Below are positions 1 through 64,000 of a stretch of 64,000 bases of DNA, in pieces. Location of the stretch: IMG/VR virus record IMGVR_UViG_3300012007_000009, positions 1 through 64,000 of that record, one strand, 5' to 3'. Origin of the DNA: a virus (lineage: Duplodnaviria; Caudoviricetes). The position numbers and the translations under genes are program-made. Positions within the stretch are counted from its first letter, which is position 1; each line of letters opens with the position of its first letter. Under the pieces are notes generated by a model that made no database searches, was not told the DNA's origin, and saw nothing but the letters and a program-made list of their open reading frames with translations.

Positions 1-1366
1 ACCCAACCTCGGCAAGATACAAGTGCGTCAGACCTATCGAAGTCACGTCGACAACTTCCTCATCCAGCAGGCTGTCTTCCTGGGAATCGATGTCATTTGA
101 CCCAAGCACAACGCTGTCGCCGTCGGCACGAAGCAGGCATTGCAGGCATATGTCGTCACCGTATTCGTCGGTACCGGACAGCGCTTCCGCGTATATGCAT
201 GTGTCATCCAGTGGCCTGAATGCCTTGAGTTCGACATCCCACTTCGGCCGCATGGTTTGACTGTCGAGCAGTATAAAGGAACCGGATGACATCTCATATA
301 CAGTCAGGTCCCAGCCATAACTATTTGCGTATTGTTTCCCATATTCCCTAAGCCGTGAGCCGTCGAACACATCGTCCGGCCTTTCGCCGGCATTTAGCCG
401 GGCACGTATAGAATCAAATTCGGCTTTTCCGCTGGGTTTCTCAACGTAAGGGCACATGGTCCTTACCGGCCTTCCCAGCATCCGCGAAAGTTCCTTCTCG
501 GACATCTCGTGGTCGGAACCGCCGTGCATGTGGTTCCACCTTACGCAGCAGAACTCCACTCCGCCATCCGGGCCAATCATGATACCTACCAGGGACTTTC
601 CGTACCTATCCGTCGGGCAGTCTTCCCCGGGTTTCATCGGGATGCTTTCGGCATCGGGGGCCATCAGGAAATATGCGGTGTACCGGCCCCTCTTTGTATA
701 GCGGTTCCAGTAGTTCCGGTCCGCAACTATGCACCAGCGGTTACTGTCGGCGAACATGTCGTGGAACTTGGCCGCCTCCTCGAACGAGTCCACCCTGATT
801 ACCCGGTACTCGGTCCTCCCGGTATCCTCGGTGTCGTCGGCATCGCCGGGCTTCCCGGTATTGCCGAACTTCGACAGCATGTCGTCCAGGGTCATCCCGT
901 TCAGGTCGAAGTCTATCTCGTCCAGATGGGCGCCGCTGAGCATCCTCAGTATGGAACGTATCTGCGGGACAAGGTCGTCGCGTTCCTGCCTGGTCCCCCC
1001 TCGGTAATCCATCATTCCCTCGGGCCACATTCCCATTTCCGTATATGCAATCCTTGCGATGCCCGGCTCGAACTTGTCGGATACCTGCCGGTCATGGAAG
1101 AACGTGTCCCTGATGTACGCTTCCAGGGCAACCGCCCAGTTCAGTACGTTTCCGTGCTGCGACACCACGTCCTCGCCATCCTCCCGTTTCGCCGGCGAAT
1201 CCCAGCCGCCGGGCGGCTCCGGGAGGATATTCCTGATTGCCCTCCTGGTCTTCTGTGGCGGGCGCAGCCCCTCGAACAGCGCGGCGAACCCCGACATGGC
1301 CGCCTCGACCGCCGGCGAGCCTGGCATTTTCCTTTCAAGGAACTTGTAGAAACTGTACTCTTGCAT
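1..1366 (-). CDS. Hypothetical jumbo-phage protein (runs off the left edge of the window)
   Basis: Not in the ORF track. I translated it by hand from ATG 1366 (MQEYSFYKFLERK...ALFEGL...DSFEEAAKFHDMFADSNRWCIV...) and it stays open to base 1. ATAAACT motif 10 nt upstream. Confidence 0.75.
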   Translation of the reverse strand, partial: MQEYSFYKFLERKMPGSPAVEAAMSGFAALFEGLRPPQKTRRAIRNILPEPPGGWDSPAKREDGEDVVSQHGNVLNWAVALEAYIRDTFFHDRQVSDKFEPGIARIAYTEMGMWPEGMMDYRGGTRQERDDLVPQIRSILRMLSGAHLDEIDFDLNGMTLDDMLSKFGNTGKPGDADDTEDTGRTEYRVIRVDSFEEAAKFHDMFADSNRWCIVADRNYWNRYTKRGRYTAYFLMAPDAESIPMKPGEDCPTDRYGKSLVGIMIGPDGGVEFCCVRWNHMHGGSDHEMSEKELSRMLGRPVRTMCPYVEKPSGKAEFDSIRARLNAGERPDDVFDGSRLREYGKQYANSYGWDLTVYEMSSGSFILLDSQTMRPKWDVELKAFRPLDDTCIYAEALSGTDEYGDDICLQCLLRADGDSVVLGSNDIDSQEDSLLDEEVVDVTSIGLTHLYLAEVG

Positions 1367-1442
1367 GATACCGGCAGTTTATTGTTGCCCCGTTCACCGT
1401 CCATGCATAAACTACCGGAAAATACCCGGAACGGATACGGAC

Positions 1443-2726
1443 ATGGCTGGAAAACTCCTGCAATCTATAGACGACCACGAACTCTACGCGAAATACGCCG
1501 CACACGCGGGCAAGGACATCAACGGCGTGCCCCTCGAGGACAGGGAGATTCTCTCCGCGGAAGTCTCCGGGAACACGCTCACGCTGGAAGCGACTACCGG
1601 CAGCACGGCGGTAAACGTCGTGCCTTCCCCGGAAGCGCCCGACCTTGTCCTCAAGTCAACCGGCGAAGGGCAGTACGCATGGTCGGCTTCCTCCGAATAC
1701 CCCGGGGAAGGCAGGCTGAAGCTCGGGCTTGGTACCGACGCTCCCGTGTTTACCGGGTTCGACGCGAACTCCTCCGAGGACGTCACCGTGACTATCCCGG
1801 GAGCTACCCGGGAAAAGTTCGGCGTCATGTCCCCGGAGGACAAGGCCAAGCTGGACGGGATGGCGTCCGGAGCCACCAGGGTGGAATTCCTCGATACGAC
1901 AAAGAACGGCCAGATAGCAGTCAACGGGATAGACAGTACCGTCTATACCCACCCGGCCCCGATGCAGTCAATCGTCCCGCCCGGCCTGTACAAGTTCAAG
2001 GCCGACAAGATGGGCCATATCCAGGAAGTGTACAAGGTCAAGAAGGAGGACATCGTCGCGCTGGGCATTCCTGCTCAGGACACCACCTACGGCAACCTCC
2101 CGGAAGCCGAGGGAGGCGAGGACGTTTCCCTGGTACGCACGGGTGACAAGTACGGGTGGAACCGGAAATACGCGAAGCCGACCGCCGGCATTCCCGCAAG
2201 CGACCTCAGCGACCAGGTCAACGCTTCGCTGGGCAAGGCCGACACCGCATACCAGAAGCCGGCCGGGGGTATTCCCGAGGGCGACCTGGACAACTCGGCA
2301 AGGGCCAAGCTGGACGGAGCTATCCAGGGAGTCGCCATAGGGGACGACGACCCAATCCCACCCGACGCGAACAACGTGGTACGGCTACCGCGGGAAAGCG
2401 TCGTGAACGACGGAAAGCTTTCCATGATACTCGGCACGTCGGCAGCGCAGCAGATATTCTCCGCCAACGAATCGAATGACGTATCGTTCTCCGTGCCGCT
2501 TGCATCGATGGACAACTCCGGGAGTTCCCCGGTATATACCGAGGGCCTCGTCGGAAGGGCGATGTACGAGAAGGTAGACGGTATAGAGGATGGGGCGCAG
2601 GAGAACTTGATTGAGGAAATCAAGGTCAACGGCACAACCCAGCCAATTACCAACAAGAGTATCGACATCGACCTAGGCACCTGGACATCAGGTACATACA
2701 ATATCCCAGCTGTTGCGACCCCATGA
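1443..2726 (+). CDS. Tail fibre-like / virion structural protein
   Basis: Motifs common in phage fibre proteins (GVMSPEDKAKLDG, YTHP, GLYKFKADKMGHI, DIVALGIPAQDTTY). Start moved to ATG 1443, downstream of the ATAAACT motif. Confidence 0.6.
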   Translation: MAGKLLQSIDDHELYAKYAAHAGKDINGVPLEDREILSAEVSGNTLTLEATTGSTAVNVVPSPEAPDLVLKSTGEGQYAWSASSEYPGEGRLKLGLGTDAPVFTGFDANSSEDVTVTIPGATREKFGVMSPEDKAKLDGMASGATRVEFLDTTKNGQIAVNGIDSTVYTHPAPMQSIVPPGLYKFKADKMGHIQEVYKVKKEDIVALGIPAQDTTYGNLPEAEGGEDVSLVRTGDKYGWNRKYAKPTAGIPASDLSDQVNASLGKADTAYQKPAGGIPEGDLDNSARAKLDGAIQGVAIGDDDPIPPDANNVVRLPRESVVNDGKLSMILGTSAAQQIFSANESNDVSFSVPLASMDNSGSSPVYTEGLVGRAMYEKVDGIEDGAQENLIEEIKVNGTTQPITNKSIDIDLGTWTSGTYNIPAVATP

Positions 2727-3352
2727 TTTACACGGTAGGTTCTTCAAAGAATACATTCCTTCCACTTGACAGTTTCCGCAAGAAGTTCCTCGTGGACAGG
2801 AAGCACAAGGGGTCCAACATAGACAGACTGAACCCGTACTACTGCGAGCTCACTGGCCTGTACTACATGTGGAAACACGAGAAGGATTCCATAGTGGGAC
2901 TCGAACATTACAGGCGGTACATCTACAGGGACGGGAAGATGATTACCAGGGAAGCCGCGGAGGACATACTTGGTAGGAACGACATCATCCTGGTTCCTTA
3001 CAGGCATCCACGCAAGAGGACCACTTACGAGTGGTTCATCACGGCAAACAAGCTGGCTGACATCGACAAGTGGATACTGTGCATTGACCGGGCCTGCCCG
3101 GGTTTCCTACAGGTATTTGCCGACTACATGAACAGCAACCGTCTTTACATATGCAACATGTTCATCAGTTCGAGGAAGGTCATGGATGCATGGTGCTCCT
3201 GGCTATTCCCCATGCTGTCGCTGTACGACAGGGCTGCCGGCCTGGCCGAATCCAACAAGAGAATAGACGGCTACCTGGCCGAGCATACTCTTGGTGCCTG
3301 GTGCATGTGGAAGGGACTCCGCATTGCGGAGTGCGCCATGCATATGCCATAA
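2723..3352 (+). CDS. DUF4422 (GT111-like) glycosyltransferase
   Basis: NIDRLNPYYCELTGLYYMWK, VGLEHYRRY, CNMFI and RIDGYLAE are DUF4422 signature motifs. ATGA overlap with the upstream gene. Confidence 0.85.
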   Translation: MIYTVGSSKNTFLPLDSFRKKFLVDRKHKGSNIDRLNPYYCELTGLYYMWKHEKDSIVGLEHYRRYIYRDGKMITREAAEDILGRNDIILVPYRHPRKRTTYEWFITANKLADIDKWILCIDRACPGFLQVFADYMNSNRLYICNMFISSRKVMDAWCSWLFPMLSLYDRAAGLAESNKRIDGYLAEHTLGAWCMWKGLRIAECAMHMP

Positions 3353-3355
3353 AAC

Positions 3356-3386
3356 AAGAAGCCGGGAGCACGGCCCCCGGCTTCCT
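3356..3386. terminator. Hairpin between convergent genes
   Basis: GAAGCCGGG...CCCGGCTTC stem. Confidence 0.65.
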
Positions 3387-3412
3387 GTCCATTTCGCCTT
3401 TGGAGTTAAGTT

Positions 3413-5080
3413 CTATCCCAGTAATCCAACGTTGCTTGCCTTGTCCACGGCCATGGCGTTCTCGCGCTGGTAGTAAGTCTTCCTGGATGCCGTGCGGCTT
3501 CCGGTGAAGCTGTTGATTACCAGGTCGAGGTCTTCCTGCGAGTAGGTTTCCTTGCTGCCGTTCTTCACGTAAATCTGGCGGCTGAAGTTCTCTACGTCGG
3601 CCGCGGAAATCTTGGCCTCCACGAGCTTCTTCACGGTTTCGTCGTATACTTCGTCGGGAATGTTGTAACCCGCCTTGCTGCAGTAGCTGCGCACCAGGTG
3701 ACCCATCAGTTCCTCGTCCGGGAACCCGACCTCGATTGTCTCGTCAATTCTCCCGGAGCGTTCCATGATGGACTCGTGGACCTTCAGCGGGTCGTTGATG
3801 GTGGACATGATGATTGTCGGGAACTTGGACTCGCGTACCCTGGCAAAGAAGCTGATTAGGGAGTTGGTCTCCGAGCACTTGCTCTGAATCTGCAAGGAAT
3901 CGAGCTCGTCGAGCAGGATTACCGCCTTCTGCGTCATGTTGATGCAGAACAGAATCCGTTCCAACGTGGTGTCAAGGGACCTGTCCTCGAGCTTGCAGGT
4001 GATAATCATGAAGCCACGCTGGGCCAAGTCGTCCATGATGTGTTCGCAGGTCGACGTCTTGCCGGTACCGAGAGGACCGACGAGCGCGTACGACATGGAC
4101 TGGTTCTTCTCGGCCGCACGGGAACACCATTCGCTAATCTGCTTCATGGTATTGGAGCGGACCCAGAATTCCGAGTCCGCGCGCGGTTCGTTTGGACGCA
4201 CGTAGATTCTGGACGAGTCAACGTAGTAGTGGTACTTGGCCGGGTCGAGCTCGCGATAGATATAGGCCAGGCAGGCCTGCACCGCGTCCTCGTTGGCTAT
4301 GGACGGGTGCTCGGTCACGAAGGCGGCATGCTCGGTCAGAATCTGTCCGCCTATGTACTTGGAGCCGTCCCCGTCGGAAGTCAGTGCGGTGAGCCCGCCT
4401 TCCTTGGTGGCGTTGTCCACGGTGAACTTCTCCATCTTGAGGACGTACAGGGTCTCCACGCTCGGTTCTCCGCCCGGGCTCTTCAGCTTGCGGCAGCGGA
4501 GCAGCACGCACAGCGGGGACGTAATGATGATGTTCCCGGTGGAATTGATTGTCGGGGGATTGCCCTCGATGCCGTCGATTGTGAAGTCGTAGTGGTTTTC
4601 GTCGTCGGTGGAGAACTCGTACGTGGTCTTCACCTTCATCCGGTAGGTAAGGTACATCAGGATGTCCCCCAGCGGAACCGGCCCGGCGCATGCCCCGGAA
4701 TAATGGTCGCATATGGGAATCTCTATGTTGAACCTGTTGGCTATGTCCTTCCAGAACACGATTTCGGCCCTGTTCTCCATCGAGTTCGATGGCTGCACGT
4801 TGGCGTGGATATTGTCAAGCACGTAGTACAGCGCTATGCTGTTCCTGGAGAAGTTGATGAAGTCCTTCAGTGTCTGGTTGGTGGACTTCTCGAACAGGCG
4901 GGACGCAAGGTCGGTCGCCAGCGAGCAGGCCGGCAGGATGCTCTTGAAGCTGGCCGTGCGCACGGTGCGTTTCAGTTTTTTCCAGTCTATTCCCTCGGGG
5001 GTGATGAAGTCGGTAGAGAAGCGGGGTATCTGGTTTCCCAGTTCCTTCAGCAGGTCCAAAAAGTTTGTCGTCTCAGCCAT
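3413..5080 (-). CDS. AAA+ ATPase with uncharacterised N-terminal domain
   Basis: Walker A GPLGTGKT, Walker B ILLDELD, Arg finger ERSGRID. Confidence 0.85.
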   Translation of the reverse strand: MAETTNFLDLLKELGNQIPRFSTDFITPEGIDWKKLKRTVRTASFKSILPACSLATDLASRLFEKSTNQTLKDFINFSRNSIALYYVLDNIHANVQPSNSMENRAEIVFWKDIANRFNIEIPICDHYSGACAGPVPLGDILMYLTYRMKVKTTYEFSTDDENHYDFTIDGIEGNPPTINSTGNIIITSPLCVLLRCRKLKSPGGEPSVETLYVLKMEKFTVDNATKEGGLTALTSDGDGSKYIGGQILTEHAAFVTEHPSIANEDAVQACLAYIYRELDPAKYHYYVDSSRIYVRPNEPRADSEFWVRSNTMKQISEWCSRAAEKNQSMSYALVGPLGTGKTSTCEHIMDDLAQRGFMIITCKLEDRSLDTTLERILFCINMTQKAVILLDELDSLQIQSKCSETNSLISFFARVRESKFPTIIMSTINDPLKVHESIMERSGRIDETIEVGFPDEELMGHLVRSYCSKAGYNIPDEVYDETVKKLVEAKISAADVENFSRQIYVKNGSKETYSQEDLDLVINSFTGSRTASRKTYYQRENAMAVDKASNVGLLG

Positions 5081-5122
5081 CGTTATTCCTAGACATTTCG
5101 GTTTGTTACTGTTTTGCTAAGG

Positions 5123-5133
5123 CAAATATAGCA
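5123..5133 (-). promoter_or_regulatory. Class A promoter motif TGCTATATTTG
   Basis: Exact 11-mer, also at 15904, 27141, 42986, 47875, 57774 and 62350, always just upstream of a minus-strand start. Confidence 0.75.
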
Positions 5134-5152
5134 AAAAATGCAGCTCCCGGTG

Positions 5153-5159
5153 ATAAACT
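5153..5159 (+). promoter_or_regulatory. Class B (late-like) promoter motif ATAAACT
   Basis: One of 18 intergenic copies located 8-66 nt upstream of start codons. Confidence 0.7.
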
Positions 5160-5189
5160 TCCGTAAAATTTTCTCCGGACGGTTGCAAT

Positions 5190-6479
5190 ATGCGCGACTA
5201 CTTGACTTTTGAAAGCGAATTCGACAGGTTGAAGGGGCTTTTCCTCCTGGAAGGTGCAGATGACGACCTCGCCGAGAGCACAAACGCCGACAGTGAAGAC
5301 GATGAAGGGTCTAAAAAGGATGAGTCTAAAAAAGATGAGTCTAAAAAAGATGAGTCGGAAGATTCCGGCGATGGCCTCGAACTGGACGAAGACGAAAGCG
5401 GGGACGAAGGCGAGCAGGCCGATGACGATATCGACCTGGACGGCGACAGCGACCTCGGCGACCTTACCGGGAACCCGGGAGACGCACCTGATGCGGGCGA
5501 GGTCAATGCCGAGAACGCCCCTCCGGGCGCAATCAACCCGAAGACACTGCTCCAGGAGATGTCCACCGGAGAGGACAACATCTATACCCGGGTCGTTAAG
5601 GCAGTCAAGGAGAAGTTCCCGGGAGGGAAGTGCCAGGTAAAGGACCTCATGGTACCCATAGTCCATGCCGTGAAGGCCTACATGAAAAACAAGAACTACG
5701 CCCCAATCTCCAAGGAAGCCATGAAGGCCATCTGCATCAACGTGGCAAGGACCATCCACGACCAGGGAATGAAGAATGCGCAGAAGAAGAGCGCCGTCGA
5801 GTCGTTAGTATACTTCAAGAAGGCGCCCTACCTGGAATCCCAGGAGCTCATGGAGGGCTGGAAGGAACTTCTCTTGGCGGGAGCGCTTGGCGCTTCTTCC
5901 GCAATGGGAGCGACTGCACAGTCAGCCCCCACTTCCACCCTGCACGGTACCCCCAATTACGACAACCAGTCCACCACTTACATGGCCTCCGTACCGGCGA
6001 GCAGCAACCCGGCGAATGTACATTTCAACCCGAACGCCACTTACGACATGACCCAGGAGGAATTCGCCACGTACAAGGCGGCCGGAAACCTCCCGGACCA
6101 CTACATCGTTTCCGACGGGAAGACCAAGTCGAAGCCCGCAGGTTCGGGCCAGGTCAAGCAGGGAAGCGGTTCCCAGACACAGAAGGCCGTGAAAAACCAG
6201 GCCAAGTCCGGCAAGACTACCAAGAAAATCGCCAAGTCCGGGGCCGATTCGGACGACGAGATGTGCCATGCCCCCAGCCCCGAGGAACCGGTCGACTTGC
6301 ACAAGGCCGCGCATGACCTCGGCCACAAGGCAGTCGACGTCGGCCTGCAGGCTGCCGAGGCGGGCTACGAAGCCGGGAAGCAGGGCCTCAAAAGCCTGTG
6401 GTCCGGGTTGAAAAAAGGCTGGAAAAAGGGCTGGGATTCCGGCGAGCAGAAGAACGAGCGGCATCACGAAGGACTCTAG
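5190..6479 (+). CDS. Low-complexity protein, probable virion/head-internal protein
   Basis: Acidic N-terminal region, several xxE-S/G motifs, and an internal hydrophobic segment WKELLLAGALGASSAMG. Confidence 0.6.
   Translation: MRDYLTFESEFDRLKGLFLLEGADDDLAESTNADSEDDEGSKKDESKKDESKKDESEDSGDGLELDEDESGDEGEQADDDIDLDGDSDLGDLTGNPGDAPDAGEVNAENAPPGAINPKTLLQEMSTGEDNIYTRVVKAVKEKFPGGKCQVKDLMVPIVHAVKAYMKNKNYAPISKEAMKAICINVARTIHDQGMKNAQKKSAVESLVYFKKAPYLESQELMEGWKELLLAGALGASSAMGATAQSAPTSTLHGTPNYDNQSTTYMASVPASSNPANVHFNPNATYDMTQEEFATYKAAGNLPDHYIVSDGKTKSKPAGSGQVKQGSGSQTQKAVKNQAKSGKTTKKIAKSGADSDDEMCHAPSPEEPVDLHKAAHDLGHKAVDVGLQAAEAGYEAGKQGLKSLWSGLKKGWKKGWDSGEQKNERHHEGL
5310..5354 (+). repeat. 3 x 15-nt coding tandem repeat (SKKDE)
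   Basis: tctaaaaargatgag x3. Confidence 0.9.
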
Positions 6480-6490
6480 CCGCCAACATA

Positions 6491-6515
6491 AAAAGGCCGA
6501 CAATGTCGGCCTTTT
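6491..6515. terminator. Bidirectional intrinsic terminator
   Basis: AAAAGGCCGAC-AAT-GTCGGCCTTTT between convergent genes. Confidence 0.85.
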
Positions 6516-6517
6516 CG

Positions 6518-6889
6518 TTATCCCAGGTATGGGTTCGGTTCGCCGTCCGGCCACCACACTATCCTGAATGCCCCGTACGGGTTCCTCCATTCCGGGTGCG
6601 CCGGCTTGACCTCGTACCCGAGTCCGTCCAGGCACATGGTCACGTCATCCATGTTATACTCGTGATGCTTGTTCTCTATGTAGATTTCCTTCCCGCGGTG
6701 GATGCCGGAAAGGAGTGTCGCCAGCTTGTTTACAAGTTCCGGATGGGCCTTCCTGAAGGCCGCCCCGCCCATAAGCACTTCCTGCTTTATCCGTTCAACC
6801 ATGGAAGACGCCTGCGGTATGCACAGCAGCATGTCATCGGACTCTTCCCTGGCTTCCTCGGCTTTCTTCGTATTCTTTTCTTCAGCCAT
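6518..6889 (-). CDS. Hypothetical protein
   Basis: 123-aa ORF with RBS-like GAGG, directly after the HD gene. Confidence 0.7.
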   Translation of the reverse strand: MAEEKNTKKAEEAREESDDMLLCIPQASSMVERIKQEVLMGGAAFRKAHPELVNKLATLLSGIHRGKEIYIENKHHEYNMDDVTMCLDGLGYEVKPAHPEWRNPYGAFRIVWWPDGEPNPYLG

Positions 6890-6893
6890 GCGT

Positions 6894-7451
6894 CTACCTC
6901 ATGAACAATTCGGAATAGGCGTCGGATTGCATCTCCCGGTCGCTCATGTGCCTTTCCATCTGTATGACGGAGTCCATTATCTTGGACCTCTCCATCGCGT
7001 ACCTGTCCTGTCGGTCGTAGTCGGACTGCTTCAGGTTACCCAGCCTGGACATGTCCATGTTGCTGTCCAGGTCGACCAGCTTCACCTTGGCGGCGAGCAG
7101 GTTCTCCGAAATCCTGTCTATGTATACATCCCTGTCCTCCGACTTGTTCCTAGTAAGAATCTTCACTACTTTCCACACCACTGGTGGAAACCAGGCGGCC
7201 AGGTCCGAAATCGTGAACCCGCCGTCCTCCACCACGTCGTGCATGTATGCGATGGCAGTCAGGTTGTCGTCGCCGTACCTCTTGGCGGTCTCCCTGCCCA
7301 CGTACCCGACATGCTCCATGTACTTGTGCCCGCCGCGGTCAATCTGCCCGTCGTGCGCGAACTCCGCGAACTTTATCGCCCTGCTTACAATGTCCAGTCC
7401 GGACGGCACCCCCGTCCTCACGAATTCCTTGATTTCGTCCCTTGAACGCAT
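6894..7451 (-). CDS. HD-domain hydrolase, RelA/SpoT-hydrolase (Mesh1/SAH)-like
   Basis: AHDGQIDRGGHKYMEH, AYMHDVVED, VKLVDLDSN. Confidence 0.85.
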   Translation of the reverse strand: MRSRDEIKEFVRTGVPSGLDIVSRAIKFAEFAHDGQIDRGGHKYMEHVGYVGRETAKRYGDDNLTAIAYMHDVVEDGGFTISDLAAWFPPVVWKVVKILTRNKSEDRDVYIDRISENLLAAKVKLVDLDSNMDMSRLGNLKQSDYDRQDRYAMERSKIMDSVIQMERHMSDREMQSDAYSELFMR

Positions 7452-7593
7452 CTCTTCCTACTTCCGTTATAAAGGGGTAAACTTATACGCTAATCCTCCG
7501 GCACATTCCCGTGCCATTACGAAACTATTCTTTTTTGAATCGTTCTAGCGTCGAAAATACTAATTTCATATAGGAAAGGCAAGCAGGAATTTC

Positions 7594-8172
7594 ATGAAAA
7601 TCCCAGTCAGAGACGAAAGGTTCAACCCGGCCACCGGGAAGATGGAGATGATGGACATAGATATAGCCGCCGAGCTGAGGCAAGAAGCGATAGCCGTATT
7701 CTCCATGGTAACCCAGTGCGAGTCCAACGTAGAACTCAGCCCGCCGAACAAGATGCGTACCGTGGCCGGATTCGACCACTACTGTGTAGAAGGCGAGTTC
7801 TCCTCGGGTGATGCTTACGGAAAGATTACCTTCGGCTGGACGGTCAAGGTAGAGGACCCGAAGTACTACGACGTGATGAGGATAACGCTCAACATAGGCA
7901 ACAACGGGTGGTGCGACATCGACTGGCGTTCCAACAACGTGTTCCTGGAGAGGGTGACCAACGAGTACAGGCTGTTCCTGGAGGCCCAGAAGTTCGTCCC
8001 GAAGAAATACGGCGAGATAGAGGAACTGCTCCGGCAGCTCCGCGTACTCCCCATGCCGGACAAGTACCACGACCAGGTAGTCAAGCTGGCCGACGAGATT
8101 AGCGCCCTCCTCGGCAACGCGATGTCAAAGAAGGAACAGATAGCAACTTACGGAAAGGAGCTCAAAAAATGA
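7594..8172 (+). CDS. Hypothetical protein
   Basis: 192-aa ORF, codon usage typical of this genome. Confidence 0.7.
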   Translation: MKIPVRDERFNPATGKMEMMDIDIAAELRQEAIAVFSMVTQCESNVELSPPNKMRTVAGFDHYCVEGEFSSGDAYGKITFGWTVKVEDPKYYDVMRITLNIGNNGWCDIDWRSNNVFLERVTNEYRLFLEAQKFVPKKYGEIEELLRQLRVLPMPDKYHDQVVKLADEISALLGNAMSKKEQIATYGKELKK

Positions 8173-8777
8173 GCAGCGAGAACGAATACTACAGCTACGC
8201 AGACCCGAAGGCGGTCGACGCGGTAGCGTTCATCGACGAGACCATCGCCGGGATTTCCCTTCCCGGGGCAAAGATTAACCGAATCTCCCCCAGGAGCTTC
8301 CGCATTTCATACGGGGAACCCGGACTGGGCGACGTGTGCCACTACGATGTGTCCCGCCGGGAATCCCGGGGGCACTTCAGCGTGAAGCTGAACCTCGTGC
8401 TGGGTGACGGCGGAATAGCCGGCTCCCGCAGGTTCAAGGACATAACCGCAGAATCCCTGGCCAGCATACTTACCGGTATGTACAACGAGGTAAAGAAGTC
8501 CAGGTCGCAGGCAATGGGCGAACTAGACGAGTTCCGCAAGATTGTAACCGACGGGCTCACCGGTGCCGGCTTCTCCTGCATAGGAATATCGCCGTACTCG
8601 ATGGCGTTCAGGGGCAACAACATGAACGTGTCCGTGACCATATCCGAACTCGGGAGGTTCCGTGCGGTAATCCGGCTTACCAGGAAGAGTTCGGGAGTAC
8701 GAAGGGCATTCGAGACAGGCGCCGCAGTATCGGCGGAGAACGCACGGCTCCTGGTCAACAGGGTCAATACGCTCTGA
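8169..8777 (+). CDS. Hypothetical protein
   Basis: 202-aa ORF with ATGA overlap. Confidence 0.7.
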   Translation: MSSENEYYSYADPKAVDAVAFIDETIAGISLPGAKINRISPRSFRISYGEPGLGDVCHYDVSRRESRGHFSVKLNLVLGDGGIAGSRRFKDITAESLASILTGMYNEVKKSRSQAMGELDEFRKIVTDGLTGAGFSCIGISPYSMAFRGNNMNVSVTISELGRFRAVIRLTRKSSGVRRAFETGAAVSAENARLLVNRVNTL

Positions 8778-8796
8778 CATATATCGGGATTGTACA

Positions 8797-8823
8797 GAAA
8801 AGGCCTCCGATGGGAGGCCTTTC
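8797..8823. terminator. Bidirectional intrinsic terminator
   Basis: AAAAGGCCTCC-GATG-GGAGGCCTTT. Confidence 0.85.
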
Positions 8824-8824
8824 T

Positions 8825-9331
8825 TTATTGTCTCAGTTTGGCTATATCATCACGGGAAAGCAGCCGCTGGTTCCGGGAACCCCTGAATCTCAAAGTAAGG
8901 TCCCTCTGTGCCAGGATGAACGGACCGTCGACCAGCGTGTCCACCGCGTCGAGAATTCCGTCGGTGACTCCCGGGACATGCTTGCGCTTCCCCGGGAGCA
9001 GGTCCTTCTCCAGTACGTAACCCGTAAACATCCACAGTGTCTTCCCGGGAAATTCCCGGGAGAACCTGGTAATTAACGGGAGGAGGGCCTCCTGATTCTC
9101 TGGCTCCAGCGGCTCCCCGCCCAACACGGTAAGACCGGCTATATAGCTGGGGCGGCATGCCTCTATAACCTCGTTTTCCTCGATTGGGGTAAACGGTTGT
9201 CCATAGTCGAAATCCCAGGTATCCTCGTTGAAGCAACCGGGACAATGATTCCTGCACCCGGAAACGAAAAGGGAAACTCTGTTACCCTCTCCGTCTACGA
9301 TGCTCATGTGGTCAATCTTGCCGTAGTTCAT
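8825..9331 (-). CDS. nrdG: Anaerobic ribonucleotide reductase activating enzyme
   Basis: Radical-SAM motif CxxxCxxC (GCRNHCPGCFN), GGEP, VDGPF, FRGSRNQR. Confidence 0.95.
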   Translation of the reverse strand: MNYGKIDHMSIVDGEGNRVSLFVSGCRNHCPGCFNEDTWDFDYGQPFTPIEENEVIEACRPSYIAGLTVLGGEPLEPENQEALLPLITRFSREFPGKTLWMFTGYVLEKDLLPGKRKHVPGVTDGILDAVDTLVDGPFILAQRDLTLRFRGSRNQRLLSRDDIAKLRQ

Positions 9332-11292
9332 TCTTCTTCCTTATATAATGCTATACCCACTTTCTTTGCAAACAATCCACATTTTGTCTTGGGCTCACTA
9401 GTTTCTGGACCAATGAATATATAGTTAGGTGCTTTTACATGTTCCTTGATGATTTTTACCCAATCAAGAAACGAAATATCAGACATCTTATCCGGCGTTC
9501 CCTTCCAATGTTCATATTGCTTACCGAATGGAGGGCATACGACTACGACCTTATCGGTTGTTATTACCTGTGCCGTCACATCCCGCTGCTGCCAGCCATA
9601 CCACTTACAAAAGTATGGATTTATATCATATGCTTCAATAATAGGTTTTAACTTTCGTTTACTGAACCAACGTTTAGTCCCCTCAATAATTCCACCAAAG
9701 CCAGCCATTGGGCAATATACTCCTGCACTAAGGTCAATATTTGCCGATTCTATTATCTTCAGTAAATCGGTATATTTCAACGCGGTTACCTTCGGGGCAA
9801 ACTTTGCCACGGTGAACCGGTTCAGTATAAGTCGACTAAGCGGTACCACATCATTATATAGCTCACGCAATGCGGCAATGTTCCTCCGACAAAAGCTATG
9901 ATACTTATACTGTGCTATACTGCTGGTTGTAACATTTATCAGATTGCGCACTGCATTACGAAATATGTGTTCGTTAGCCCATGCCTCCCGAGGTGATGAA
10001 TGTCCCGGAACATAGCAATCCCATATTGGATGATTTGCAGGCCATTTATCTGTCCCAGGGAATGCCGTTCCGAAGCACTTAGCTATGATGTCATCCTCCG
10101 TAATGCTAACCCCATAAAACACCTTTAATAGACCAAATAGTGTAGTGTCCGTTACAATATGAACATTGTTTGCAAGCATGCATTGATGCTTTGCTTCATA
10201 TATATCATCAAGCGAATGGTCATATGGATTTACCATACACTGATTGACGTCCTTGTTATTAAAAAACTGCATGCCCTTCACTTCATATAATACACCATCT
10301 ATCGAAAAGTCCGGTTCATAACAATGTTCCTTCTCTCTGGCTAGATAAGTAAACCTTACGTCAGGATGCAAAATAGCGTCTTTCCCACATATTCTAGCAA
10401 AGTTATAAAGATTTATTTCATCCAAGCTGTCAAATCCTATACCATCTTGCATATATTTCTTTTTTCTTCGCTTAGCAAACTCGATTGAATGTGAGAAGTG
10501 GTCAACCCCATACTTATTCATCAAAGTTTTCTTTGTCTTTGGCAACTGGAAGCCATTGGCAGTGCCATATTTCTTTCGAGTAGTTTCAATACATTTCTTG
10601 CGACTTTCGGTCGATTGCCAATTATGCTTAACGCCATACCGTTTAAGCATCGTAGCTTCGCGCTTTCGAGCAATTGCTTGCTTTTCTTCCGGGGTAAAAC
10701 TCTGTACTCGTGCAACAGCTTTTTTTCTGTATTCCGGGTTGTTCATAGCATTATGCCGACTGCGCATCTCCGAAGTACACTCCGGTGAGCCACATGTATT
10801 ATGGTACCGAACCCCTTTCCACTTAGCCCGTTGGCCACATATTTCACAGTATTCAACCTTTACACCAAAGTACTTAATATAATATTCTTCCGTGCTTAGT
10901 TGTCCATGCAACTTCTTTAGGTGAGCATTCAGTTTATTCTGTAGCAAAAAACCTTTCCCACAAAACTCGCAATGGTATTTATAGCCTATACTAGGCTTAT
11001 CGATTTTTCTACTTTTTTCCGGTCGGCAGCATTCTTTGCCGTACTTTTCTACCATATGCATATGTTGTAACTTCCGCACACAGGTTGGATTACCACATGT
11101 ATCTCTATATCCAGTATGATTACTGAACCCACATTCGTTACCGCATATCGGACATAATGGATGCGTTCCGGGACCTATATAAGTATCGTAGTAATCCTTG
11201 TACTTTATCTTATGAGTACGCTGAATATGATTGGTCATACCATTTAACCCATATTCCGCTCCGCATATAGCGCATTTGTATATCAACTTCAT
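9328..11292 (-). CDS. Free-standing homing-endonuclease-like protein: Zn fingers + KYG repeats + PD-(D/E)xK nuclease + methyltransferase-like C-terminus
   Basis: CAICG..HIQRTH and CEFCG..HLKKLH; KRYGV/KKYGT/NKYGV repeats; YEPDF..LYEVKG; CPMAGFGG, AYDIN, VCPPF. Strongly AT-rich. Confidence 0.7.
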   Translation of the reverse strand: MKLIYKCAICGAEYGLNGMTNHIQRTHKIKYKDYYDTYIGPGTHPLCPICGNECGFSNHTGYRDTCGNPTCVRKLQHMHMVEKYGKECCRPEKSRKIDKPSIGYKYHCEFCGKGFLLQNKLNAHLKKLHGQLSTEEYYIKYFGVKVEYCEICGQRAKWKGVRYHNTCGSPECTSEMRSRHNAMNNPEYRKKAVARVQSFTPEEKQAIARKREATMLKRYGVKHNWQSTESRKKCIETTRKKYGTANGFQLPKTKKTLMNKYGVDHFSHSIEFAKRRKKKYMQDGIGFDSLDEINLYNFARICGKDAILHPDVRFTYLAREKEHCYEPDFSIDGVLYEVKGMQFFNNKDVNQCMVNPYDHSLDDIYEAKHQCMLANNVHIVTDTTLFGLLKVFYGVSITEDDIIAKCFGTAFPGTDKWPANHPIWDCYVPGHSSPREAWANEHIFRNAVRNLINVTTSSIAQYKYHSFCRRNIAALRELYNDVVPLSRLILNRFTVAKFAPKVTALKYTDLLKIIESANIDLSAGVYCPMAGFGGIIEGTKRWFSKRKLKPIIEAYDINPYFCKWYGWQQRDVTAQVITTDKVVVVCPPFGKQYEHWKGTPDKMSDISFLDWVKIIKEHVKAPNYIFIGPETSEPKTKCGLFAKKVGIALYKEEE

Positions 11293-11305
11293 AGGTTCCT
11301 CGCAT

Positions 11306-11337
11306 AAAAAATGCCGGTACTGTAAGTGCCGGCATTT
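11306..11337 (-). terminator. Intrinsic terminator after nrdD
   Basis: AAATGCCGGTAC/GTGCCGGCATTT stem with a T tract on the minus strand. Confidence 0.7.
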
Positions 11338-11348
11338 ACTAGTAACAA

Positions 11349-13895
11349 CTAGATATTATGTCGGTCCACCAGTTCAGCTAGTTTACCATCACCCCATGAT
11401 TTTAATATAGTTTTTCTTGGAGAACCTGTCAAATAACCGGTGATGCGCCTTACACGAACGAACATATTTTCATCCTTGCAACTACACTTCGGACACTCGT
11501 TATCGATGATGCCGTGGAATCCGCATTCAACACAATCATCCGAATCCATCGTCACCGTGAAATAACCAAGGTTCCCATCGTACATGGCATCAATAGCCGC
11601 CTTCACCGCGACGGTATTCTTAGTCAGGTCGCCATTCAGCTTGTAGTAGAAGATGTGGCCAGCATTGGTCAGTTCATGGAACGGAGCCTCGAGCTTAATC
11701 TTGTTCTCAAGGGAAGTGTCGAGGGAGAAGTCCATCATGTGGCTGTTGGTGTAGTAGCCCTTACCAAACAGGCGGTCCAGGTCTACGTCGGAAAGGCGTT
11801 TGTCCTTGGCGGCCAGTATAGGCTTCCCGTCCTCGCCGGTGAGTACCGTCGCGAACTTGTTCTTGTCGATGGTAGCGAACCTTCCGGCAACTGCTTCGGC
11901 CGGCGTAGCGAACGTACTCCAGTTGAGGTGAGTCTCCTTCTGGACAGCATCGGTAAATTCCCTTATATGCTTCACGATTGATATGGAAAAATCGTCAACA
12001 TCGTGGTCGATGCCGAATGTTTTGCCGGTAATCAGCTTGACCGTCTCGGCAATACCGACATATCCTATACTCAATGTAGACTGCTTGAGAACATCAACAA
12101 TCTTATCACTCATCTTGTGCGGAGCATCGTCAGAAGTAAGGTACAGTCCCTGCTGCATGGTGAACGGGAACTTCTCGTATGTCTTTTCACAGATGAGCCT
12201 GAATCGTTCAAGGAGGCTTCCCTTGGCGTCGTCGAGCATACCGTCGAGCTTCTCGAAGAACAGTGCCTTTCGCTTCTCGATATCGCTTTCGGCGATGTGG
12301 GATTCGATGGCAAGACGCGGAAGATTGATTGTATGGAAAGCGAAGTTTCCTCTTGCCGTAGTCTGCTGCGGACCGTTGATGTTGCCGATGACACGGGTAC
12401 GGCATCCCATTGTAGAGATGGTAGAGTTAGGAATCAGCTTGCGAAGATGCAACTTACCGCCCTTGTACTCGGTAACTTCCCAGAAGTCACCGGGAGCCAC
12501 CTCGTATTCCCACTCGGTATATTCGGTAGGTTCAACCGAAGTCAAGTACGCCGTCTCGTTTGTACCGCGTTTCTTGAATGTCAAGCCGGTATCGGTAGAA
12601 AATTCCACAACCTGTTCATTATATCTCACATATGGCTTGTTGAAAGTGGAATCAACTGAGACAAAGTTCGGGTAGAACCTGCGGGCCAGGCAGTCGATTG
12701 CCTGTAGGTACAAGTCGTAGTTCGGGTCGGTCTCGTTCTTGGTGTAACCCTTCATGAGCTTAAAAATCAATATCGGGAAGATGGCAGTCAGCCCGTCGCC
12801 CATTCCCTCGTACTGGGCCCTCATGATATTCTTGCTTACCATACGGCCGCAGTTGGACGTATCAAGTCCGAAGTTCAATGACGAAAACGGAACCTGGTTT
12901 CCGGAACGGCTCTGCAATGAGTTCAGGTTATGAACCAGGGCCTCCATTGCCTGATGGGTGTCATCGTCGGTCGCATCCAGTGCATTCTTCACGCATACGC
13001 AGGGGAACATTTCGCAAAGGTAACCTTCCGGCTGGTTCATGGAGATTGCCTGTAGCTTCTTGACCAGTTCCTTCTTCACCTTCTTGAAGTCGCCTGCCCA
13101 TTCGGCCATCTTCGGGTCACCCGTGTAGTTGGCGAAGCGATTCAATTCCCTAGCCAGATTCTTCCTGAAGGAGATGTCGACGAACGGCGCAAGGTCGAAG
13201 TCGAAGTTGTCGCATGCGATGCCGCCATACTGCTGGTTAGACTGCAGCTGGAGAATAACAGCCGTCAAAGCGGCTGCCGACTGGATGCTCCCGGCTGGAC
13301 GCTGGAAACCTGTACCAGAATCAAACCCGCTTTTCAGCAGCTTGCCAACGGGGGCGAAGAGACAGTTGAACGTCAGGTTGTACATGTTCAGGTCGTGTAT
13401 GTGGAGATACCCGTCCTTGTGTTCCTTTGCGTACTTCCTGCTTACGTTGTTGAGCAGGTTGTACATCTTGTTCGTCTCGGAAGCAATCTTTGAGTAGGTG
13501 CCGGCCGGAGTAGCCCCGGATTCGTTGGCGTTGTCCCTAAGGATATTCGAGCTCTTCAATTCGGACTCGGTAATCTCCTTGATTGTCTTGATAATCTCGG
13601 ATTCGTTGGTCCTGTCGCGGTCACGGTCGTGACGGAACTCGATGAAGGCCCTCGCCGTGTCCTTGAACCCCCAGTCCATGAGGGTGTTCTCGATTGTGTC
13701 CTGAATCTTGTTTACGTGTACGGACTTGGCCCCGTTCGCCGAGATGGTATCGACCACCTTTCCTACCAGTTCATCAAGTTGTTCGTCAGTGTATTTCTCC
13801 TTGCTGTCCTTGAAAGCCGCCCTGATGGCGTCGTATATGTGCTTCTGGTCGAAATTCTTCCTTCTCTTGTCCTTCTTCGTAACGTAGGTAAGCAT
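11349..13895 (-). CDS. nrdD: Class III (anaerobic) ribonucleoside-triphosphate reductase
   Basis: N-terminal ATP cone, HIHD, FNC, MGCRTR, ATPAE, YYTNSH, Zn ribbon, glycyl radical motif RITGYL. Confidence 0.97.
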   Translation of the reverse strand: MLTYVTKKDKRRKNFDQKHIYDAIRAAFKDSKEKYTDEQLDELVGKVVDTISANGAKSVHVNKIQDTIENTLMDWGFKDTARAFIEFRHDRDRDRTNESEIIKTIKEITESELKSSNILRDNANESGATPAGTYSKIASETNKMYNLLNNVSRKYAKEHKDGYLHIHDLNMYNLTFNCLFAPVGKLLKSGFDSGTGFQRPAGSIQSAAALTAVILQLQSNQQYGGIACDNFDFDLAPFVDISFRKNLARELNRFANYTGDPKMAEWAGDFKKVKKELVKKLQAISMNQPEGYLCEMFPCVCVKNALDATDDDTHQAMEALVHNLNSLQSRSGNQVPFSSLNFGLDTSNCGRMVSKNIMRAQYEGMGDGLTAIFPILIFKLMKGYTKNETDPNYDLYLQAIDCLARRFYPNFVSVDSTFNKPYVRYNEQVVEFSTDTGLTFKKRGTNETAYLTSVEPTEYTEWEYEVAPGDFWEVTEYKGGKLHLRKLIPNSTISTMGCRTRVIGNINGPQQTTARGNFAFHTINLPRLAIESHIAESDIEKRKALFFEKLDGMLDDAKGSLLERFRLICEKTYEKFPFTMQQGLYLTSDDAPHKMSDKIVDVLKQSTLSIGYVGIAETVKLITGKTFGIDHDVDDFSISIVKHIREFTDAVQKETHLNWSTFATPAEAVAGRFATIDKNKFATVLTGEDGKPILAAKDKRLSDVDLDRLFGKGYYTNSHMMDFSLDTSLENKIKLEAPFHELTNAGHIFYYKLNGDLTKNTVAVKAAIDAMYDGNLGYFTVTMDSDDCVECGFHGIIDNECPKCSCKDENMFVRVRRITGYLTGSPRKTILKSWGDGKLAELVDRHNI

Positions 13896-13969
13896 GCCTT
13901 TTCCTCTTGTTCCTCTTAATCGAGCGGTATTCGTTTATAGGTTTCCGCCATCAGGAAAAAATACTGAAA

Positions 13970-14017
13970 ATCCTCCAGATGGTGGTTTTTCGTGCCTACT
14001 TCCACAATATGTTGTGT
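13970..14017. promoter_or_regulatory. Tandem NrdR-box-like operators
   Basis: CCACAATATGTTGTGT (14002-14017) matches acaCwAtATaTwGtgt at 14/16. A weaker box lies 32 bp away (13970-13985). Confidence 0.7.
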
Positions 14018-14050
14018 TTTCGGCACTTTCAGAAAAAACTTATTTTTTGC

Positions 14051-15700
14051 TTACATCGTAATATCATCCTCATGATTTTTCGATGCAGGCGAAGGCGAGT
14101 TTATTGGTTTTCCCGGGGAAGTTTCCCTGACCGAAGGCGGTGGTCCGTCCACTATGTGCCCGTCGTCCCTGGCCACCATCCTTGCGTACTTTATCGTCGA
14201 TATCCTCCTGGATACCATCTCCCGGAAAGTCCCCACATCTCCCGTGCCTTCCGAGTACCTTACCATGTCGCCGACCACGCCTGAGATGTAGGCGTGGGTA
14301 AGGTGAGCCTTGAACACCAGCTCGCAGGCCTCGGCGAACTCGGGGTTGCTTGCGTCGACCCAGTCGGGCTTCGCCTTTCCGAGGTGCCTGTACGACTGTT
14401 CAACGACGTCGCACACCCCCTCGACAGTATCCGGGTTCTTCACGTAGATGATGTCGTCTATTCTCCCGGGGCGAAGCTTGATTGTGCTGTGGAGCTTCTG
14501 CGGTTCGTTGATGATGAGGATGGTTATTCCCCTATACTTGGGGGAGTTTGTCTCGTCTATGTAGTTGATGAACGCACCGGTAAGGTCGTTCTTGGTTGCA
14601 AAGTCGTTGCCGTCGAAGTCGTCGAACACGAAGAACGAGCCCGGGAACATGTTCAGCACCCTGAACACGTTGTCCATCCCGCGACGGTCGCAGATTGAAT
14701 CCGGGGAAATCCAGAACACCGGTACGTCGGTGAAGTCCATGAGGAGCCTGTTCACGGAAATGGTCTTGCCGGTACCCTGGTCGCCCTGCACGATGTATCC
14801 CCTGCGGCCCTTCGTATCGAGAACCTTCCGGATGAATGCGGATTCCGACGCCATGGTCCTCAGGGGTTTCCCGGTAGCGTCGTACATGTCGAAGTTCCTT
14901 ACCTCGAAGTCCACGTTTACCCTTGGCTCGACATACAGCGTGCCGCCCTTAATCCTGACTATGTTCTTCGTTATGTCTATACGGTCGATGTACATCCCGT
15001 AAATTATCGATGGAATCGCCCACAGCAGGTCCATGTTGCACTCGGTGCCGTGCATGCCGTAGTTCATGTAGGAGTACCCGTCCTCGGAAATCCGGTCTCC
15101 CTTGTGCTTGGAATCGTAGTAGCCGACCTCGAAGCCGACCCTGTACTTGCTCCCTTCCCACGACACTTCCGCGTCTACCATGAACACTATCGGTTCGTTG
15201 TCTGGAGTGCCGTTCTGTTCCTCCTGGCGTTGAACCTTGATGAAACGGAAGCCGTACTTGGCCTGTTCCTTCTCGGTAAGCCCGAGGAACGTCTCGCATA
15301 TGCTAGCCGTCGCCTCGATGGAGTCCGTCATCAGCTCGATACCGCGCCCCTTTCCCATGAAGGCGGCAAGCTCGTCGAACGGGCTATGTATCTCGTGCCG
15401 CGCGGCGATGAATACGTTGTTCGCTACGGTGGTGGCCCTTACCAGGCCGAAGCCGGTCTCCAGCAATCCAAGGTATGCGTGCAGGACCCTGTTGTCGGTG
15501 TTCGCCCTCACCAGTTCGGCTATCGTCGAGAGGAACCCGCCGGCCGCGTTGACCAGCTTCTCCGAGTTCGACTTCACCACGTTCTTCAGGTAGGCCAGCT
15601 TCTCCCTGGCCTTCATGGTTTTCCACGTCTCGGCGTCAATCTCTATCTTGACGAGAAGGTCGGAAAGGCCCCCGTCGTTGCTGTTGGTATTGTCGGCCAT
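14051..15700 (-). CDS. AAA+ ATPase, paralog of 3413..5080
   Basis: GDQGTGKT, FVFDDFD, LRPGRID. Confidence 0.85.
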   Translation of the reverse strand: MADNTNSNDGGLSDLLVKIEIDAETWKTMKAREKLAYLKNVVKSNSEKLVNAAGGFLSTIAELVRANTDNRVLHAYLGLLETGFGLVRATTVANNVFIAARHEIHSPFDELAAFMGKGRGIELMTDSIEATASICETFLGLTEKEQAKYGFRFIKVQRQEEQNGTPDNEPIVFMVDAEVSWEGSKYRVGFEVGYYDSKHKGDRISEDGYSYMNYGMHGTECNMDLLWAIPSIIYGMYIDRIDITKNIVRIKGGTLYVEPRVNVDFEVRNFDMYDATGKPLRTMASESAFIRKVLDTKGRRGYIVQGDQGTGKTISVNRLLMDFTDVPVFWISPDSICDRRGMDNVFRVLNMFPGSFFVFDDFDGNDFATKNDLTGAFINYIDETNSPKYRGITILIINEPQKLHSTIKLRPGRIDDIIYVKNPDTVEGVCDVVEQSYRHLGKAKPDWVDASNPEFAEACELVFKAHLTHAYISGVVGDMVRYSEGTGDVGTFREMVSRRISTIKYARMVARDDGHIVDGPPPSVRETSPGKPINSPSPASKNHEDDITM

Positions 15701-15886
15701 CTATTCTTCCTCCGGCACGCCCGTTATTTCCGGTTCCTCACCGAAGTCGAACGTGTCCTCGCGCATCTCCTTCGAGCCGCCGTACTTCCACGTCCTGTAC
15801 GCTATCCTCGCCAGGTTGAGCCCGAACAGTACGAACAGTCCAACCTTGACATACTTTACCACACGCAGGTGCATTCCAGAATCCAT
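15701..15886 (-). CDS. Small membrane protein
   Basis: Hydrophobic stretch VGLFVLFGLNLA. Lies between the class A motif and the AAA gene. Confidence 0.55.
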   Translation of the reverse strand: MDSGMHLRVVKYVKVGLFVLFGLNLARIAYRTWKYGGSKEMREDTFDFGEEPEITGVPEEE

Positions 15887-15928
15887 AGTCCAGTTTCCAA
15901 ACACAAATATAGCAACGGGACCGTCCCG

Positions 15929-16624
15929 CTACCTACCTAGAATCTGTATCAAATCGTCGACCGACGGCGGGTCGTACCTCTCCCCCGGAACCAGTTCAAC
16001 CAGTCTCCGGCCCCCGACCGCCGTATGGTACATCGCCATCGAGTGCAGGTATCCCCTCCTGCAGTCGCCCAGGTGGACGACCGTGGGGCATGTCCTGTAC
16101 AGGGCGGAAAGAACCGGGAGACCAGGCGACGGCAGCAGCTCGACCTCGTTGTCCGCCGAAAGCTCCCCGGCCACGGCCTCCGATATGCCAGTATTGCCGG
16201 GAATCGCGACGGCTACCCGCTTGCCCTCCAGGCCTGCCGCCGCAAGGGCTTCCTTCCAATCGGCACCGGCCGGGCACCTTCCCCCGACCACGGCGTCATA
16301 CCTCGCCGATGCCGGCATGCGGCACATGTCCTCCGGGCGTAGCGGGTATCCCGGCAGGTTCACCGTGCACCCCGGGATATCCCCGAGGCCTACGCGGAGT
16401 ATGCGCCGTTCCTTTATGGCGTATTCCAGGCCGTCGTGTATCACGGCGCAGGTGACGTTCGCCCCGGGAGGGACGACGCACTTGCCGTCCGCTGCCTGCA
16501 CCAGGCAACCCAGGGTGCTCCCCGGGAACCAGTATTCTCCCCCGACCCTCCCGGCTACCGCCATGGAGATAATGTCGAGCTTGGAGTCCCACTCAGGGCG
16601 GGTATCCCTTACGAAGCAGCGCAT
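15929..16624 (-). CDS. Hypothetical protein, possibly a degenerate GT-B glycosyltransferase
   Basis: LSALYRTCPTVVHLG..GYLHSMAM resembles the GT4 C-terminal motif. Very GC-rich. Confidence 0.4.
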   Translation of the reverse strand: MRCFVRDTRPEWDSKLDIISMAVAGRVGGEYWFPGSTLGCLVQAADGKCVVPPGANVTCAVIHDGLEYAIKERRILRVGLGDIPGCTVNLPGYPLRPEDMCRMPASARYDAVVGGRCPAGADWKEALAAAGLEGKRVAVAIPGNTGISEAVAGELSADNEVELLPSPGLPVLSALYRTCPTVVHLGDCRRGYLHSMAMYHTAVGGRRLVELVPGERYDPPSVDDLIQILGR

Positions 16625-17649
16625 TCTTCCCGTGCCCTCCCGTACCATGCGGCTATCCGCCCGGTTATTTCCGACGGCATGTTCGGTATATGGCTGAGCA
16701 CGTCGTCGACGAACTCGACGATTCCCGCCGCCCCGTCCTCGTTATATACTGCCGTGAGAATCTTGTCGATGTCCATCTTCCCGCTGCGGTCGATGTCGTA
16801 TATCGTCGTGTCGATGTGCAGGGTGGTGCCGCGGACGATTTCCCATATGAGCTGAATCTCCAGCCGGCCCATCTTCTTGTACTTGTCGACAAGCTCCTCC
16901 ATGCTGGCCTTCTTCGCAAGGTAGTCGGAGAAGTCCTCGTCGGACATGCGGCGGACGCAGGCGCACATGACCCTGTTCCTGCGGTAGTTCGGGCTTTCCA
17001 GGTAGGCGTCCGTGTTCACCTTCGGGTGGAACATGTGGTAGGCGGCAGCGGTCGGGTCCGGATTTCGGCGGATTTCGGCCCCGATGCGGCGGAACTTGAA
17101 CATAAACGTGTCATCCTCCGCTCCCCAGCCGGTAAAGTCCTCGTCGAATCCGGCAACCGCATCGAAGGTATTGCGGGTGAACGAGTTGCACAGGCCCGTC
17201 TGTCTGCGGAGAGTCACCCCGTGGTCCTTGTCCCCTCGGAATATGGTACCCGTAGTGACAAGGCGCTTGGTGTCGACCTCGTCCAGGTATAGGGTGTCTC
17301 CGTACGGGAATACCAGGCGATTGTCCCCCGTGTTGGCGATGACGTAATCGGCCAGCTTGCGGGTGAAGTACACGTCGGCATCGACCATGACGTATCCGGA
17401 ATACCCGGGATTGGTGAGCACCGCCCGGTTAAGCAGGGAAGACTTCCGGAAGCTCCCGGTATCCTCTATCAGGGTATGGTTCGCCTGGGCGTTCAGGGTG
17501 GAGAACCATTCTCCGTTTCCCTGTTCGATTACGAGGTGGTCGGCTTCCGGGAATGTGTCGAAAACTGTGCGCATGCAGGCCTGGAGGTTCCTTCTCCGGT
17601 ACTTGTCGCCGGTGTCCTTGAATGCGGTAATTGCGAGAAATTTCTTCAT
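16609..17649 (-). CDS. GT-A glycosyltransferase (GT2 / GT7 C-terminal-like)
   Basis: VIEQ, DAD motif, GFDEDFTGWGAEDD, HMFHP. Confidence 0.88.
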   Translation of the reverse strand: MKKFLAITAFKDTGDKYRRRNLQACMRTVFDTFPEADHLVIEQGNGEWFSTLNAQANHTLIEDTGSFRKSSLLNRAVLTNPGYSGYVMVDADVYFTRKLADYVIANTGDNRLVFPYGDTLYLDEVDTKRLVTTGTIFRGDKDHGVTLRRQTGLCNSFTRNTFDAVAGFDEDFTGWGAEDDTFMFKFRRIGAEIRRNPDPTAAAYHMFHPKVNTDAYLESPNYRRNRVMCACVRRMSDEDFSDYLAKKASMEELVDKYKKMGRLEIQLIWEIVRGTTLHIDTTIYDIDRSGKMDIDKILTAVYNEDGAAGIVEFVDDVLSHIPNMPSEITGRIAAWYGRAREECAAS

Positions 17650-17726
17650 ACTGTATAAACTAGATAATATCGGGAGGTATTTCAAGCGAAAAATACCCCG
17701 AAATCGACAAGGAGTCTCATCCAAGT

Positions 17727-20711
17727 ATGCCTTTCAACGGTATATACAATCTCCGCGACGCCAACGAGAGCGTGTCCCTGAAGCCATGGCAGATTCAGGA
17801 GATTAAGAAGTGCGCGAAAAACCCGATATACTTCATCAGGAACTACGTATATATCAACACGAAAGACTACGGGATGCAGCTGATGAAGACCTATCCGTTC
17901 CAGGACGAAGCCATCCTTAGGTTCCTGAAATACCGATTCAATATCAACAAGTGGTCGCGCCAGGTGGGTAAATCTACCATAGTGAGGGCATATATCCTGT
18001 GGTACGCCATGTTCCACAAGGACAAGCTGGTGGCCATGCTGGCAAACAAGCTGATGCTCGCCAAGGAACAGCTCCAGCTTCTCAGGGATTCGTATGTTGC
18101 GCTTCCGTTCTGGCTGCAGCCGGGCGTGAAGCTGTGGAACAAGATGAGCATCCAGTTCAGCAACGGATGCCGTATCATGGTCGCAGCTACTTCAGGAGAC
18201 GGTATCCGTGGTTTCTCGCCCAACCTCCTGTACCTGGACGAATTCGCGTTCCTCCGCCCGGGAATGGCCGACGAGTTCATGGCTTCCGTGATGCCGACCA
18301 TTTCCTCGGGTAAAACAACCCGTATCATAATCACCAGCTGCGTTACCAAGGATACTATGGTATTCACGCCGGACGGTATCAAGACCGTGGGCGACTACGT
18401 AATAGACGATGGCCGTGTATTGGGCTACGAGGTACCGGAATACCAGGTGCTCGGGCGTTATGGCATGAACAAGGGTCATGTGATGCACAATGACGGGGAC
18501 GAAAAGGAAACCCGCATCGTGACCACCAGGCTGTCGGAAGTGGAAACATCCCTGATGCACAAGTTCTGGACATGCCGGGATGGAGAATACAAGATTCGCC
18601 GAGCCCACGAGCTCAAGGTGGGTGACTATGTCATGGTAAAGTACGGCATGAACTGCTGGGGGAACGATAGGATTGACTTCGATGATAGTAAGAAGTCAAA
18701 ATCCAGGAAATTTACTTTTGGACATTTAACCAAAATTACTGAACAGATAGCATATTTATTTGGATTATATATCGCCGAAGGTAATATAAACACTAATCCA
18801 CGTAACAAAAGTTTAATTATTACCTGTGGTGATGATGTCTCATCAATTTTTGAAGAACTTGGTCTTACGTTTTATAAGCGTGATAAGTTCCATTATCAAA
18901 TATCATCAGCTAGCGTATATGAACTATTCGAATATATTGGGTTTGACCCGACGCGTCACGCAAATACAAAAATAATTCCTTCGCGCCTTATGCAAATGTC
19001 CAAAGCATGTACATCCGCAATGCTTCGCGGTATGTTTGATGGTGATGGTTGTTCCACTAAAAAACGAAAACGATTAACATACACCTCCACATCAAAACGT
19101 CTTATTGACCAATTACGAGTTCTCTTATGTAATTATGGTATCTTATGTACGGTAAATCATCGAATCATCAAGCCTACAAAGCGGGTAAAAGTAACAAGTG
19201 AAACATGGACTATTGAAGTAAATCAGCAAGCAATGGTCGATTTGTATTTCAAAGAAATTGGATTCGGATTTAAGCGTAAACTTGATACAGTCCTTACACA
19301 GGTTCAACGGAAAAATAGACCAAGCCGTTATGACTACATACCATATGCGGCTCCTATAATTCGCCAGTTAAAAAAAGAAAAAGTACTGACTAATCGAGAA
19401 TTTAAGCTTACCGGTGGAATATGCGATAAGCACGATATTCATCTAAACCGTAAGTTGATTCTTAACATTAAGGCAAAACTTCCTGAAGAAATCTGGTCGA
19501 AATATGATATATTCAAAAATGCCGAGCCGGATTGCGTATGGACACCTATTACCAAGCTTACAGCGTCACATAATAAAGTGTACGATTTCTCCTTAAATGA
19601 TGATAATCCGGGTGGGCAAGAATGGTCACATTCAGTTGTACATAATTTGATAGTTTGTCTACAAACCCCTAATGGGTTAAACCACTTCTACAACATGTGG
19701 CAGGATGGTGTTGATGAAAATACAGCAACACCCCATGAACTGCAGTCAAAATATGTCAGGTCCGCCGTTCTATGGAACGAGGTTCCCGGGAGAGACCCGC
19801 AATGGGGCATAGACGAAGAGGCTCGTATCGGAGAACAGAAATTCCGCCAGGAATACCTGTGCGAGTTCGTCGGTTCAGCAACCACGCTTATCGACTACAA
19901 GACCCTCCAGCACCTGCACCCCGTACCTCCCATGAAAATACCGGGAGTTCCCAAAGAGTATTCCCTCCGTGTCTTCTCTCCACCTCTCGCGAAGCAGCTT
20001 GTCGAAAAGGAGGACTGGTGCTATGTCGCCGCGCTTGATACCGGTTTCGGCATGAGGCAGGACTATCACGTCCTCCAGATACTCCTGGCCAAGACCTCGT
20101 GCCGTGCGGAACAGGTGCTTGTGCTCTCGTCGAACGAAGTCACCGTGGAGGACTTCTGTTCCATGGCCGCCAGCATACTCCGCATGTACGGCAACCCGCC
20201 GCTCACCATCGAGTACAACGGCGGCTCCGGCATGACCGCCCACAAGACGATGTTCGAGAAGCTCGGATACGACAACCTCATCAACTACGACAAGTACTTC
20301 CGCGGTATATACTCGACCAACCCAATCAAGACCACCGCGGTCATGCTCCTGAAGCTGTACGTACAGAGGGGATACCTCACCCTGAAGGACGAGAAGACAA
20401 TCAACGAGCTGATGAGCTTCACAAAGCTGAACCAGTTCACCTGGGGTGGCAGCGGAGGAAACCACGACGACCACGTGACCAGCCTTTACTGGTGCGTGTA
20501 CTTCATGGAATCCGGGTGGTTCCCCGGCAAGCACGAGGACATCCAGTTCCTTGACGCGATGGAGATAACATTCGCAGGTGGCGAGGTCAGGAACGACATG
20601 ACTGCCGCCGTACTTACCGGGGCGGACCCGGTAGCCATAAAGGAGCAGCAGGCAATCGCCCACCTGGAAGCGACCCGTCCTGCTGGAGAAATGGTGCCCG
20701 TGCCCGGTTAG
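17727..20711 (+). CDS. Terminase large subunit (T4 gp17-like), intein-containing
   Basis: SRQVGKST, YLDEFAF, IIITS|TPNG, FRQEYLCEF, DTGFG, HDDHV. Confidence 0.95.
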   Translation: MPFNGIYNLRDANESVSLKPWQIQEIKKCAKNPIYFIRNYVYINTKDYGMQLMKTYPFQDEAILRFLKYRFNINKWSRQVGKSTIVRAYILWYAMFHKDKLVAMLANKLMLAKEQLQLLRDSYVALPFWLQPGVKLWNKMSIQFSNGCRIMVAATSGDGIRGFSPNLLYLDEFAFLRPGMADEFMASVMPTISSGKTTRIIITSCVTKDTMVFTPDGIKTVGDYVIDDGRVLGYEVPEYQVLGRYGMNKGHVMHNDGDEKETRIVTTRLSEVETSLMHKFWTCRDGEYKIRRAHELKVGDYVMVKYGMNCWGNDRIDFDDSKKSKSRKFTFGHLTKITEQIAYLFGLYIAEGNINTNPRNKSLIITCGDDVSSIFEELGLTFYKRDKFHYQISSASVYELFEYIGFDPTRHANTKIIPSRLMQMSKACTSAMLRGMFDGDGCSTKKRKRLTYTSTSKRLIDQLRVLLCNYGILCTVNHRIIKPTKRVKVTSETWTIEVNQQAMVDLYFKEIGFGFKRKLDTVLTQVQRKNRPSRYDYIPYAAPIIRQLKKEKVLTNREFKLTGGICDKHDIHLNRKLILNIKAKLPEEIWSKYDIFKNAEPDCVWTPITKLTASHNKVYDFSLNDDNPGGQEWSHSVVHNLIVCLQTPNGLNHFYNMWQDGVDENTATPHELQSKYVRSAVLWNEVPGRDPQWGIDEEARIGEQKFRQEYLCEFVGSATTLIDYKTLQHLHPVPPMKIPGVPKEYSLRVFSPPLAKQLVEKEDWCYVAALDTGFGMRQDYHVLQILLAKTSCRAEQVLVLSSNEVTVEDFCSMAASILRMYGNPPLTIEYNGGSGMTAHKTMFEKLGYDNLINYDKYFRGIYSTNPIKTTAVMLLKLYVQRGYLTLKDEKTINELMSFTKLNQFTWGGSGGNHDDHVTSLYWCVYFMESGWFPGKHEDIQFLDAMEITFAGGEVRNDMTAAVLTGADPVAIKEQQAIAHLEATRPAGEMVPVPG
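18339..19664 (+). mobile_element. Intein (442 aa) with LAGLIDADG endonuclease
   Basis: Starts CVTKDT and ends VCLQ before T+1. Removal restores IIITSTPNG. Contains LFGLYIAEG and LRGMFDGDG. Confidence 0.92.
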
Positions 20712-20720
20712 GAGGAAACG

Positions 20721-21440
20721 TTGAAAAGCGTAATCGACTACTGGCACTGGCCGACAACGGCTATATACGAGGCCGAGTTCGGGAACTTCCTCGTGGAGAG
20801 CCTGGCCCCCTCGAGTACGGACCTGTTCGTGCGCCGGATGGAGGACGCGTTTCCCGGGTTTTCCGGGTACCTGATTACGGACCTCCCGGTAGCCGCCGGG
20901 TGCGTCGCGGTATCGAAGTTCATCCTCGACAGGATACCCGAGGAAAAGCTGAGGGAAAGGTCGGACGCGTTCTCGTACAACATGACCAGGATGAGCAGCG
21001 TACTGATGTTCAAGCCTCGCATGGCCCCGTCGGGACTTCCCAGGGACACGTTCTACGTCCACCTGAGCCCCGTCGACTGCCTGGACATCAACGGTATAAG
21101 GTGCAAGGCATCCGGGAGGTTCGAGGAATACGAGCCCCGGATATACCTGGTACCGCTGTATTCCCTGGTAGATTCCTCGTTGCCTCCAGACGAACAGTAC
21201 GCCGTGCTTATCGGGAAGTGCCGGGAAATCGCCGGGAGGTTCAACGATGTGTACCTTGAGGCAGGGAAAATATCGAAGGCCGAGCCGTACAACGTTTACC
21301 TGGTGAAGCTGCCGGACGGCTATCCCGTGTACGACGACTTCTCCACCGGGGATGCCTCGGTATACGTCGAGAACAACATACCCGCGAGTGCCGTGCGCAA
21401 GGTAGGCCGCATCGAGCCAACTGTCGAAAGCGAGAAATAG
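20721..21440 (+). CDS. Putative ADP-ribosyltransferase-fold (Tpt1/KptA-like) protein
   Basis: FYVHLSP...INGIRCK...PRIYL...VYVENNIP pattern. RBS AGGAGG with TTG start. Confidence 0.45.
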   Translation: MKSVIDYWHWPTTAIYEAEFGNFLVESLAPSSTDLFVRRMEDAFPGFSGYLITDLPVAAGCVAVSKFILDRIPEEKLRERSDAFSYNMTRMSSVLMFKPRMAPSGLPRDTFYVHLSPVDCLDINGIRCKASGRFEEYEPRIYLVPLYSLVDSSLPPDEQYAVLIGKCREIAGRFNDVYLEAGKISKAEPYNVYLVKLPDGYPVYDDFSTGDASVYVENNIPASAVRKVGRIEPTVESEK

Positions 21441-21486
21441 CCCGAGCATATAAACTGCGGAAGAACGAAATTCACGCGGTCATACC

Positions 21487-22599
21487 ATGTTCAACGAACT
21501 CGACGAATTGCTACAGCTCACGAAACTCGTGGAAGCCACAACGACAAACCAGGATACCGAGACCGAGGAGGAGGACCTCCCCGCTGCGGTGCGTGTCTAC
21601 GATGACGACTACAGCGGCAAGTTCAAGACGCTGACTACCAGGAAGGCTCCCGAGGTGGCAGACGACGAGATTCCCCAGAAGCCGAAGGACGGGAAGGCCT
21701 ACGGTAGCTCCGGGAATGCCACGTTCAGGGACAAGGAAGGGAAGGCCATAGAGAACGGCCCGCTGTTCGAGGAAGACGGACCAACCGAACAGCCGGAAGG
21801 CGGGGAAACCGAACAGCCGGAACAGCAGCCGGCGGCAGAACCTTCACAGTCAGATACAAAAAGCTGTGTTAATAATGCCGCATCCAGTACCAAGGACGCA
21901 GCCAATGCAATCGGGGATGCCGTCAACAATGCAATGAATAATCCCGGCGAAATTCCAATCGACGAGGAATGCACCACATCCATCGGCAAGTCCCTCAAGA
22001 GGGGCATGTCCTTCAGTCTTGGTGAGAGTGTCGAGAAGGGCATGGGCAGCGAGTTCGTGAACAAGTACATGTTCGAGTGCTGTTCCCGGGCGTGCTGCTG
22101 CAGGGAGAACCCGTTCAAGCTCGGCGATGCCGTCCAGGTGGCCGGGATTCCCCGCATCTTCATCGTGAAGAACAACGACGGCAACATGATTACGACCGCC
22201 AAGCCGACGAACTGCCAGGCCGACTTCGCCAAGGGCAAGGACGGCGTGTGGCCGGAATACTGCTTCCAGTGCAACGAGCTGTCGAGGGTGGGCAACGCTT
22301 CCCTGGACCAGGCCGACGAGCTTGCCGAGTTCAACGACCGCGACATCGACACTACCGGGTTCAACGGCCTGACCATCGATGCCCGTCCGATGGAAATCGC
22401 CCAGGACTATGCGAGGGAAATGACCATGGACGACGTGGCGGACAACCTCGACGAGATTCTCGGCGCGTACCGCTCGGCCGCTTCCGGCAACGACAACGAG
22501 TTCTCCTACACCAAGTGCTCCCCGGTAGTTACGTACGTGCTGCCCAGCGGCGAGATAACCACCCAGTGCATCGAGGGTGGATACGAGAAGAGGTTCTAG
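21487..22599 (+). CDS. Acidic, Cys-containing hypothetical protein (late-like)
   Basis: ATAAACT upstream; LVEA, LFEE and MFEC motifs. Confidence 0.65.
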   Translation: MFNELDELLQLTKLVEATTTNQDTETEEEDLPAAVRVYDDDYSGKFKTLTTRKAPEVADDEIPQKPKDGKAYGSSGNATFRDKEGKAIENGPLFEEDGPTEQPEGGETEQPEQQPAAEPSQSDTKSCVNNAASSTKDAANAIGDAVNNAMNNPGEIPIDEECTTSIGKSLKRGMSFSLGESVEKGMGSEFVNKYMFECCSRACCCRENPFKLGDAVQVAGIPRIFIVKNNDGNMITTAKPTNCQADFAKGKDGVWPEYCFQCNELSRVGNASLDQADELAEFNDRDIDTTGFNGLTIDARPMEIAQDYAREMTMDDVADNLDEILGAYRSAASGNDNEFSYTKCSPVVTYVLPSGEITTQCIEGGYEKRF

Positions 22600-22971
22600 A
22601 TGAAGCCAGTACTAGTATACGACCCGAGCTGCCCGCTCTGTGCCAACTACCAGCGCTTCCTCGAGAAGAGGCTCGGTGACCGTCTCGGTTACGAGCCGGG
22701 AAATGCCGAGGCCAGCGACGTCAAGTACAGGGCGACGGACGGCAAGGAGTACAGCGGAACCAGGGCAATCGAGAAGATGACAATCGACTTCCCGGAAATC
22801 CGCGACCTGTCCTTCATGCTCCCGCAGAAACTCCGCGACTTCGGTGTGAAGGTTCCCGGGAAGCTCCCGGTAGCCGGGGTGAAAGCCGTGTACAAGGTGA
22901 GCGGTGCAGTCAGGAAGACCTACCAGACGGTGAGAAAGGGCTGCAACTGCGGTGGCGGAAAAAGGAAGTGA
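22600..22971 (+). CDS. DCC1/DUF393-like thiol-disulfide oxidoreductase
   Basis: N-terminal VLVYDPSCPLC (DxxCxxC). Confidence 0.7.
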   Translation: MKPVLVYDPSCPLCANYQRFLEKRLGDRLGYEPGNAEASDVKYRATDGKEYSGTRAIEKMTIDFPEIRDLSFMLPQKLRDFGVKVPGKLPVAGVKAVYKVSGAVRKTYQTVRKGCNCGGGKRK

Positions 22972-22989
22972 CTGTTCCACCGAAACAAG

Positions 22990-23016
22990 AAACCCGGGTA
23001 GTTCCCCGGGTTTTTC
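22990..23016. terminator. Bidirectional intrinsic terminator
   Basis: AAACCCGGG...CCCGGGTTTTT. Confidence 0.8.
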
Positions 23017-23018
23017 TT

Positions 23019-23960
23019 TTAGCCGACCTTGATTGATATTCCGCCGGGCCCTGACGCCCCCAGTATATCCATCTCGATATGGAGGACCCCCATGTTCAGG
23101 TCCGTCTTGAACGAGTCCTGGTCCACGGGACGGGGGAAGTTGAAGTTGTAGCTGAACTTTTCCACGAACGGCGGTATGGTGACCATCGCCTCGAACTCGG
23201 GACGCTTGCCCTTGTTCCCCTTGCCCTTGGCCTTCGGGGCTAGCCTGTCGGCATGGAGCTTCCTCGTGCCGGTGATTACGAGGTTCATGTTCACGTAGGA
23301 CACCGCGATGTCCTCCGGTGCGACCCCCGGGAGGTCCAGGTAGAAATGGTACTTCCCGTTCGCGACAATCATCTCGTAGTACGGCTCGCCGTAGTTGGAG
23401 GGCACCTTGTGGATGTCGTCGTTCTGCTTCCCCTGCGGTTGCTGCTGTTGCTGCTGGTAGTACATCTGCTGTTGCTGGTAGTACATCTGCTGTTCCTGCT
23501 GCCGCTGCTGTTCCTGCCACTGCTGCTCCTGCTGCCACTGCTGCTGACGTTCCCATTCCTGCTGCTGCCACTGCTGTTGCTGGGCGAGCTGCTGCTGGGC
23601 CATCTGCTGCTGTTGGCGCTGCTGTGCAATCCTGGCACCGCCGATTCTCCTGGGGCCCGCCTGCCTTGCCTGCGGGCGCTGCCTTGGAGTGTTTACCACC
23701 TGTCCGGGTATAAGGTTGGTGGCGTTGATTCTGGCGACCTCGCGCATGGTCGCATCGTTGAGCCTGTCGGGATTGCCGCCACCCTTCACTTCCTGGGGCA
23801 TCTGCGGATGCTCGCTGTAAATCACGGTAGGGGCGTTCTCGTCATAGTCGTTATAGTAAGGCATGTCTACCTCGTCTCCAGTTTCTTCGTCCAGTTCCCA
23901 CTTGTCGTCGTCGCCGCTGCTTCCGGTGACGAACTCCTTGATTCTGCTAAGGATACCCAC
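23019..23960 (-). CDS. Small heat-shock protein (Hsp20) with Q-rich N-terminal region
   Basis: DLPGVAPEDIAV, LVITGTR, FNFPRPVD, GVLHI, and a C-terminal IxI motif (ISIKV). Confidence 0.85.
   Translation of the reverse strand: MGILSRIKEFVTGSSGDDDKWELDEETGDEVDMPYYNDYDENAPTVIYSEHPQMPQEVKGGGNPDRLNDATMREVARINATNLIPGQVVNTPRQRPQARQAGPRRIGGARIAQQRQQQQMAQQQLAQQQQWQQQEWERQQQWQQEQQWQEQQRQQEQQMYYQQQQMYYQQQQQQPQGKQNDDIHKVPSNYGEPYYEMIVANGKYHFYLDLPGVAPEDIAVSYVNMNLVITGTRKLHADRLAPKAKGKGNKGKRPEFEAMVTIPPFVEKFSYNFNFPRPVDQDSFKTDLNMGVLHIEMDILGASGPGGISIKVG
23440..23630 (-). repeat. CAG-rich poly-Gln coding tract with W/Y spacers
   Basis: QQQQWQQQEWERQQQWQQEQQW...MYYQQQQMYYQQQQQQ. Confidence 0.9.
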
Positions 23961-23962
23961 AT

Positions 23963-24790
23963 CTAGTAACCCCCGTTCTCGAAGTCGTCGAGCCCGTGCG
24001 CCTCGCGCAGTTTCGCAAGCGCCCTCGACTTGGCGCGGCGGACCCAGTCCTTGCTGTTGCCGGTCTCGGCCGCCACATCATCTAAACTAGATTCTTCTCC
24101 GTCGAGTCCGTACAGGTGCCTGAGCAATTTGCTCTCCTCGATGGTGAGCGTACACTTCATCTCGGAGTCTATGCGCTCCCTCAGGAGTTCCCGAGAATGC
24201 CCGTAGTCGGGCAGGCACTCGATGTCAGAGTCGACCAGGGTGTCCCCGACCACGAGGGACTCGTCGTCGTCTTCCTCGGAAGATACCGGCACGTCCGTGG
24301 AAATCGTGTGGAGCATCGAGGCCTCCGCCTCCTTGCCGTACCTGATTCCCTCTACAGTTCCGCCGTCCTTCAGCACCTTGAGTACCTTCTTGCGTAGCCT
24401 TACGGGTACGCGCACCAGGTCGTTCTCCTGCACGGTGCTGCTCATCCGCGTACGCAGGTACCACACCGCGTACGAGCCGAACTTGACGCCGGTCCGCCAG
24501 TCGAACCTGTAGAAAGCCTCCATGAGGCCCAGCTTGCCGTCGGAGTAGAAGTCCTCCACGGGAAGCCCCGTTATCCTGCTGTAGTCCATGGCGAACTTGA
24601 GGGCGAACCTCAGGTTGGACCGTATGACTTTCAGCTTGGCCGCCTCCCTGACCGATGGAGAGGCCGTGTCGCTGTGGTATATCTGGAAGCAGGCGGTCTC
24701 CGCCTCCTTCCCTATTATCTCGTATTCCGAAGTTTCCCTGATTAGGAGGTCGAGCGTCCTCGAATCGGTTTCTGCTGCTGTCTTTGCCAT
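23963..24790 (-). CDS. Sigma70-family RNA polymerase sigma factor
   Basis: NLRFALKFA, GKLGLMEAFYRFD..GVKFGSYAVWY, region-4 HTH ...RALAKLR. Confidence 0.92.
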   Translation of the reverse strand: MAKTAAETDSRTLDLLIRETSEYEIIGKEAETACFQIYHSDTASPSVREAAKLKVIRSNLRFALKFAMDYSRITGLPVEDFYSDGKLGLMEAFYRFDWRTGVKFGSYAVWYLRTRMSSTVQENDLVRVPVRLRKKVLKVLKDGGTVEGIRYGKEAEASMLHTISTDVPVSSEEDDDESLVVGDTLVDSDIECLPDYGHSRELLRERIDSEMKCTLTIEESKLLRHLYGLDGEESSLDDVAAETGNSKDWVRRAKSRALAKLREAHGLDDFENGGY

Positions 24791-24822
24791 ACGGACACTG
24801 GTTCCGTGGTTGTGTTGACATT

Positions 24823-24851
24823 AATATAACATATTATCAACAGGTTGTCAA
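24823..24851 (-). promoter_or_regulatory. Canonical sigma70 promoter for the sigma gene
   Basis: TTGACA (24851-24846), 17-nt spacer, TATATT (24828-24823). Confidence 0.75.
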
Positions 24852-24888
24852 CAGTTTATTAAGAAAAAAAATATATAAACTGGGATTT

Positions 24889-25218
24889 ATGCCAACAAAA
24901 AAAGAGATACGGGGGATTCTCCCGAACATCGACCAGGCGAAATTCGTCGACCTGGCCTCGCGGGCGGTGGAAAAGCTGTGCAAACGGGCACCGGACGGGG
25001 TGACCATGATATCCTACTCAGGCCCCGGGAAGTCCTACTGCGACTTCGTCGTCTCGCTCCGCTGCAGCAAGGACGGCAAGAAGTTCGAGGTGTACAGGAA
25101 CCGTGACGGCGAGCTGGTGCTGGCCGTGGACGACGGGGATATCACCGCCATAAGCTTCAAGTACATATTCATAGAGCGGCACTTGCGCTCGAAACTGGGA
25201 GAATCTCTGGATGGCTAA
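24889..25218 (+). CDS. Hypothetical protein
   Basis: ATG 8 nt after ATAAACT; overlaps the infA start. Confidence 0.65.
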   Translation: MPTKKEIRGILPNIDQAKFVDLASRAVEKLCKRAPDGVTMISYSGPGKSYCDFVVSLRCSKDGKKFEVYRNRDGELVLAVDDGDITAISFKYIFIERHLRSKLGESLDG

Positions 25219-25429
25219 GGAGAAGGGAGTCGAGGTAGACGGTACAGTGGTAGAGGCCAGGGGAAGCGGGTTCTTCCTGGTCAAGCTGGACAACGACTTC
25301 GAAGTGCTTGCCAGGCCGTGCGGAAAGATGTCCCAGCATACGATAAGGGTGTTCGTCGACGACCGAGTTAGAGTGGAAGTCAGTCCATACGACCTAGGTA
25401 GGGGACGGATAACCTACAGGTACAAATAG
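25211..25429 (+). CDS. infA: Translation initiation factor IF-1
   Basis: MAKE..VDGTVVEA...GKM...IRV..DRVRVEVSPYDLGRGRITYRYK. Confidence 0.95.
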   Translation: MAKEKGVEVDGTVVEARGSGFFLVKLDNDFEVLARPCGKMSQHTIRVFVDDRVRVEVSPYDLGRGRITYRYK

Positions 25430-25432
25430 AGA

Positions 25433-25457
25433 AATGGCCGGGAACCTCCCGGCCATT
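25433..25457. terminator. Hairpin between convergent genes
   Basis: AATGGCCGGGA-ACC-TCCCGGCCATT. Confidence 0.75.
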
Positions 25458-25483
25458 CCAGTTTCTTCCAGTTTAGACTAGGC

Positions 25484-26182
25484 TTACTTGCCGGACTTCT
25501 TCGTAGACTTCTTTACAGTCTTCTTGGCGGGAGCCTTCTTCGTGGTCTTCTTGGTAGACTTCTTGGACTTTTCCACCTTCACCGCGATTTCCGGGGTCGC
25601 AGTCACCTTGACCTTGCCTACCTTCACCGTGGCGACCTTCTTCTCGGCCTTCTTGCCGTCGGACTTGCCGGCCTTGATGCTGGACATTACCTTGTCCAGG
25701 TCATGACGGAGCTTGTTGAGCGTCTTGTCCTCGGATGCAGGAATCTTGGCAATCTTCAGCAAGTCGGTGCGCTTGGCAATCTTGTCCTTGAGCGTCTTTG
25801 CCAGGTCCTCGGCTGTAGGCTTGCCGGCGGCGACAGCCTTCTTGAGTTCCGCCTTCCTGGCACGGGTGGCCTTCTTGACGGGAGCCTTCTTCAGTTCGAC
25901 CAGGACCGTGTCCTTGCCAATCTTGTCCTCGAGCACGACGTTTCCGACCAGCGTATCGCCGTCCATCGCGAGCCCTGTGGCCAGGGTGGCCGACAGTTCC
26001 GGCTGTCCGAAGATTTCGGTTTCCTTGGTTTCCGTCTTCGTTTCCTCGGCCGTGTCCTGTGGTTCAACCGCGGCTTCTTCCTCGTCCAGGTTGTCTGAAG
26101 GGGCGGTGTTCTTCCTGAGACGGTAGGCGATTACCGCAAGCACGACGAACACTACCGCGCATGTGATTATGCTGACTAGCAT
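25484..26182 (-). CDS. Membrane-anchored protein with Lys/Ala-rich (histone H1-like) tail
   Basis: N-terminal TM helix; KKSTKKTTKKAPAKK tail. Confidence 0.7.
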   Translation of the reverse strand: MLVSIITCAVVFVVLAVIAYRLRKNTAPSDNLDEEEAAVEPQDTAEETKTETKETEIFGQPELSATLATGLAMDGDTLVGNVVLEDKIGKDTVLVELKKAPVKKATRARKAELKKAVAAGKPTAEDLAKTLKDKIAKRTDLLKIAKIPASEDKTLNKLRHDLDKVMSSIKAGKSDGKKAEKKVATVKVGKVKVTATPEIAVKVEKSKKSTKKTTKKAPAKKTVKKSTKKSGK

Positions 26183-26251
26183 GTTGTTTCTCTCCTTGTA
26201 TGGGGGTTTCTGGTGGAGAAACTATATCACTATCGATATAAACTGTTTGTC

Positions 26252-26515
26252 ATGACGAAGAAATCACGCAAAAATACCGTACCACAGGAACCTGCCGCGG
26301 ATATCCAAGCCGTTCCCGAGAAAACCACCCCGAATACCCAGTTGGCCGCACCGGCACCTGCCGCGGTACCATCCGATTCCCCCAAGGAAAAAGTCCAGCC
26401 TCAGCGCGAGGTCCAGCCCGCCCCGAAGAAGAGGGTGAGGGTAAGAAAAAAGACGACGAAGCATCTCTCCGTCGCCGTACTGTGTGCGAACCCGAACACA
26501 CGTAGATTTATCTAG
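26252..26515 (+). CDS. Small basic, Pro-rich hypothetical protein
   Basis: ATG 8 nt after ATAAACT. Confidence 0.5.
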   Translation: MTKKSRKNTVPQEPAADIQAVPEKTTPNTQLAAPAPAAVPSDSPKEKVQPQREVQPAPKKRVRVRKKTTKHLSVAVLCANPNTRRFI

Positions 26516-27102
26516 GGTGCCTCGAACACTACAGGTTCGACATCCCCGTCATCTTCGTCATCGCCCTCGTCCTCGACGGGGGCGTTTCCTATGGTAAATG
26601 ACTCGCACTCGTTCAGGATTACCTGGAACGGCTTGGGGACCTTCTTCCCCTTGTCGTCCTCCTCCTTGATGTTGAGGTACATGTGCTGGAACGCGTCGTC
26701 GTAGTCGTCGCCGTTCTTGAGGAACGTCATGACGGCCTCGCGCTCGCCCTTCTTCACGGAGAACGCGATGTCCGTGAGCATGGCCTTCAGGCAGGTGCCG
26801 GGGTTGTCCGAGTACGGGTCGTGGCCGAAGTCGATGTCCACGAAGATTCCGCAGTCGGAAAGGGGAATGTTGATTTTCCACGGGATTGCCGCGGTGGGAA
26901 TCTTCTCGGAGAAGTTGGCCAGCTCCGGGATGTTCCCGGCGGATGCCCACTTGCCGAACGCCCTGGCTATCCCGTCTATCTCGCTGTCGTTCCCGTTGCC
27001 GAATGTCTTCACCTGGAACTTGCGTACCGAGTTGTCCCTGGGGCCGAACTTTGTGAGTCCGCCCATGAAGTCCAGTGAAAGCTTTCCGTCCTGTGATTTC
27101 AT
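26512..27102 (-). CDS. Hypothetical protein with acidic C-terminal tail
   Basis: Class A motif and GGAG upstream. Confidence 0.7.
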   Translation of the reverse strand: MKSQDGKLSLDFMGGLTKFGPRDNSVRKFQVKTFGNGNDSEIDGIARAFGKWASAGNIPELANFSEKIPTAAIPWKINIPLSDCGIFVDIDFGHDPYSDNPGTCLKAMLTDIAFSVKKGEREAVMTFLKNGDDYDDAFQHMYLNIKEEDDKGKKVPKPFQVILNECESFTIGNAPVEDEGDDEDDGDVEPVVFEAP

Positions 27103-27185
27103 AAAAGAATGTCTCCTGTATGTTTCTGTTGCCTACGGGGCAAATATAGCAAAAGCGATAAACTACGGCAAACGAGGTTACGCAA

Positions 27186-27725
27186 ATGACTGAAGGCACA
27201 CTTCTGCGGCGTTTCGCCAAGAGGCTCACACAGTACGACCCGCTCCTCCAGGAAAGGGTCGAGGGACTGTACCACAAGATATTCGAGGGAATCGGGACAA
27301 ACGCCGCCCTCGACGCGCTCAGGGACAAGGTGGGCGATAACAACATGGAGACTGAAGGCGACGGCGTGTTCGGCCTCTCCCAGGCTGCCGGGTTCGACGA
27401 CTCGGCAACGCCGGCGGAAGCGCTCGACAGCGCCATACAGGACGGCGTCGAGGCGGGCAACCTCGACGACTTCGGGACGGCGATACCGGAAGAGACGCTG
27501 CCTCCCACGGAGGATGACTTCGGCCTCGGGGACATGGGCCCGGAGGATGCCGGCATGGACGACCTGTTCGGTGACGATACCGGGGATTCCGGGGACCTCG
27601 GACTGGACGGCCTGGACGACGAGCTGGAGGAAACTGGAGGCGACGATGACCTGGCAGAACCTGAAGGGGAAGCCGGGAAGGAACCGGGAGATTCCGGGGA
27701 AGAACCGGGAGACCTCGGAATATAA
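27186..27725 (+). CDS. Highly acidic low-complexity protein (late-like)
   Basis: ATAAACT upstream; KIFEG followed by D/E/G-rich sequence. Confidence 0.7.
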   Translation: MTEGTLLRRFAKRLTQYDPLLQERVEGLYHKIFEGIGTNAALDALRDKVGDNNMETEGDGVFGLSQAAGFDDSATPAEALDSAIQDGVEAGNLDDFGTAIPEETLPPTEDDFGLGDMGPEDAGMDDLFGDDTGDSGDLGLDGLDDELEETGGDDDLAEPEGEAGKEPGDSGEEPGDLGI

Positions 27726-27750
27726 GAAGTGTTCTATACAAAACAAGAAT

Positions 27751-27776
27751 GCCGGACTGTTATGTCCGGCCTTTTC
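27751..27776. terminator. Intrinsic terminator
   Basis: GCCGGAC-N6-GTCCGGC-CTTTT. Confidence 0.7.
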
Positions 27777-27777
27777 T

Positions 27778-28884
27778 TTAGTTCGCCTGCACGGTCATGT
27801 TAATCTTAGACCGCTGCCGCTGTTCCTTCCTGCGTTCGGCCTTGGCCACGTCGCGTGCCACCTTGCGGGCTTCCTTCTCGCGGATACGCAGTTTCTTCAA
27901 CACGGCCTTGCGGACTTCCTTGTTGTACTCGCGCTTCTCGTCGGATACGTTACCTTCACGCACAAACTTGTCCAGGTCACCTATGACGCGGCCGACCTTG
28001 ACTTCTTCGTCGTTCAATGTATTCAGCGCAGTAAGCCTTGCGGTGGACTGTTCGCGGATTCCCTTGACTTTCTCGTCTATCCGGTCCCACACTCCGTACA
28101 GCGATGAGAAGTTCCCGGTGACATACTTGAGCAATGCCTGGGAAGACATCGGGGACTGGTTCACCTGGCCTTCAGGAATCCACCTGTCGGCCTTCCACGC
28201 CTTTCCCTCGACGAACACGGGAACTATGCGGAACCTGCCGTCTGCTCCCACCTGAACCAGGGTCATGTGCTCGGCGTTTGCGGCCCAGGCGATGCACTTC
28301 CTGCGCTTCCTGCCGTTATCGTCGAATCCAAGACTCACGGTTTCCGGGCACTGGAACACTACGCCCCAGTAGTAGCCGTCGGTATCCTTGGGGGTGACCT
28401 CGCCGAGCTTCGACACGTAGATGTACCCGTTACGGCGTCCACCCACTTCCTCGGACTTCGAATCGGTGGAAATTTTCCAGAAAGCGTCCAGGTTTGGCGA
28501 GCCGTGGTAGACCTGCTCGCTGACAATCTTCCTTGCCTCGACTTCGGACTGCATCAGGTCGATGTACCAACACTTGTCGTCCTCCTGGATAGGATTGTCG
28601 GTATGGTAGAACAGGTTGAGCGTACCGTTGACGAATTCGAGCCAGTCCTTGTCGGTATCGTTCTGGAAGTTATAGCTATCGAACCACTGCTTGTACTTCT
28701 CCTGTGCCTCGGTAGGCAGGTTAACCACGTAGAACATGTTCCTGAACTGGTACGGTGTGTACCCGTATTCCTGGCACTTCTTCACAATCCAGAAGTCGAG
28801 GATTACGTCCTTGTGCGACTTCCACGTGATACCGTCATTGATGTAGTTGACTAGACGGACTCCTGCAATCTTACGCGCTTTCAT
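27778..28884 (-). CDS. Hypothetical protein with basic coiled-coil C-terminus
   Basis: 368-aa ORF; ATAAACT 11 nt upstream. Confidence 0.7.
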   Translation of the reverse strand: MKARKIAGVRLVNYINDGITWKSHKDVILDFWIVKKCQEYGYTPYQFRNMFYVVNLPTEAQEKYKQWFDSYNFQNDTDKDWLEFVNGTLNLFYHTDNPIQEDDKCWYIDLMQSEVEARKIVSEQVYHGSPNLDAFWKISTDSKSEEVGGRRNGYIYVSKLGEVTPKDTDGYYWGVVFQCPETVSLGFDDNGRKRRKCIAWAANAEHMTLVQVGADGRFRIVPVFVEGKAWKADRWIPEGQVNQSPMSSQALLKYVTGNFSSLYGVWDRIDEKVKGIREQSTARLTALNTLNDEEVKVGRVIGDLDKFVREGNVSDEKREYNKEVRKAVLKKLRIREKEARKVARDVAKAERRKEQRQRSKINMTVQAN

Positions 28885-28966
28885 GGCATATACAAGTTTA
28901 TACTCCCCCGCCGGAAGGCCGGAGCATATAAACTACCATCAAACGCATTTTGGAAGGAAACTCCCG

Positions 28967-29908
28967 ATGATTGACATGTACGATTTGCCTACCGAGTCCG
29001 AACTCGGCGAGATTATCATGGAAGCCCAGAAGAAGGACAAGGCCAAGTCCGGAGACCTGGAAGCCGATACCTTCTTCCAGTTCTGGAAGCCCAAGGGACC
29101 ACAGTCCGCCGTCAAGCTCGGCGACAAGACCGGCGTTGTCAAGCCCAAGGTCGACTTCAACCCCGGCGAAGTCCGCATGGACAAGGTCTGGGAGGACTTC
29201 CTTGCAGACAAGAAGGCCAAGGACAAGAAGGCAGCCAAGCCGGTTACCGAAGTCGACAACTTCGGTAGCGTCGTGCTCGACAGCTTCGCCCAGAAGCCGG
29301 ACCCGAAGAAGCTGGTCGGTTCCATCAAGGCGCTGAAGAAGGTTGCCACGAAGGAAATGAGCGGAAAGGTCACCAGCAAGACCGAGGAACTCGGTGTCGC
29401 CCAGTTTGTCACCGCCAGCAAGGCCGCCAACCCGAGCAAGAACAACCTAGTCGGTATCGTGAAGCCGAAGGAAGCCATGGGCAAGCAGAAAATCCCGTCC
29501 CTCATTCCCACCTCCAAGAAGGTGAACGACGTGAGCGGGACGGTCACTACCCTCAAGACCTTCGACGGCAAGCTCCAGGCCACCCCGAACAATGTCGAGG
29601 TGAAGTCCGAGGCGGCCAAGCCGGGCAAGGGCGACCACACCGGCATCGTGAAGGCTAAGTCCGCGATGGGCAAGCAGAAGCTTCCGGGAATCTTCAACGT
29701 ATCCAAGCCGAAGATTAACGATGTCAGCGGGACGGTCACTACCCTCAAGACCTTCGACGGCAAGCTCCAGGCCACCCCCAACAACGTCGAGGTGAAGTCC
29801 GAGGCGGCCAAGCCGGGCAAGGGCGACCACACCGGCATCGTGAAACCGAAGTCCGCCATGAAGGACGGCAAGAAGGTGTTCAAGCCCATCGACGGCTTCA
29901 AGGGGTAA
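28967..29908 (+). CDS. Lys-rich protein with ~64-aa internal repeats
   Basis: ATAAACT upstream; the block NDVSGTVTTLKTFDGKLQATPNNVEVKSEAAKPGKGDHTGIVK is duplicated. Confidence 0.75.
   Translation: MIDMYDLPTESELGEIIMEAQKKDKAKSGDLEADTFFQFWKPKGPQSAVKLGDKTGVVKPKVDFNPGEVRMDKVWEDFLADKKAKDKKAAKPVTEVDNFGSVVLDSFAQKPDPKKLVGSIKALKKVATKEMSGKVTSKTEELGVAQFVTASKAANPSKNNLVGIVKPKEAMGKQKIPSLIPTSKKVNDVSGTVTTLKTFDGKLQATPNNVEVKSEAAKPGKGDHTGIVKAKSAMGKQKLPGIFNVSKPKINDVSGTVTTLKTFDGKLQATPNNVEVKSEAAKPGKGDHTGIVKPKSAMKDGKKVFKPIDGFKG
29453..29860 (+). repeat. Near-identical ~192-nt coding tandem duplication
   Basis: Matching positions at 29525 and 29717. Confidence 0.9.
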
Positions 29909-29914
29909 TACCCG

Positions 29915-30616
29915 ATGTCCGCCGTGCCCCCAGCAAAGGAAACCGTCCGCATCATGCGGCAGGCCCCGGTGCCGGTGCACCAGGGCTTCTGGCGCTGTAC
30001 AGTCGGACCGCTCCCGGTTTCCTGGCACGACGAGGCGCATGACGCCGTGGATACGCCGACCCCGCACACGGCCCCTGTACCGGAGATGATTAACGCACTC
30101 ATCAAGAACTACATCTGCAACGGACTGTCGCAGAGCTTCGAGTTCGAGTACCACTACAAGTTCCGTACCAGGATTCCCACTCAGGAAGACAACCAGTACG
30201 ACGGCGCACTCACGATAACGATGCTAGCCGACCAGGCGTACGAGAACTGGTGGGGCCTCCACAGGTACATGGACACGGTGATGAGCGGGATTACCGGCGG
30301 GTTCCCGATTACCAACATGAACAGCCGTGTATTCGGACTTGACGGCCGGTACAGGAACAGGCTGACGTATATCCCGTACATTGATATCCACTGTGCGGAC
30401 GACAACTCCCAGGAAAGGATGATTGTCAGGTTCAAGCGGTGCCGCATAACTACGCTGTCCGACCTCCAGCCGACACCCGGTTCGGTGGAACCCGTGCCGT
30501 TCAACATAAGCGTCCTGTATGAATTGAAGGAAATCATCAGGCTGCCTGACCCGAACAGCTACATGAGTGCTATATGCGTGAGCAACAGTTCCAACGCGTA
30601 CGACAAGGACCAGTAG
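29915..30616 (+). CDS. Tail tube-fold / baseplate-associated protein
   Basis: Tube-like pattern (LTITM..D..YENW..., FKRC.IT.LSDL, FNISV). Confidence 0.4.
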   Translation: MSAVPPAKETVRIMRQAPVPVHQGFWRCTVGPLPVSWHDEAHDAVDTPTPHTAPVPEMINALIKNYICNGLSQSFEFEYHYKFRTRIPTQEDNQYDGALTITMLADQAYENWWGLHRYMDTVMSGITGGFPITNMNSRVFGLDGRYRNRLTYIPYIDIHCADDNSQERMIVRFKRCRITTLSDLQPTPGSVEPVPFNISVLYELKEIIRLPDPNSYMSAICVSNSSNAYDKDQ

Positions 30617-30627
30617 AGGAATAGGCT

Positions 30628-31770
30628 ATGGCGACCAAGACTAGAAATGGCAAGGTAGAGTCCACTTCGGTTGACTGGCGCTCGGGCGCCCAGGCATCCA
30701 ACATGATGGGCACTACATACCGCAATGCACAGATTGCCAGCAAGGACCACGTAGGCCTCCTCGATTACTATATGCCAAAGTTCTACTCCATGGCCCGCGG
30801 CCATGTCATCAACAAGTACCATGTCGGCCTTTACGGGCCGTATGTCGATGAGGCACTGCGCGTGATGGACCAAAACTCTATAGGCGACAAGTATGACTAT
30901 AACCGGACCAAGCCTTTCCCGGGAACAACGGACAACTTCAGGAAGACGTTGTTCGACCAGTGGCTTTCAATGTGCTACGAGAAGGACACCGGGGTGCTGA
31001 ACATGTTCTGGGCGGCAAAGTCAATATCAATCAACTCGCCTACTGCCACTACGCAGAATGTAATGATGGATACTACCAAATCAATGAGTTATCCGGTCAT
31101 AACATCGATTAGTTGCGAAAACACTATGACCATCGAAGTGATTGATGACCCTTATCTGATGTGGTACAACTTCTTCAATGCGCTTTTCAACGTGCAGTTT
31201 TCCCCACTCTTGCTGAAGCCGCGCAGCACGCTGCAAAAAATCAACGTAATGGTTGAATTGCTTACCGAGGGCATTACTGTCGGGAATTCGATGAAATCAA
31301 TCGAGGAACGCGAGAACGGCAACCCCTGCATGACGGACGCTGTGATTGGACAGATGTTTGAATTCAATTCCTGTATCACGACGAAGTCACCCGCAATCAA
31401 CCCGAATTACGAGAGTTCCAATCCTTACAGCTTCCAGGTAGAATTGGAATACCCAAATGCTTTCCAGGGTACATTCAAGGACCAGATGAGATACCTGAGG
31501 GACAACACGACTCGCGGGGTCGACCCTTCAAAGCAAAAGGCCGGCGGAGAAACCGGTTGTGAACAGTCGCTTAAACCTGCCCGCTGGAATCCATACGGCG
31601 ATTACAATGTGGGGTTCTTCGAGGCTACACGTAAATACTGGATGGATTCATATGACACGGCAAGGTATGAAGCATTCCAGCCAGCGGTATACATGAAGTA
31701 TGCAAGAACCGGGAAATCCGCTTTCCCGAATGTAAAATACAATTACGATATGCATGGAAAGAAACGCTAG
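30628..31770 (+). CDS. Tail tube-fold / baseplate-associated protein
   Basis: AKSISINSP, MTIEVIDD, FQVELEY pattern; position next to the baseplate cluster. Confidence 0.4.
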   Translation: MATKTRNGKVESTSVDWRSGAQASNMMGTTYRNAQIASKDHVGLLDYYMPKFYSMARGHVINKYHVGLYGPYVDEALRVMDQNSIGDKYDYNRTKPFPGTTDNFRKTLFDQWLSMCYEKDTGVLNMFWAAKSISINSPTATTQNVMMDTTKSMSYPVITSISCENTMTIEVIDDPYLMWYNFFNALFNVQFSPLLLKPRSTLQKINVMVELLTEGITVGNSMKSIEERENGNPCMTDAVIGQMFEFNSCITTKSPAINPNYESSNPYSFQVELEYPNAFQGTFKDQMRYLRDNTTRGVDPSKQKAGGETGCEQSLKPARWNPYGDYNVGFFEATRKYWMDSYDTARYEAFQPAVYMKYARTGKSAFPNVKYNYDMHGKKR

Positions 31771-31775
31771 CATAG

Positions 31776-32816
31776 CTATGCCTTAATGAGCGTTTCCATC
31801 CTTTGGCCAAGGTCAAGTTTCTTGTCGCCGTATCGCTCGACCAAGTCGCAATATTGCTTGTGCAGCTTGATGTTTGTCTTGGTTGAAGGTATTTCCGAGA
31901 TGAACTCATCGTATAGCGTAGTTACCGGTTCCGCCATAAATTTCTTGCACTTTCCGTCAAACGACGAAACTGCCCAGCATGAATGCAACGGGGTGTAGTA
32001 TACGCCATCCCTGGAATACCGTATTTCCCGCGGCAGGTTTTCCGGCACGCACCACATCCTGGTCCTGTCGAACCGGCCGGCTATATAATCAAGATACTGG
32101 TCTACCCTGTTGTCCATGATGATGACTTTTCCGGGTATGTCCCGGCTCGTGATATATTTCTTGGCCGTAGCCTGGTCGACCGGAGCAACTGTAACATTGA
32201 ACATGTTCGCCAGTGCCATGCAAATCTCGTGGAACGAGTGGTCGGGCCTGTAGTAATACTCGTTGTAGCTCTCGTTGGCCAGTTCGCCTAGAGGGAACTC
32301 ATAATCGAAGCCATACATGGTGAGGTGTGACAGCTGTGTCCCGCGCCAGCGCGTAATCTGCATCGCCCGGCAAAATGTCTCGATGAACGCGCTCGGCATT
32401 ACGCTTTTCAGCGTAGTAACCAATTTCGACGGCGGGTTTGCCTTGTTGGTAATGACATCCTGTACCTCCGGCTTGGAAAACGCCTCAACGCATTCCTTCC
32501 ACTCGGCCTCGTCAACGAACGCCTTTTTTGACAGGGGATACTGAATTACGCCGTTGGTGCTGTTCTTGATGGCTACCTTGTCGTACGGTATGTAGAAGAA
32601 CCTCGGGTTGGCAAACTCCCTGTATGTTATGAGTCCGGGCAGCAGTATATCCAGCACATCCTTGTACCTGGACGACACGAGGTCGCCGTAATCGTCAAGG
32701 GGTGCGCCGACCGGCGCCGTAGCGAGTAGTTCAACTTCGTTTCCCTGGGATGCCTGGCTGACCGCCTCCATCACCGCATCCATCGTGTACCCAACAATAT
32801 ATACCTTGCCGCTCAT
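31776..32816 (-). CDS. Divergent UDP-galactopyranose mutase (Glf)-like protein
   Basis: Collinear similarity to Glf: VYIVG, QYPL, KVIIMDNRVDQYLDYIAGRF (cf. IIYTGPIDQYFDY.FG.L), NIKLHKQY..L...LGQR. GxGxxG is degenerate. Confidence 0.65.
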   Translation of the reverse strand: MSGKVYIVGYTMDAVMEAVSQASQGNEVELLATAPVGAPLDDYGDLVSSRYKDVLDILLPGLITYREFANPRFFYIPYDKVAIKNSTNGVIQYPLSKKAFVDEAEWKECVEAFSKPEVQDVITNKANPPSKLVTTLKSVMPSAFIETFCRAMQITRWRGTQLSHLTMYGFDYEFPLGELANESYNEYYYRPDHSFHEICMALANMFNVTVAPVDQATAKKYITSRDIPGKVIIMDNRVDQYLDYIAGRFDRTRMWCVPENLPREIRYSRDGVYYTPLHSCWAVSSFDGKCKKFMAEPVTTLYDEFISEIPSTKTNIKLHKQYCDLVERYGDKKLDLGQRMETLIKA

Positions 32817-33244
32817 ATTATAGATGCATCCTTCTGTATAAATGGTAAAATGTACTTTTCTAGCCAGTATTCATCCGGGAACTCAAATATCATGTCGATG
32901 ACCTTCCCCTCGCCATCGGTGAATATGTTCACCGGTGCAAAGTCAACATGAATGTCATCAAGTATCGAGCTCGTCGACGCCTCGTCATCCACCACTATGC
33001 GTACTCCCCTCGTGGGGTTTTCGAGAAGACCGTGCTTCCCGAACCAGTTGTACATAGTCTCGATTCCGTGCTTGCATACAGGACATTCGTCCTTGGCGTT
33101 GTAGAAGCTATATACCCACATTATTACCCGTTGGCTGCTGGTAGTGTTCTTGTAGGCATCTAGGCCATATTCCAGCAGCCGGAGGCTCAGCGGTTTATAT
33201 ATTCCGTCTATATCGACCGGTTTTCCACAGCACGGCTTGGGCAT
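32813..33244 (-). CDS. Thioredoxin-fold protein
   Basis: FYNAKDECPVC plus cis-Pro-like FAPVNIF. Confidence 0.6.
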   Translation of the reverse strand: MPKPCCGKPVDIDGIYKPLSLRLLEYGLDAYKNTTSSQRVIMWVYSFYNAKDECPVCKHGIETMYNWFGKHGLLENPTRGVRIVVDDEASTSSILDDIHVDFAPVNIFTDGEGKVIDMIFEFPDEYWLEKYILPFIQKDASII

Positions 33245-33287
33245 GAGTAACTTTCCTGGCTTGTCCTGCAATGTAAACTAGGTCTTT

Positions 33288-33953
33288 TCAGACAGAAACG
33301 GAACCCTTGAACAGGCCGCGCGTGTTTTCCTCGTTGAATATCATCCAGTTTACCGAATGCCGCTTGCACCATGCCTCGGCAGCGGCCCACTTGGCATAGT
33401 TGGTCGCCACATCCAGACTCTTTCTCTGGTAGGTTGCCATTCTGCGCTGGTAGGAGGCTATCTTCTTCTGGTCCTGGCAACCCTGCGGAAGGGGTTTCGG
33501 CGGGACCGGGACAACGGAATATGCTACCGGCTTAATCTCAACAAGCCACTTCTCGACATGGCCGTCATCATACGCTATCTCCAAGTATATATCGGGCTTG
33601 TACAGTGACTGTTTCATATATACCGGGGAACTGTACGGTATGTCGAATGGCTCATATGCCCATTTCAGCACACGCTCGTTCCCGTCGCATAGCACACAAA
33701 ACCGCCGTTCCCAGTCCGACTTGTAATTCACCACTATATCCGGGACTTCCGCTTCCGTGCCATCCGGCATCGTGCGGCGAACCATGGTAACCTTGGTATC
33801 GGGTAGCCGCATGTACTTGTCCGGGTTAATCACGTGGTACGAACCCTTCCGGCAATCGCTGTAGTAACTGTGCTTCCGGCTCCTTATGAGCTTTGGCCGA
33901 GACTCGGTATCCGTCCCGGCCGAACTGACTGACTTCCTGCTCCGCCTACCCAT
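33288..33953 (-). CDS. Head completion nuclease (T4 gp4 / TnsA N-terminal-like)
   Basis: NPDKY, YKSDWERRF, KWAYEP..IPY, YKPD, LVEIKP, NYAKW.AA. Confidence 0.85.
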   Translation of the reverse strand: MGRRSRKSVSSAGTDTESRPKLIRSRKHSYYSDCRKGSYHVINPDKYMRLPDTKVTMVRRTMPDGTEAEVPDIVVNYKSDWERRFCVLCDGNERVLKWAYEPFDIPYSSPVYMKQSLYKPDIYLEIAYDDGHVEKWLVEIKPVAYSVVPVPPKPLPQGCQDQKKIASYQRRMATYQRKSLDVATNYAKWAAAEAWCKRHSVNWMIFNEENTRGLFKGSVSV

Positions 33954-33956
33954 AAG

Positions 33957-35849
33957 CTATCCCGCGGTTGCGTACATCCTGGAGTAATAGTCAGCCAAGC
34001 TTTCCCCGTTTCTCTGGGATGTCCAGATGATGTTCTGTATGCGCAATACGCGCGCCTTCTCGTAATCCGATTCAACGGAGTAGTTGGCCAGGCGTTCTTC
34101 CTCGTCCATTTTTACCGGGGCCCTCCCGGTAGGCTTCGGGAAATTGGTTTCGAAACCGCCGTTGAAGTTTGCATCCAGCCCACTGGACTTCCCGCGTACA
34201 TCACGCAAAGCCTTGACGGTATTGTTGCTAATCTTAAAGAGTCCGGCAAACCGCAGGAACTGGTACCACTTTTCGGTAAAGTAGGAATCCTCCTCGCACC
34301 CATCCGCTATTGACAACCCGATTGCCCTGAGCGACTCATCCTCCTGTGATGTCAGCGGCTGCTTTCCCACATTTATGTCGTTCTCCCTATCCGGGGAATC
34401 GGTAAACTCGGCAGCATCGCGTACCGGGTCAGTTTCGGTCAGGCTCTTGCCTTCCTGCCCATTACGGAATAGGTCGACATTCCACGCGATACCTCCGGTA
34501 CCGTCAAGGCCGTACGTAACCTTTGCCACGGAGACTTTATTCTTGGCGCGGCTGTTACATGTGCGCAGCCTGTCATACAGGTCATCCCACATGCCCGCCA
34601 GCTCATCGAGAGTATACCCGTCCCCGTTCTCGCTGTATCCCGCATCGTATGCGCTGTCGGCACGCATACAGCACAGATAGATATCGGCCTCGAACGCACG
34701 GTTCCAGAATTCCCCGGTCAGCTGCAGTTCCTCGTTGAATTTCTTTACCTTGTTCTTGATTCGCTCGGACAATGCCGGACACGGATACTCAAGGCAGTTT
34801 ACCCACATTTTCATGCTTTCCATCATGTCCAGTATGCTCATGGTGTATACCGTCTTGCCATCGTCGACTTCCTTTGTATATAAAAGGAGACAGTCGAGAT
34901 GCGACGTCCTTAGCGGGGAAATCAGGAAAGTCACATCCCATTTCTTACGCAAGAACATGGCATACTGCTTGATAAGCCAGCGGAACGGATATATGAACAG
35001 GGTAAACAGGCTATCTATCGCGAGGCTTATTGCGTCAAACATCAGCACCAGGTATTGCTTGATGTAATCATCCATTATGGCACTCAGCCCGGTGGCCAGA
35101 TTCAAACCGTCGATAAACCAGAATTTATCCCGAATGCAGAATATCACCCTATCCGGCTGGTCGGATATGTTATTCCCGTCGGCATCCTCGTCACAACCGG
35201 TTACATATGCGACAAACCGGCATACGCACGGGCACTCCCTCAGGAATCCCTCTAGTGAATCCCAGTCGAAATTAAGAGAAATCTTCAGTGCGTCGGTAAG
35301 GAACTTTTCAATCATGTCATATACATCCAGGATGCACTGCAGTACGGCATCGGTCAGCGCCTTCAGGGCGGATTGCATGCGTTCCCTGGCAGTATCTATC
35401 TTGTCGAATAACGCAAAGGCCGCCTTCGCTATCATTTCCAGCCAGGAATTCACCGTGCCGAATATCGAGGCCACCACGTCGCATATCTTCTTGGTAACAG
35501 AATTGTTCTGTACGAAGTCGCCGATGGCAACCCCGGTGGAAATAGAATTTATCGCGCTTATTACCGAGTCAATTCCTTCACCAACGGTCTTCAGGCCCGG
35601 GCATACCTTATACATCCATTCAAGGAGGTGTTCGGAACAGTCGTATTGGTACAGCGACGTTGCCGCGGCGTCAACCTTTCCCGCCGCACGAATGACAGAG
35701 TCAAGGAAATCACCATCGTCTTCCTCGGTAGTTGCGGTTAGGGAATTTGTCGCGACGTCAGTATCGCGCGTGACCTGCTTTCCGTTACTCCCCTCGCCTC
35801 CGGCATAGTTCGCACCATTTATTACTTCTTCGCAAGTCTTGACAGCCAT
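33957..35849 (-). CDS. Cys-rich helical hypothetical protein in the baseplate operon
   Basis: 630-aa ORF with many Cys; coupled to the upstream gene. Confidence 0.65.
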   Translation of the reverse strand: MAVKTCEEVINGANYAGGEGSNGKQVTRDTDVATNSLTATTEEDDGDFLDSVIRAAGKVDAAATSLYQYDCSEHLLEWMYKVCPGLKTVGEGIDSVISAINSISTGVAIGDFVQNNSVTKKICDVVASIFGTVNSWLEMIAKAAFALFDKIDTARERMQSALKALTDAVLQCILDVYDMIEKFLTDALKISLNFDWDSLEGFLRECPCVCRFVAYVTGCDEDADGNNISDQPDRVIFCIRDKFWFIDGLNLATGLSAIMDDYIKQYLVLMFDAISLAIDSLFTLFIYPFRWLIKQYAMFLRKKWDVTFLISPLRTSHLDCLLLYTKEVDDGKTVYTMSILDMMESMKMWVNCLEYPCPALSERIKNKVKKFNEELQLTGEFWNRAFEADIYLCCMRADSAYDAGYSENGDGYTLDELAGMWDDLYDRLRTCNSRAKNKVSVAKVTYGLDGTGGIAWNVDLFRNGQEGKSLTETDPVRDAAEFTDSPDRENDINVGKQPLTSQEDESLRAIGLSIADGCEEDSYFTEKWYQFLRFAGLFKISNNTVKALRDVRGKSSGLDANFNGGFETNFPKPTGRAPVKMDEEERLANYSVESDYEKARVLRIQNIIWTSQRNGESLADYYSRMYATAG

Positions 35850-37096
35850 CAGTAAGTACCCTCCAGTGACTTCAAGTTGGTGTATGCCAGGAACCTGATG
35901 TCGACGGGGTTCGACGGCATGTATGCTATGACTTCAATTTCATCCAGCTTCCCGGCCTGCTTCACGTGGTTGACTACATCGAGGAATTTTTCCATCTGGT
36001 AATCATTTATGTTACCGTCGCCGTAGAATACGATACTTACCGCATCCATGCTTGGCTTGCCACGCATATCGGACCCAAGGGTCGCATCGAACGTGATGTC
36101 GGCGCACTGGACGAAACCTCGGTTGGTTGCCTTGGACTTGTCTTCCAGTGTCGCCAGTACATCGGGGTCGCCATCGGCTACACCGATGAGATAATGTGCG
36201 CAGTTCTTGGCACTGTCATCGGTGTAGTTTGACAATATTTCGGCCAACGGGGTTGTCAACCCGGTCGCCGACAGTATAATGCGCTTGTTTACCTTTGCAC
36301 TGCGCGACTTGGCTGCCGGTGATTCCATGAACGGGATTTCGTAAGTGCTGGACCTACCGACTATCTCCTTACGCTGCTGGCCATCAATTTCGGCATCCTT
36401 GGTTCCTTCTACCGCCGTTCCCGTAGAGCCACCGTTACCGCGCAACGTGTCGATGGTGGACCTGGAAATATGCGGCACCCGGAGATATTCCGAGCCGGAA
36501 CGCAGGGCGTTCTCGGCACTTCCCACCGGCTTGCACGTAAATATGTCTATCGTGGCTTCAGTCAGTACCGACACCGGAGCTATACCGGCCTCGTCGGACG
36601 CATTGGCCGAGTTCAGTACAACTTCCCCGGCGGCATTCCAGGAAATCTCTGAATTGTTGCCGGGGTTCCTGGTAGTCGATATGTGTGAGCGCCGATTGTG
36701 CGTATACAGGTACCCGGTTTCGCCCATGTTAAACACGGCAACATCCGGATATTCCCCGACATATTCTTCGGGCAAAAAGTTCTTGGTTGCCGATAGTCCA
36801 AAATACATACCCTGGTTGATATCGCCATCAATGAACTTGACCAGCAGCCAATGTCCCTTCTGCGGGACCTGCTGCATGCCGGTAGTCAATTCCGGGGCAA
36901 ACCAGGGCTGCATTTTATCCGGCCATTTATCGGTTACTCCACTGACCCGAGCCTGTACATGGCCGGCCCTATTCGGGTCAACCGACGTTCCCACAACTTG
37001 CGCATAGTAGCGGGGGGAAGTCAGCGGCCCCGGCTTCTTGTACACAATAGAATAGGCAGTTTCCCATGGAAACTTGAAATCGGGAGACGATATCAT
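35849..37096 (-). CDS. Baseplate hub/spike protein (gp5-like OB fold) with amidase_2-like C-terminal domain
   Basis: DPNRAGHVQARV..PW...VP..G.W..V.F.DGD; then RIIL..., AHYLIG, Q..FL pattern. Confidence 0.65.
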   Translation of the reverse strand: MISSPDFKFPWETAYSIVYKKPGPLTSPRYYAQVVGTSVDPNRAGHVQARVSGVTDKWPDKMQPWFAPELTTGMQQVPQKGHWLLVKFIDGDINQGMYFGLSATKNFLPEEYVGEYPDVAVFNMGETGYLYTHNRRSHISTTRNPGNNSEISWNAAGEVVLNSANASDEAGIAPVSVLTEATIDIFTCKPVGSAENALRSGSEYLRVPHISRSTIDTLRGNGGSTGTAVEGTKDAEIDGQQRKEIVGRSSTYEIPFMESPAAKSRSAKVNKRIILSATGLTTPLAEILSNYTDDSAKNCAHYLIGVADGDPDVLATLEDKSKATNRGFVQCADITFDATLGSDMRGKPSMDAVSIVFYGDGNINDYQMEKFLDVVNHVKQAGKLDEIEVIAYMPSNPVDIRFLAYTNLKSLEGTY

Positions 37097-38442
37097 TTTT
37101 TCGTCTCCTTGTTCAATGACGCAAATACGGTATTTCCCAAGGCAAGCACGGACTTGTAGTCCGGGCTGAGCATGCCGGCATATCCGTTATTGGTAATCAT
37201 AATGATTTCCGTTAACAAATCGGCAGTATTTTCGGTGCGTTCCTTGCCGAGTATACCAGTAGTTACGGTAGCATCCTTTACGATACGCTTGCCAACTATA
37301 ATATACCTTGCGCTGTAATTTTCATCCGGCAAAATATCGCCAGTTTTCAGCTTGGGCGAGCTCGCGTAAAAATATACACACGAACCAACCGCTGGCCCCG
37401 GATGGTTATACAAGTACACGCGAACCATTTTTGAATATTCCGCGAGCAAGTAATTTCGGATAAACGGGGCTATCGAATATGTCTTGTGGGTATTGGATGG
37501 GAATGGCTTAATTACATACTGCCTTCCATATGCCTTCTTCTCCATGTATTCGGTAGACGCTCCCATCGTGCCAAGTATCGAGCTCCAGCATTCTTCGCTG
37601 CATATGCCGGTATCCTTGCTGCTCCCGGATGCCGTACTGTCTATAATCATGTTAGGCGACCGGGCTTCCCGGGTTGTGCCGGCCATATCGGTTGGCATAT
37701 ATCCCATGTAGTACCAGACTATAGTATCGCTGTCCTTCAGCTTGTGACAGGCTGCAGTAGTCGGCATATTCGAGTCGTTGCTGTACATCATGAAGTTTTT
37801 GGGCTTGGTGCCCTTGGATACGTTAAATGTACCAAGAACGTAAGTTTGGGCCAGTTCATCGTAAGTCCAATACAGTATGTCCCCGGGGATGGATGAATGC
37901 TCGATAACATTATCCATATGTGTACTAATATCGCCATCAACGAACCGCCAGGTCATATTGTCGCTTATGGAGTTTGGCTTTTTGGCTGGCGACACTTTGT
38001 CCAGCAGAGGGATACTCTTCTCGCTGAATAGCTTGTTTGCCGCCTCAACACTCGTGCCATCCATCGCAAATGCTTCCATTACGCTCTGCATTTCCGGAGT
38101 GCCGAATACAAACGAAATGTCAATCGACACCATGTCCTGGGAAACTTGGCTTCTTACGGCCGAATAGATGTATATTGGCAATTCTATGGCGCCGTTATCC
38201 GGTTTCAACCCATATAGCAGCAACCGGCCATAGGTGCCACTTTTGGGGTCACCTGCAGCATCCGGAGTACTAACCAAGTTTGCGGAGCCATACGGGAGAT
38301 GGTTGATGGGCATTTCTAGCTTGAACATATGAATTGCCGCATCGTTAAATACGCCATAATCACGCTTATCCGCGTCGGCACTTGAGCCCTTCTCTATCAT
38401 GATAGCTAGAGAATACCGTTCACCTACTCTAGTATTAGCCAT
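37093..38442 (-). CDS. Baseplate hub protein (gp27-like)
   Basis: Position upstream of the gp5-like gene; DENYSARYII pattern. Confidence 0.45.
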   Translation of the reverse strand: MANTRVGERYSLAIMIEKGSSADADKRDYGVFNDAAIHMFKLEMPINHLPYGSANLVSTPDAAGDPKSGTYGRLLLYGLKPDNGAIELPIYIYSAVRSQVSQDMVSIDISFVFGTPEMQSVMEAFAMDGTSVEAANKLFSEKSIPLLDKVSPAKKPNSISDNMTWRFVDGDISTHMDNVIEHSSIPGDILYWTYDELAQTYVLGTFNVSKGTKPKNFMMYSNDSNMPTTAACHKLKDSDTIVWYYMGYMPTDMAGTTREARSPNMIIDSTASGSSKDTGICSEECWSSILGTMGASTEYMEKKAYGRQYVIKPFPSNTHKTYSIAPFIRNYLLAEYSKMVRVYLYNHPGPAVGSCVYFYASSPKLKTGDILPDENYSARYIIVGKRIVKDATVTTGILGKERTENTADLLTEIIMITNNGYAGMLSPDYKSVLALGNTVFASLNKETKK

Positions 38443-38894
38443 TAATCAATATCCTCACTGCCGTCAGCATCAGCCAGCGTGTCGTACCTCTCCAGCCAGG
38501 CAACCGCCGTGTCCGGGCTCGGTACAAACATGATTCTCCCGGAAGTCACATCGGTGATGTTCCCATCATGCATATTTTTGTACGATAGCCAGTCTCGCGA
38601 GCCAAGAACCCTGAGTTCATCGATAGCCTTTGCCTCGTTCTTAGCGTGCGATGGCTTTACCCCCCTTAAAACTACTTCATTTTCAAGTGCTTCGGTTGCT
38701 GGCCTGATACCCGGTCGATTCGTAAATGCATCCACGATGCCATTGGCCATAGCAAACATTTTGTACGATTTTGGACTGGAATACATATCATTGAGTATCA
38801 AATCCAATCGGCCCGTCTGATACGACGGTACATTGAACAGGTCAATGTAGTCAAAATTTCTGCTTCTCATACGTGGAAAATGTTCTTTAGGCAT
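38442..38894 (-). CDS. Baseplate wedge protein (gp53/LysM-like)
   Basis: GRLDLI..MY..P...FAMANGI..., GRIMFVP. Confidence 0.55.
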   Translation of the reverse strand: MPKEHFPRMRSRNFDYIDLFNVPSYQTGRLDLILNDMYSSPKSYKMFAMANGIVDAFTNRPGIRPATEALENEVVLRGVKPSHAKNEAKAIDELRVLGSRDWLSYKNMHDGNITDVTSGRIMFVPSPDTAVAWLERYDTLADADGSEDID

Positions 38895-38906
38895 ATCAAC
38901 CCCGCT

Positions 38907-40163
38907 TTATTTTTTGACACCTGGGTTCGGTTTATTGCTACCTGCCCCGACTGGGGGTGACCCGCTACCGCTAGCAGTGTTTTTTCCTTCGCCACCACTA
39001 TCAGGCGGGGTTACATCTGTCTTTGGAGGGTCCTTTTCGGATTCACCGACAATGTAGCCCAGATTGAATACGTCATCGCCAAGCCACCTAACAAATCCCT
39101 TATTGGGGTCAGGTGTCATCCATGTCTCAAATTGTATATTTGCATTAACGAAGAGTGGAATATTCGAGCCATCCTCGGTCATGAACTGTTCCTTGCTTCC
39201 GGTCAACTGAACATTGGTTATGACAAGCGGCTCGATGTCCAGTATATGCCCCAGAGTCAGCCGAACAGGAAATGGCGCGAACGTGATTGACCCGCCGAAT
39301 GTTTCGTTTGCTTTTAACCCAAATTGTATAACTTGGTTAATTCCAAATCCGGCAGCTTTAGCGAGTGCACCCAATCCACCGCCCATGTAATCGCCCACCG
39401 CTCCGACGGCCGTCCTAGCCGCATTGGCAACGGTACCGCCGCCACCCTCTTGCTCATCCGATTCCAATGGTGCAGTTTCTGCCTGTTGGTTCGACTCTTT
39501 CATTCCCGCTTTAATGTCTTTAGCAACAGTTTTCAGGGCTGTTGCTATTTTCTGTACGTAGTCTCCATTCTTGTTCTGGTCAAAATTCCTAACATATGCA
39601 ATTTTCAATAATCTGGCTATGGATACCCGTGCCTGGGCCTCCATTTCTGGCATATACCAGCTACACCGGACATTTTTATTGAACTGGAAATCGGCCTTGC
39701 TAAAACTTTTTAGCGTACCGGTACCGGTACTCGTATTGTCAATCCCGACACGGGACATTAATTTATTTATCGTCCCGGAAACGTCAGCCGCACGGGTAGC
39801 CAGGAACCCAACACCGGGAAGCTTTTCCAGCGTTTTTGCCAATCCGGCAAACGTAGCATCACCCCGGGGTTCCCAATTTGACCGTAAATCGAATCCAATA
39901 TCGCCCGTTTGCTGTGGGTCGAAAATTGCATAAAATGGGCGGTTGGCATCGTCCGGCATCAGTTGTTCTACCAATGTCGTGCGCAAAAGCTCCATCTTAC
40001 CGAAAAATCCACCAAGGTATCGCTGACGGGCCTTCGGCGACAAAACTTCAATTCTTACCACATTAGGATTGGGCAGATTGAACGAATGGGCATACATGCC
40101 CTTTCCCGGCGTGTCGTGCTCGGGAAATGGTTTGTATCGACTGAGTAATGCCTTGTCCGCCAT
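38907..40163 (-). CDS. Tail tube initiator/baseplate cap (gp48-like)
   Basis: PFPVRLTLG..LDIEPLVITNV...P....NIQF pattern; position. Confidence 0.45.
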   Translation of the reverse strand: MADKALLSRYKPFPEHDTPGKGMYAHSFNLPNPNVVRIEVLSPKARQRYLGGFFGKMELLRTTLVEQLMPDDANRPFYAIFDPQQTGDIGFDLRSNWEPRGDATFAGLAKTLEKLPGVGFLATRAADVSGTINKLMSRVGIDNTSTGTGTLKSFSKADFQFNKNVRCSWYMPEMEAQARVSIARLLKIAYVRNFDQNKNGDYVQKIATALKTVAKDIKAGMKESNQQAETAPLESDEQEGGGGTVANAARTAVGAVGDYMGGGLGALAKAAGFGINQVIQFGLKANETFGGSITFAPFPVRLTLGHILDIEPLVITNVQLTGSKEQFMTEDGSNIPLFVNANIQFETWMTPDPNKGFVRWLGDDVFNLGYIVGESEKDPPKTDVTPPDSGGEGKNTASGSGSPPVGAGSNKPNPGVKK

Positions 40164-40166
40164 ATA

Positions 40167-42425
40167 CTATTTCCTCCCTACGAGGGATTCATTGATTTGC
40201 TGTCCCTGAAGTTTCGCAGTCTCTTCGGTTTGCTGTTTTACTTCTTCGTCGGTAAGAGCCCGTTTAGTTCCCTTGTAAGTAGCATCCTCCAATCTAGCAG
40301 CCTGCTCCTCGGCTGTCTCCACCTTTTCGGGGGTCGCCTGGACACCGGGCATGACAGCGTTAGGCGCATTGACCTGTGCTAAGCTGCCCGGGGCCATCTT
40401 CTGGTCACCAAATCCCGGCAGCGAATTCATATCAAGTGTCGCCGCTTGTTGAACCTGCTTGTATGCTTGGTTCCGCTGTTCTTCTTGCTCTTTATCCCAT
40501 ACTTTGCGGTACGCATTCAATTTTTCAACGTCGTCACGCCCGATTCCCTGCTTTTCCGCGGCTTTCATAAATTGGGCATTGACTGCCTCCATCTGTTTTT
40601 GTTTCTGCTCCAAGGTTAACAACTGGTCTATCTTCTTCCTGGCATCTTCATTATACAGTAGCGCAACAGCATCATCTCTGTCATCGCTGAAATTATTCGC
40701 GATTTTTTGTAATTCCATTCGGTTAAGGTCACCCAGTTTCTTGTCGCCAAGTAGGTTTTTTATCGCCATCAACTTATCAGTAGAAAAAGAACTGCCCCTC
40801 AAGAAGGTATATTCGCCTTCTTCATGCAGTTCCTTACGTAAGGCTTCCTGCTCAGCTAGATTCTTTTCGATGTCGGCGCGGTATGTATGCGTTTGTGCAC
40901 GCTCTTCTCGTAATTTCTTAGCATTATCATGCATGTCCTTTATATTGTTATTGGCTTCATCCTTTCCCTCGTCCGATGTCAGGTCTAGCAATGCGTCGGC
41001 TGCGGTTATAATATGTCCGAGCGAAGCTAATGCAGCAGTACCAAGGGCTGCATACAGGCCTCCCTTGCCCAGTCCCTTCAGGCCGCCAATCAATGATTTC
41101 TTTAAGCCATCAAACAGAGAACCATCGTTTCCTTTTTTGAAGAATTCGGTACCCATCTTATAAAAATCGGGCCGCATTTGTGTATCTAGCTTTCTCTGTA
41201 TATCGGCGGCTTCCTTCGCCGAACTAGATTTATCCAGTCCACTTTTAGTGTTTTCCCCAATTTCGACCGGTTCGTTGCGGTCCCCGCTCAGCGCTTTAAC
41301 TGTTGCCTGTTCGTCATCGCCACCGACAATTTCAGCATCGATAACCTTGCTTCGGTCAATCTTTGAAACGGATGAATTCAGTGCCTTTCCCAGCACCTCT
41401 CCGGTGAGCGGTGCATCGCCGGCACCGGGTGCTGGCAACGCCAGTAGCCCACTTCCGGTGGTACCGGTATTGGCTGCCGGCGCGTTACCCTTATTGGTAT
41501 CGACGGGTTTATTGTTTTTGAATGTCTCGTTCAACGATGACAGCATATTATGAATGCTATCCATTGCCATTGTTTCCTTGGATGGCATTCCGTCTGGCAT
41601 TTCCGCTAAATCATCGTTCTTCCGTTCCCTAATACGTTGAGCGGCATATACTTTGGCAAGCGCTTTAGCCTGCATGGCATTGCGTATGCTTTCTAGTTCA
41701 TCTTCGCTCGCCCCACCAGCCTTCATCTTACGGTACTGCGCGCTAAGACGCTTCCGTTCCTTTTCCGAACGCTTGATTAGAGCCTCATCCTTTGCAGTTT
41801 CCTTCTCCTCGGCTCGAACATCCCGGTCCTTCCACCAGTTCTTCAGTGTATTTATGCCGCCAAGCCCGAGTGTATCCAGTGCCTTTTCGCTGAAGGTTCT
41901 GTCGTCTGCATTGCCATTCAGCGCCGCCTTTATTATTTGGTTGGTTTCCTTGTTTTCCTGGGTGACGGAATTTTCTAGGCCGAATGACTTCTTCATCGCA
42001 CCAAGGACGTTGGTATCGGAAAATGCCGCTGTCAGGGCAGACTTGTACATGTCGGCCTGTGTGGTAGGCTGTGGCGCGAATGCCATTTCCCAGAACCCGG
42101 CCTGCCCTCGTTCGAGCGGTGCGCTACTCAGTTTCCTGGCTTCTTCGTTTTGTTTCTGCGCTTCATCGTATATGCGACGTTCGTTTTCTATCCCCATCAT
42201 GGATGATGAGAGTACGGAGGCCATCGAGGTAAAATACGGGCTGTCCTGGCGTCCCATAGCGTCGGACAGTTCGTTGACGCGAGTAGTCATTCCGGACAGC
42301 GAGCTGGTAATCGATTCCAGCTTCTGTTCCAGGGACCTTAGTGTGCTAAGAGTGTCTTCCTCAACACGAGACGGTTGATTCTGCGCAGTTGCTGTTGTTG
42401 CTGTTGTCTGTGTTGTTTCGGCCAT
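40167..42425 (-). CDS. Tape measure-like protein (gp29-like)
   Basis: Long helical A/K/E-rich protein with a Gly-rich hydrophobic segment; heads the baseplate operon; ATAAACT upstream. Confidence 0.55.
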   Translation of the reverse strand: MAETTQTTATTATAQNQPSRVEEDTLSTLRSLEQKLESITSSLSGMTTRVNELSDAMGRQDSPYFTSMASVLSSSMMGIENERRIYDEAQKQNEEARKLSSAPLERGQAGFWEMAFAPQPTTQADMYKSALTAAFSDTNVLGAMKKSFGLENSVTQENKETNQIIKAALNGNADDRTFSEKALDTLGLGGINTLKNWWKDRDVRAEEKETAKDEALIKRSEKERKRLSAQYRKMKAGGASEDELESIRNAMQAKALAKVYAAQRIRERKNDDLAEMPDGMPSKETMAMDSIHNMLSSLNETFKNNKPVDTNKGNAPAANTGTTGSGLLALPAPGAGDAPLTGEVLGKALNSSVSKIDRSKVIDAEIVGGDDEQATVKALSGDRNEPVEIGENTKSGLDKSSSAKEAADIQRKLDTQMRPDFYKMGTEFFKKGNDGSLFDGLKKSLIGGLKGLGKGGLYAALGTAALASLGHIITAADALLDLTSDEGKDEANNNIKDMHDNAKKLREERAQTHTYRADIEKNLAEQEALRKELHEEGEYTFLRGSSFSTDKLMAIKNLLGDKKLGDLNRMELQKIANNFSDDRDDAVALLYNEDARKKIDQLLTLEQKQKQMEAVNAQFMKAAEKQGIGRDDVEKLNAYRKVWDKEQEEQRNQAYKQVQQAATLDMNSLPGFGDQKMAPGSLAQVNAPNAVMPGVQATPEKVETAEEQAARLEDATYKGTKRALTDEEVKQQTEETAKLQGQQINESLVGRK

Positions 42426-42489
42426 AGGTTACACTCCAAAACAACAGTTTATATACCGCAAACCGCAAAACCGAGGGGAATTTGATATA

Positions 42490-42978
42490 TCAGAGCAACT
42501 TGAGTATGTCAGATAAGGCCTGTCTAGGGTTATCGTACAGGACCGCATCGCCACCCGCCTTGATGAATTCATCGACGTTCTGCGGGTTGTCGTCTACCAG
42601 CAGTCTACCGGGTGCGGCAAATTTCGCCTTGTCGGTACCCTTGCGCACAATAACCAGGTGCTCGTTGTCCAGGTCGGTATTCCAGTGTACCCAGAGGCAC
42701 TTTCCCTTGACTCCGGCCGGGATTTCGATTGCCGTCAGAATGCCCAGCTCTATCCCCAGGCTGTCGCATACCTCCCGGCATGACAAGTAAAAGGCTTCTC
42801 CCCCCTCCATCCACTTCATGTTGGCCCAGTAGTCAGGCCCGACCGCCTTCGGGATGCTCCAGTCTATCGCGCTCGGGTGCTTGCCGGGTCCCTTTCGGCA
42901 CCCGTATTCGTCGGCCCTGGCGTCGAAGTCCACTAGCACGCCGTCCATGTCCAAATATAACCGGTTGATTCCTGGCAT
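42490..42978 (-). CDS. HAD-family 5'(3')-deoxyribonucleotidase
   Basis: LYLDMDGVLVDF, ILTA, LLVDD. Confidence 0.88.
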   Translation of the reverse strand: MPGINRLYLDMDGVLVDFDARADEYGCRKGPGKHPSAIDWSIPKAVGPDYWANMKWMEGGEAFYLSCREVCDSLGIELGILTAIEIPAGVKGKCLWVHWNTDLDNEHLVIVRKGTDKAKFAAPGRLLVDDNPQNVDEFIKAGGDAVLYDNPRQALSDILKLL

Positions 42979-43005
42979 AGTTCACCAAATATAGCAAACT
43001 CGAGT

Positions 43006-43170
43006 TTATAGCGTTTCGAGTTCGCTTCCGCGGTCGGGTACATAGTGCGTCGCGTTAAATCGCATGCGTGCATACTTGACCAGCTCCAGGAATTCCTGAA
43101 AGAACATCTGGTCGCAGTCATGGAAAGTGTTGCAGGTCATCTCGGATATGATGCACTTGTCCTGTATCAT
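43006..43170 (-). CDS. Small baseplate hub assembly protein (gp51-like)
   Basis: 54-aa ORF directly after the gp26-like gene. Confidence 0.35.
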   Translation of the reverse strand: MIQDKCIISEMTCNTFHDCDQMFFQEFLELVKYARMRFNATHYVPDRGSELETL

Positions 43171-43180
43171 TTCACGCTTG

Positions 43181-45007
43181 CTATAGCGAGGCCACATACG
43201 AGTAGAATCGAAACGGATACGGCTGTATCGCCGTGCCTCCGCATTTCGGACATTTAATCGATACCTTGGTGGTAGATACGACTTGGGCCCCGGTAACCGC
43301 CTTCAGCAAGTCGCCCTTGGCGTTCAACGGATACTCCTCGATGTACTGCACCTTGTCGGTCATGCTATCGCAGTCCTCGATTTCCACAATAGCCGCTATG
43401 CTGAGCGGAAGGTTCTTGTACTTCGGGAACACTTTACCGTTGGCATTCTCCCACCCATCGATGTATTCGTTGATGATGCGGTCGTGCTTCCTCCTGCGGA
43501 GATATATGTCGCATTCCCTGCCGTCATACGTGGTGAACTGCACATACCCGTTCTCCGCATGCATGGCCGCGGTTTCCTCCGGTGGCCGTTCCGTGCTGAA
43601 ACTCAGGTCCATGAAGGTAATGTTTGGCAACGCGGACATGGTATCATACCTGGTGTACTTGCTGTTGCAGTGCTCGCATACGAACGGTACCTTCGGCAGG
43701 CCGGTATCGGTCTCGCTGTAGGAAGACGCCCTGAGCCAATACATAAGGTATTCCTCGTCCGCGGTAAGTATGTCTTCCGGCGATATTCCGCGTATACGCC
43801 TGCCGAGAATCGTGGTCAGTGTCGTGGTGATATCATCGGCGTCGGTATCGCTCAGCATGAACGCGTCGACGGTCTTCAGGGCCTGGCCGTATCCTTTTTC
43901 ACCGTAGAACAGCCCCTTCGACGGCCATCCCGTAATCTCGGTGAAGGCCTCGAAGTCCTTGTCCGGCCTTGCCGGGTCGAACCGGGGAGTTGCCTGCTGG
44001 ATAATCGGCGGTTCCTTGGCCACATACACGGACTCGACGTGCCTGTCCATCCCGGGAATACCGGTATCTACCGACTGTACCGGGGGAACGACCGCCGAGG
44101 CCTCCGTATACGCCGTCCTGGCATCCGGTACGGAAGCCGGTTGCAGCGGAACACTCGGGTTCACCTGCGGAATGGGGAATTGGGGATTCACCTGCGGCAT
44201 GACCGGCTGGGTGAACTGGGGATTTACTTGGCCGTACCCGGGAAATCCCTGGCCGTTGATTGATGCTCTGGCATACATGGCGGAAACCTCGGCATCCTGA
44301 ATATCGGGTGACTGTGGACGGGGAGCTTCATGCTGAGCAGCTGACAACCTGGCGTGCTGTGAGGCCCAGTATCCAGCTTCCGGAGTCTGTACCTGCCCAG
44401 GAAGGGCCTGCGGGGCCATCATGTTCGGGTCATTCATCCGTTCCCTTGCATATTCCGGGGAAGGTTCCGGCCGGGAAGGCATCTGCGGATTGTTTCTCCG
44501 TGCATCGAATGCACCCGGGTGCACTGTCTCGTTCCGCTCCAGGAATCCGTCCCGGGCCTGGGCGCTGCGGGACTTGACCATGTTGATGAGGTCGATGTCG
44601 GCCTGTGTGAGGGCGCCATTGGGCTCGATGACCGGTATCGCCGGCGATGCCTCGATTGGCTTCCTGGGAGCCTCGGTAAATTCGTTTGGTGTCACCCTGG
44701 TGGCTTCCTGCTTCTTCATGCCCTTCTTCCCTCGCTTCTTTACAGCCTTCTGTTCGACCGCTGACGGCTGTTCCTGGAATTCCCCGGGAGCATCTCCCGC
44801 TACGAGAGCAGCCCTCCTGCGCTGGGCAATCTCGTTCTTCCTCTCCATGTCCCTTGCGAGGTCTTCCCGTTCCTGCTTCATGGTATCGGCCAGTTCCTTG
44901 TCCCCCGTGGGTAGTCCCATGGAAGCCTGTGCGGCAGCTGCCGACATTCCCTGCATCAGGATATTGCGTGTTTCTTCGTCGTATTCGACGGATGGATTCT
45001 GGTTCAT
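43181..45007 (-). CDS. Baseplate hub assembly protein (gp26-like) with long disordered N-terminus
   Basis: WPSKGLFY, D..YL.Y.LR..SY, CEHC and CPKC in the C-terminal half; P/Q-rich N-terminal half. Confidence 0.65.
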   Translation of the reverse strand: MNQNPSVEYDEETRNILMQGMSAAAAQASMGLPTGDKELADTMKQEREDLARDMERKNEIAQRRRAALVAGDAPGEFQEQPSAVEQKAVKKRGKKGMKKQEATRVTPNEFTEAPRKPIEASPAIPVIEPNGALTQADIDLINMVKSRSAQARDGFLERNETVHPGAFDARRNNPQMPSRPEPSPEYARERMNDPNMMAPQALPGQVQTPEAGYWASQHARLSAAQHEAPRPQSPDIQDAEVSAMYARASINGQGFPGYGQVNPQFTQPVMPQVNPQFPIPQVNPSVPLQPASVPDARTAYTEASAVVPPVQSVDTGIPGMDRHVESVYVAKEPPIIQQATPRFDPARPDKDFEAFTEITGWPSKGLFYGEKGYGQALKTVDAFMLSDTDADDITTTLTTILGRRIRGISPEDILTADEEYLMYWLRASSYSETDTGLPKVPFVCEHCNSKYTRYDTMSALPNITFMDLSFSTERPPEETAAMHAENGYVQFTTYDGRECDIYLRRRKHDRIINEYIDGWENANGKVFPKYKNLPLSIAAIVEIEDCDSMTDKVQYIEEYPLNAKGDLLKAVTGAQVVSTTKVSIKCPKCGGTAIQPYPFRFYSYVASL

Positions 45008-45282
45008 CGTGTTACCTCTCCAATTACGTATGTGTACCGGGGCCCGGTATACCTGGACCCGTTGGCCAGGGTTATGTCCACCTGTTCCCCCTTGGCGGCG
45101 GACTCGTTGAGCCTAGCCACCTCGACCTTGCATTCCTCGGGGTCGTCGTACTGCTTCTCGAACGCCTGGGGAGCGGCTACATTCCCGTCGCTGTATGAAC
45201 GGGAACGGCCCGGACGTTCCGGGTCGGCCTCGAGACTCAGGTTGTCGTACTTCACTACGCAGTACTTGGTCTTCTGTTCCAT
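45004..45282 (-). CDS. Hypothetical protein
   Basis: 92-aa ORF coupled to both neighbours. Confidence 0.6.
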   Translation of the reverse strand: MEQKTKYCVVKYDNLSLEADPERPGRSRSYSDGNVAAPQAFEKQYDDPEECKVEVARLNESAAKGEQVDITLANGSRYTGPRYTYVIGEVTR

Positions 45283-45284
45283 GC

Positions 45285-46640
45285 CTAGTTACCGTCGGCT
45301 GCCTTCTCGGCATCCTTCTTCTTGAGTTTCGCCATGCCCTCGTCGAACCTGGACTTGAGGGCGGTGCTGACCTTGCGGCCCAGCATGGAGTGGAAGTAGC
45401 CGGCCAGAACCTTGGGGTCGGAAACCAGCCGGTGTTCCATCATCGTCCTCTGCTTGGTGTAGGCCTCGTCCCAGTTGGCGACGATTCGCCATTTCTCAAT
45501 CATCGCGGACAGTTCCTTGACGCTAGTGTCCTGGCCGAAAACGAAATCCTTGCCGCATTCGTTGCAGATGTGCACGCCCGGCTCGAAACCCGCCTCGGCA
45601 ATCTGCGCGAACACTACGGAACCCGCTGAAATTGCAAGGATTGCGTCGGTGTCGGCAATGGTGATGTTGTAGATGTCCTCGTCGACGTGCTCGGGCTCGG
45701 TAAGGATTACAAAGTCGAATCCGGCATCGCGTTCCATTGCCATGGTCTCGGCGGCGTTCTTGGCGGTGACATATGGGTTGGCCCAGTGCATCACGTGCCT
45801 TACGAGAGGTCCTTCCTTCTTGCTGCGCGGACGGAGAAGCTCCATGAGGCGCGGGTCGAGGTCGGATACGGTAGAAATGGTGAAGTCGTACTCGTCTGTG
45901 CCGTGGATGATGAAGTTCTGGACGTTCTGGGGAATGTCGGTTCCCTTCACGAGAATCTTCGGCCTGCGGATTGCGGTGAAACCGCCCTTGGACTTCAGGA
46001 ACACCTTGTGAGTCGGGTAGAACTGGCTCGATACGAAGGACGGGATGATGACCACGTCCTTGTCCTCGGACACGAGGCCAAGCTGGACGATTGCAGTACG
46101 CAGCTCGTTGTTAGGGACGACCACGGTATCGGCATAGTCGAGACAGTCGGCCACCATCTTGGCTTCGATGATTGTCTTGTTCCTTGCCGCGGGAGCGTCC
46201 CACACGAACTCGTCGAGAGCGTAGACGACCCGCAGTGTCAACGAACGGAACTCGTTAGCGCTCTGCATGAACTTGTCGTACTCGTCGGCATTGCCCTTGA
46301 GCTTCTCGGCCTCTTCCTTCCAGCCCGGGGCGACCCTGTCGAATGCGGCACGCATGCTGGACATCATCAAGTCGTTGAACTCCCTGTTGATGACGTTGTC
46401 CACCCACACCACGCTGTACCCGGAAAGGTCCGGCTTTGTACGGCAGAACGTCTTGCTGTCCATCGTGGTCATGGTGACCTCGGCGATGGTGCTGTAGAAG
46501 TTCTTGAACTGCTGCATTGCGTTGTAGCCGCGAACGCAGGAGAGACGCGAAGTGTCGTCCGTCACGTAGAGGACGTTGAATTCGCGCTTGGTCTCAAGGA
46601 TTTGGTTAATCCGTTCTTCGATTTTCTTGGTAAAGTCCAT
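45285..46640 (-). CDS. GT-B (GT4-like) glycosyltransferase homolog, motifs degenerate
   Basis: VVYALDEFVW, ADTVVVPNNEL, VVIIPS, RPKIL pattern. Confidence 0.5.
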   Translation of the reverse strand: MDFTKKIEERINQILETKREFNVLYVTDDTSRLSCVRGYNAMQQFKNFYSTIAEVTMTTMDSKTFCRTKPDLSGYSVVWVDNVINREFNDLMMSSMRAAFDRVAPGWKEEAEKLKGNADEYDKFMQSANEFRSLTLRVVYALDEFVWDAPAARNKTIIEAKMVADCLDYADTVVVPNNELRTAIVQLGLVSEDKDVVIIPSFVSSQFYPTHKVFLKSKGGFTAIRRPKILVKGTDIPQNVQNFIIHGTDEYDFTISTVSDLDPRLMELLRPRSKKEGPLVRHVMHWANPYVTAKNAAETMAMERDAGFDFVILTEPEHVDEDIYNITIADTDAILAISAGSVVFAQIAEAGFEPGVHICNECGKDFVFGQDTSVKELSAMIEKWRIVANWDEAYTKQRTMMEHRLVSDPKVLAGYFHSMLGRKVSTALKSRFDEGMAKLKKKDAEKAADGN

Positions 46641-46719
46641 ATGTATAGTTTCCTCGTCTTGCGGCGGAACCCTTTCCCGGGTTGCCGGCCCCCTTTGCGA
46701 AGGAAACTATTACATTTGG

Positions 46720-47835
46720 CTACTGTTTTTGGCCGTAAGTGGACAGAATTCCCAAAATTTTCTGCTTCGGGTCTTCCCCGGACCAGAAAACCGGCAGCTG
46801 CTCGGGGTATTTGTCCATGTACATCTCGGCCATGGTGAGGCTGTCGGCCCCGAGAATCTTCCTGGCCTCCTCGTCGTCGAGCCGCTTGGCCTCCTCCACG
46901 GTACCCACGTCACCACCATAGGGGACGTTCTTCACGTAGAGGGGCTTCGCCTCCATCAGGACCTTCTTTCGGGCGCTCGCGTCGTCATACGGGCGGTCAT
47001 TCTTGTAGTAGTACCGCACGAAGCAGTTGGTCAGGTCCCCCAACCCCTCCAGGTGCTCGTCATCCACGTCGACGAACCGCGGAGACAGCGTATTCTCCAC
47101 GAACTCGAACTTCATGTCCTCGTCAACTATGTAGTATCCGCAGTCGGTACCGACATGGGCGAAGCTCAGGTGGTACGGCGTTCCCAGGTAGAGAATGGAG
47201 GAATCCGGGTCTTTCCCCTTGTTGTACGAGCGGCAATGGTAGTGGCCGCTTATCACGTAGTTCGCCGCCTTGTAGAACTTCTCCGCAGGCAGGCCCACGT
47301 CGGATACCTGTCCGGCCTCCATCAGGCAGCCCATGATGTCGAAATGCCCGAACAGGACAGTCTTCTCCTTGGCGGCCTTCGGCTTCTTGGCCAGCTTCGA
47401 GAGCCAGTCGTTCACGGCCTCCATCTTGTCCGGGAATATCCACGGGACCATGTACCAGGTCCTCCCGAGCAGTTCCAGCTTCTCCACGCCGTTGCGGTAC
47501 ACGTGGACGTTCGGGAGAAGCTCCAGCAGCTGCAGGGAAGTCAGCGAATCCTTGTTCTCGTACAGGTAGTCGTGGTTCCCCGCTATGATGTGGATGTCGA
47601 AGTCGGCCATGTCGTCACGGAACAGCTTGATTGCGTAGGCCATCACCTCGATGGTCATGAACGCGTGTATTGTGAACACGTCCCCGGAGAACAGCACGGT
47701 CTTGATGCCCCGTGCCCTGAAGTCCTCAATCATCTTGCGGTGCAGCGCGGCCTGACCGGCGACCACATGTTCCTTTATCCCGGAACGTTCGCACTTGGGG
47801 CCGAGGTGTATATCGCCGACTATTCCAATCTGCAT
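46720..47835 (-). CDS. Mre11/SbcD-family nuclease (T4 gp47-like)
   Basis: GDIHLG, SGDVF, AGNHD, FGH, SGHYH, YLGTP. Confidence 0.92.
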   Translation of the reverse strand: MQIGIVGDIHLGPKCERSGIKEHVVAGQAALHRKMIEDFRARGIKTVLFSGDVFTIHAFMTIEVMAYAIKLFRDDMADFDIHIIAGNHDYLYENKDSLTSLQLLELLPNVHVYRNGVEKLELLGRTWYMVPWIFPDKMEAVNDWLSKLAKKPKAAKEKTVLFGHFDIMGCLMEAGQVSDVGLPAEKFYKAANYVISGHYHCRSYNKGKDPDSSILYLGTPYHLSFAHVGTDCGYYIVDEDMKFEFVENTLSPRFVDVDDEHLEGLGDLTNCFVRYYYKNDRPYDDASARKKVLMEAKPLYVKNVPYGGDVGTVEEAKRLDDEEARKILGADSLTMAEMYMDKYPEQLPVFWSGEDPKQKILGILSTYGQKQ

Positions 47836-47913
47836 AAAAATTCTCCAAAAAAGTACCGGAATCTCCCGGTACCCCAAATATAGCAAATTGTTGGCTATAT
47901 CAGCTTCGCTAGG

Positions 47914-48498
47914 CTATTTCTTGGCCCGTTTTCGCTCAAGGCAGGCATAGTAGCAACCCTTGGCAAGACCGTACTCATTATCCCAGGTCATACCCTTGGT
48001 TACTTGGTTCACTCTAGTGGTCATCGAATCGGTAATTCGGTGTACATCACGGGGATTCCCCACGTCAACGATGTACGCCGTTACTGTAGTCGTAGCAACC
48101 GAGTCAACTTCGTCGCTTAGTCCATTCGATAAATAGCGTAAAGAAGAGCGGCAAGGTAGTCCAAGCGTTATCCATAGATTGTATCTGGTTACATCGAGCG
48201 ACTTACCTGTAGCCCGGTCGCACATCTCTATGTCCAGTGTAACATAGCAACCCCTTGCGCCATCAATCTTACCCATTTTGATATGCCTGTAAAAGCAGAA
48301 CTTATCGGTATCAGTGAAAGTTATTTTTAGAGTGTTCCGTTCGCAGAACTCCACTCTATTGACATAAAACGAAAGGTCTCTATTATTCCATACCGAACCA
48401 GGTATCGTAGCATATGCCTTTTTTATCCGGAATCGGGAACGGAACATTGGAACGGCGGACGATACTTCATCGAGTTGTTTACTATTGTGTTTTGTCAT
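47914..48498 (-). CDS. Hypothetical protein, AT-richer, possible tail-tube-fold paralog
   Basis: RSRFRI...TLDIEMCDRATG...VATTTVT. Confidence 0.45.
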   Translation of the reverse strand: MTKHNSKQLDEVSSAVPMFRSRFRIKKAYATIPGSVWNNRDLSFYVNRVEFCERNTLKITFTDTDKFCFYRHIKMGKIDGARGCYVTLDIEMCDRATGKSLDVTRYNLWITLGLPCRSSLRYLSNGLSDEVDSVATTTVTAYIVDVGNPRDVHRITDSMTTRVNQVTKGMTWDNEYGLAKGCYYACLERKRAKK

Positions 48499-48521
48499 GC
48501 TGTCTCCTTTATAAAATGAAC

Positions 48522-49295
48522 CTACCCGGATTCCCCGGAGTTGTCCGGGAGCGCCTTGGGGGCGTTCCTCTCGTCATATTCCTTCTGTATGGTATCCGCA
48601 ATCTCCTGGTCCAGTTCCTCGGTCCACTTGGAAATCCAGGCGTTGGTGTCCTGCGGGGTGACCTCCACCGAACCGTCGGACTTGACGACCTCCCCGCCGG
48701 GAACCAGGGTCGCCCCCTCGGGTGCCCGGGAGGCATCCACCTTCTGGTTGTGGATTTCCTCCTCCTTGCGGAGGGTAACCAGGGTATCCCGGATACTGTC
48801 GAGCGTCTTCAGGATGATTGCGTACTGCCTCTGGTAGTTGGCGTAGTCGTCCGGTTCCGGGTTGACCAGGTCCTCCAGGTCGGTCTCTATCCGGTCGAGC
48901 ACCCTCTTGCCGCGGGCGAACAGTTCCATGTAGTGGTCTCGCAGGGCCCTGCGGTCGTTCTCCAGGGACTCCAGGCTGAAACCGGGCACGAGACCGTCGT
49001 CGGACGCGGACATCTTCTCCTTGGTGGCGATAATCTTGGACTGCGTCTTCAGGTTCTTCGCCTCGTCGGTAATCTTCTTGACTTCCTTCTTGGCCGCGGC
49101 CAGTCCTTCCTTGGTGGAACCCCTGGGAAGCCCAAGCGTGTCCTCGACTCCCTCGAACGGGTTGTCCGGGTTCGGTTTCTCCTTGGCAGGCTTTTCCGCG
49201 GATGGCTTCTCCTTGGTGCCCATCGGGTTCGTGGTGAAGTCCACGTCGAACACGGACTCGGCGTCCACGGTGTCGTTGTCGTTTGCTTCGCTCAT
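48522..49295 (-). CDS. Possible terminase small subunit (gp16-like)
   Basis: Helical core D...LR....L...G...L.....L..P; size and context fit. Confidence 0.4.
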   Translation of the reverse strand: MSEANDNDTVDAESVFDVDFTTNPMGTKEKPSAEKPAKEKPNPDNPFEGVEDTLGLPRGSTKEGLAAAKKEVKKITDEAKNLKTQSKIIATKEKMSASDDGLVPGFSLESLENDRRALRDHYMELFARGKRVLDRIETDLEDLVNPEPDDYANYQRQYAIILKTLDSIRDTLVTLRKEEEIHNQKVDASRAPEGATLVPGGEVVKSDGSVEVTPQDTNAWISKWTEELDQEIADTIQKEYDERNAPKALPDNSGESG

Positions 49296-49453
49296 CCAAG
49301 TACCGCCTTGACAGGTTCAGTCGGGTTACCGTCGACTATCGGCTTCTTGGACTGTGCAAGTAGCCTTGTCGTTTCTTCCGGGCGCTCTTCCGGGAGTACC
49401 AAGTTCTCGGTTTCCGTGGAATTGCCAAGTTCTTTACTTTCTGATTCCGACAA
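49292..49453 (-). CDS. Small unannotated ORF (53 aa, TTG start)
   Basis: LSESESKELGNSTETENL...KAVLG* fills the gap exactly; its TGA overlaps the next ATG. Confidence 0.4.
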   Translation of the reverse strand: MSESESKELGNSTETENLVLPEERPEETTRLLAQSKKPIVDGNPTEPVKAVLG

Positions 49454-49949
49454 TTATCTGCCCTATTTCCTGCCCGAAGTTGTGGACACGCGTCATCGCG
49501 TCCGCATTCCTCGGATAATAACGTATCTTGTCCTGCATGTCCTCGAGGAACTTGACGAATTCCTCCTGGCAATCGACCCTCTCCTTCATGTCGGCGAGGT
49601 CCGGGTCGCCATCTACCATGATGTTCTCCCCGTTCACCGAAGGCATCCACTTGTGCTTCGTGGTCGCTATCCTGGTATACACCTCGCATCGCTTCTTGGT
49701 GTACTCCTTCTTCAGTGCTATGAGCTTCAGCTTGTTCTTGAAGGCGAGCATTGCCACATGTATAGCATTCTCGCCCATGTTATAGTTCCCCTGTCTGTAA
49801 ACCACGTTGGCGTCGGGCTCGCCCTTGTCATTGGTAGTCCGCAAGGCCTCGGAAAACCATGCACGGAGCCTCTGCATCTGCACGTTAACCGGGGCATTCT
49901 GGTCGCCCACCATCTCGTTAATCGCATCTTCGTCTATATGGAAAGCCAT
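49434..49949 (-). CDS. UvsY-like recombination mediator
   Basis: Helical ...VDGDPDL......QEEFVKFLE....I pattern; RBS GAGG. Confidence 0.65.
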   Translation of the reverse strand: MAFHIDEDAINEMVGDQNAPVNVQMQRLRAWFSEALRTTNDKGEPDANVVYRQGNYNMGENAIHVAMLAFKNKLKLIALKKEYTKKRCEVYTRIATTKHKWMPSVNGENIMVDGDPDLADMKERVDCQEEFVKFLEDMQDKIRYYPRNADAMTRVHNFGQEIGQIIVGIRK

Positions 49950-49998
49950 TTCAACCTCTAGGAGGAAAACTAGAAAATTCTCGGCGGAAATGCAAACC

Positions 49999-50027
49999 AA
50001 AAAGAGGGGGAGTCGTGCTCCCCCTCT
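49999..50027 (-). terminator. Terminator of the sheath-tube operon
   Basis: AGAGGGGGAG/CTCCCCCTCT stem with T tract on the minus strand. Confidence 0.8.
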
Positions 50028-50048
50028 ATTTGTAATTATACCATACGG

Positions 50049-50789
50049 TTATTTGCCCTTTGCACCAATCACCTTGTACTCGGGGTTGAACCAGATGTTC
50101 CAACGGTCATATGTGAGTTCGAATGAGAACTTCAGAAGAGATGCGTTGTTATAGTTCAACGTATTACCGACATTGACCTTAGAAGGCCAGGCGTTGATGT
50201 AGCGTATCCCCATGATGACGTTCCCGTACATCCAGTCGTACAGTTCCAGGGTCACGTGGGCGTTACGGAGGAGCACCGCGGTAGCGTTGCCGTAGTTCTC
50301 CTGCTGGCCGAGACCGAGATAGAGCTTGTTCTCGCCCTTCTCGATACGGTTCGTCTCGCTGTTCGTGTCGCCGACACCGGACGTGTTGAGAATACCGCTG
50401 TTGAGGCAGCACTGGTTCCATGCCAGCATCGTCTCGTACGCCCTGCCGTCCTCCAGGAGGAGGGCGTTGAGCGTGGTCGTGCCGGCCAGCTGCTGTTGCT
50501 GCACGGGGTACCTCTTTTCGTATCCCATGTACCAGATGGGTTCAGCCTTGATTGCAGCATCGGGAATCTTGGCGCCGTCGGAAATGTGGAGAGTAAACTC
50601 CTTTGCAGTTTCCGGGTTGGTGCCGAAGTTTTCGCCGCTGCTCGGCTTGATGCCGATTGCCTTGAAGATGCCCTGGTCGACACAGAGGCGCCAGCGGGTG
50701 CTTCGCACCGGGTCCGGCAGCTTGTCTATGTTCGACGCGAAGAATATCTTCTTCTTGTCCGAGAGTTCTACTTCATACGGTTTAGCCAT
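50049..50789 (-). CDS. Tail tube protein (gp19-like)
   Basis: DPVRSTRW, LELYD..G, NAWPS.V, L.Y, F..ELTYD.W; follows the sheath gene. Confidence 0.8.
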   Translation of the reverse strand: MAKPYEVELSDKKKIFFASNIDKLPDPVRSTRWRLCVDQGIFKAIGIKPSSGENFGTNPETAKEFTLHISDGAKIPDAAIKAEPIWYMGYEKRYPVQQQQLAGTTTLNALLLEDGRAYETMLAWNQCCLNSGILNTSGVGDTNSETNRIEKGENKLYLGLGQQENYGNATAVLLRNAHVTLELYDWMYGNVIMGIRYINAWPSKVNVGNTLNYNNASLLKFSFELTYDRWNIWFNPEYKVIGAKGK

Positions 50790-50804
50790 GTTGTCCTCCT
50801 TTTA

Positions 50805-53800
50805 TTAGCGGGTGCCCGTAGAGATATCGGTTGAAATCACATTTCCGGTCGACCTGCTGAGAACATTGGTCCTCAAGTAGATGTAGCGGGTGCTCGTTGT
50901 CGGATAGAGCATCAAGTCCACATAGAGCTTATGGGCCTCGACGACTTCCGGCGGGTTGTTGGTATCGTCGCAAATGACTATACTACCCGTGTCAAGCCCG
51001 GCCGGGTTCTCCCCGATAATCTTGTCAAGCTGCAGCTGCAGGTCCGTGGTAATCTGGGCACGGAGTGCGGCCGTGTTGAGCCGGAAGACCCTGGAGTCGA
51101 GGTAGTTGTAGTACATCTTGTGGATACCGGCAACAAGCATCGTGACGTTGATTGCGTTGAACGCAGTGTCTTCCATCTGCATCGTGAAATCGCCGTAGGA
51201 ATAGATGCCCTTCCTGTTGGAGCGGAACGGGTTCACGTGGATGTCGCACAGGCGTGCGATATCCGAATCCGGGTCTTCCGGATAGTTGAACTTGCGTTCG
51301 TACTTCAGCTTGCGGCACCATGCGCCCGGAATCATACCGGTATCCTCACCCGCCGGCACGTGCCAGAAGATGGAACCCTTGCGGTTGGCGGTAATCAGGG
51401 AGGCCATGGCCACGGAAGGAGCGACTTCCACGTTGGACTTGGTAACGATTGAATCGTAGAAGATGGGACGTGCGTCATAGATTGCACCCCAGCGGCCGAG
51501 AGTGGACCCGAACCTGCTTGCGGGAGAGTCCAGCTTGAGGGCCACGTCGATGCGGGAATCGGCGACACCGTCGAACAGTGCGAAGCAGTCCTTGCGGAGT
51601 TCGCAGATGCTGAGCACCGCCTGCATGAGCTGGGTATTCAGCGTTTCGTAGCCCTTTAGCCCGAAGTTGTTGATGCCAAGGCCGGCACCCACGAAGAACG
51701 TGACGTCGGACTTGTCCTTGTCCAAGAACAGGTTGAAGGCATTGGAAATCGTGCTGGTCGACATGTTGTTAGCCGGGTCATATGTCCACACGGCGTTATT
51801 TACGATAGCCGGGTCGTCCGTATTGAACGCGGGGCATAGCGTGGTGCTGGACGGAACGGCCTTGATTGTGCCGTTTGCCTGCATTTCGCCAGCGACCGTG
51901 CTAGAAAGGTCGTAAGAGTTGTCCTCGCGGAACATCTCCATCACACCGCTGTCGTTCAGTACGAACACCACACCGGAACCCTCGAGTTCCGTCTCGGCGC
52001 TGTCGCCGATGAACAGCTGCATGTGGTTGTAGACATACTTTACCACGGTACCGTCGAATTCGTACCTTACACCGTTGTACATGTAGGCGACGGAGAGGTA
52101 GAGCCTTGCGACCGCCTCGCCCTCGTCAGTCAGGTCATACACCTTGATGGTGCTGCCGGTGAAGTTGGCATCGACGTACTTGATGTTGGCCAGACCGAGG
52201 CCCACGAAGGTAGCACCGATGGAGCTATCCGTCAGAACCTTGTCTGAATGGTCAATCACGGAACCTGCGCTGGATACCACGTACTTGAACGGGGCAGTTC
52301 CATCGATATCGGCAGTGACGAACACGTTGTCGACGTCGACCACGGGAGTCTCGTTCTGTACATGTACCGGAACCATCACAGAGTAGTTACCCACAATGTA
52401 GATGTCGGCATACTGGTCGACATGGTCATGCGCCTTAACATGAACTTTAAGGTTACTGATGGTGTAAGTCGGCTCCTTATCAGTATTATTGTCCCTCGAG
52501 CCTTCAATAGTAATTGCAGGGGAGAATATTGCGGTAAAGTTGCATTTTATTTTATCTCCGTCTATAGTATTTACTATTTCTTCTTTGCTTACACTAGTCT
52601 CATATTCTCTGCCATTAAAGGTGAATTTTATTTTATCACCAACGGCAACACTTTTATCATCAGTAATTCCTGTTGCCTCAGTAATTGCCGATACTGAATA
52701 TAACGGGTTAATAGCATCCGTACCAGCCTGAGTAAGTGTAATGCCACTAAACGTAGCATCATACTCATCAATGGAAATCTGGCTACCACCAGTTATCTCA
52801 ACAGTAACATTGCTTATGTTGCACGCCGGCTCACGGTCGCTGCCATTTTCACGGGTTCCTTCAACAACTACGTCTTGAACGTCCACATCAAAAGGAGCAC
52901 GCCCACCGGTAACCTGTCCAAGAGTACCCTGATATGGAGTCTCATTCCAGGTAAAGTTGATTATGTCGCCCGCAGCTGCACCAGTAGTACCAATTTCCAC
53001 ATTACCAGAAATCTTGGATATCGTATATTGTGGGTTGGCAAAGTCGGAACCATCCCTTACCTTTGTGCTTGCGAAGTTAAGGTCTGATTCAGTATCCAGT
53101 GCCATGTCAACATCGTCCATCACGTGATTGTAGCTGTCGACAGCGGCATAAGCCAGCTTGTTGGACTGCGTCAGGTTGAGCAACTGGAACTGCAGGTCGG
53201 TCTTTTCTTCCCTGGACAGCTTGGAGCTGTCAATCGGGTCGAGAAGCTCGATGGTATCAGTAATCGGGTCGGAAGTCTTGACCGTACCGAAGTACAGGAT
53301 ATTCTCCGGGCTGAGGTCCGGTTCAGTATTGCCCGTCAGGTCAAGGTTGACACTTGCACGGGTAATAGCGACCATGTCGCCAGGCACGAACTCGAGGGCA
53401 CCACCAGGAACCATGGTAATGGTCTTGTAGTCCTCGGAAATCTTGAGCTTGCCAGCATTTGCGGAGTCAGTCTCAGGATACTTGGCCAGGTCAGCGGAGA
53501 TTACCGCGTAACCGTAACCGAGTTCCTCGCCGCGCATGACCTTGACCAGGTCATCGGCCACGGACTTCACCGTGGATTCTCCGGTGACGGTAATACCGCG
53601 AGTATTCACGCTGTCCACCCAGCCCTTCTGCTTGCTGTAGGCAGATACACTGGCAGGAACATTGGTGATTGCGGTAGGTTCGGTAGCAGCGAGTGTCACG
53701 TCGAACACCACTCCAGTAGAATCCACGCCAGTCACGACGAATGATGCCGTCTTGGTTTCAATATTGGGTTCGGTACCGATTGTCCAGATGAGGTCGATGA

Positions 53801-54983
53801 CATCACCAACCCAGATGGATGCACCATTGGGAGCGGTGAGCTTGCCCTTCAGGCTGGTCTCATCGACCACCTCGAAGGTACAGCCGCCGAGAGCTGCATC
53901 GGTAGCGACACGGACATACACGTCCATGGAATCCTGGTCATGGAATACCATCGCGGTACCGGAAGGAATAGCCTTCAGTGCTTCAAGACCCTTTCCGTTA
54001 AGGAAGAGAGAGTTGAACGTCTTGGCACCCTGTCCGGCAACAGCGGTCTTGACAGACAGGTAGTCATACCCGTCTGACAGGATATTGTCGCCTTCGGCAT
54101 AAATAAGGATTTCCGGAACATAACCCAGCACGTTAATGTTGTGCAAGGTGATGTCATCCTCGGCCTTCAGAGACACTTCCTTGTCCACGATGTTGGTGAC
54201 GCGGAAAGTACTCAACTCGGTAGTACGGCCGGCCGCGGGAGCATACACGATATCGTCGACGGCGAAGCCGACCCTACCGGTGCAAGTCACGCGCATCTCA
54301 TCGGAACCGCTGTCATGCTTGGTCGCTCCCTTGTCGAGAGCGAACGTGCTGTATGCACGGTTTGCGCTGCTCGGGTCCGCATTCATGAGGGCGAACATGA
54401 CAATGTCGCTGTCGCCACGGGCAGCACCGCCGTTGACGACCCAGTTTTCCTTGGCGTTGTAGTCCTCCGCAGCATCCACGTTGAAGCTGACGTTGCTGTT
54501 GTTGACAATCGTCTCCGCGATGTTGTTAATCTTACGGGTGACGCCGTACTTGGCTGCGCCATCCACCTTGTAGCGGGTGGAGGCGAAGAACTCGGCCTTG
54601 AGGGAAGTCTTGTCGGGGTTGTTCTTGTTGCTTACGGCATTCCTGTCGTAGGCCACAACGAAGGTATCCGTCTTCAAGTCCCGCTTGAAGTCGCTGGTCT
54701 TGTCGATTTCCTCGCCGTACGGACGGACGAACTCGACGTATCCGCCAGCGTTGATTACGGCACGGGCCGCGTACATACCCTGGTTGTACCTGGAGTTGTT
54801 GAAGCCGAGACCGAAGTACAAGTCCTGCTGGGCGGTATTGGTGAGCCGCTGAATCTTGTTCAGCTCGCCCTTCGGCGCAAAGCCTACCACGCCGCCAACT
54901 GCGTTCGGGGTCTCGACCAGGCTATATCCGGAACGGTCGTGGAGTTCTATGCGTACCCCAGGCGCTCCCATCCTTGTTGCCAT
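50805..54983 (-). CDS. Tail sheath protein (gp18-like) with large inserted domains
   Basis: APGVRIE..D.S, VGFAPKG; C-terminal RKDCFA..D, WHVPAG, VNPF, ICDDTNNPP. Confidence 0.92.
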   Translation of the reverse strand: MATRMGAPGVRIELHDRSGYSLVETPNAVGGVVGFAPKGELNKIQRLTNTAQQDLYFGLGFNNSRYNQGMYAARAVINAGGYVEFVRPYGEEIDKTSDFKRDLKTDTFVVAYDRNAVSNKNNPDKTSLKAEFFASTRYKVDGAAKYGVTRKINNIAETIVNNSNVSFNVDAAEDYNAKENWVVNGGAARGDSDIVMFALMNADPSSANRAYSTFALDKGATKHDSGSDEMRVTCTGRVGFAVDDIVYAPAAGRTTELSTFRVTNIVDKEVSLKAEDDITLHNINVLGYVPEILIYAEGDNILSDGYDYLSVKTAVAGQGAKTFNSLFLNGKGLEALKAIPSGTAMVFHDQDSMDVYVRVATDAALGGCTFEVVDETSLKGKLTAPNGASIWVGDVIDLIWTIGTEPNIETKTASFVVTGVDSTGVVFDVTLAATEPTAITNVPASVSAYSKQKGWVDSVNTRGITVTGESTVKSVADDLVKVMRGEELGYGYAVISADLAKYPETDSANAGKLKISEDYKTITMVPGGALEFVPGDMVAITRASVNLDLTGNTEPDLSPENILYFGTVKTSDPITDTIELLDPIDSSKLSREEKTDLQFQLLNLTQSNKLAYAAVDSYNHVMDDVDMALDTESDLNFASTKVRDGSDFANPQYTISKISGNVEIGTTGAAAGDIINFTWNETPYQGTLGQVTGGRAPFDVDVQDVVVEGTRENGSDREPACNISNVTVEITGGSQISIDEYDATFSGITLTQAGTDAINPLYSVSAITEATGITDDKSVAVGDKIKFTFNGREYETSVSKEEIVNTIDGDKIKCNFTAIFSPAITIEGSRDNNTDKEPTYTISNLKVHVKAHDHVDQYADIYIVGNYSVMVPVHVQNETPVVDVDNVFVTADIDGTAPFKYVVSSAGSVIDHSDKVLTDSSIGATFVGLGLANIKYVDANFTGSTIKVYDLTDEGEAVARLYLSVAYMYNGVRYEFDGTVVKYVYNHMQLFIGDSAETELEGSGVVFVLNDSGVMEMFREDNSYDLSSTVAGEMQANGTIKAVPSSTTLCPAFNTDDPAIVNNAVWTYDPANNMSTSTISNAFNLFLDKDKSDVTFFVGAGLGINNFGLKGYETLNTQLMQAVLSICELRKDCFALFDGVADSRIDVALKLDSPASRFGSTLGRWGAIYDARPIFYDSIVTKSNVEVAPSVAMASLITANRKGSIFWHVPAGEDTGMIPGAWCRKLKYERKFNYPEDPDSDIARLCDIHVNPFRSNRKGIYSYGDFTMQMEDTAFNAINVTMLVAGIHKMYYNYLDSRVFRLNTAALRAQITTDLQLQLDKIIGENPAGLDTGSIVICDDTNNPPEVVEAHKLYVDLMLYPTTSTRYIYLRTNVLSRSTGNVISTDISTGTR

Positions 54984-55103
54984 AATCTACCTCTTGGGTT
55001 ATATGTATTCTGGCGGAAGTTTATTCAGTGGTCACGTTTTTTTCCGCTTTTTGCGGAGAAACGCAATAAACTTGCAGAAAACGGCCCATCACAGGGGTAT
55101 TTT

Positions 55104-55991
55104 ATGGACAAGAGGGAACTTAACCGCCGAATCAACGGCCTGAAGGACGCCTATCCGGACGAACTGGTCCTCATAGAGGGTATCCAGGACCTCATCAACA
55201 AGAAGATAGAGGTCATTTCGGAGAAGAACCGCCACGCGCTAAGGCAGTTCCCGATGCAGTTCACCCGGAGAATCAACCTGGGCAACGGCGAATGGACGAC
55301 CACGCTGCACATGTGGGCCGACAACCTGGTCGACACGCTGTTAGAAATCGACCCGCTGGTACTGACCTGCTCGGACTCATCGGGCGAGACCGTACTTCAC
55401 TCCCTGGTCCTGGCGGCAACCGGCAAGTTCACCCAGAGGGTCGACTACGACTTCATCCAGAAGATGCTGGAGAAGAACATGAGCTTCATCGAGATGGCCA
55501 TACCGAACAACGTGAATTCCAAGGTGGAGGGGAACGCCTGGATGTCCAAGGACGCCCTCCAGAAGACCCCGATGGACTACCTGGTCGAGTTTGCCAACGG
55601 AAACGGGGAAACCCCTCCGGACGAGAGGCTCCAGCAGATGCTCCTCGATTTCGGCAACAGCCCGACGATGGAAGCACCGGTGGACAACACACCGGCGATG
55701 CCGGTTACCGACGAGCAGCTGCAGACGGTAGACCAGGCAAGCGGTGTCACCCCCGGGGGTACCGTGGACCCCAACGCGGTCAACTCGACCGAACCCCCCA
55801 GTTCCCTGCCGGATACCAAGGACCTGTCCACCATGCAGGACAAGCAGGATGCGGAAAATGCCGGGGCGACCACCTCGGAAAAAGAAATAAGCGCGGCCGA
55901 GCCGGTCGCGCATGCAGGTGCCCAGGAGAAGCACAACGAGAAATCCGAGAATCCGATTATGGAGACCCTTCTCGGGATGATTCAGTTATAG
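55104..55991 (+). CDS. Ankyrin-like motif protein
   Basis: TTLHMWA, DSSGETVLHSLV, KDALQKTPMDY; ATAAACT upstream. Confidence 0.55.
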   Translation: MDKRELNRRINGLKDAYPDELVLIEGIQDLINKKIEVISEKNRHALRQFPMQFTRRINLGNGEWTTTLHMWADNLVDTLLEIDPLVLTCSDSSGETVLHSLVLAATGKFTQRVDYDFIQKMLEKNMSFIEMAIPNNVNSKVEGNAWMSKDALQKTPMDYLVEFANGNGETPPDERLQQMLLDFGNSPTMEAPVDNTPAMPVTDEQLQTVDQASGVTPGGTVDPNAVNSTEPPSSLPDTKDLSTMQDKQDAENAGATTSEKEISAAEPVAHAGAQEKHNEKSENPIMETLLGMIQL

Positions 55992-56148
55992 TCCGCACTT
56001 CCCGCTTCATCCGGTCTATCCTCCCGGATATCCCGGAATCCTCCATCAGCTTCCTCTTTGCAGAGCCGTTCAGGAGGGCTTCCACCCGGAAGCCCTTCTC
56101 TATTGCCATGCGGGCCTTCTCCTCGTCCAGCCCGAACTTCTCCATCAT
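55957..56148 (-). CDS. Possible small hypothetical protein
   Basis: Fills the gap after the gp62-like gene; start uncertain. Confidence 0.3.
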   Translation of the reverse strand: MMEKFGLDEEKARMAIEKGFRVEALLNGSAKRKLMEDSGISGRIDRMKREVRTITESSREGSP

Positions 56149-56170
56149 GAACCTTACGTTCTCCGGGAGG

Positions 56171-56647
56171 TCACTTTCCGTTTCCGTTGACTTTTGCCGC
56201 GTGGACTTTCCGGTTGGCCTTTCCTTTCTTCTTGCCATATAGCTCCAGTATTTTCTCGGGTTCGTAAATACGCACATAGCGTTCCTCTATGGCGTCCATG
56301 TCGAGCAGTCCGTACCTCATTGTGTGGACCACGTCGTTGTGGCTCATTCCGGTGACCCGCATCGCGTGCTCGATGCGTTCCTTCTTCTCCTGTATGGCGC
56401 TGGTCTTCGCCCTGGACCACCGGATGTCGACGTTGACCCGGTTGAGGCCCTGTATGGCCATCGCCTGTATGTCCCGCGGAAGGTGGGAGAAGGAAATCTC
56501 GTTCAGTTCATGGGCCACCCTGCGCAGTTTCGGGTCCATGGATATGGCCTGGACGACGTTGTACAGCTGGAACTCGTCCTTGTCGAGCTCCGTCACCGGG
56601 AGCCCCCGCCTGCGCTCATCAAGGAATCTGAACGGGTCAAACGGCAT
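56171..56647 (-). CDS. Clamp loader small subunit (gp62-like)
   Basis: FDPF.FL..., F..Y.V..AISM......ELN; follows the large subunit. Confidence 0.7.
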   Translation of the reverse strand: MPFDPFRFLDERRRGLPVTELDKDEFQLYNVVQAISMDPKLRRVAHELNEISFSHLPRDIQAMAIQGLNRVNVDIRWSRAKTSAIQEKKERIEHAMRVTGMSHNDVVHTMRYGLLDMDAIEERYVRIYEPEKILELYGKKKGKANRKVHAAKVNGNGK

Positions 56648-57755
56648 TCTGCACCTGCTGTACCGGTTGTTCCACCTGGACCGGCTGCTGCACCGGGTCC
56701 AACGGCATCTTGCCAATCATCTGGCACTGGGCAATCATCATCATGACATCCGAAAGGAATTCCAGGAGCGTCACCTCCTGGTTCACCTGGGACTGCGTGG
56801 CGCGGACGGCCTTGCCGAGCATGGAGGAAAACTGGATGTACATGAAGTCAATCTGCCCGTTCGTCGGAAGCGGGATGCGATTCATGAAGTACAGCCCGAA
56901 CGGGATGTAGACACTGCGGAAATCGTTTACGTTGGACGAGATGAAATACCGGAGCTTCCTCGGGTCCATCATGATAGTCAGCTGGTAAATGTTCTTGATG
57001 GTCTCCTCGCGGATGACGTTCGGGTGCCCGACGATGCTCCCGTTGTTCTCGAGGAACGTAAGGTGCATCGCGTTAATCATCGAACGGATGTCCGGGTAAC
57101 ATGCCTGGATAGTCTCCACCAGGGTATCCTTGGAGACAGTGCCTCCCGTGAACTTGGTCTCCTCAAGCGCGATATGCTTGAGACGCTTGAAGATGCGCTT
57201 CTTGTATTCCGCGTCGTCCCCGGGATGGTCGAACGCTATCGGCGTGCAGCGTGACTTGATGGCGTCAGGTATTCTCCATATCTCGTTGCAGGTGAGAATG
57301 AACCTGAGGTTGGACGAGGTCGCCTCTATGAGGGACTGCAGCTTCCTGTAGAACGAGTCGGGGTTCGACGGGTGGTCCGCCTCGTCGATGACGTAGTACT
57401 TGGGAAGGCCGTTCCCGGAACGGTACATCCCTCCCTCCTCGATGCTATCCAGTATCTCGGAGTCGCGCTGGGCGTACAGCACCTCCCGTTCCGCGCCGAG
57501 CATGAGCGGGAAGGCCTCCGCCAGACTGGTCTTTCCTGTACCGGGTACTCCGGAATGGAATATGTAGTTGTTGTACCCACCAAGACGGAGGGCGTTCCTC
57601 ACGATGGTGTCCAGCTTTTTCGGTAGAATGATTTCGTCGAGGTTCCTTCCCCTGTGCTTCTCCACCCAGGCCAGCGTCCGGTCGCCCGAAACTTCCGTTT
57701 CCGTCTGGGACGCCTGGACCGGCATCCCCGTTATGAGGTCTAGTTCTTCTGCCAT
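56637..57755 (-). CDS. Clamp loader large subunit (gp44/RFC-like)
   Basis: WVEKHR, PGTGKTS, IDEAD, FILTCN, SRC, YPDIR. Confidence 0.93.
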   Translation of the reverse strand: MAEELDLITGMPVQASQTETEVSGDRTLAWVEKHRGRNLDEIILPKKLDTIVRNALRLGGYNNYIFHSGVPGTGKTSLAEAFPLMLGAEREVLYAQRDSEILDSIEEGGMYRSGNGLPKYYVIDEADHPSNPDSFYRKLQSLIEATSSNLRFILTCNEIWRIPDAIKSRCTPIAFDHPGDDAEYKKRIFKRLKHIALEETKFTGGTVSKDTLVETIQACYPDIRSMINAMHLTFLENNGSIVGHPNVIREETIKNIYQLTIMMDPRKLRYFISSNVNDFRSVYIPFGLYFMNRIPLPTNGQIDFMYIQFSSMLGKAVRATQSQVNQEVTLLEFLSDVMMMIAQCQMIGKMPLDPVQQPVQVEQPVQQVQNAV

Positions 57756-57773
57756 AATCGGTAATCCTTTTCA

Positions 57774-57790
57774 CAAATATAGCATAAACT
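57774..57790. promoter_or_regulatory. Fused divergent class A / class B promoter motifs
   Basis: CAAATATAGC-A-TAAACT: the two motifs share one base. Confidence 0.7.
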
Positions 57791-57797
57791 GTCGGAC

Positions 57798-58151
57798 ATG
57801 AAGTTGATGAACGAATTCATAGGGAGCGTAACCGGGGATGACTGGGAGCTTTACGGGAAAGTATCGGAGCTTTACGGGAACCTGTTCGAGAATTCCGCCA
57901 CCGACATCAACAAGAAGCAGATAGCGGCCCAGCCGGGTACATGCACTCAGGGTATAATCCCCAACGGGCAGCTCACCGATGGCGAGCAGATGCCGAACGA
58001 CGAAACCGTGGCCAGGCTGATGAAGGAATCGTACAAGTCCAGGTTCGGCCAGTGGTGCGGGTCGGTGTCTCCCGGGAGGACTTCCCTGGGAATGTGGGGA
58101 GGTACCGGGCCGGAAAATGCCAACGCCGATACTTCTACGGCGCAGGCCTAG
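57798..58151 (+). CDS. Small late-like hypothetical protein
   Basis: ATG 8 nt after ATAAACT; NLFENS motif. Confidence 0.6.
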   Translation: MKLMNEFIGSVTGDDWELYGKVSELYGNLFENSATDINKKQIAAQPGTCTQGIIPNGQLTDGEQMPNDETVARLMKESYKSRFGQWCGSVSPGRTSLGMWGGTGPENANADTSTAQA

Positions 58152-59335
58152 CATCCCCAAGGCAAGCTTTCGAGGAACGTCTTCATCGCCAGCACGCACT
58201 GTTCTGCCGTTATGGGCCTGGCACAAACATCGGGAATTTCCAGGTGCCATGCCCGTCGCCTGTCCGTTTCGGATACTCCCGGGAGGAGCTTGGCTACCAA
58301 TGACCGGCGGGACTTTCCGTTGTGCCGGCACGTCGCGGTGATATATACCTGGTCGCACTGTTCAAGGTCGCGGGCACCCATGAGCTGGAGGTCTTCTGGC
58401 TTGATTTCGATATCCTGGCTATCGGCGAAACAGTTAACGAGTCGAAGGAATATCTGCTGCAGATAGCGACCGCGGCCATCGGAAAATTTCCGCTCGCCAT
58501 CTATAACCATGTTGTCAACGAAGGGCTGTATAGTGGATATGTCGAACGTGTCCAGCATGCCGACACATCTGGACTTGTGCATGTCGGCATCGTGCATGTC
58601 GGCATCGCCGGATTCCGCCGAGCCGTCCGCCGCTATCCGGACGTCCTCTATCGATTTATACCGCCCGCAGCCACGGGTTTCCTGGCAGAAACACAGTGCA
58701 GGATTCCGCCACTTGTATATTTCACACATGGGGACGAACAGTGAATCGGACAGGAATTTCCAGTCGTCGTCAATCGAGGCCAAGGTGTCCCGGAGCAACC
58801 CGGCAAGGTCCCTGATTTCCTTCAGCGCCCTCATGCACAGACGCCTGTTGAAGAAATTCACGAGCGTCCTGAGGTTTACCTTCCATACCATCTTGCTATG
58901 CATGCCGAGAGGGAGGAGGTTTGCCGCATCCTCTTTGGCGATGCCACGCTCCAACAGGGCATTGTACGATTCTTGTATTTGGCTCATGCCTACCATATAT
59001 GGCATTTCCGTTACCTGATGAGCGGCGATTTTTGCCGGCGTGTAATATTCGAATCCGCTTTCGGCGACATACCTGGTAGATTCCTGCAGCCGGGTCGGCG
59101 AACCGCCGATATGCGTATACAGCTCCCTCATTACACGGGCTGAGAATCCCTGTATAAGTACGGTTACCTCCACGAACTCCAGTACCCTCCAGTGGGTAGC
59201 CTTGATACAGTCGATTGCCCGTTTGGCGTTCTTCTCGATATCGTCCACCGGGGCATTCCAGCATATCCCGGCCAGCCGCCCAATCTTCTCCAGCGGATGC
59301 TTGTCGCAGTACAGTACCTCTATCTTGGTTTCCAT
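58148..59335 (-). CDS. thyX: FAD-dependent thymidylate synthase with C-terminal extension
   Basis: H..VLEF, RELYTH....RLQESTRY, EDA..LLP, NLR.L, RLC.RA..EIR. Confidence 0.85.
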   Translation of the reverse strand: METKIEVLYCDKHPLEKIGRLAGICWNAPVDDIEKNAKRAIDCIKATHWRVLEFVEVTVLIQGFSARVMRELYTHIGGSPTRLQESTRYVAESGFEYYTPAKIAAHQVTEMPYMVGMSQIQESYNALLERGIAKEDAANLLPLGMHSKMVWKVNLRTLVNFFNRRLCMRALKEIRDLAGLLRDTLASIDDDWKFLSDSLFVPMCEIYKWRNPALCFCQETRGCGRYKSIEDVRIAADGSAESGDADMHDADMHKSRCVGMLDTFDISTIQPFVDNMVIDGERKFSDGRGRYLQQIFLRLVNCFADSQDIEIKPEDLQLMGARDLEQCDQVYITATCRHNGKSRRSLVAKLLPGVSETDRRRAWHLEIPDVCARPITAEQCVLAMKTFLESLPWGC

Positions 59336-59345
59336 AGAATATCCC

Positions 59346-62336
59346 CTAAATAAGTTCAAGCATAGCGTCGGTCTCGTCGTACTCCAGTTCTTCCGGCCAG
59401 CCAACCGCAGTAAACAGCCTTCCCAGAATCTGGGCAACGGATACCTTCCACTGGTCATCCCAGTTGATGTGGAACATGTCAATCAGTCTCTGCGGGCATT
59501 CGTTCCCGGTATAGCATATGATTGACACGCCGTAGTCCTCGTCCGCCTTCTTGATGAACTTCATCTTCTCGCCTGCGGTAATCGGCTCGTAAGGTTCCTT
59601 GGACAGGACCGGGTCGTTCTCTATCAGGTAGTTCCATACCGACGCGGCCCGGCGACGCCAGTCGAGCTTGGATACTTCTTCCTGCGGCAGGCGGCACTGG
59701 ATAGGATAAGGTATCGGCTCCTCCTTCATACCGGACGGCATGGAGATGTACGAGTACTTCTTGTCCTTGATTGCCTGGTAGAATTCACGCTTGATTTCGA
59801 GAAGCCTTTCGCGCACTACGGCCTTGTCCATGGTCTTCAGCATCAGCTTCACCATGTCCATCATGCGTTCCCTCGAGAACAGCGTAGTGGAGCTCCTCAC
59901 AATCTCGAGCCCGGTGACCGCGAAATCGGGGGTCAGTTCCATCGAGCCTGTCCTGATGATGTTTCCGTCATCGTCCTTCACGGGCTCCTTGTCCATGTAG
60001 ACGATGTCCTCGTTCGACTCCGCCTCGCATATGTACTTCTTTTTCGCGGTGACTATAGCCTTGTATATGCACTTTTCCCGCTTCAGGAACAGTTCATTGG
60101 TGAGGTATCCCCACTTGTTCGCATAGGCGAGCATGAACTCATCGAGTTTTTCCTCCAGTATCACCGCATCCATCATACGACAGAAGTCGGTAAGCCGATA
60201 CCGGTTGTATATGATTCGGTATCCGTCACGGCCCCAGACTATGCCGTCATGGAACATAATCTTCACCTTGGATAGTCCGGTCTTCTTGTCTATCGCGCGG
60301 TTTTCCGGGTCGTGCCAGTTGTCGTGCGCGTACTTGTTGCACATTCGGTTGAAGCACTTCCTTGATTCGAGGTCCTGCTCCTCGGAGTTGCCGAAGGTGA
60401 AACGCTCGGCCTGCTTGTGCCCGCTGTACACGATAACCTCGGTACCGGTCCCCTGCTTCTTCCTGAATTCCTCGAACAGGTCGCCCACCTTGCAGTAGAA
60501 CGAGTCGGTGTCGCCGTGGGACATGCGCTTGTACAGTACCTGGCCTTCCTCGTCCATCGTAGTTCCCAGGAAGTCCTTGTTGATTACGGGAACATAGCCG
60601 AACGCGTCGCTGAATCGGGTATCGTTCACGACTTCCTCGTTGAGGTAGTGCGCCAGCTGCTCGATGGTGAACTTGATGAGGTTCCTGCCGTATGCCGTGA
60701 TTGAGGCCGCGTTGTCCACGTCGTATAACGGGAAGAAATTCGAACCCAGCAGGCCGTACAGCGAGTTGCCAAGCACCTTGTACACCTTCTGCATCATGTC
60801 GTAGATGCCGGTCATCTCGTGGTCGCCCGCCTTCTTGGCCGCCTTCATCTTGTTCTTCAGGCTTGCGCGGCCATCGAACAGGAGACGGGTGACCTTGGGG
60901 ACGATGCCCTCCTTGTCCTTGCGGAAGAATACCCTGTACTGTCCGTTGTGTGTCCACGGGCTTTCTATGAGTGTCGCGCGTTCCTCCTCGGTCATCACGT
61001 AGTCCATCGGCTTGATTACCTTGGTTTCCGGGGAGGTGTTGAATGTCATCATTATGGAAGGATACAGCGACCGGTAGTCATACGATACCAGCCACTCGTA
61101 GAACCCGGGAATGGAATATACGAATGCCCCGGGATATTCTTCCTTCTGCTGCTGGCGGTACGCGGGGAACACCATGCCGTTCTGGTGGAGGTAGTTCATC
61201 ACGAACCCGACCAGCATTTTCTTGGACTCGAACACGAAAGAGAAGGGGACGTGCGCTTCCGCCGCAGCGGTGACGCACAGCTGGAACATTCTTTCCTTGA
61301 GTTCAATCTTCTTCAGCAGGCGGACGTCCTGCCAGTTATAGTATATGAACTGGCTCCAGTAGTTCTTCCACGAGCGGTATCCGTCCGGCAACGGAGCCTT
61401 GTGCTCGCCGGTAACCTTTCCGCCGATGTAGTCGAGCTTGTAGGAGGGTTCTTCGGAGAATGTGTACTTGCGGTAGAGCGCCAGGAAGTCGATGACCTCC
61501 GTCCCGGCAATCTGCAGCTGTCCATCGTGGTCTACCCAGGCCTTCTTGAACTGGGCGGGAAGCCTGGACATCAGCCTCAGTTCCACCCCGAGCTTCTCGG
61601 CCCGGTTAACCATGTACGTGGTATCGTAAGAGAAGTTCCAGCCGGAAAGGATTGCAACCTCGTTGCTTCCTATCTCGGTAAATAGCTTGCGTAAAAGGTC
61701 AGTCTCGGATTCGCACAGGACATACTTCCCATTCTCCTTGGCCATCGCTTCCTTCACCTCGTCGTCGATGTCGCGACCGACACCGTAAGTGAAGTAGTTG
61801 TCCGTAGCGGAAAAGTAGATAGTTACACAGTTGATTGGGTACTCGGCACGGTGGGCCGCCGGGAAGCGGCCTGTAGTCTCCACCTCTATATCGAGGAAGC
61901 ATATGTTGATTTTCTTCATGTCCGGCTTCAGCATGCCGGTATTCGCATAGTGCTTCTGGAGAAATCTTGCCCTGGGGTCGATGTCTATCTCGGCGAGATG
62001 GTTGTGCGGTCCGCGGTACCTGTTGTATATGTCCCGTTCCGCGTTGGTATGGCGCTGTATCGCGTACATCTCGCGGCCGAAGATATCCTTCATACCACAC
62101 GGCATGGCGCCGAACTCACCCCGGTTCGGAGTGTAAAATGTATTAACTATACGCTTCTGCTCGAGCGTACCGTCGTCATACCACAGGAACAGGTTGTCCG
62201 TGTCCCTGTCGTGGTATATGGCCGACCACATACGGTACTGCTTAGGCTCCTCCTTCGCAGTAAGAACCGTTGCCATACCAAGCGAGGCCTGCTCCACCTT
62301 AGGTGCAGGTGGAGCCATTGTCGATACGTTTTCCAT
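59346..62336 (-). CDS. Family B DNA polymerase (T4 gp43-like)
   Basis: Exonuclease DIEV, GWN, YNWQD; polymerase DYRSLYPS, KVLGNSLYG, HGDTDS, KKKY. Confidence 0.96.
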   Translation of the reverse strand: MENVSTMAPPAPKVEQASLGMATVLTAKEEPKQYRMWSAIYHDRDTDNLFLWYDDGTLEQKRIVNTFYTPNRGEFGAMPCGMKDIFGREMYAIQRHTNAERDIYNRYRGPHNHLAEIDIDPRARFLQKHYANTGMLKPDMKKINICFLDIEVETTGRFPAAHRAEYPINCVTIYFSATDNYFTYGVGRDIDDEVKEAMAKENGKYVLCESETDLLRKLFTEIGSNEVAILSGWNFSYDTTYMVNRAEKLGVELRLMSRLPAQFKKAWVDHDGQLQIAGTEVIDFLALYRKYTFSEEPSYKLDYIGGKVTGEHKAPLPDGYRSWKNYWSQFIYYNWQDVRLLKKIELKERMFQLCVTAAAEAHVPFSFVFESKKMLVGFVMNYLHQNGMVFPAYRQQQKEEYPGAFVYSIPGFYEWLVSYDYRSLYPSIMMTFNTSPETKVIKPMDYVMTEEERATLIESPWTHNGQYRVFFRKDKEGIVPKVTRLLFDGRASLKNKMKAAKKAGDHEMTGIYDMMQKVYKVLGNSLYGLLGSNFFPLYDVDNAASITAYGRNLIKFTIEQLAHYLNEEVVNDTRFSDAFGYVPVINKDFLGTTMDEEGQVLYKRMSHGDTDSFYCKVGDLFEEFRKKQGTGTEVIVYSGHKQAERFTFGNSEEQDLESRKCFNRMCNKYAHDNWHDPENRAIDKKTGLSKVKIMFHDGIVWGRDGYRIIYNRYRLTDFCRMMDAVILEEKLDEFMLAYANKWGYLTNELFLKREKCIYKAIVTAKKKYICEAESNEDIVYMDKEPVKDDDGNIIRTGSMELTPDFAVTGLEIVRSSTTLFSRERMMDMVKLMLKTMDKAVVRERLLEIKREFYQAIKDKKYSYISMPSGMKEEPIPYPIQCRLPQEEVSKLDWRRRAASVWNYLIENDPVLSKEPYEPITAGEKMKFIKKADEDYGVSIICYTGNECPQRLIDMFHINWDDQWKVSVAQILGRLFTAVGWPEELEYDETDAMLELI

Positions 62337-62383
62337 AGGTTTCCGTAGGCAAATATAGCAAGAATGGGACGCGCATACAACAG

Positions 62384-62408
62384 AAAATCCCGGGATTTCC
62401 CGGGATTG
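62384..62408 (-). terminator. Hairpin terminator upstream of the polymerase promoter
   Basis: AATCCCGGGA-TT-TCCCGGGATT. Confidence 0.65.
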
Positions 62409-62437
62409 AATTTTCGATACTGTACTCGTATGGTTAG

Positions 62438-63373
62438 CTATTTTGCACTGAATTGCTCCAATGCCCGAGCGATTACTTCCTTACCCGCCGAAACAGCTTC
62501 TGGATGAGACTTGGTAATCGACAAAATATCACCATACATTTCATCAAACGATAGGCCAAGTTCATCGTACTTTTCACCCAATCCGTCGCTCATCCACTTA
62601 GCAAATGACGGACTTCTGGTATCTAGCAAACCAACTGCCGCATATTCAGCATCACTTAATTCATGACCAGAATCAGCTTCATCAATGATACGTTCGATTA
62701 CAGCAGTCAACTTTCCTGAATTATTTGATGCATTGAACATGGACTCCAGCTTGGGCTTCACCTTGCCGTCGCCCGGTTCGCCAATGTGCTTGGAAATCTG
62801 GTCGAACTTCTTGAGAACCTTCTCGGCATCGGCCTTGCTCTTCTCGTCAATCCCGAGGCTCTTCACGAAATCACGGAACATGTCAATCTTGCGCTGACGC
62901 TTGCTTTCCTCGGAAAACTTCTTGTTGGAGTCAGCCTTGGAACGCTGGGCGGAAGCGGTGGACTTGGCCTTGGAGTCGAAGCTCCCGGTCTTGGCCTTGG
63001 GTTCCCCCTTGGCTTCGTGGGTCGTATCCTCGGTAACCAGCTTGGTGACCTTCTTGTCTTCCTTCTTCTCGGTAACCACGTCGTTCTCGGTCACCTGTTC
63101 CTTGGAAGCCTTGGTTTCCACCACGGCGCCCTTGGCGGCCTTGGCGCCCTTGCTCAGGTCCGGGTTGACGGCGGTCTTGGCCTTGCCGACCTTCTTGGAG
63201 TCGGCCGTCCAGGTACTGAGGTCGACCATCTTCCCCTCGAACATTGCGGTAGATTCCACGATGGGCCTGGGGTTACTGGTCTCGTTGTACGGACGCTGCT
63301 GTTCGATGGGCTGGTTGGCTATGCTCTCGAACAGGGAGAGCATCTTATCTTCGTCGTCGAGGGAGTATGCCAT
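62438..63373 (-). CDS. Lys/Ala-rich late-like protein with AT-rich C-terminal module
   Basis: LFES, IVES, MFEG and KLES motifs; ATAAACT upstream. Confidence 0.7.
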   Translation of the reverse strand: MAYSLDDEDKMLSLFESIANQPIEQQRPYNETSNPRPIVESTAMFEGKMVDLSTWTADSKKVGKAKTAVNPDLSKGAKAAKGAVVETKASKEQVTENDVVTEKKEDKKVTKLVTEDTTHEAKGEPKAKTGSFDSKAKSTASAQRSKADSNKKFSEESKRQRKIDMFRDFVKSLGIDEKSKADAEKVLKKFDQISKHIGEPGDGKVKPKLESMFNASNNSGKLTAVIERIIDEADSGHELSDAEYAAVGLLDTRSPSFAKWMSDGLGEKYDELGLSFDEMYGDILSITKSHPEAVSAGKEVIARALEQFSAK

Positions 63374-63479
63374 GGCAGATACCTTCTTTGTAAAATTGCA
63401 ATTTGTCCGAAAGTTTATATACGTGGCAAAAAAAAAAAATCAAATGCCCGGCATAAACTACAGGGCGAGGAACTAGATT

Positions 63480-64000
63480 ATGGACCTGAATATCCCCAAA
63501 TCATCCACGGTAAGCCACGAGCTACCCATTTTCAACGAACTTAGCCAGGATTCCGGCCTGCCTGTAAGCGAAGTGAAGGCCAGGTTCAGGAACAAGATGC
63601 TCGAATTGCACCAGAAGTCCCTTGATGACCCGTCCAGCCTGCCGCTCGGCACGGATTCCCAGGAAATGGCGCATACCGCGGTCAACGAGCTGCGTACGGA
63701 ACTGGAACACCCCGAGGAAAAGCTGGATGACCAGGATGAATACGACCAGATTATGGGATTCGACCCGACCCAGCCGGCCCCGGGTTCCGATATTTTCGGC
63801 GCCGATGACTTCGGGGGTGGTGATTTCGGGGGTGGCGACAGTTTTGGTGGCGGTGACTTCGGCGGTGGTGGATTCGGTGGAGGCATCGACAACCTCGACA
63901 TGGGATTCTCGGACGAGGGCATGGACGCTGTCAACTCGGTCGCCGACGATGGATTCGACGATTTCGGCTTCGAGGACGATGCAGGGTTGTCAACAGCTAA
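63480..64000 (+). CDS. Acidic protein with DFGGG repeats (runs off the right edge)
   Basis: Hand-translated MDLNIPK...DDFGGGDFGGGDSFGGGDFGGGGFGGG...; not in the ORF track. Confidence 0.7.
   Translation, partial: MDLNIPKSSTVSHELPIFNELSQDSGLPVSEVKARFRNKMLELHQKSLDDPSSLPLGTDSQEMAHTAVNELRTELEHPEEKLDDQDEYDQIMGFDPTQPAPGSDIFGADDFGGGDFGGGDSFGGGDFGGGGFGGGIDNLDMGFSDEGMDAVNSVADDGFDDFGFEDDAGLSTA

Follow-up and report, generated by a model that had tools for sequence, protein, structure and literature searches.

The glycosylation-related genes of an uncultured large rumen phage of the T4-like jumbo type form four modules, each conserved separately in related jumbo phages, and do not make up a single pathway. 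The window, the whole stretch of DNA analysed, spans the opening 64 kb of an IMG/VR virus record that is 160,790 b long (G000; CheckV completeness ~44%); synteny was followed across 30 related loci and five whole records of relatives, and the distribution of Glf and GT111 across 17 related records. In the first module, a gp47-like nuclease gene is directly followed by a GT-B gene; the second comprises a terminase gene, a divergent GT-A gene and, after it, the gene of a 231-aa partner. The third, a CPxC protein gene followed by a homologue of UDP-galactopyranose mutase (UGM, Glf), comes last of all in the baseplate operon, and the fourth consists of one or more mobile GT111 (DUF4422) genes, standing here at the ends of two late operons. 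The original prediction had placed five genes in one galactofuranose (Galf)/galactose pathway, which is contradicted by the separate conservation of the modules (30 loci, five whole records). Its assignments were partly confirmed: four of the five products are genuine sugar-transferase-type or UGM-fold proteins, among them the Glf-like and the 451-aa GT-B-like protein, both of which match the folds on which that prediction hinged, and the product of 15929-16624 is unproven as a GT-B.

As predicted, a DUF4422 glycosyltransferase gene is coupled to a fibre-like late gene. The 209-aa product of 2723..3352 (+), copy 1 of GT111 and a predicted galactofuranosyltransferase, matched Pfam PF14393 (DUF4422) at E 2.4e-41 and 142.4 bits (cut-off 25) over profile positions 38-217 of 220, and the solved WbbM structure 6U4B_A at E 1.7e-11, a sequence match in two aligned stretches. 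Its ATG (2723) overlaps the stop codon of the fibre-like gene (1443..2726, +) as ATGA; the fibre-like frame is open from 1365, with its probable start at 1443, 3′ of an ATAAACT motif at 1407-1413, and its product matched PHROG tail proteins at E 6e-9 and 5e-8. The correspondence of DUF4422 to GT111 galactofuranosyltransferases also stood, the only characterised member being a UDP-Galf transferase, WbbM's N-terminal domain, which acts on a lipid-linked O-antigen intermediate and not on protein (PMC12269835). The contig has another copy beyond the window (G000:106741-107298; 121 bits against PF14393). Among relatives, GT111 copy number (0-3, with three copies in G004) and position differ, and since the genes there occupy other locations and do not adjoin fibre genes, the fibre coupling seen here may be incidental. 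The DUF4422 domain was absent from cultured phages in GenBank, where the sole matches were 11 unannotated short faecal contigs.

The GT2/GT7-like enzyme expected beside the terminase was likewise borne out. The gene at 16609..17649 (-) encodes a 346-aa GT-A glycosyltransferase matching Pfam Glyco_transf_7C (E 7.4e-10, 38.8 bits, cut-off 23) and phrog_1721 galactosyl transferase; its motifs are intact (DAD at residues 90-92 within VMVDADV, GWGAEDD of the WGxEDD type, and HMFHP), and it aligns to chondroitin synthase and beta4GalT across the WGxED region. It runs divergently from the large terminase gene (17727..20711, +; Terminase_6N, Terminase_6C), which carries a LAGLIDADG intein (LAGLIDADG_3, Intein_splicing) and whose product is ~31-33% identical to TerL of T4-like cyanophages. 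GT-A homologues adjoin TerL in four of five relatives; the ATAAACT motif was not found for the GT-A gene on its own strand. Overlapping the GT-A stop by 16 nt is the gene of the conserved 231-aa partner (15929..16624, -), whose homologues, 221-241 aa long, start at the methionine of this coordinate and come after GT-A in G002, G003 and G005. Two GT-B-like proteins had been predicted, and for this one the call is unproven: Pfam, PHROG and PDB gave no support, hhalign against the GT-B family returned a probability of 0.35, and the TM-scores of 0.43-0.47 to GT-B families come only from a low-confidence Atlas model (pLDDT 0.55). It is possibly half of a GT-B Rossmann pair.

The third module closes an operon that we identified as the baseplate operon from its gp5-like baseplate hub protein (35849..37096, -; phrog_430, baseplate hub/tail lysozyme, E 8.6e-6; phrog_37871) and from synteny; the tail sheath and the hub share one strand run. 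ATAAACT heads this operon at 42446-42452(-), and it also stands in front of two others, namely the fibre/GT111 operon (1407) and the one that GT111 copy 2 closes (L048:6001). Observed 20 times against 5 expected, it is tentatively read here as a late-gene motif. A TnsA-like endonuclease-domain protein (33288..33953, -; Tn7_TnsA-like_N, E 2e-12) is a fixed member, positionally conserved in 28 of the 30 related loci. The small CPxC-motif protein (32813..33244, -) is thioredoxin-like by motif only, with C54, C57 and P104 invariant (alignment A5) and no support from Pfam, PHROG or PDB searches; its gene has an ATGA-type overlap with that of the UGM homologue and always lies directly upstream of it, also in relatives of 40% identity. 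The UGM homologue holds the same position in all 30 loci and is followed in 19 of them by a small probable GT-A, which is missing in this phage.

This Glf-like protein, the 346-aa product of the gene that closes the baseplate operon (31776..32816, -), has the UGM fold as predicted. The AF2 model (pLDDT 87.7) matched UDP-galactopyranose mutases best (Foldseek E 3.9e-9), and VIA aligned 304 of 346 residues over the span 1-342 with a Z of 18.4 and an rmsd of 3.9, the top 15 rows being all UGM or UNGM; profile-profile comparison by hhalign returned a probability of 98% and an E of 1.5e-13. The protein itself matched no Pfam family, and GLF matches were nil anywhere in the 160-kb contig; two divergent family members, P0167 (29.6 bits, cut-off 26.3) and P0162, do match Pfam GLF. 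At the GxGxxG position the protein reads GYTMDA, and all family members read G-[YHD]-[ST]-x-[DE]-[AS]; T and A stand in place of E-K-R, and the acidic end of strand 2 is gone. The HIGGN and C-terminal GRL..Y.Y.DM FAD motifs are absent from it and from 20 of 20 divergent members, the protein ending before the C-terminal motif, and of the 71 columns invariant in UGM just 9 are retained. R174, R278, Y311 and Y346 (E. coli numbering), which we take to be the conserved substrate-binding arginines and tyrosines of the E. coli enzyme, are kept by none of 20 family members (alignment A4, ~15% identity). UGM is a flavin-dependent enzyme (PMC3624792). As judged by its sequence, the homologue is a flavin-less pseudoenzyme (pseudo-UGM) unable to convert UDP-Galp to UDP-Galf; it had been placed in the Galf pathway with the caveat that host Glf may supply the donor, and it would be incapable of supplying UDP-Galf itself, since substitutions occupy all of the FAD and catalytic positions, in every relative as well. 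The suggestion that three of the five proteins are catalytically degenerate holds for this one but not for the GT-A, whose DAD and GWGAEDD motifs are intact.

The second predicted GT-B, a 451-aa GT4-like protein (45285..46640, -) whose gene belongs to the core of the phage group, was upheld at the level of fold. Its AF2 model (pLDDT 88.4) shows a complete GT-B fold with two facing Rossmann-like domains, and matched SenB and BshA at a Foldseek E of 1e-8; in VIA the GT4 enzymes 7qsg and BshA scored Z 21.4 and 20.9 over 304-311 residues. These outscore T4 alpha-glucosyltransferase (AGT), which is structurally as close as many GT4 enzymes and gives the longest alignment listed (Z 18.8, 324-328 residues, rmsd 3.9-4.1). 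There was no match at the sequence level and no Pfam hit, including Glycos_transf_1, and hhalign of the family against T4 AGT gave a probability of 0.1, that is, no sequence relationship. An EX7E motif was not seen by eye, and the invariant Y324 and D332 sit at its expected place. The other invariant polar residues of the family (D28, S31, R37, G38; K232, G233; E303, R304, D305), like D332, appear in the model to lie after strand 1 of either Rossmann half and at the start of a helix, which would be the donor-binding places of GT-B enzymes. The gene directly adjoins that of an SbcD/gp47-like nuclease subunit immediately upstream (46720..47886, -; phrog_100, E 6.7e-49; Metallophos, E 6.8e-10) in all six records, and the order gp47-like gene, GT-B, 92-aa ORF, 608-aa ORF is kept in 5/5 relatives.

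Canonical Glf and GalE are both absent from the 160-kb, ~44%-complete contig. Among the related records, a canonical Glf (a 398-aa ORF with NAD_binding_8 and GLF, E 3e-63) occurs in 6 of 17, including G002, G003, G004, G008 and G011, and GT111 in 8 of 17; the two co-occur in G002, G003, G004 and G011. The co-occurrence in related phages proposed as a check of the original prediction accordingly points to a Galf route at the level of the family.

From these folds, motifs, homologies, gene orders and distributions we infer an acceptor, a donor, a late timing and a role for the pseudoenzyme. The most likely reading, which we put forward tentatively, has virion proteins (those of the tail, fibre and baseplate) glycosylated by the active transferases late in infection. 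GT111 would add galactofuranose from UDP-Galf, itself drawn from the host Glf or from a canonical phage Glf encoded in the genome half that is unsequenced; the pseudo-UGM, coupled in most relatives to the small probable GT-A, would have no catalytic role and act as an accessory that binds UDP-sugar or glycan, or as a structural protein. The position of the genes in late operons speaks for virion proteins as the acceptor, and the failure to find an enzyme that makes hydroxypyrimidines weighs against DNA. There is precedent in mycobacteriophages, whose virions are reported to be glycosylated by transferases with genes next to structural ones (Freeman et al. 2023, PMC10527164). Several observations count against virion decoration: the GT-B gene adjoins that of a DNA-recombination nuclease, the sole characterised GT111 works on a lipid-linked O-antigen intermediate, ATAAACT is missing for the GT-A, the contig has neither Glf nor GalE, and the small GT-A is missing here.

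We consider it less probable, if still a serious possibility, that the transferases add Galf or galactose to host glycans linked to lipid or to the wall (O-antigen, capsule, teichoic acid) as a moron-type function, in which case they would mask receptors, block superinfection or keep progeny off debris. WbbM's N-terminal domain, the only characterised GT111, builds O-antigen on Und-PP (PMC12269835; PMC11294581), and both the GT4-like GT-B and the GT2/7-like GT-A have folds typical of polysaccharide assembly. GT111 also varies in number and place among relatives as accessory genes do, and canonical Glf accompanies it in the four records named above; the GT-B and the pseudo-UGM, however, are core rather than accessory genes, and the genes lie within structural and late gene runs. 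Moreover, an unsystematic look nearby turned up neither flippase nor polymerase nor Gtr-type membrane genes, and it is not evident what a lytic jumbo phage would gain at a late stage of infection.

It is unlikely that the GT-B corresponds to T4 a-gt and that it, or the other transferases, or both, place a hexose, possibly Galf, on a modified base in the manner of T-even phages and the Pootjesviridae. T4 a-gt immediately adjoins genes 47.1 and 47, as the GT-B adjoins gp47-like here in 6/6 records, and T4 AGT gives the longest structural alignment listed; yet the GT-B lies downstream of gp47 whereas a-gt lies upstream, GT4 enzymes score above AGT, and the hhalign result speaks against kinship. 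The DNA transferases of RL38J1, DLP3 and RB69 match the same PDB entries as the GT-B (7qsg, 3mbo, 6kih, 5ze7), the UGM of RL38J1 has been proposed as a UDP-Galf supplier, and a Pootjesviridae phage UGM has been proposed to feed DNA glycosylation (PMC13326640). Furthermore, C5-cytosine methyltransferase genes adjoin the GT111 pair in G003 and G004. Against this, no thymidylate-synthase-fold enzyme (PF00303; dCMP hydroxymethylase, 5hodCMP synthase) was found in G000, G002, G003 or G004, records that are incomplete (G004 being 93% complete), and the PF00303 enzyme of G001, at 418 bits, has the score of an ordinary ThyA. There was no Tet_JBP match, although the control was silent too. The genes here also lie in sheath/baseplate strand runs, whereas canonical Straboviridae phage UGMs lie in the early motA region.

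Quite improbable, finally, is a reading without any toolkit, in which structure or assembly is the role of the pseudo-UGM, the GT-B and the 231-aa protein, all with old enzyme folds, and only the GT111 and GT-A are enzymes, with unrelated minor roles: the lost cofactor site of the pseudo-UGM, a GT-B with neither a Pfam glycosyltransferase match nor an obvious EX7E, the position of all three as core genes among virion genes, and the inheritance of five scattered genes as separate modules would suit it, but the invariant polar residues of the GT-B would, as judged from secondary structure, sit at donor-binding places, the motifs of GT-A and GT111 are intact, and the canonical Glf and extra GT111 copies of relatives make sense only if sugar is transferred.

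Virion decoration by the active transferases, the reading we prefer, invites comparison with mycobacteriophages Che8 and cluster O (PMC10527164), which likewise have glycosyltransferase genes among or beside structural genes; virion decoration is shown there and proposed here. The transferase families differ, the UGM pseudoenzyme has no counterpart there, and our phage is a Gram-negative-type T4-like jumbo phage known from its genes alone. With T4 a-gt (GT72), the GT-B shares its fold, a long structural alignment and adjacency to gene 47; in Pootjesviridae, with their pathway to glycosylated 5-hydroxycytosine (PMC13326640), a phage UGM is linked to glycosylation, the homologue here being predicted inactive from its sequence. 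The GT-B differs in that it lacks kinship to AGT at the sequence level and stands on gene 47's opposite side, and no base-hydroxymethylating or -hydroxylating enzyme was found in the family. The phage GT111 resembles the WbbM N-terminal domain (Klebsiella pneumoniae O2a, GT111, 6U4B, Clarke et al. 2020) over YCELT..Y..WK / HYRR and NMF and, within the WbbM/GT111 domain family, covers nearly the whole Pfam profile; in contrast to WbbM it is a stand-alone 209-aa protein without the GT8 partner domain, phage-encoded in two copies at late-operon ends. Bacterial UGM (Glf; PF03275 + NAD_binding_8; E. coli 1I8T, M. tuberculosis 4RPG) shares its three-domain fold with the pseudo-UGM, which retains the KQW-G Trp, the D-Q-Y-x-D-Y..G segment and the NLPF Pro. 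The H.YG.H.FH motif, both arginines and the YYP tyrosine are missing or replaced in all pseudo-UGM members, the protein is ~20-50 residues shorter, and, whereas the bacterial enzyme is encoded in a polysaccharide locus, the pseudo-UGM gene is a core late gene that ends the baseplate operon.

The baseplate operon ends in a 346-aa protein (31776-32816, minus strand) that the original prediction had called Glf-like and proposed as the maker of UDP-Galf; its resemblance to Glf was upheld, and its proposed activity was not. Pfam gave no match, and PDB searches by single sequence and by profile were empty for this protein, as they were for the GT-B-like and 231-aa proteins described below, so the folds had to be predicted. 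The model of the Glf-like protein (pLDDT 87.7) retrieved prokaryotic UDP-galactopyranose mutases (UGMs) as its first matches along the whole length (Foldseek E 4e-9; VIA Z 18.4, rmsd 3.9, 304 residues aligned), with rows 1-15 of the VIA list all UGM/UNGM and protoporphyrinogen oxidases next. Homology was also recovered by profile comparison. Because hhalign against the lone E. coli Glf sequence was too weak (probability 1%), the comparison relied on a seven-member profile of true UGMs, which the 30-member profile of the family matched with a probability of 98% (E 1.5e-13, 235 columns). Furthermore, the divergent member P0167 itself scored 29.6 bits against Pfam GLF (cut-off 26.3). The family is small, with 41 representatives in 1.84 billion proteins and no match among GenBank phages.

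The joint alignment revealed that the flavin site has been lost. In every member, the GxGxxG position reads G-[YHD]-[ST]-x-[DE]-[AS]; the E-K-R and HIGGN segments past strand 2 are replaced, the H.YG.H.FH segment is gone, and the C-terminus falls where the GRL..Y.Y.DM motif and last helix of UGM would begin. Four true UGMs share 71 invariant columns; only nine of these are kept in 80% or more of 20 members, and none of the nine is a flavin or catalytic position; what persists is the Trp of KQW-G, the D of PID-Y..DY and a few Gly/Pro. At about 15% identity, single positions in this alignment may be one residue off, which leaves the loss of whole motifs unaffected. Because UGM chemistry is flavin-dependent (PMC3624792) and the flavin motifs are lost, we predict that this UGM homologue, hereafter pseudo-UGM, cannot make UDP-Galf. 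It is under strong purifying selection, with 46 invariant columns across 35 sequences, and keeps the fold and the uracil-stacking Trp position. In the simplest case, it would bind nucleotide sugars or glycans as a non-catalytic partner, or serve as a structural protein.

The surroundings of pseudo-UGM were traced by tblastn of window proteins against 30 related loci. The order gp5-like hub, 630-aa ORF, TnsA-like protein, CPxC protein, pseudo-UGM proved invariant, and its last two members are retained as a pair down to 40% identity. The CPxC protein (32813-33244, minus strand), always coupled to pseudo-UGM, has an invariant C-P-x-C and downstream Pro and is thioredoxin-like by motif only, with no support for a thioredoxin fold from Pfam, PHROG or PDB profiles. 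The TnsA-like protein (33288-33953, minus strand) carries an endonuclease N-terminal domain (E 2e-12), and its fixed position in 28 of the 30 loci rules out a mobile insertion. Directly 3' of pseudo-UGM, a protein of about 257 aa with DED and HWGGED motifs is encoded in 19 of the 30 loci (L008:11046-11819, plus strand, in one such locus; equivalents in L007 and L009-L023). The eleven closest loci (56-80% identity at pseudo-UGM) all have it. This protein gave a weak Pfam GT2 match in one of ten members (E 0.003) and aligned by hhalign with the GT-A of the window at E 0.011 along the WGxED..H..HP stretch; Pfam, PHROG and PDB profiles left a GT-A fold unconfirmed. On its motifs and these weak matches, it is a probable small GT-A. 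The gene is missing from the phage's own contig, where the convergent stops at 31770 and 31776 lie just 5 bp apart; the function of pseudo-UGM is therefore not strictly dependent on the small GT-A.

The remaining transferases occupy separate positions. DUF4422 corresponds to CAZy GT111 (PMC12269835), and the gene at 2723-3352 (plus strand) matches Pfam DUF4422 (E 2.4e-41; positions 38-217 of a 220-position profile), as well as the solved WbbM (6U4B) directly at E 1.7e-11 across the signature segments of the family. Its expected coupling to a fibre-like gene was confirmed by an ATGA shared between its start codon and the stop codon of the ORF before it, and by PHROG tail-protein matches of that ORF. 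The fibre-like ORF probably starts at 1443, just 3' of an ATAAACT at 1407. This heptamer occurs 20 times in the window against 5 expected (also, for example, at 17655, 42446 and 55018); most sites lie just 5' of a structural gene, and facing pairs are frequent, a distribution consistent with a late-promoter element. A second GT111 copy, with 42% identity to the first, lies outside the window at 106.7 kb of the record and closes a plus-strand operon that, as for the first copy, has ATAAACT at its head. Relatives carry 0 to 3 copies at differing positions, and none was found in cultured phages. In two related records, G003 and G004, GT111 adjoins a C5-cytosine DNA methyltransferase gene with its own intein (G003:224597-226192, and L046:3694-6084, minus strand, directly downstream of a tandem GT111 pair in G004); C5-methyltransferases were found in these two records only.

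The enzyme beside the terminase, anticipated as GT2/GT7-like, was likewise substantiated. This GT-A (16609-17649, minus strand) scores 38.8 bits against Glyco_transf_7C (cut-off 23), matches the galactosyl transferase phrog_1721, aligns to chondroitin synthase and beta4GalT across the motif region, and carries DAD behind a hydrophobic strand, GWGAEDD and HMFHP. The GT-A thus looks catalytically intact, and the earlier suspicion of degenerate catalysis fits the Glf-like protein and not this one. Four of five whole relatives likewise have it divergent from TerL, and in three the 231-aa partner comes next. That partner (15929-16624, minus strand; homologues 221-241 aa) shares a 16-nt overlap with the GT-A stop; a low-confidence Atlas model, the sole fold evidence, places it at TM 0.43-0.47 to GT-B families, and all other evidence is negative, including single-sequence and profile PDB searches.

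Of the two proteins proposed as GT-B-like, the 231-aa partner is thus a possible GT-B, whereas the larger (45285-46640, minus strand) is supported at fold level. It has no sequence-level family in any search, including single-sequence and profile PDB searches; its model (pLDDT 88.4) is a complete GT-B fold, closest by VIA to a GT4 mannosyltransferase (Z 21.4) and then to BshA and SenB (Z about 20-21), so that a fold-level match exists for it as for pseudo-UGM. T4 DNA alpha-glucosyltransferase gave Z 18.8 with the longest aligned stretch, and the BFVD matches were viral group-1 transferases of a generic kind, with a few DNA alpha-GTs among them. The GT-B gene sits in a strand run opening with the sheath gene, and the order gp47-like, GT-B, 92-aa ORF, 608-aa ORF recurs in all five whole relatives examined. 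The 608-aa protein (43181-45007, minus strand), always two genes past GT-B, is rich in Pro/Gln in its central part and carries two Zn-ribbon-like CxxC pairs close to its C-terminus; lacking a Walker A motif, it was ruled out as gp46/SbcC.

The 160,790-b IMG/VR record, whose first 64 kb form the window, has an estimated completeness of about 44%. Its large terminase is T4-type, with about 31-33% identity to cyanophage and rhizobiophage TerL, and the record also encodes a gp5-like hub, a tail sheath of great length and an SbcD/gp47-like protein; together with related records that reach 253-355 kb (estimated completeness 91-99%), these features mark it as a divergent T4-like jumbo phage. A LAGLIDADG homing-endonuclease intein splits Terminase_6N from Terminase_6C in TerL (17727-20711, plus strand), and the TerL homologues of relatives align in two pieces that break at the same place. 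The unusually long sheath gene (50805-54983, minus strand; 1392 aa) matches sheath families in its last ~400 residues only. Two AAA+ ATPases of ~550 aa each are encoded at 3413-5080 and 14051-15700, both on the minus strand; the former shows clamp-loader PHROG matches and a weak poxvirus VLTF3-like match (E 0.006) in its C-terminal part. Since the relatives are metagenomic fragments throughout, gene absences among them are weak evidence.

Regarding donor supply, searches of the 160 kb for GLF, a GalE-type epimerase and Pfam GT2 were all negative. Canonical Glf proteins of ~400 aa with NAD_binding_8 and GLF domains (E about 1e-59 to 1e-68) are encoded in G002, G003, G004, G008 (72% identical at pseudo-UGM) and the 99%-complete G011; GT111 accompanies Glf in G002, G003, G004 and G011. 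GT111 was present and Glf not found in the 91%-complete G001, and the 18 kb around the G008 Glf has no counterpart in the phage's own ~44%-complete contig. UDP-Galf must be supplied by the host if the phage has no true Glf in the missing half of its genome. About 7 kb from the canonical Glf of G004 lies an NAD salvage pair (L047:9070-11789, plus strand), made up of one gene for a nicotinate/nicotinamide phosphoribosyltransferase and one for a NUDIX/cytidylyltransferase-like protein. The single Galf/Gal pathway envisaged by the original prediction gave way to separately conserved modules, and synteny in relatives indicates that the toolkit is a set of several independent modules.

We tentatively favour virion proteins as the target of glycosylation on the grounds of gene placement. 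Each GT111 copy closes an ATAAACT-headed operon, with one copy coupled to the fibre-like gene; the pseudo-UGM module closes the baseplate operon; and GT-B belongs to the strand run of the sheath gene. Mycobacteriophage virion glycosylation, as outlined by Freeman et al. (2023, PMC10527164), is a precedent. Remodelling of the host envelope, which would match known GT111 biochemistry and the way in which the GT111 genes behave as accessory genes, is less likely given that placement. Glycosylation of DNA is more doubtful still. GT-B adjoins the gp47-like gene, as a-gt does in T4, and a 2026 report on Pootjesviridae linked a phage UGM to galactose-bearing 5-hydroxycytosine, with DNA transferases that match the same PDB entries as GT-B (PMC13326640). 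However, no thymidylate-synthase-fold hydroxymethylase/hydroxylase was found in G000 (the phage's own record), G002, G003 or the 93%-complete G004, the enzyme of this fold in G001 scores as an ordinary ThyA, and no sequence relationship links the GT-B family with AGT. As for 5mC oxidation, there was no Tet_JBP match, and the control was equally silent.

For the conserved baseplate-operon genes, we consider it possible, albeit doubtful, that pseudo-UGM and its CPxC redox partner, usually with the small GT-A, form a module binding UDP-galactose/galactofuranose or Galf-glycans. Such a module would either offer donor or acceptor to a transferase that glycosylates virions, or serve on the virion as a lectin for host surfaces that bear Galf. 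If so, a whole jumbo-phage family would provide the first case of exaptation of the UGM fold and, with phage GT111 and the canonical Glf of relatives, the first galactofuranose system directed at phage particles. To our knowledge, Galf is absent from mammals. Should virion proteins be the target, Galf would be displayed on particles of abundant gut phages, with a bearing on phage adsorption and immune recognition. Pseudo-UGM also offers a clean case for studying the reuse of a flavoenzyme scaffold.

Phage-encoded glycosylation is known to act on DNA in T-even phages and Pootjesviridae, on host O-antigens in temperate phages, and on mycobacteriophage virions; sets of phage glycosyltransferases and phage UGMs are thus already known. 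The canonical UGMs of cultured Straboviridae differ in setting, being located in the early motA region and not among late genes, which further argues against DNA as the target here: those of Aeromonas phage AS-gz (L004:4992-6056) and Erwinia phage FBB1 (L006:4992-6056) directly follow motA, and uncharacterised proteins of about 320-350 aa come next. Beside these systems, and as far as our searches reach, phage genes of the galactofuranosyltransferase family GT111, a conserved flavin-less UGM-fold protein of the baseplate operon and the modular arrangement appear to be new.

Follow-up and report, generated by a model that had tools for sequence, protein, structure and literature searches.

Organization of the nrdD-nrdG locus

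The window, the whole 64,000-nucleotide stretch that was analysed, comes from an uncultured T4-like phage and carries an ORF between nrdD and nrdG, directly after nrdD. The flanking genes were identified using Pfam: nrdD, at 11349-13895, matched NRDD (3.7e-147) as well as ATP-cone and Gly_radical, and nrdG, at 8825-9331, matched Fer4_12 (1.4e-44). Translation of the window yielded 654 residues and a stop codon from 9328..11292 on the minus strand, with no internal stop. The GC content along the ORF was 0.38-0.43, compared with 0.50-0.59 in the flanks; at the gene level, it was 0.404 for the insert, 0.508 for nrdD, and 0.550 for nrdG. Translation, GC content, and flanking genes agree on the strongly AT-rich 654-aa ORF inside nrdD-nrdG that a sequence-only reading of the window had described. 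The features of the locus were as follows:

9328..11292, minus strand: the whole ORF, comprising zinc modules, KYG repeats, a PD-(D/E)xK core, and a methyltransferase-like module; intact in 16 of the 17 carrier loci
9328..9331, minus strand: ATGA overlap of the insert stop codon and the nrdG start codon (sequence)
11297-11300, minus strand: ribosome-binding site AGGA, after the hairpin and T5 (sequence)
11306..11335, minus strand: hairpin immediately past the nrdD stop codon, with a stem of 7 bp, mismatch, and 2 bp, a TTACA loop, and a T5 run behind it (MFE -16.7 kcal/mol, z -2.5)
11352..11441, minus strand: final 30 nrdD codons, with synonymous recoding toward AT-rich codons; a candidate target or tract of co-conversion (GC3)
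11074..11280, minus strand: zinc module 1, residues 5-73, with C2H2 (C7, C10, H22, H27) and Cys4 (C47, C50, C66, C71) (ligand conservation)
10771..10977, minus strand: zinc module 2, residues 106-174, with C2H2 (C108, C111, H124, H129) and Cys4 (C149, C152, C167, C172) (ligand conservation; weak Pfam zf-C2H2_4 match)
10447..10692, minus strand: KYG repeats, Pfam DUF7487, residues 201-282 (Pfam 2.1e-9)
10108..10446, minus strand: PD-(D/E)xK nuclease core, residues 283-395 (motif conservation, AF2 model, fold matches)
9733..10107, minus strand: helical subdomain of the methyltransferase-like module, residues 396-520, with FPGTxKWPxxHPIW and NRFTxAKxAPKVTAL (conservation)
9331..9732, minus strand: Rossmann core of the methyltransferase-like module, residues 521-654 (motifs, model, profile matches)

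At empty sites, the nrdD stop and nrdG start codons overlap in a TAATG-type arrangement instead. An equivalent hairpin and T-run were present in carriers L005, L006, L025, and L036.

Distribution and mobility of the insert

The sequence-only reading proposed that the ORF is a homing element. In agreement with this, the gene is not fixed in relatives: 17 of 56 related nrdD loci contained the insert and 15 had an intact empty junction. Mapped on the nrdD tree, carriage changed through at least eight gains or losses, and near-identical backbones differed in carriage: L036 had the insert and L043 did not, L006 and L025 had it and L016 did not, and L005 had it and L040 did not. The insert junctions were exact when carriers and empty sites were compared. 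In the pair L031-L036, the dS values of nrdD, the insert, and nrdG were 0.92, 0.105, and 1.51, respectively, such that the insert was 9-14 times below its flanks; the corresponding values for the window and L002 were 1.25, 0.465, and 1.22. Moreover, the GC content of the insert was 0.32-0.44 in every host, and in L029 the insert follows nrdD even though two other genes precede nrdG. The insert is mobile and laterally transferred. Same-position copies occurred in relatives of 89% to 42% identity; since the element sits at one site in relatives that are only 50% identical, it may also have been inherited vertically for long periods between transfers.

The same nrdD junction was occupied by nuclease-only relatives of 395 and 370 aa that do not have the methyltransferase module. 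Other occupants, found in a low-GC clade, were inserts of ~0.36 kb and ~1 kb that encode a PQ-loop-like membrane protein and a 217-aa protein. These were considered as endonucleases and were ruled out by their encoded proteins; thus, occupying this junction does not by itself mark an insert as a homing element.

We also evaluated codon usage at the 3' end of nrdD. In the window, GC3 was 0.23 in the last 30 codons versus 0.70 in the remainder of the gene. Across loci, which are not phylogenetically independent, the change in GC3 in these 30 codons was -0.25 in carriers and -0.02 at empty sites (p = 5e-4), and the AT-recoded patch was found in carriers only. Patchy carriage, lateral transfer, and this recoded flank all match the homing-type element originally proposed. 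The 30-codon test replaced a single-codon comparison: AAT/AAC at Asn847 and GAT/GAC at Asp836 hinted at a state-specific codon, but the split between carriers and empty sites was not clean.

Zinc modules and KYG repeats

All 16 zinc ligands of the two C2H2+Cys4 modules noted in the sequence-only reading were invariant in 21 full-length relatives. Module 1, which presumably binds DNA, was also found in a split version of the protein in L075. The KYG repeats passed the DUF7487 gathering threshold (38 bits versus a cut-off of 27), with the match confined to profile positions 16-101 of 220. The same region matched PHROG 3339 and 12131, both labelled 'homing endonuclease', and proteins of cultured phages that are annotated as putative homing endonucleases, among them F-LimVIII of Dickeya phage LIMEstone1. 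A literature search for papers on DUF7487 found none.

PD-(D/E)xK nuclease core

In the alignment of relatives, the conserved motifs of the nuclease core were FDSxxE292, P327-D328-F329, E337-x-K339, and K368. The YEPDF...YEVKG segment corresponds to residues 325-340 (10273-10320), where it had been placed originally. The AF2 model of the core had a pLDDT of 88.9, and all of its top structural matches have the restriction-endonuclease fold (Z 6.7-5). These included VRR-NUC (Z 6.7, rmsd 3.1, 80 aligned), Vsr (Z 6.2), Hjc, Bax1, and TnsA. Because fold Z scores below 7 are within the tool's common range, the nuclease assignment leans on the conserved E...PD...ExK motifs. Two homing endonucleases belong to the same fold class: the Vsr-like I-Bth0305I (3r3p; Z 6.2, rmsd 2.9, 81 aligned) and, as a weaker match, the PD-(D/E)xK-fold I-Ssp6803I (2ost; Z 3.7). 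Neither has detectable sequence similarity to the phage ORF; they are intron-encoded or otherwise organised and do not have a methyltransferase domain. An assignment of the KYG/nuclease region to a 'Tlr8p/PBCV-like' PD-(D/E)xK group was dropped, as Tlr8p belongs to the GIY-YIG family (PMC1564403).

Methyltransferase-like module

The C-terminal module, 260 aa in length, is fused to the nuclease. Its structure model had a pLDDT of 88.3 and a pTM of 0.81. Matches to PDB structures were all class I methyltransferases and mostly amino-methyltransferases, with about 50 at Z 9.5-7.7. The Z scores were 9.5 for RsmD-like 1ws6, 9.4 for PH1948, 9.3 for TGS1, 9.1 for METTL5, 8.7 for M.BseCI, 8.2 for HsdM, 8.1 for BpuSI, 7.9 for MmeI, and 7.8 for M.TaqI. 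Using Foldseek, the best matches were HsdM subunits, with PDB E-values of only about 1e-3, while the best BFVD matches were viral DNA methyltransferases (E 3e-5 to 1e-3). Structural alignments of ~250 columns to HsdM-type and N4C viral DNA methyltransferases covered the helical subdomain. The sequence-only reading had staked its proposal on a Rossmann methyltransferase fold in this domain, and the structure comparisons returned class I methyltransferases, in support of a Rossmann-like fold of seven strands.

A sequence profile that included the module matched an N4C methyltransferase (8s9n, 1.4e-7), M.MboIIA (6.6e-6), Trm11 (1.5e-5), and TGS1 (1e-4). In the alignment to 8s9n, TCPPYGD was placed on TSPPYNK, and DPFSGFSGR on DPFAGSGTT. 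Pfam N6_N4_Mtase was matched by 27 of 40 members of the wider family. Judged from these profiles and the modelled Rossmann fold, the module is a true homologue of amino-methyltransferases (DNA N4C/N6A, TGS1/Trm11-type), which bears out its description as methyltransferase-like. The module and the amino-methyltransferases have in common motif I, an acidic motif II, and an xPP(Y/F/W) motif IV; the profile homology extends to the DNA enzymes (PF01555; 8s9n; M.MboIIA, 1g60) and to the N2-guanine RNA methyltransferases TGS1 and Trm11. The module is co-linear with TGS1 and Trm11, whereas its order is a circular permutation of that in the beta-class PF01555 enzymes. It is further set apart from the amino-methyltransferases by a conserved helical subdomain of its own and by the motif KIAPKV(T/S).

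The sequence link between the close family and the amino-methyltransferases runs via more distant relatives. The close-family profile yielded nothing meaningful against PDB sequences (CENP-S at E 1.5), and the close family had no methyltransferase match in Pfam, where it matched DUF7487 only, and no match of any kind in NCBIfam. Searches of 50,697 deposited phage genomes using tblastn gave no match to the C-terminal module at E <= 1 and one weak N-terminal match to the whole protein; blastn with the locus gave nothing useful.

The order of the motifs is gamma-like (I, II, III, IV): motif I is CPMAGFGG (residues 527-534, 9691-9714), motif II is EAYD556 (AYDIN at 554-558), motif III is RD571, and motif IV is C586-PPF (VCPPF at 585-589). 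The segments that the sequence-only reading had singled out as methyltransferase-type motifs (CPMAGFGG, at the position it gave, AYDIN, and VCPPF) are, like YEPDF...YEVKG, invariant or nearly so in 40 diverse relatives, far beyond chance. Specifically, the glycine-rich PMAGFGG loop and the acidic residue of EAYD were invariant in these relatives. Motif IV departs from (D/N/S)PP(Y/F/W) in that its first residue is Cys, which was likewise invariant in 40 relatives of the close family; in wider relatives the motif reads TCPPY or TSPPW. The module is therefore, by sequence, homologous to class I amino-methyltransferases and departs from them at the first position of their defining motif. We know of no characterised amino-methyltransferase with Cys in motif IV.

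The ratio omega was 0.03-0.22 in all five segments of the ORF, indicating purifying selection everywhere. As the methyltransferase-like module is under such selection, it is functional. The earlier suggestion that CPPF marks an inactive domain is contradicted by the invariant Cys of the close family, by CPPY and SPPW in the wider family, and by the strong purifying selection; these data indicate that the CPPF motif is not decay. The module is predicted, most likely, to bind SAM and to act on DNA.

Proposed mechanism and alternatives

Starting from the observed domain identities, homology, mobility, selection, and recoded flank, we consider it probable that the ORF is a free-standing homing-endonuclease-type mobile gene with a fused, functional amino-methyltransferase homologue that is predicted to act on DNA. 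Within a clade of uncultured T4-like phages, such a gene would insert immediately after the nrdD stop codon. A long site in the conserved nrdD 3' end of element-less genomes would be bound by the tandem zinc modules and KYG repeats, and the PD-(D/E)xK core would cut there. Recombinational repair from a co-infecting carrier would then copy in the cassette, consisting of hairpin, ribosome-binding site, and ORF, and the short AT-rich recoded nrdD stretch would be copied along with it, making the carrier allele a poor target. We infer the cleavage site, SAM binding and methyl transfer by the module, and its contribution to this process.

The contribution of the module can be read in several ways. 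In a single-chain selfish unit resembling a restriction-modification system, as originally proposed, the module would methylate the recognition site of the endonuclease on carrier or repaired DNA and so protect the genome that carries the element against self-cleavage. The order of nuclease, helical linker, and gamma-like methyltransferase parallels that of the structural matches MmeI and BpuSI, the module is conserved and under selection, and it is also fused to other nuclease classes, LAGLIDADG and DUF723. Moreover, a single DNA-binding region would serve the nuclease and the methyltransferase, and therefore both activities would see the same site. However, synonymous recoding of the flank is the classical sequence-based route to immunity, and the recoded nrdD 3' end of carriers would be enough for it. 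As the same junction also holds nuclease-only relatives, self-protective methylation does not appear to be required. Further, proteins from different genomic sites (nrdD and gp23) have modules that are 45-50% identical, so the module cannot itself read the long target. We judge self-protection of this kind to be unlikely. An improbable reading is that the module does not transfer methyl groups and instead senses SAM or clamps DNA by base flipping, as an accessory through which the nuclease is activated or positioned. Cys in place of the canonical D/N/S of motif IV may weaken amino-group activation, and only 65 residues follow motif IV, with no target-recognition domain (TRD). SAM-dependent activation of cleavage is known in type IIG enzymes (Tth111II, PMC3899748). 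Nevertheless, hundreds of diverged sequences show no variation in the full set of catalytic-type motifs, including the PPF/Y aromatic residue, the canonical SPPW is retained in some relatives, and the conservation exceeds what cofactor binding alone would need.

The module could also be cargo of benefit to the phage: as an orphan DNA methyltransferase with short or relaxed specificity, it would shield the phage genome from host restriction and thereby favour retention of the element. Stand-alone forms of 270-340 aa exist, orphan methyltransferases are common in phages (e.g., L006 has a PF01555 gene close to the locus), and the module stays highly conserved from one insertion site to another, which suggests that its activity does not depend on the site. 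This is nonetheless quite unlikely: in a biased set, 167 of the 215 members of at least 400 aa are fused to endonuclease-type N-termini, a split endonuclease-methyltransferase pair contributes at least one 'stand-alone' form as its second ORF, and close relatives exist without the insert. Finally, the constant position of the ORF in relatives from 89% to 42% identity, the strong purifying selection, and the overlap of its stop codon with the nrdG start would fit a domesticated, vertically inherited, immobile phage gene, perhaps an nrd-operon regulator or repair factor. Such a gene is very hard to reconcile with patchy carriage involving at least eight changes, near-identical backbones with and without the insert, an insert dS 9-14 times below the flanks in one pair, and a persistently foreign GC content.

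Relationship to known systems

In T4, mobC occupies the very nrdG/nrdD junction that holds the insert here, and nrdD and nrdG are known targets of seg and mob genes (PMC2988022). The free-standing homing endonucleases of T4-like phages (mobC at nrdG/nrdD, MobE at nrdA/nrdB, and Seg) are likewise intergenic cassettes next to highly conserved genes, with patchy carriage, lateral transfer, a recoded or co-converted flank, and a hairpin before the ORF (PMC2988022). However, mob and seg genes use HNH or GIY-YIG nucleases, whereas the insert has PD-(D/E)xK, presumably binds DNA via C2H2+Cys4 and KYG modules, and carries a 260-aa methyltransferase-like module found in none of the mob/seg proteins. 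The KYG-repeat region is in common with the DUF7487 putative homing endonucleases, such as F-LimVIII.

The type IIG/IIL enzymes (MmeI, 5hr4; BpuSI, 3s1s; Eco57I type) likewise combine a PD-(D/E)xK nuclease, a helical linker, and a gamma-order methyltransferase in one chain. MmeI and BpuSI matched the methyltransferase module structurally at Z 7.9-8.1, and an Eco57I-type protein was among the BFVD matches. In contrast to these enzymes, which have a C-terminal TRD, the insert and all its relatives end 65 residues after motif IV, and recognition is presumably N-terminal, through the zinc and KYG modules. Their motif IV is NPPY/F, whereas that of the insert is CPPF, and they are cellular defence genes, whereas the insert is a phage-borne mobile cassette. 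No description of this architecture emerged from literature searches on phage endonuclease-methyltransferase fusions, in line with the original impression that the system had not been described.

Selfish DNA-cutting elements come in two classic kinds, homing endonucleases and restriction-modification systems, and these are usually regarded as sparing their own genomes differently, the former by sequence polymorphism and the latter by methylation. Here, a mobile homing-type gene carries a conserved, selected methyltransferase homologue in a type IIG-like layout. A speculative and rather doubtful extension is that the insert represents a large undescribed class of phage mobile elements in which unrelated homing nucleases (PD-(D/E)xK; LAGLIDADG and DUF723-linked) are joined to one (C/S)PP(F/Y/W) DNA methyltransferase that marks the homing site or carrier genome and controls who gets cut. 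If so, this would be a homing system with epigenetic immunity and an evolutionary link between homing endonucleases and restriction-modification systems. Should the module methylate DNA, the element would use epigenetic marking and would provide a compact, modular nuclease-methyltransferase scaffold with zinc-finger-type targeting. Should it not, the invariant Cys-Pro-Pro-Phe site would suggest either novel chemistry or that the methyltransferase fold serves a regulatory purpose. Natural pairs of carrier and non-carrier genomes define the substrates for a direct test.

Organization of the cassette

The insert was found on translation exactly as the sequence-only reading had placed it, as a 654-aa ORF on the minus strand, and the motif coordinates from that reading were also correct. 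Its GC content was 0.404, versus 0.508 for nrdD and 0.550 for nrdG. In the window, the cassette runs from the nrdD TAG through a hairpin with T5, AGGA and ATG to a TGA that overlaps the ATG of nrdG. Other carriers, among them L005, L006, L025 and L036, have equivalent hairpins.

Features of the cassette
11349-13895 (-), nrdD, strong Pfam match
11335-11311 (-), hairpin with T5, MFE −16.7 kcal/mol, z −2.5
11292 (-), ATG start codon of the insert, preceded by AGGA
9328-11292 (-), insert
8825-9331 (-), nrdG, strong Pfam match

Directly downstream of nrdG lies a GC-rich 10-bp inverted repeat (8799-8822), listed as terminator-like on the plus strand, although as a palindrome it could act on either one. 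The nrd region is flanked on both sides by ~550-aa paralogues with a GTGKT Walker A motif (3413-5080 and 14051-15700, both minus strand), whose counterparts in relatives have Pfam AAA matches. The counterparts in relatives of a 185-aa protein (6894-7451, minus strand) match Pfam HD_4 (RelA/SpoT-type HD hydrolase), which makes this protein a possible phage (p)ppGpp hydrolase.

The N-terminal half

Residues 1-400 were aligned with those of 21 full-length relatives (36-88% identical). All 16 ligands of the two C2H2+Cys4 modules were invariant, as were F287-D288-S289, E292, P327-D328-F329, K339 and K368; position 337 was E or D. By sequence, this pattern is a standard E...PD...(D/E)xK signature, which was also kept in a wider 27-sequence alignment. 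The KYG repeats gave the only Pfam match in this half (DUF7487); PHROGs labels the region 'homing endonuclease', and cultured phages have related repeats in proteins annotated as putative homing endonucleases, such as F-LimVIII. The AlphaFold model of residues 262-400 (pLDDT 88.9) matched exclusively restriction-endonuclease-fold proteins: VRR-NUC (Z 6.7), Vsr (6.2) and the catalytic domain of the homing endonuclease I-Bth0305I (6.2), followed by Hjc, Bax1, TnsA and I-Ssp6803I. Because these Z values are modest, the nuclease assignment leans on fold and motifs jointly.

Mobility of the insert

All close homologues of the insert (89-50% identical) lie between nrdD and nrdG, a constancy that first suggested a fixed gene. 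Carriage across 63 IMG/VR loci related via nrdD ruled this out. The full insert was present in 17 loci, nrdG started 2-68 nt past nrdD in 15, and carriage required at least 8 changes on the nrdD tree. Near-identical nrdD genes differed in carriage in L036 (insert) and L043 (empty), L006 and L025 (insert) and L016 (empty), and L005 (insert) and L040 (empty). The insert fills the exact interval from the nrdD stop to the next gene. In L029 it directly follows nrdD, with two unrelated genes before nrdG; its location therefore depends on the 3' end of nrdD. Synonymous divergence (dS) of the insert was 0.105 between L031 and L036, versus 0.92 and 1.51 for the flanks, and 0.465 between the window and L002, versus 1.25 and 1.22. 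The insert was therefore exchanged later than the backbone diverged. Its GC content was 0.32-0.44 in every host.

In carriers only, the last 30 nrdD codons showed synonymous AT-rich recoding. In the window, third-position GC (GC3) was 0.23 in these codons versus 0.70 in the rest of nrdD, and the mean shift was −0.25 in carriers and −0.02 at empty sites (p = 5e-4), in agreement with the near-identical pairs. By analogy, the recoded end looks like the co-conversion or target-site immunity of T4 free-standing endonucleases. In T4, mobC occupies the nrdD/nrdG junction (PMC2988022). Patchy carriage, low insert dS and recoding uphold the proposed homing-type mobility, and on every criterion that could be tested the insert conforms to the T4-type free-standing homing endonucleases. 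Distant family members also follow conserved genes, just after gp23 or phage RNA polymerase genes.

The methyltransferase-like module

Residues 396-654 are the most conserved part of the family, being 45-50% identical between proteins whose N-termini are past alignment. NRFTxAKxAPKVTAL, PMAGFGG, EAYDxN, RD, CPPFG...E..W, GP(E) and LF were retained in 40 diverse copies. The model (pLDDT 88.3, pTM 0.81) matched exclusively class I SAM methyltransferases. The best Foldseek matches were HsdM subunits, CamA and M.BseCI (E about 1e-3). Exhaustive structural alignment ranked RsmD-like 1ws6 (Z 9.5), PH1948 (9.4), TGS1 (9.3) and METTL5 (9.1) highest, then KsgA/Erm and Trm11/14, then M.BseCI (8.7), with HsdM at 8.2, BpuSI at 8.1, MmeI at 7.9 and M.TaqI at 7.8; nearly all were amino-methyltransferases with a (D/N/S)PP(Y/F/W) motif IV. 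Among viral models, the best matches were DNA methyltransferases (HsdM-type, N4C-specific, Eco57I-type) over about 250 columns, helical subdomain included.

A profile search of the whole library yielded 201 module representatives. In distant relatives, motif I reads DPFxGFxGR and motif IV reads TCPPY, or TSPPW in one subgroup; 27 of 40 of them match Pfam N6_N4_Mtase. A profile including the window's module matched the N4C methyltransferase 8s9n (1.4e-7), M.MboIIA, Trm11 and TGS1 with both motifs aligned. Structural and profile matches together thus identify a real amino-methyltransferase homologue with gamma-like motif order, bearing out the assignment from sequence. It departs from amino-methyltransferases in the opening residue of motif IV. 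The suggestion that CPPF may signal inactivity was not supported: as a Ser-like residue conserved in the family, the Cys is a shared trait rather than a lesion.

Type IIG/IIL enzymes share the layout of the insert, but the insert lacks a TRD and their NPPY motif and is therefore not classed with them. No description of its architecture was found in the literature, in line with the earlier statement that it is not known as a described system, and the module was absent from deposited phage genomes (none of 50,697 matches, E ≤ 1).

Role of the module and other architectures

Omega is 0.03-0.22 in all five insert segments, including the methyltransferase core, which indicates purifying selection, and 16 of 17 copies remain intact; hence the module is in use. 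Self-protection by methylation, as originally proposed, may occur. It is not needed, however, because the nrdD flank is recoded and nuclease-only relatives exist: the proteins of L039 (395 aa) and L055 (370 aa) combine a zinc module and KYG repeats with the same nuclease core and stop where the module would start. The module may instead be a SAM-dependent regulator or clamp, or cargo with an anti-restriction role. Viral clusters include LAGLIDADG and DUF723 fusions of this fold as well as stand-alone forms, and 167 of 215 module-bearing proteins of at least 400 aa, a biased set, have a recognizable endonuclease-type N-terminus. One 'stand-alone' copy belongs to a split pair, as its second ORF; the zinc, KYG and nuclease parts are in the first.

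This split version is found in L075 (3407-5219), where the 338-aa zinc/KYG/nuclease ORF and the 270-aa methyltransferase-like ORF overlap by 17 nt and lie downstream of the beta/beta' genes of a phage RNA polymerase. The stand-alone module P0122 (L076, 119-1012) is translatable solely with TAG as Gln; some carriers of the family thus appear to be stop-codon-recoded phages. The sole disrupted copy among the 17 carriers (L060, 8756-10713) has a frameshift and 8 downstream stops, the result of either element decay or misassembly.

In a low-GC clade (L014, 7512-7829; L022, 7548-8491; L029, 4549-5489), a 97-105-aa PQ-loop-like membrane protein (LPQVIK..K.KSTGDIS) lies between nrdD and nrdG, accompanied in some loci by a 217-aa protein without assigned function. 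Considered as endonucleases, both were rejected. In L059-L061, L064 (5001-8703) and L054 (5001-8756), nrdD extends over about 3.7 kb and its match is split into two near residue 498, which suggests that an intein or intron interrupts this gene as a second mobile element.
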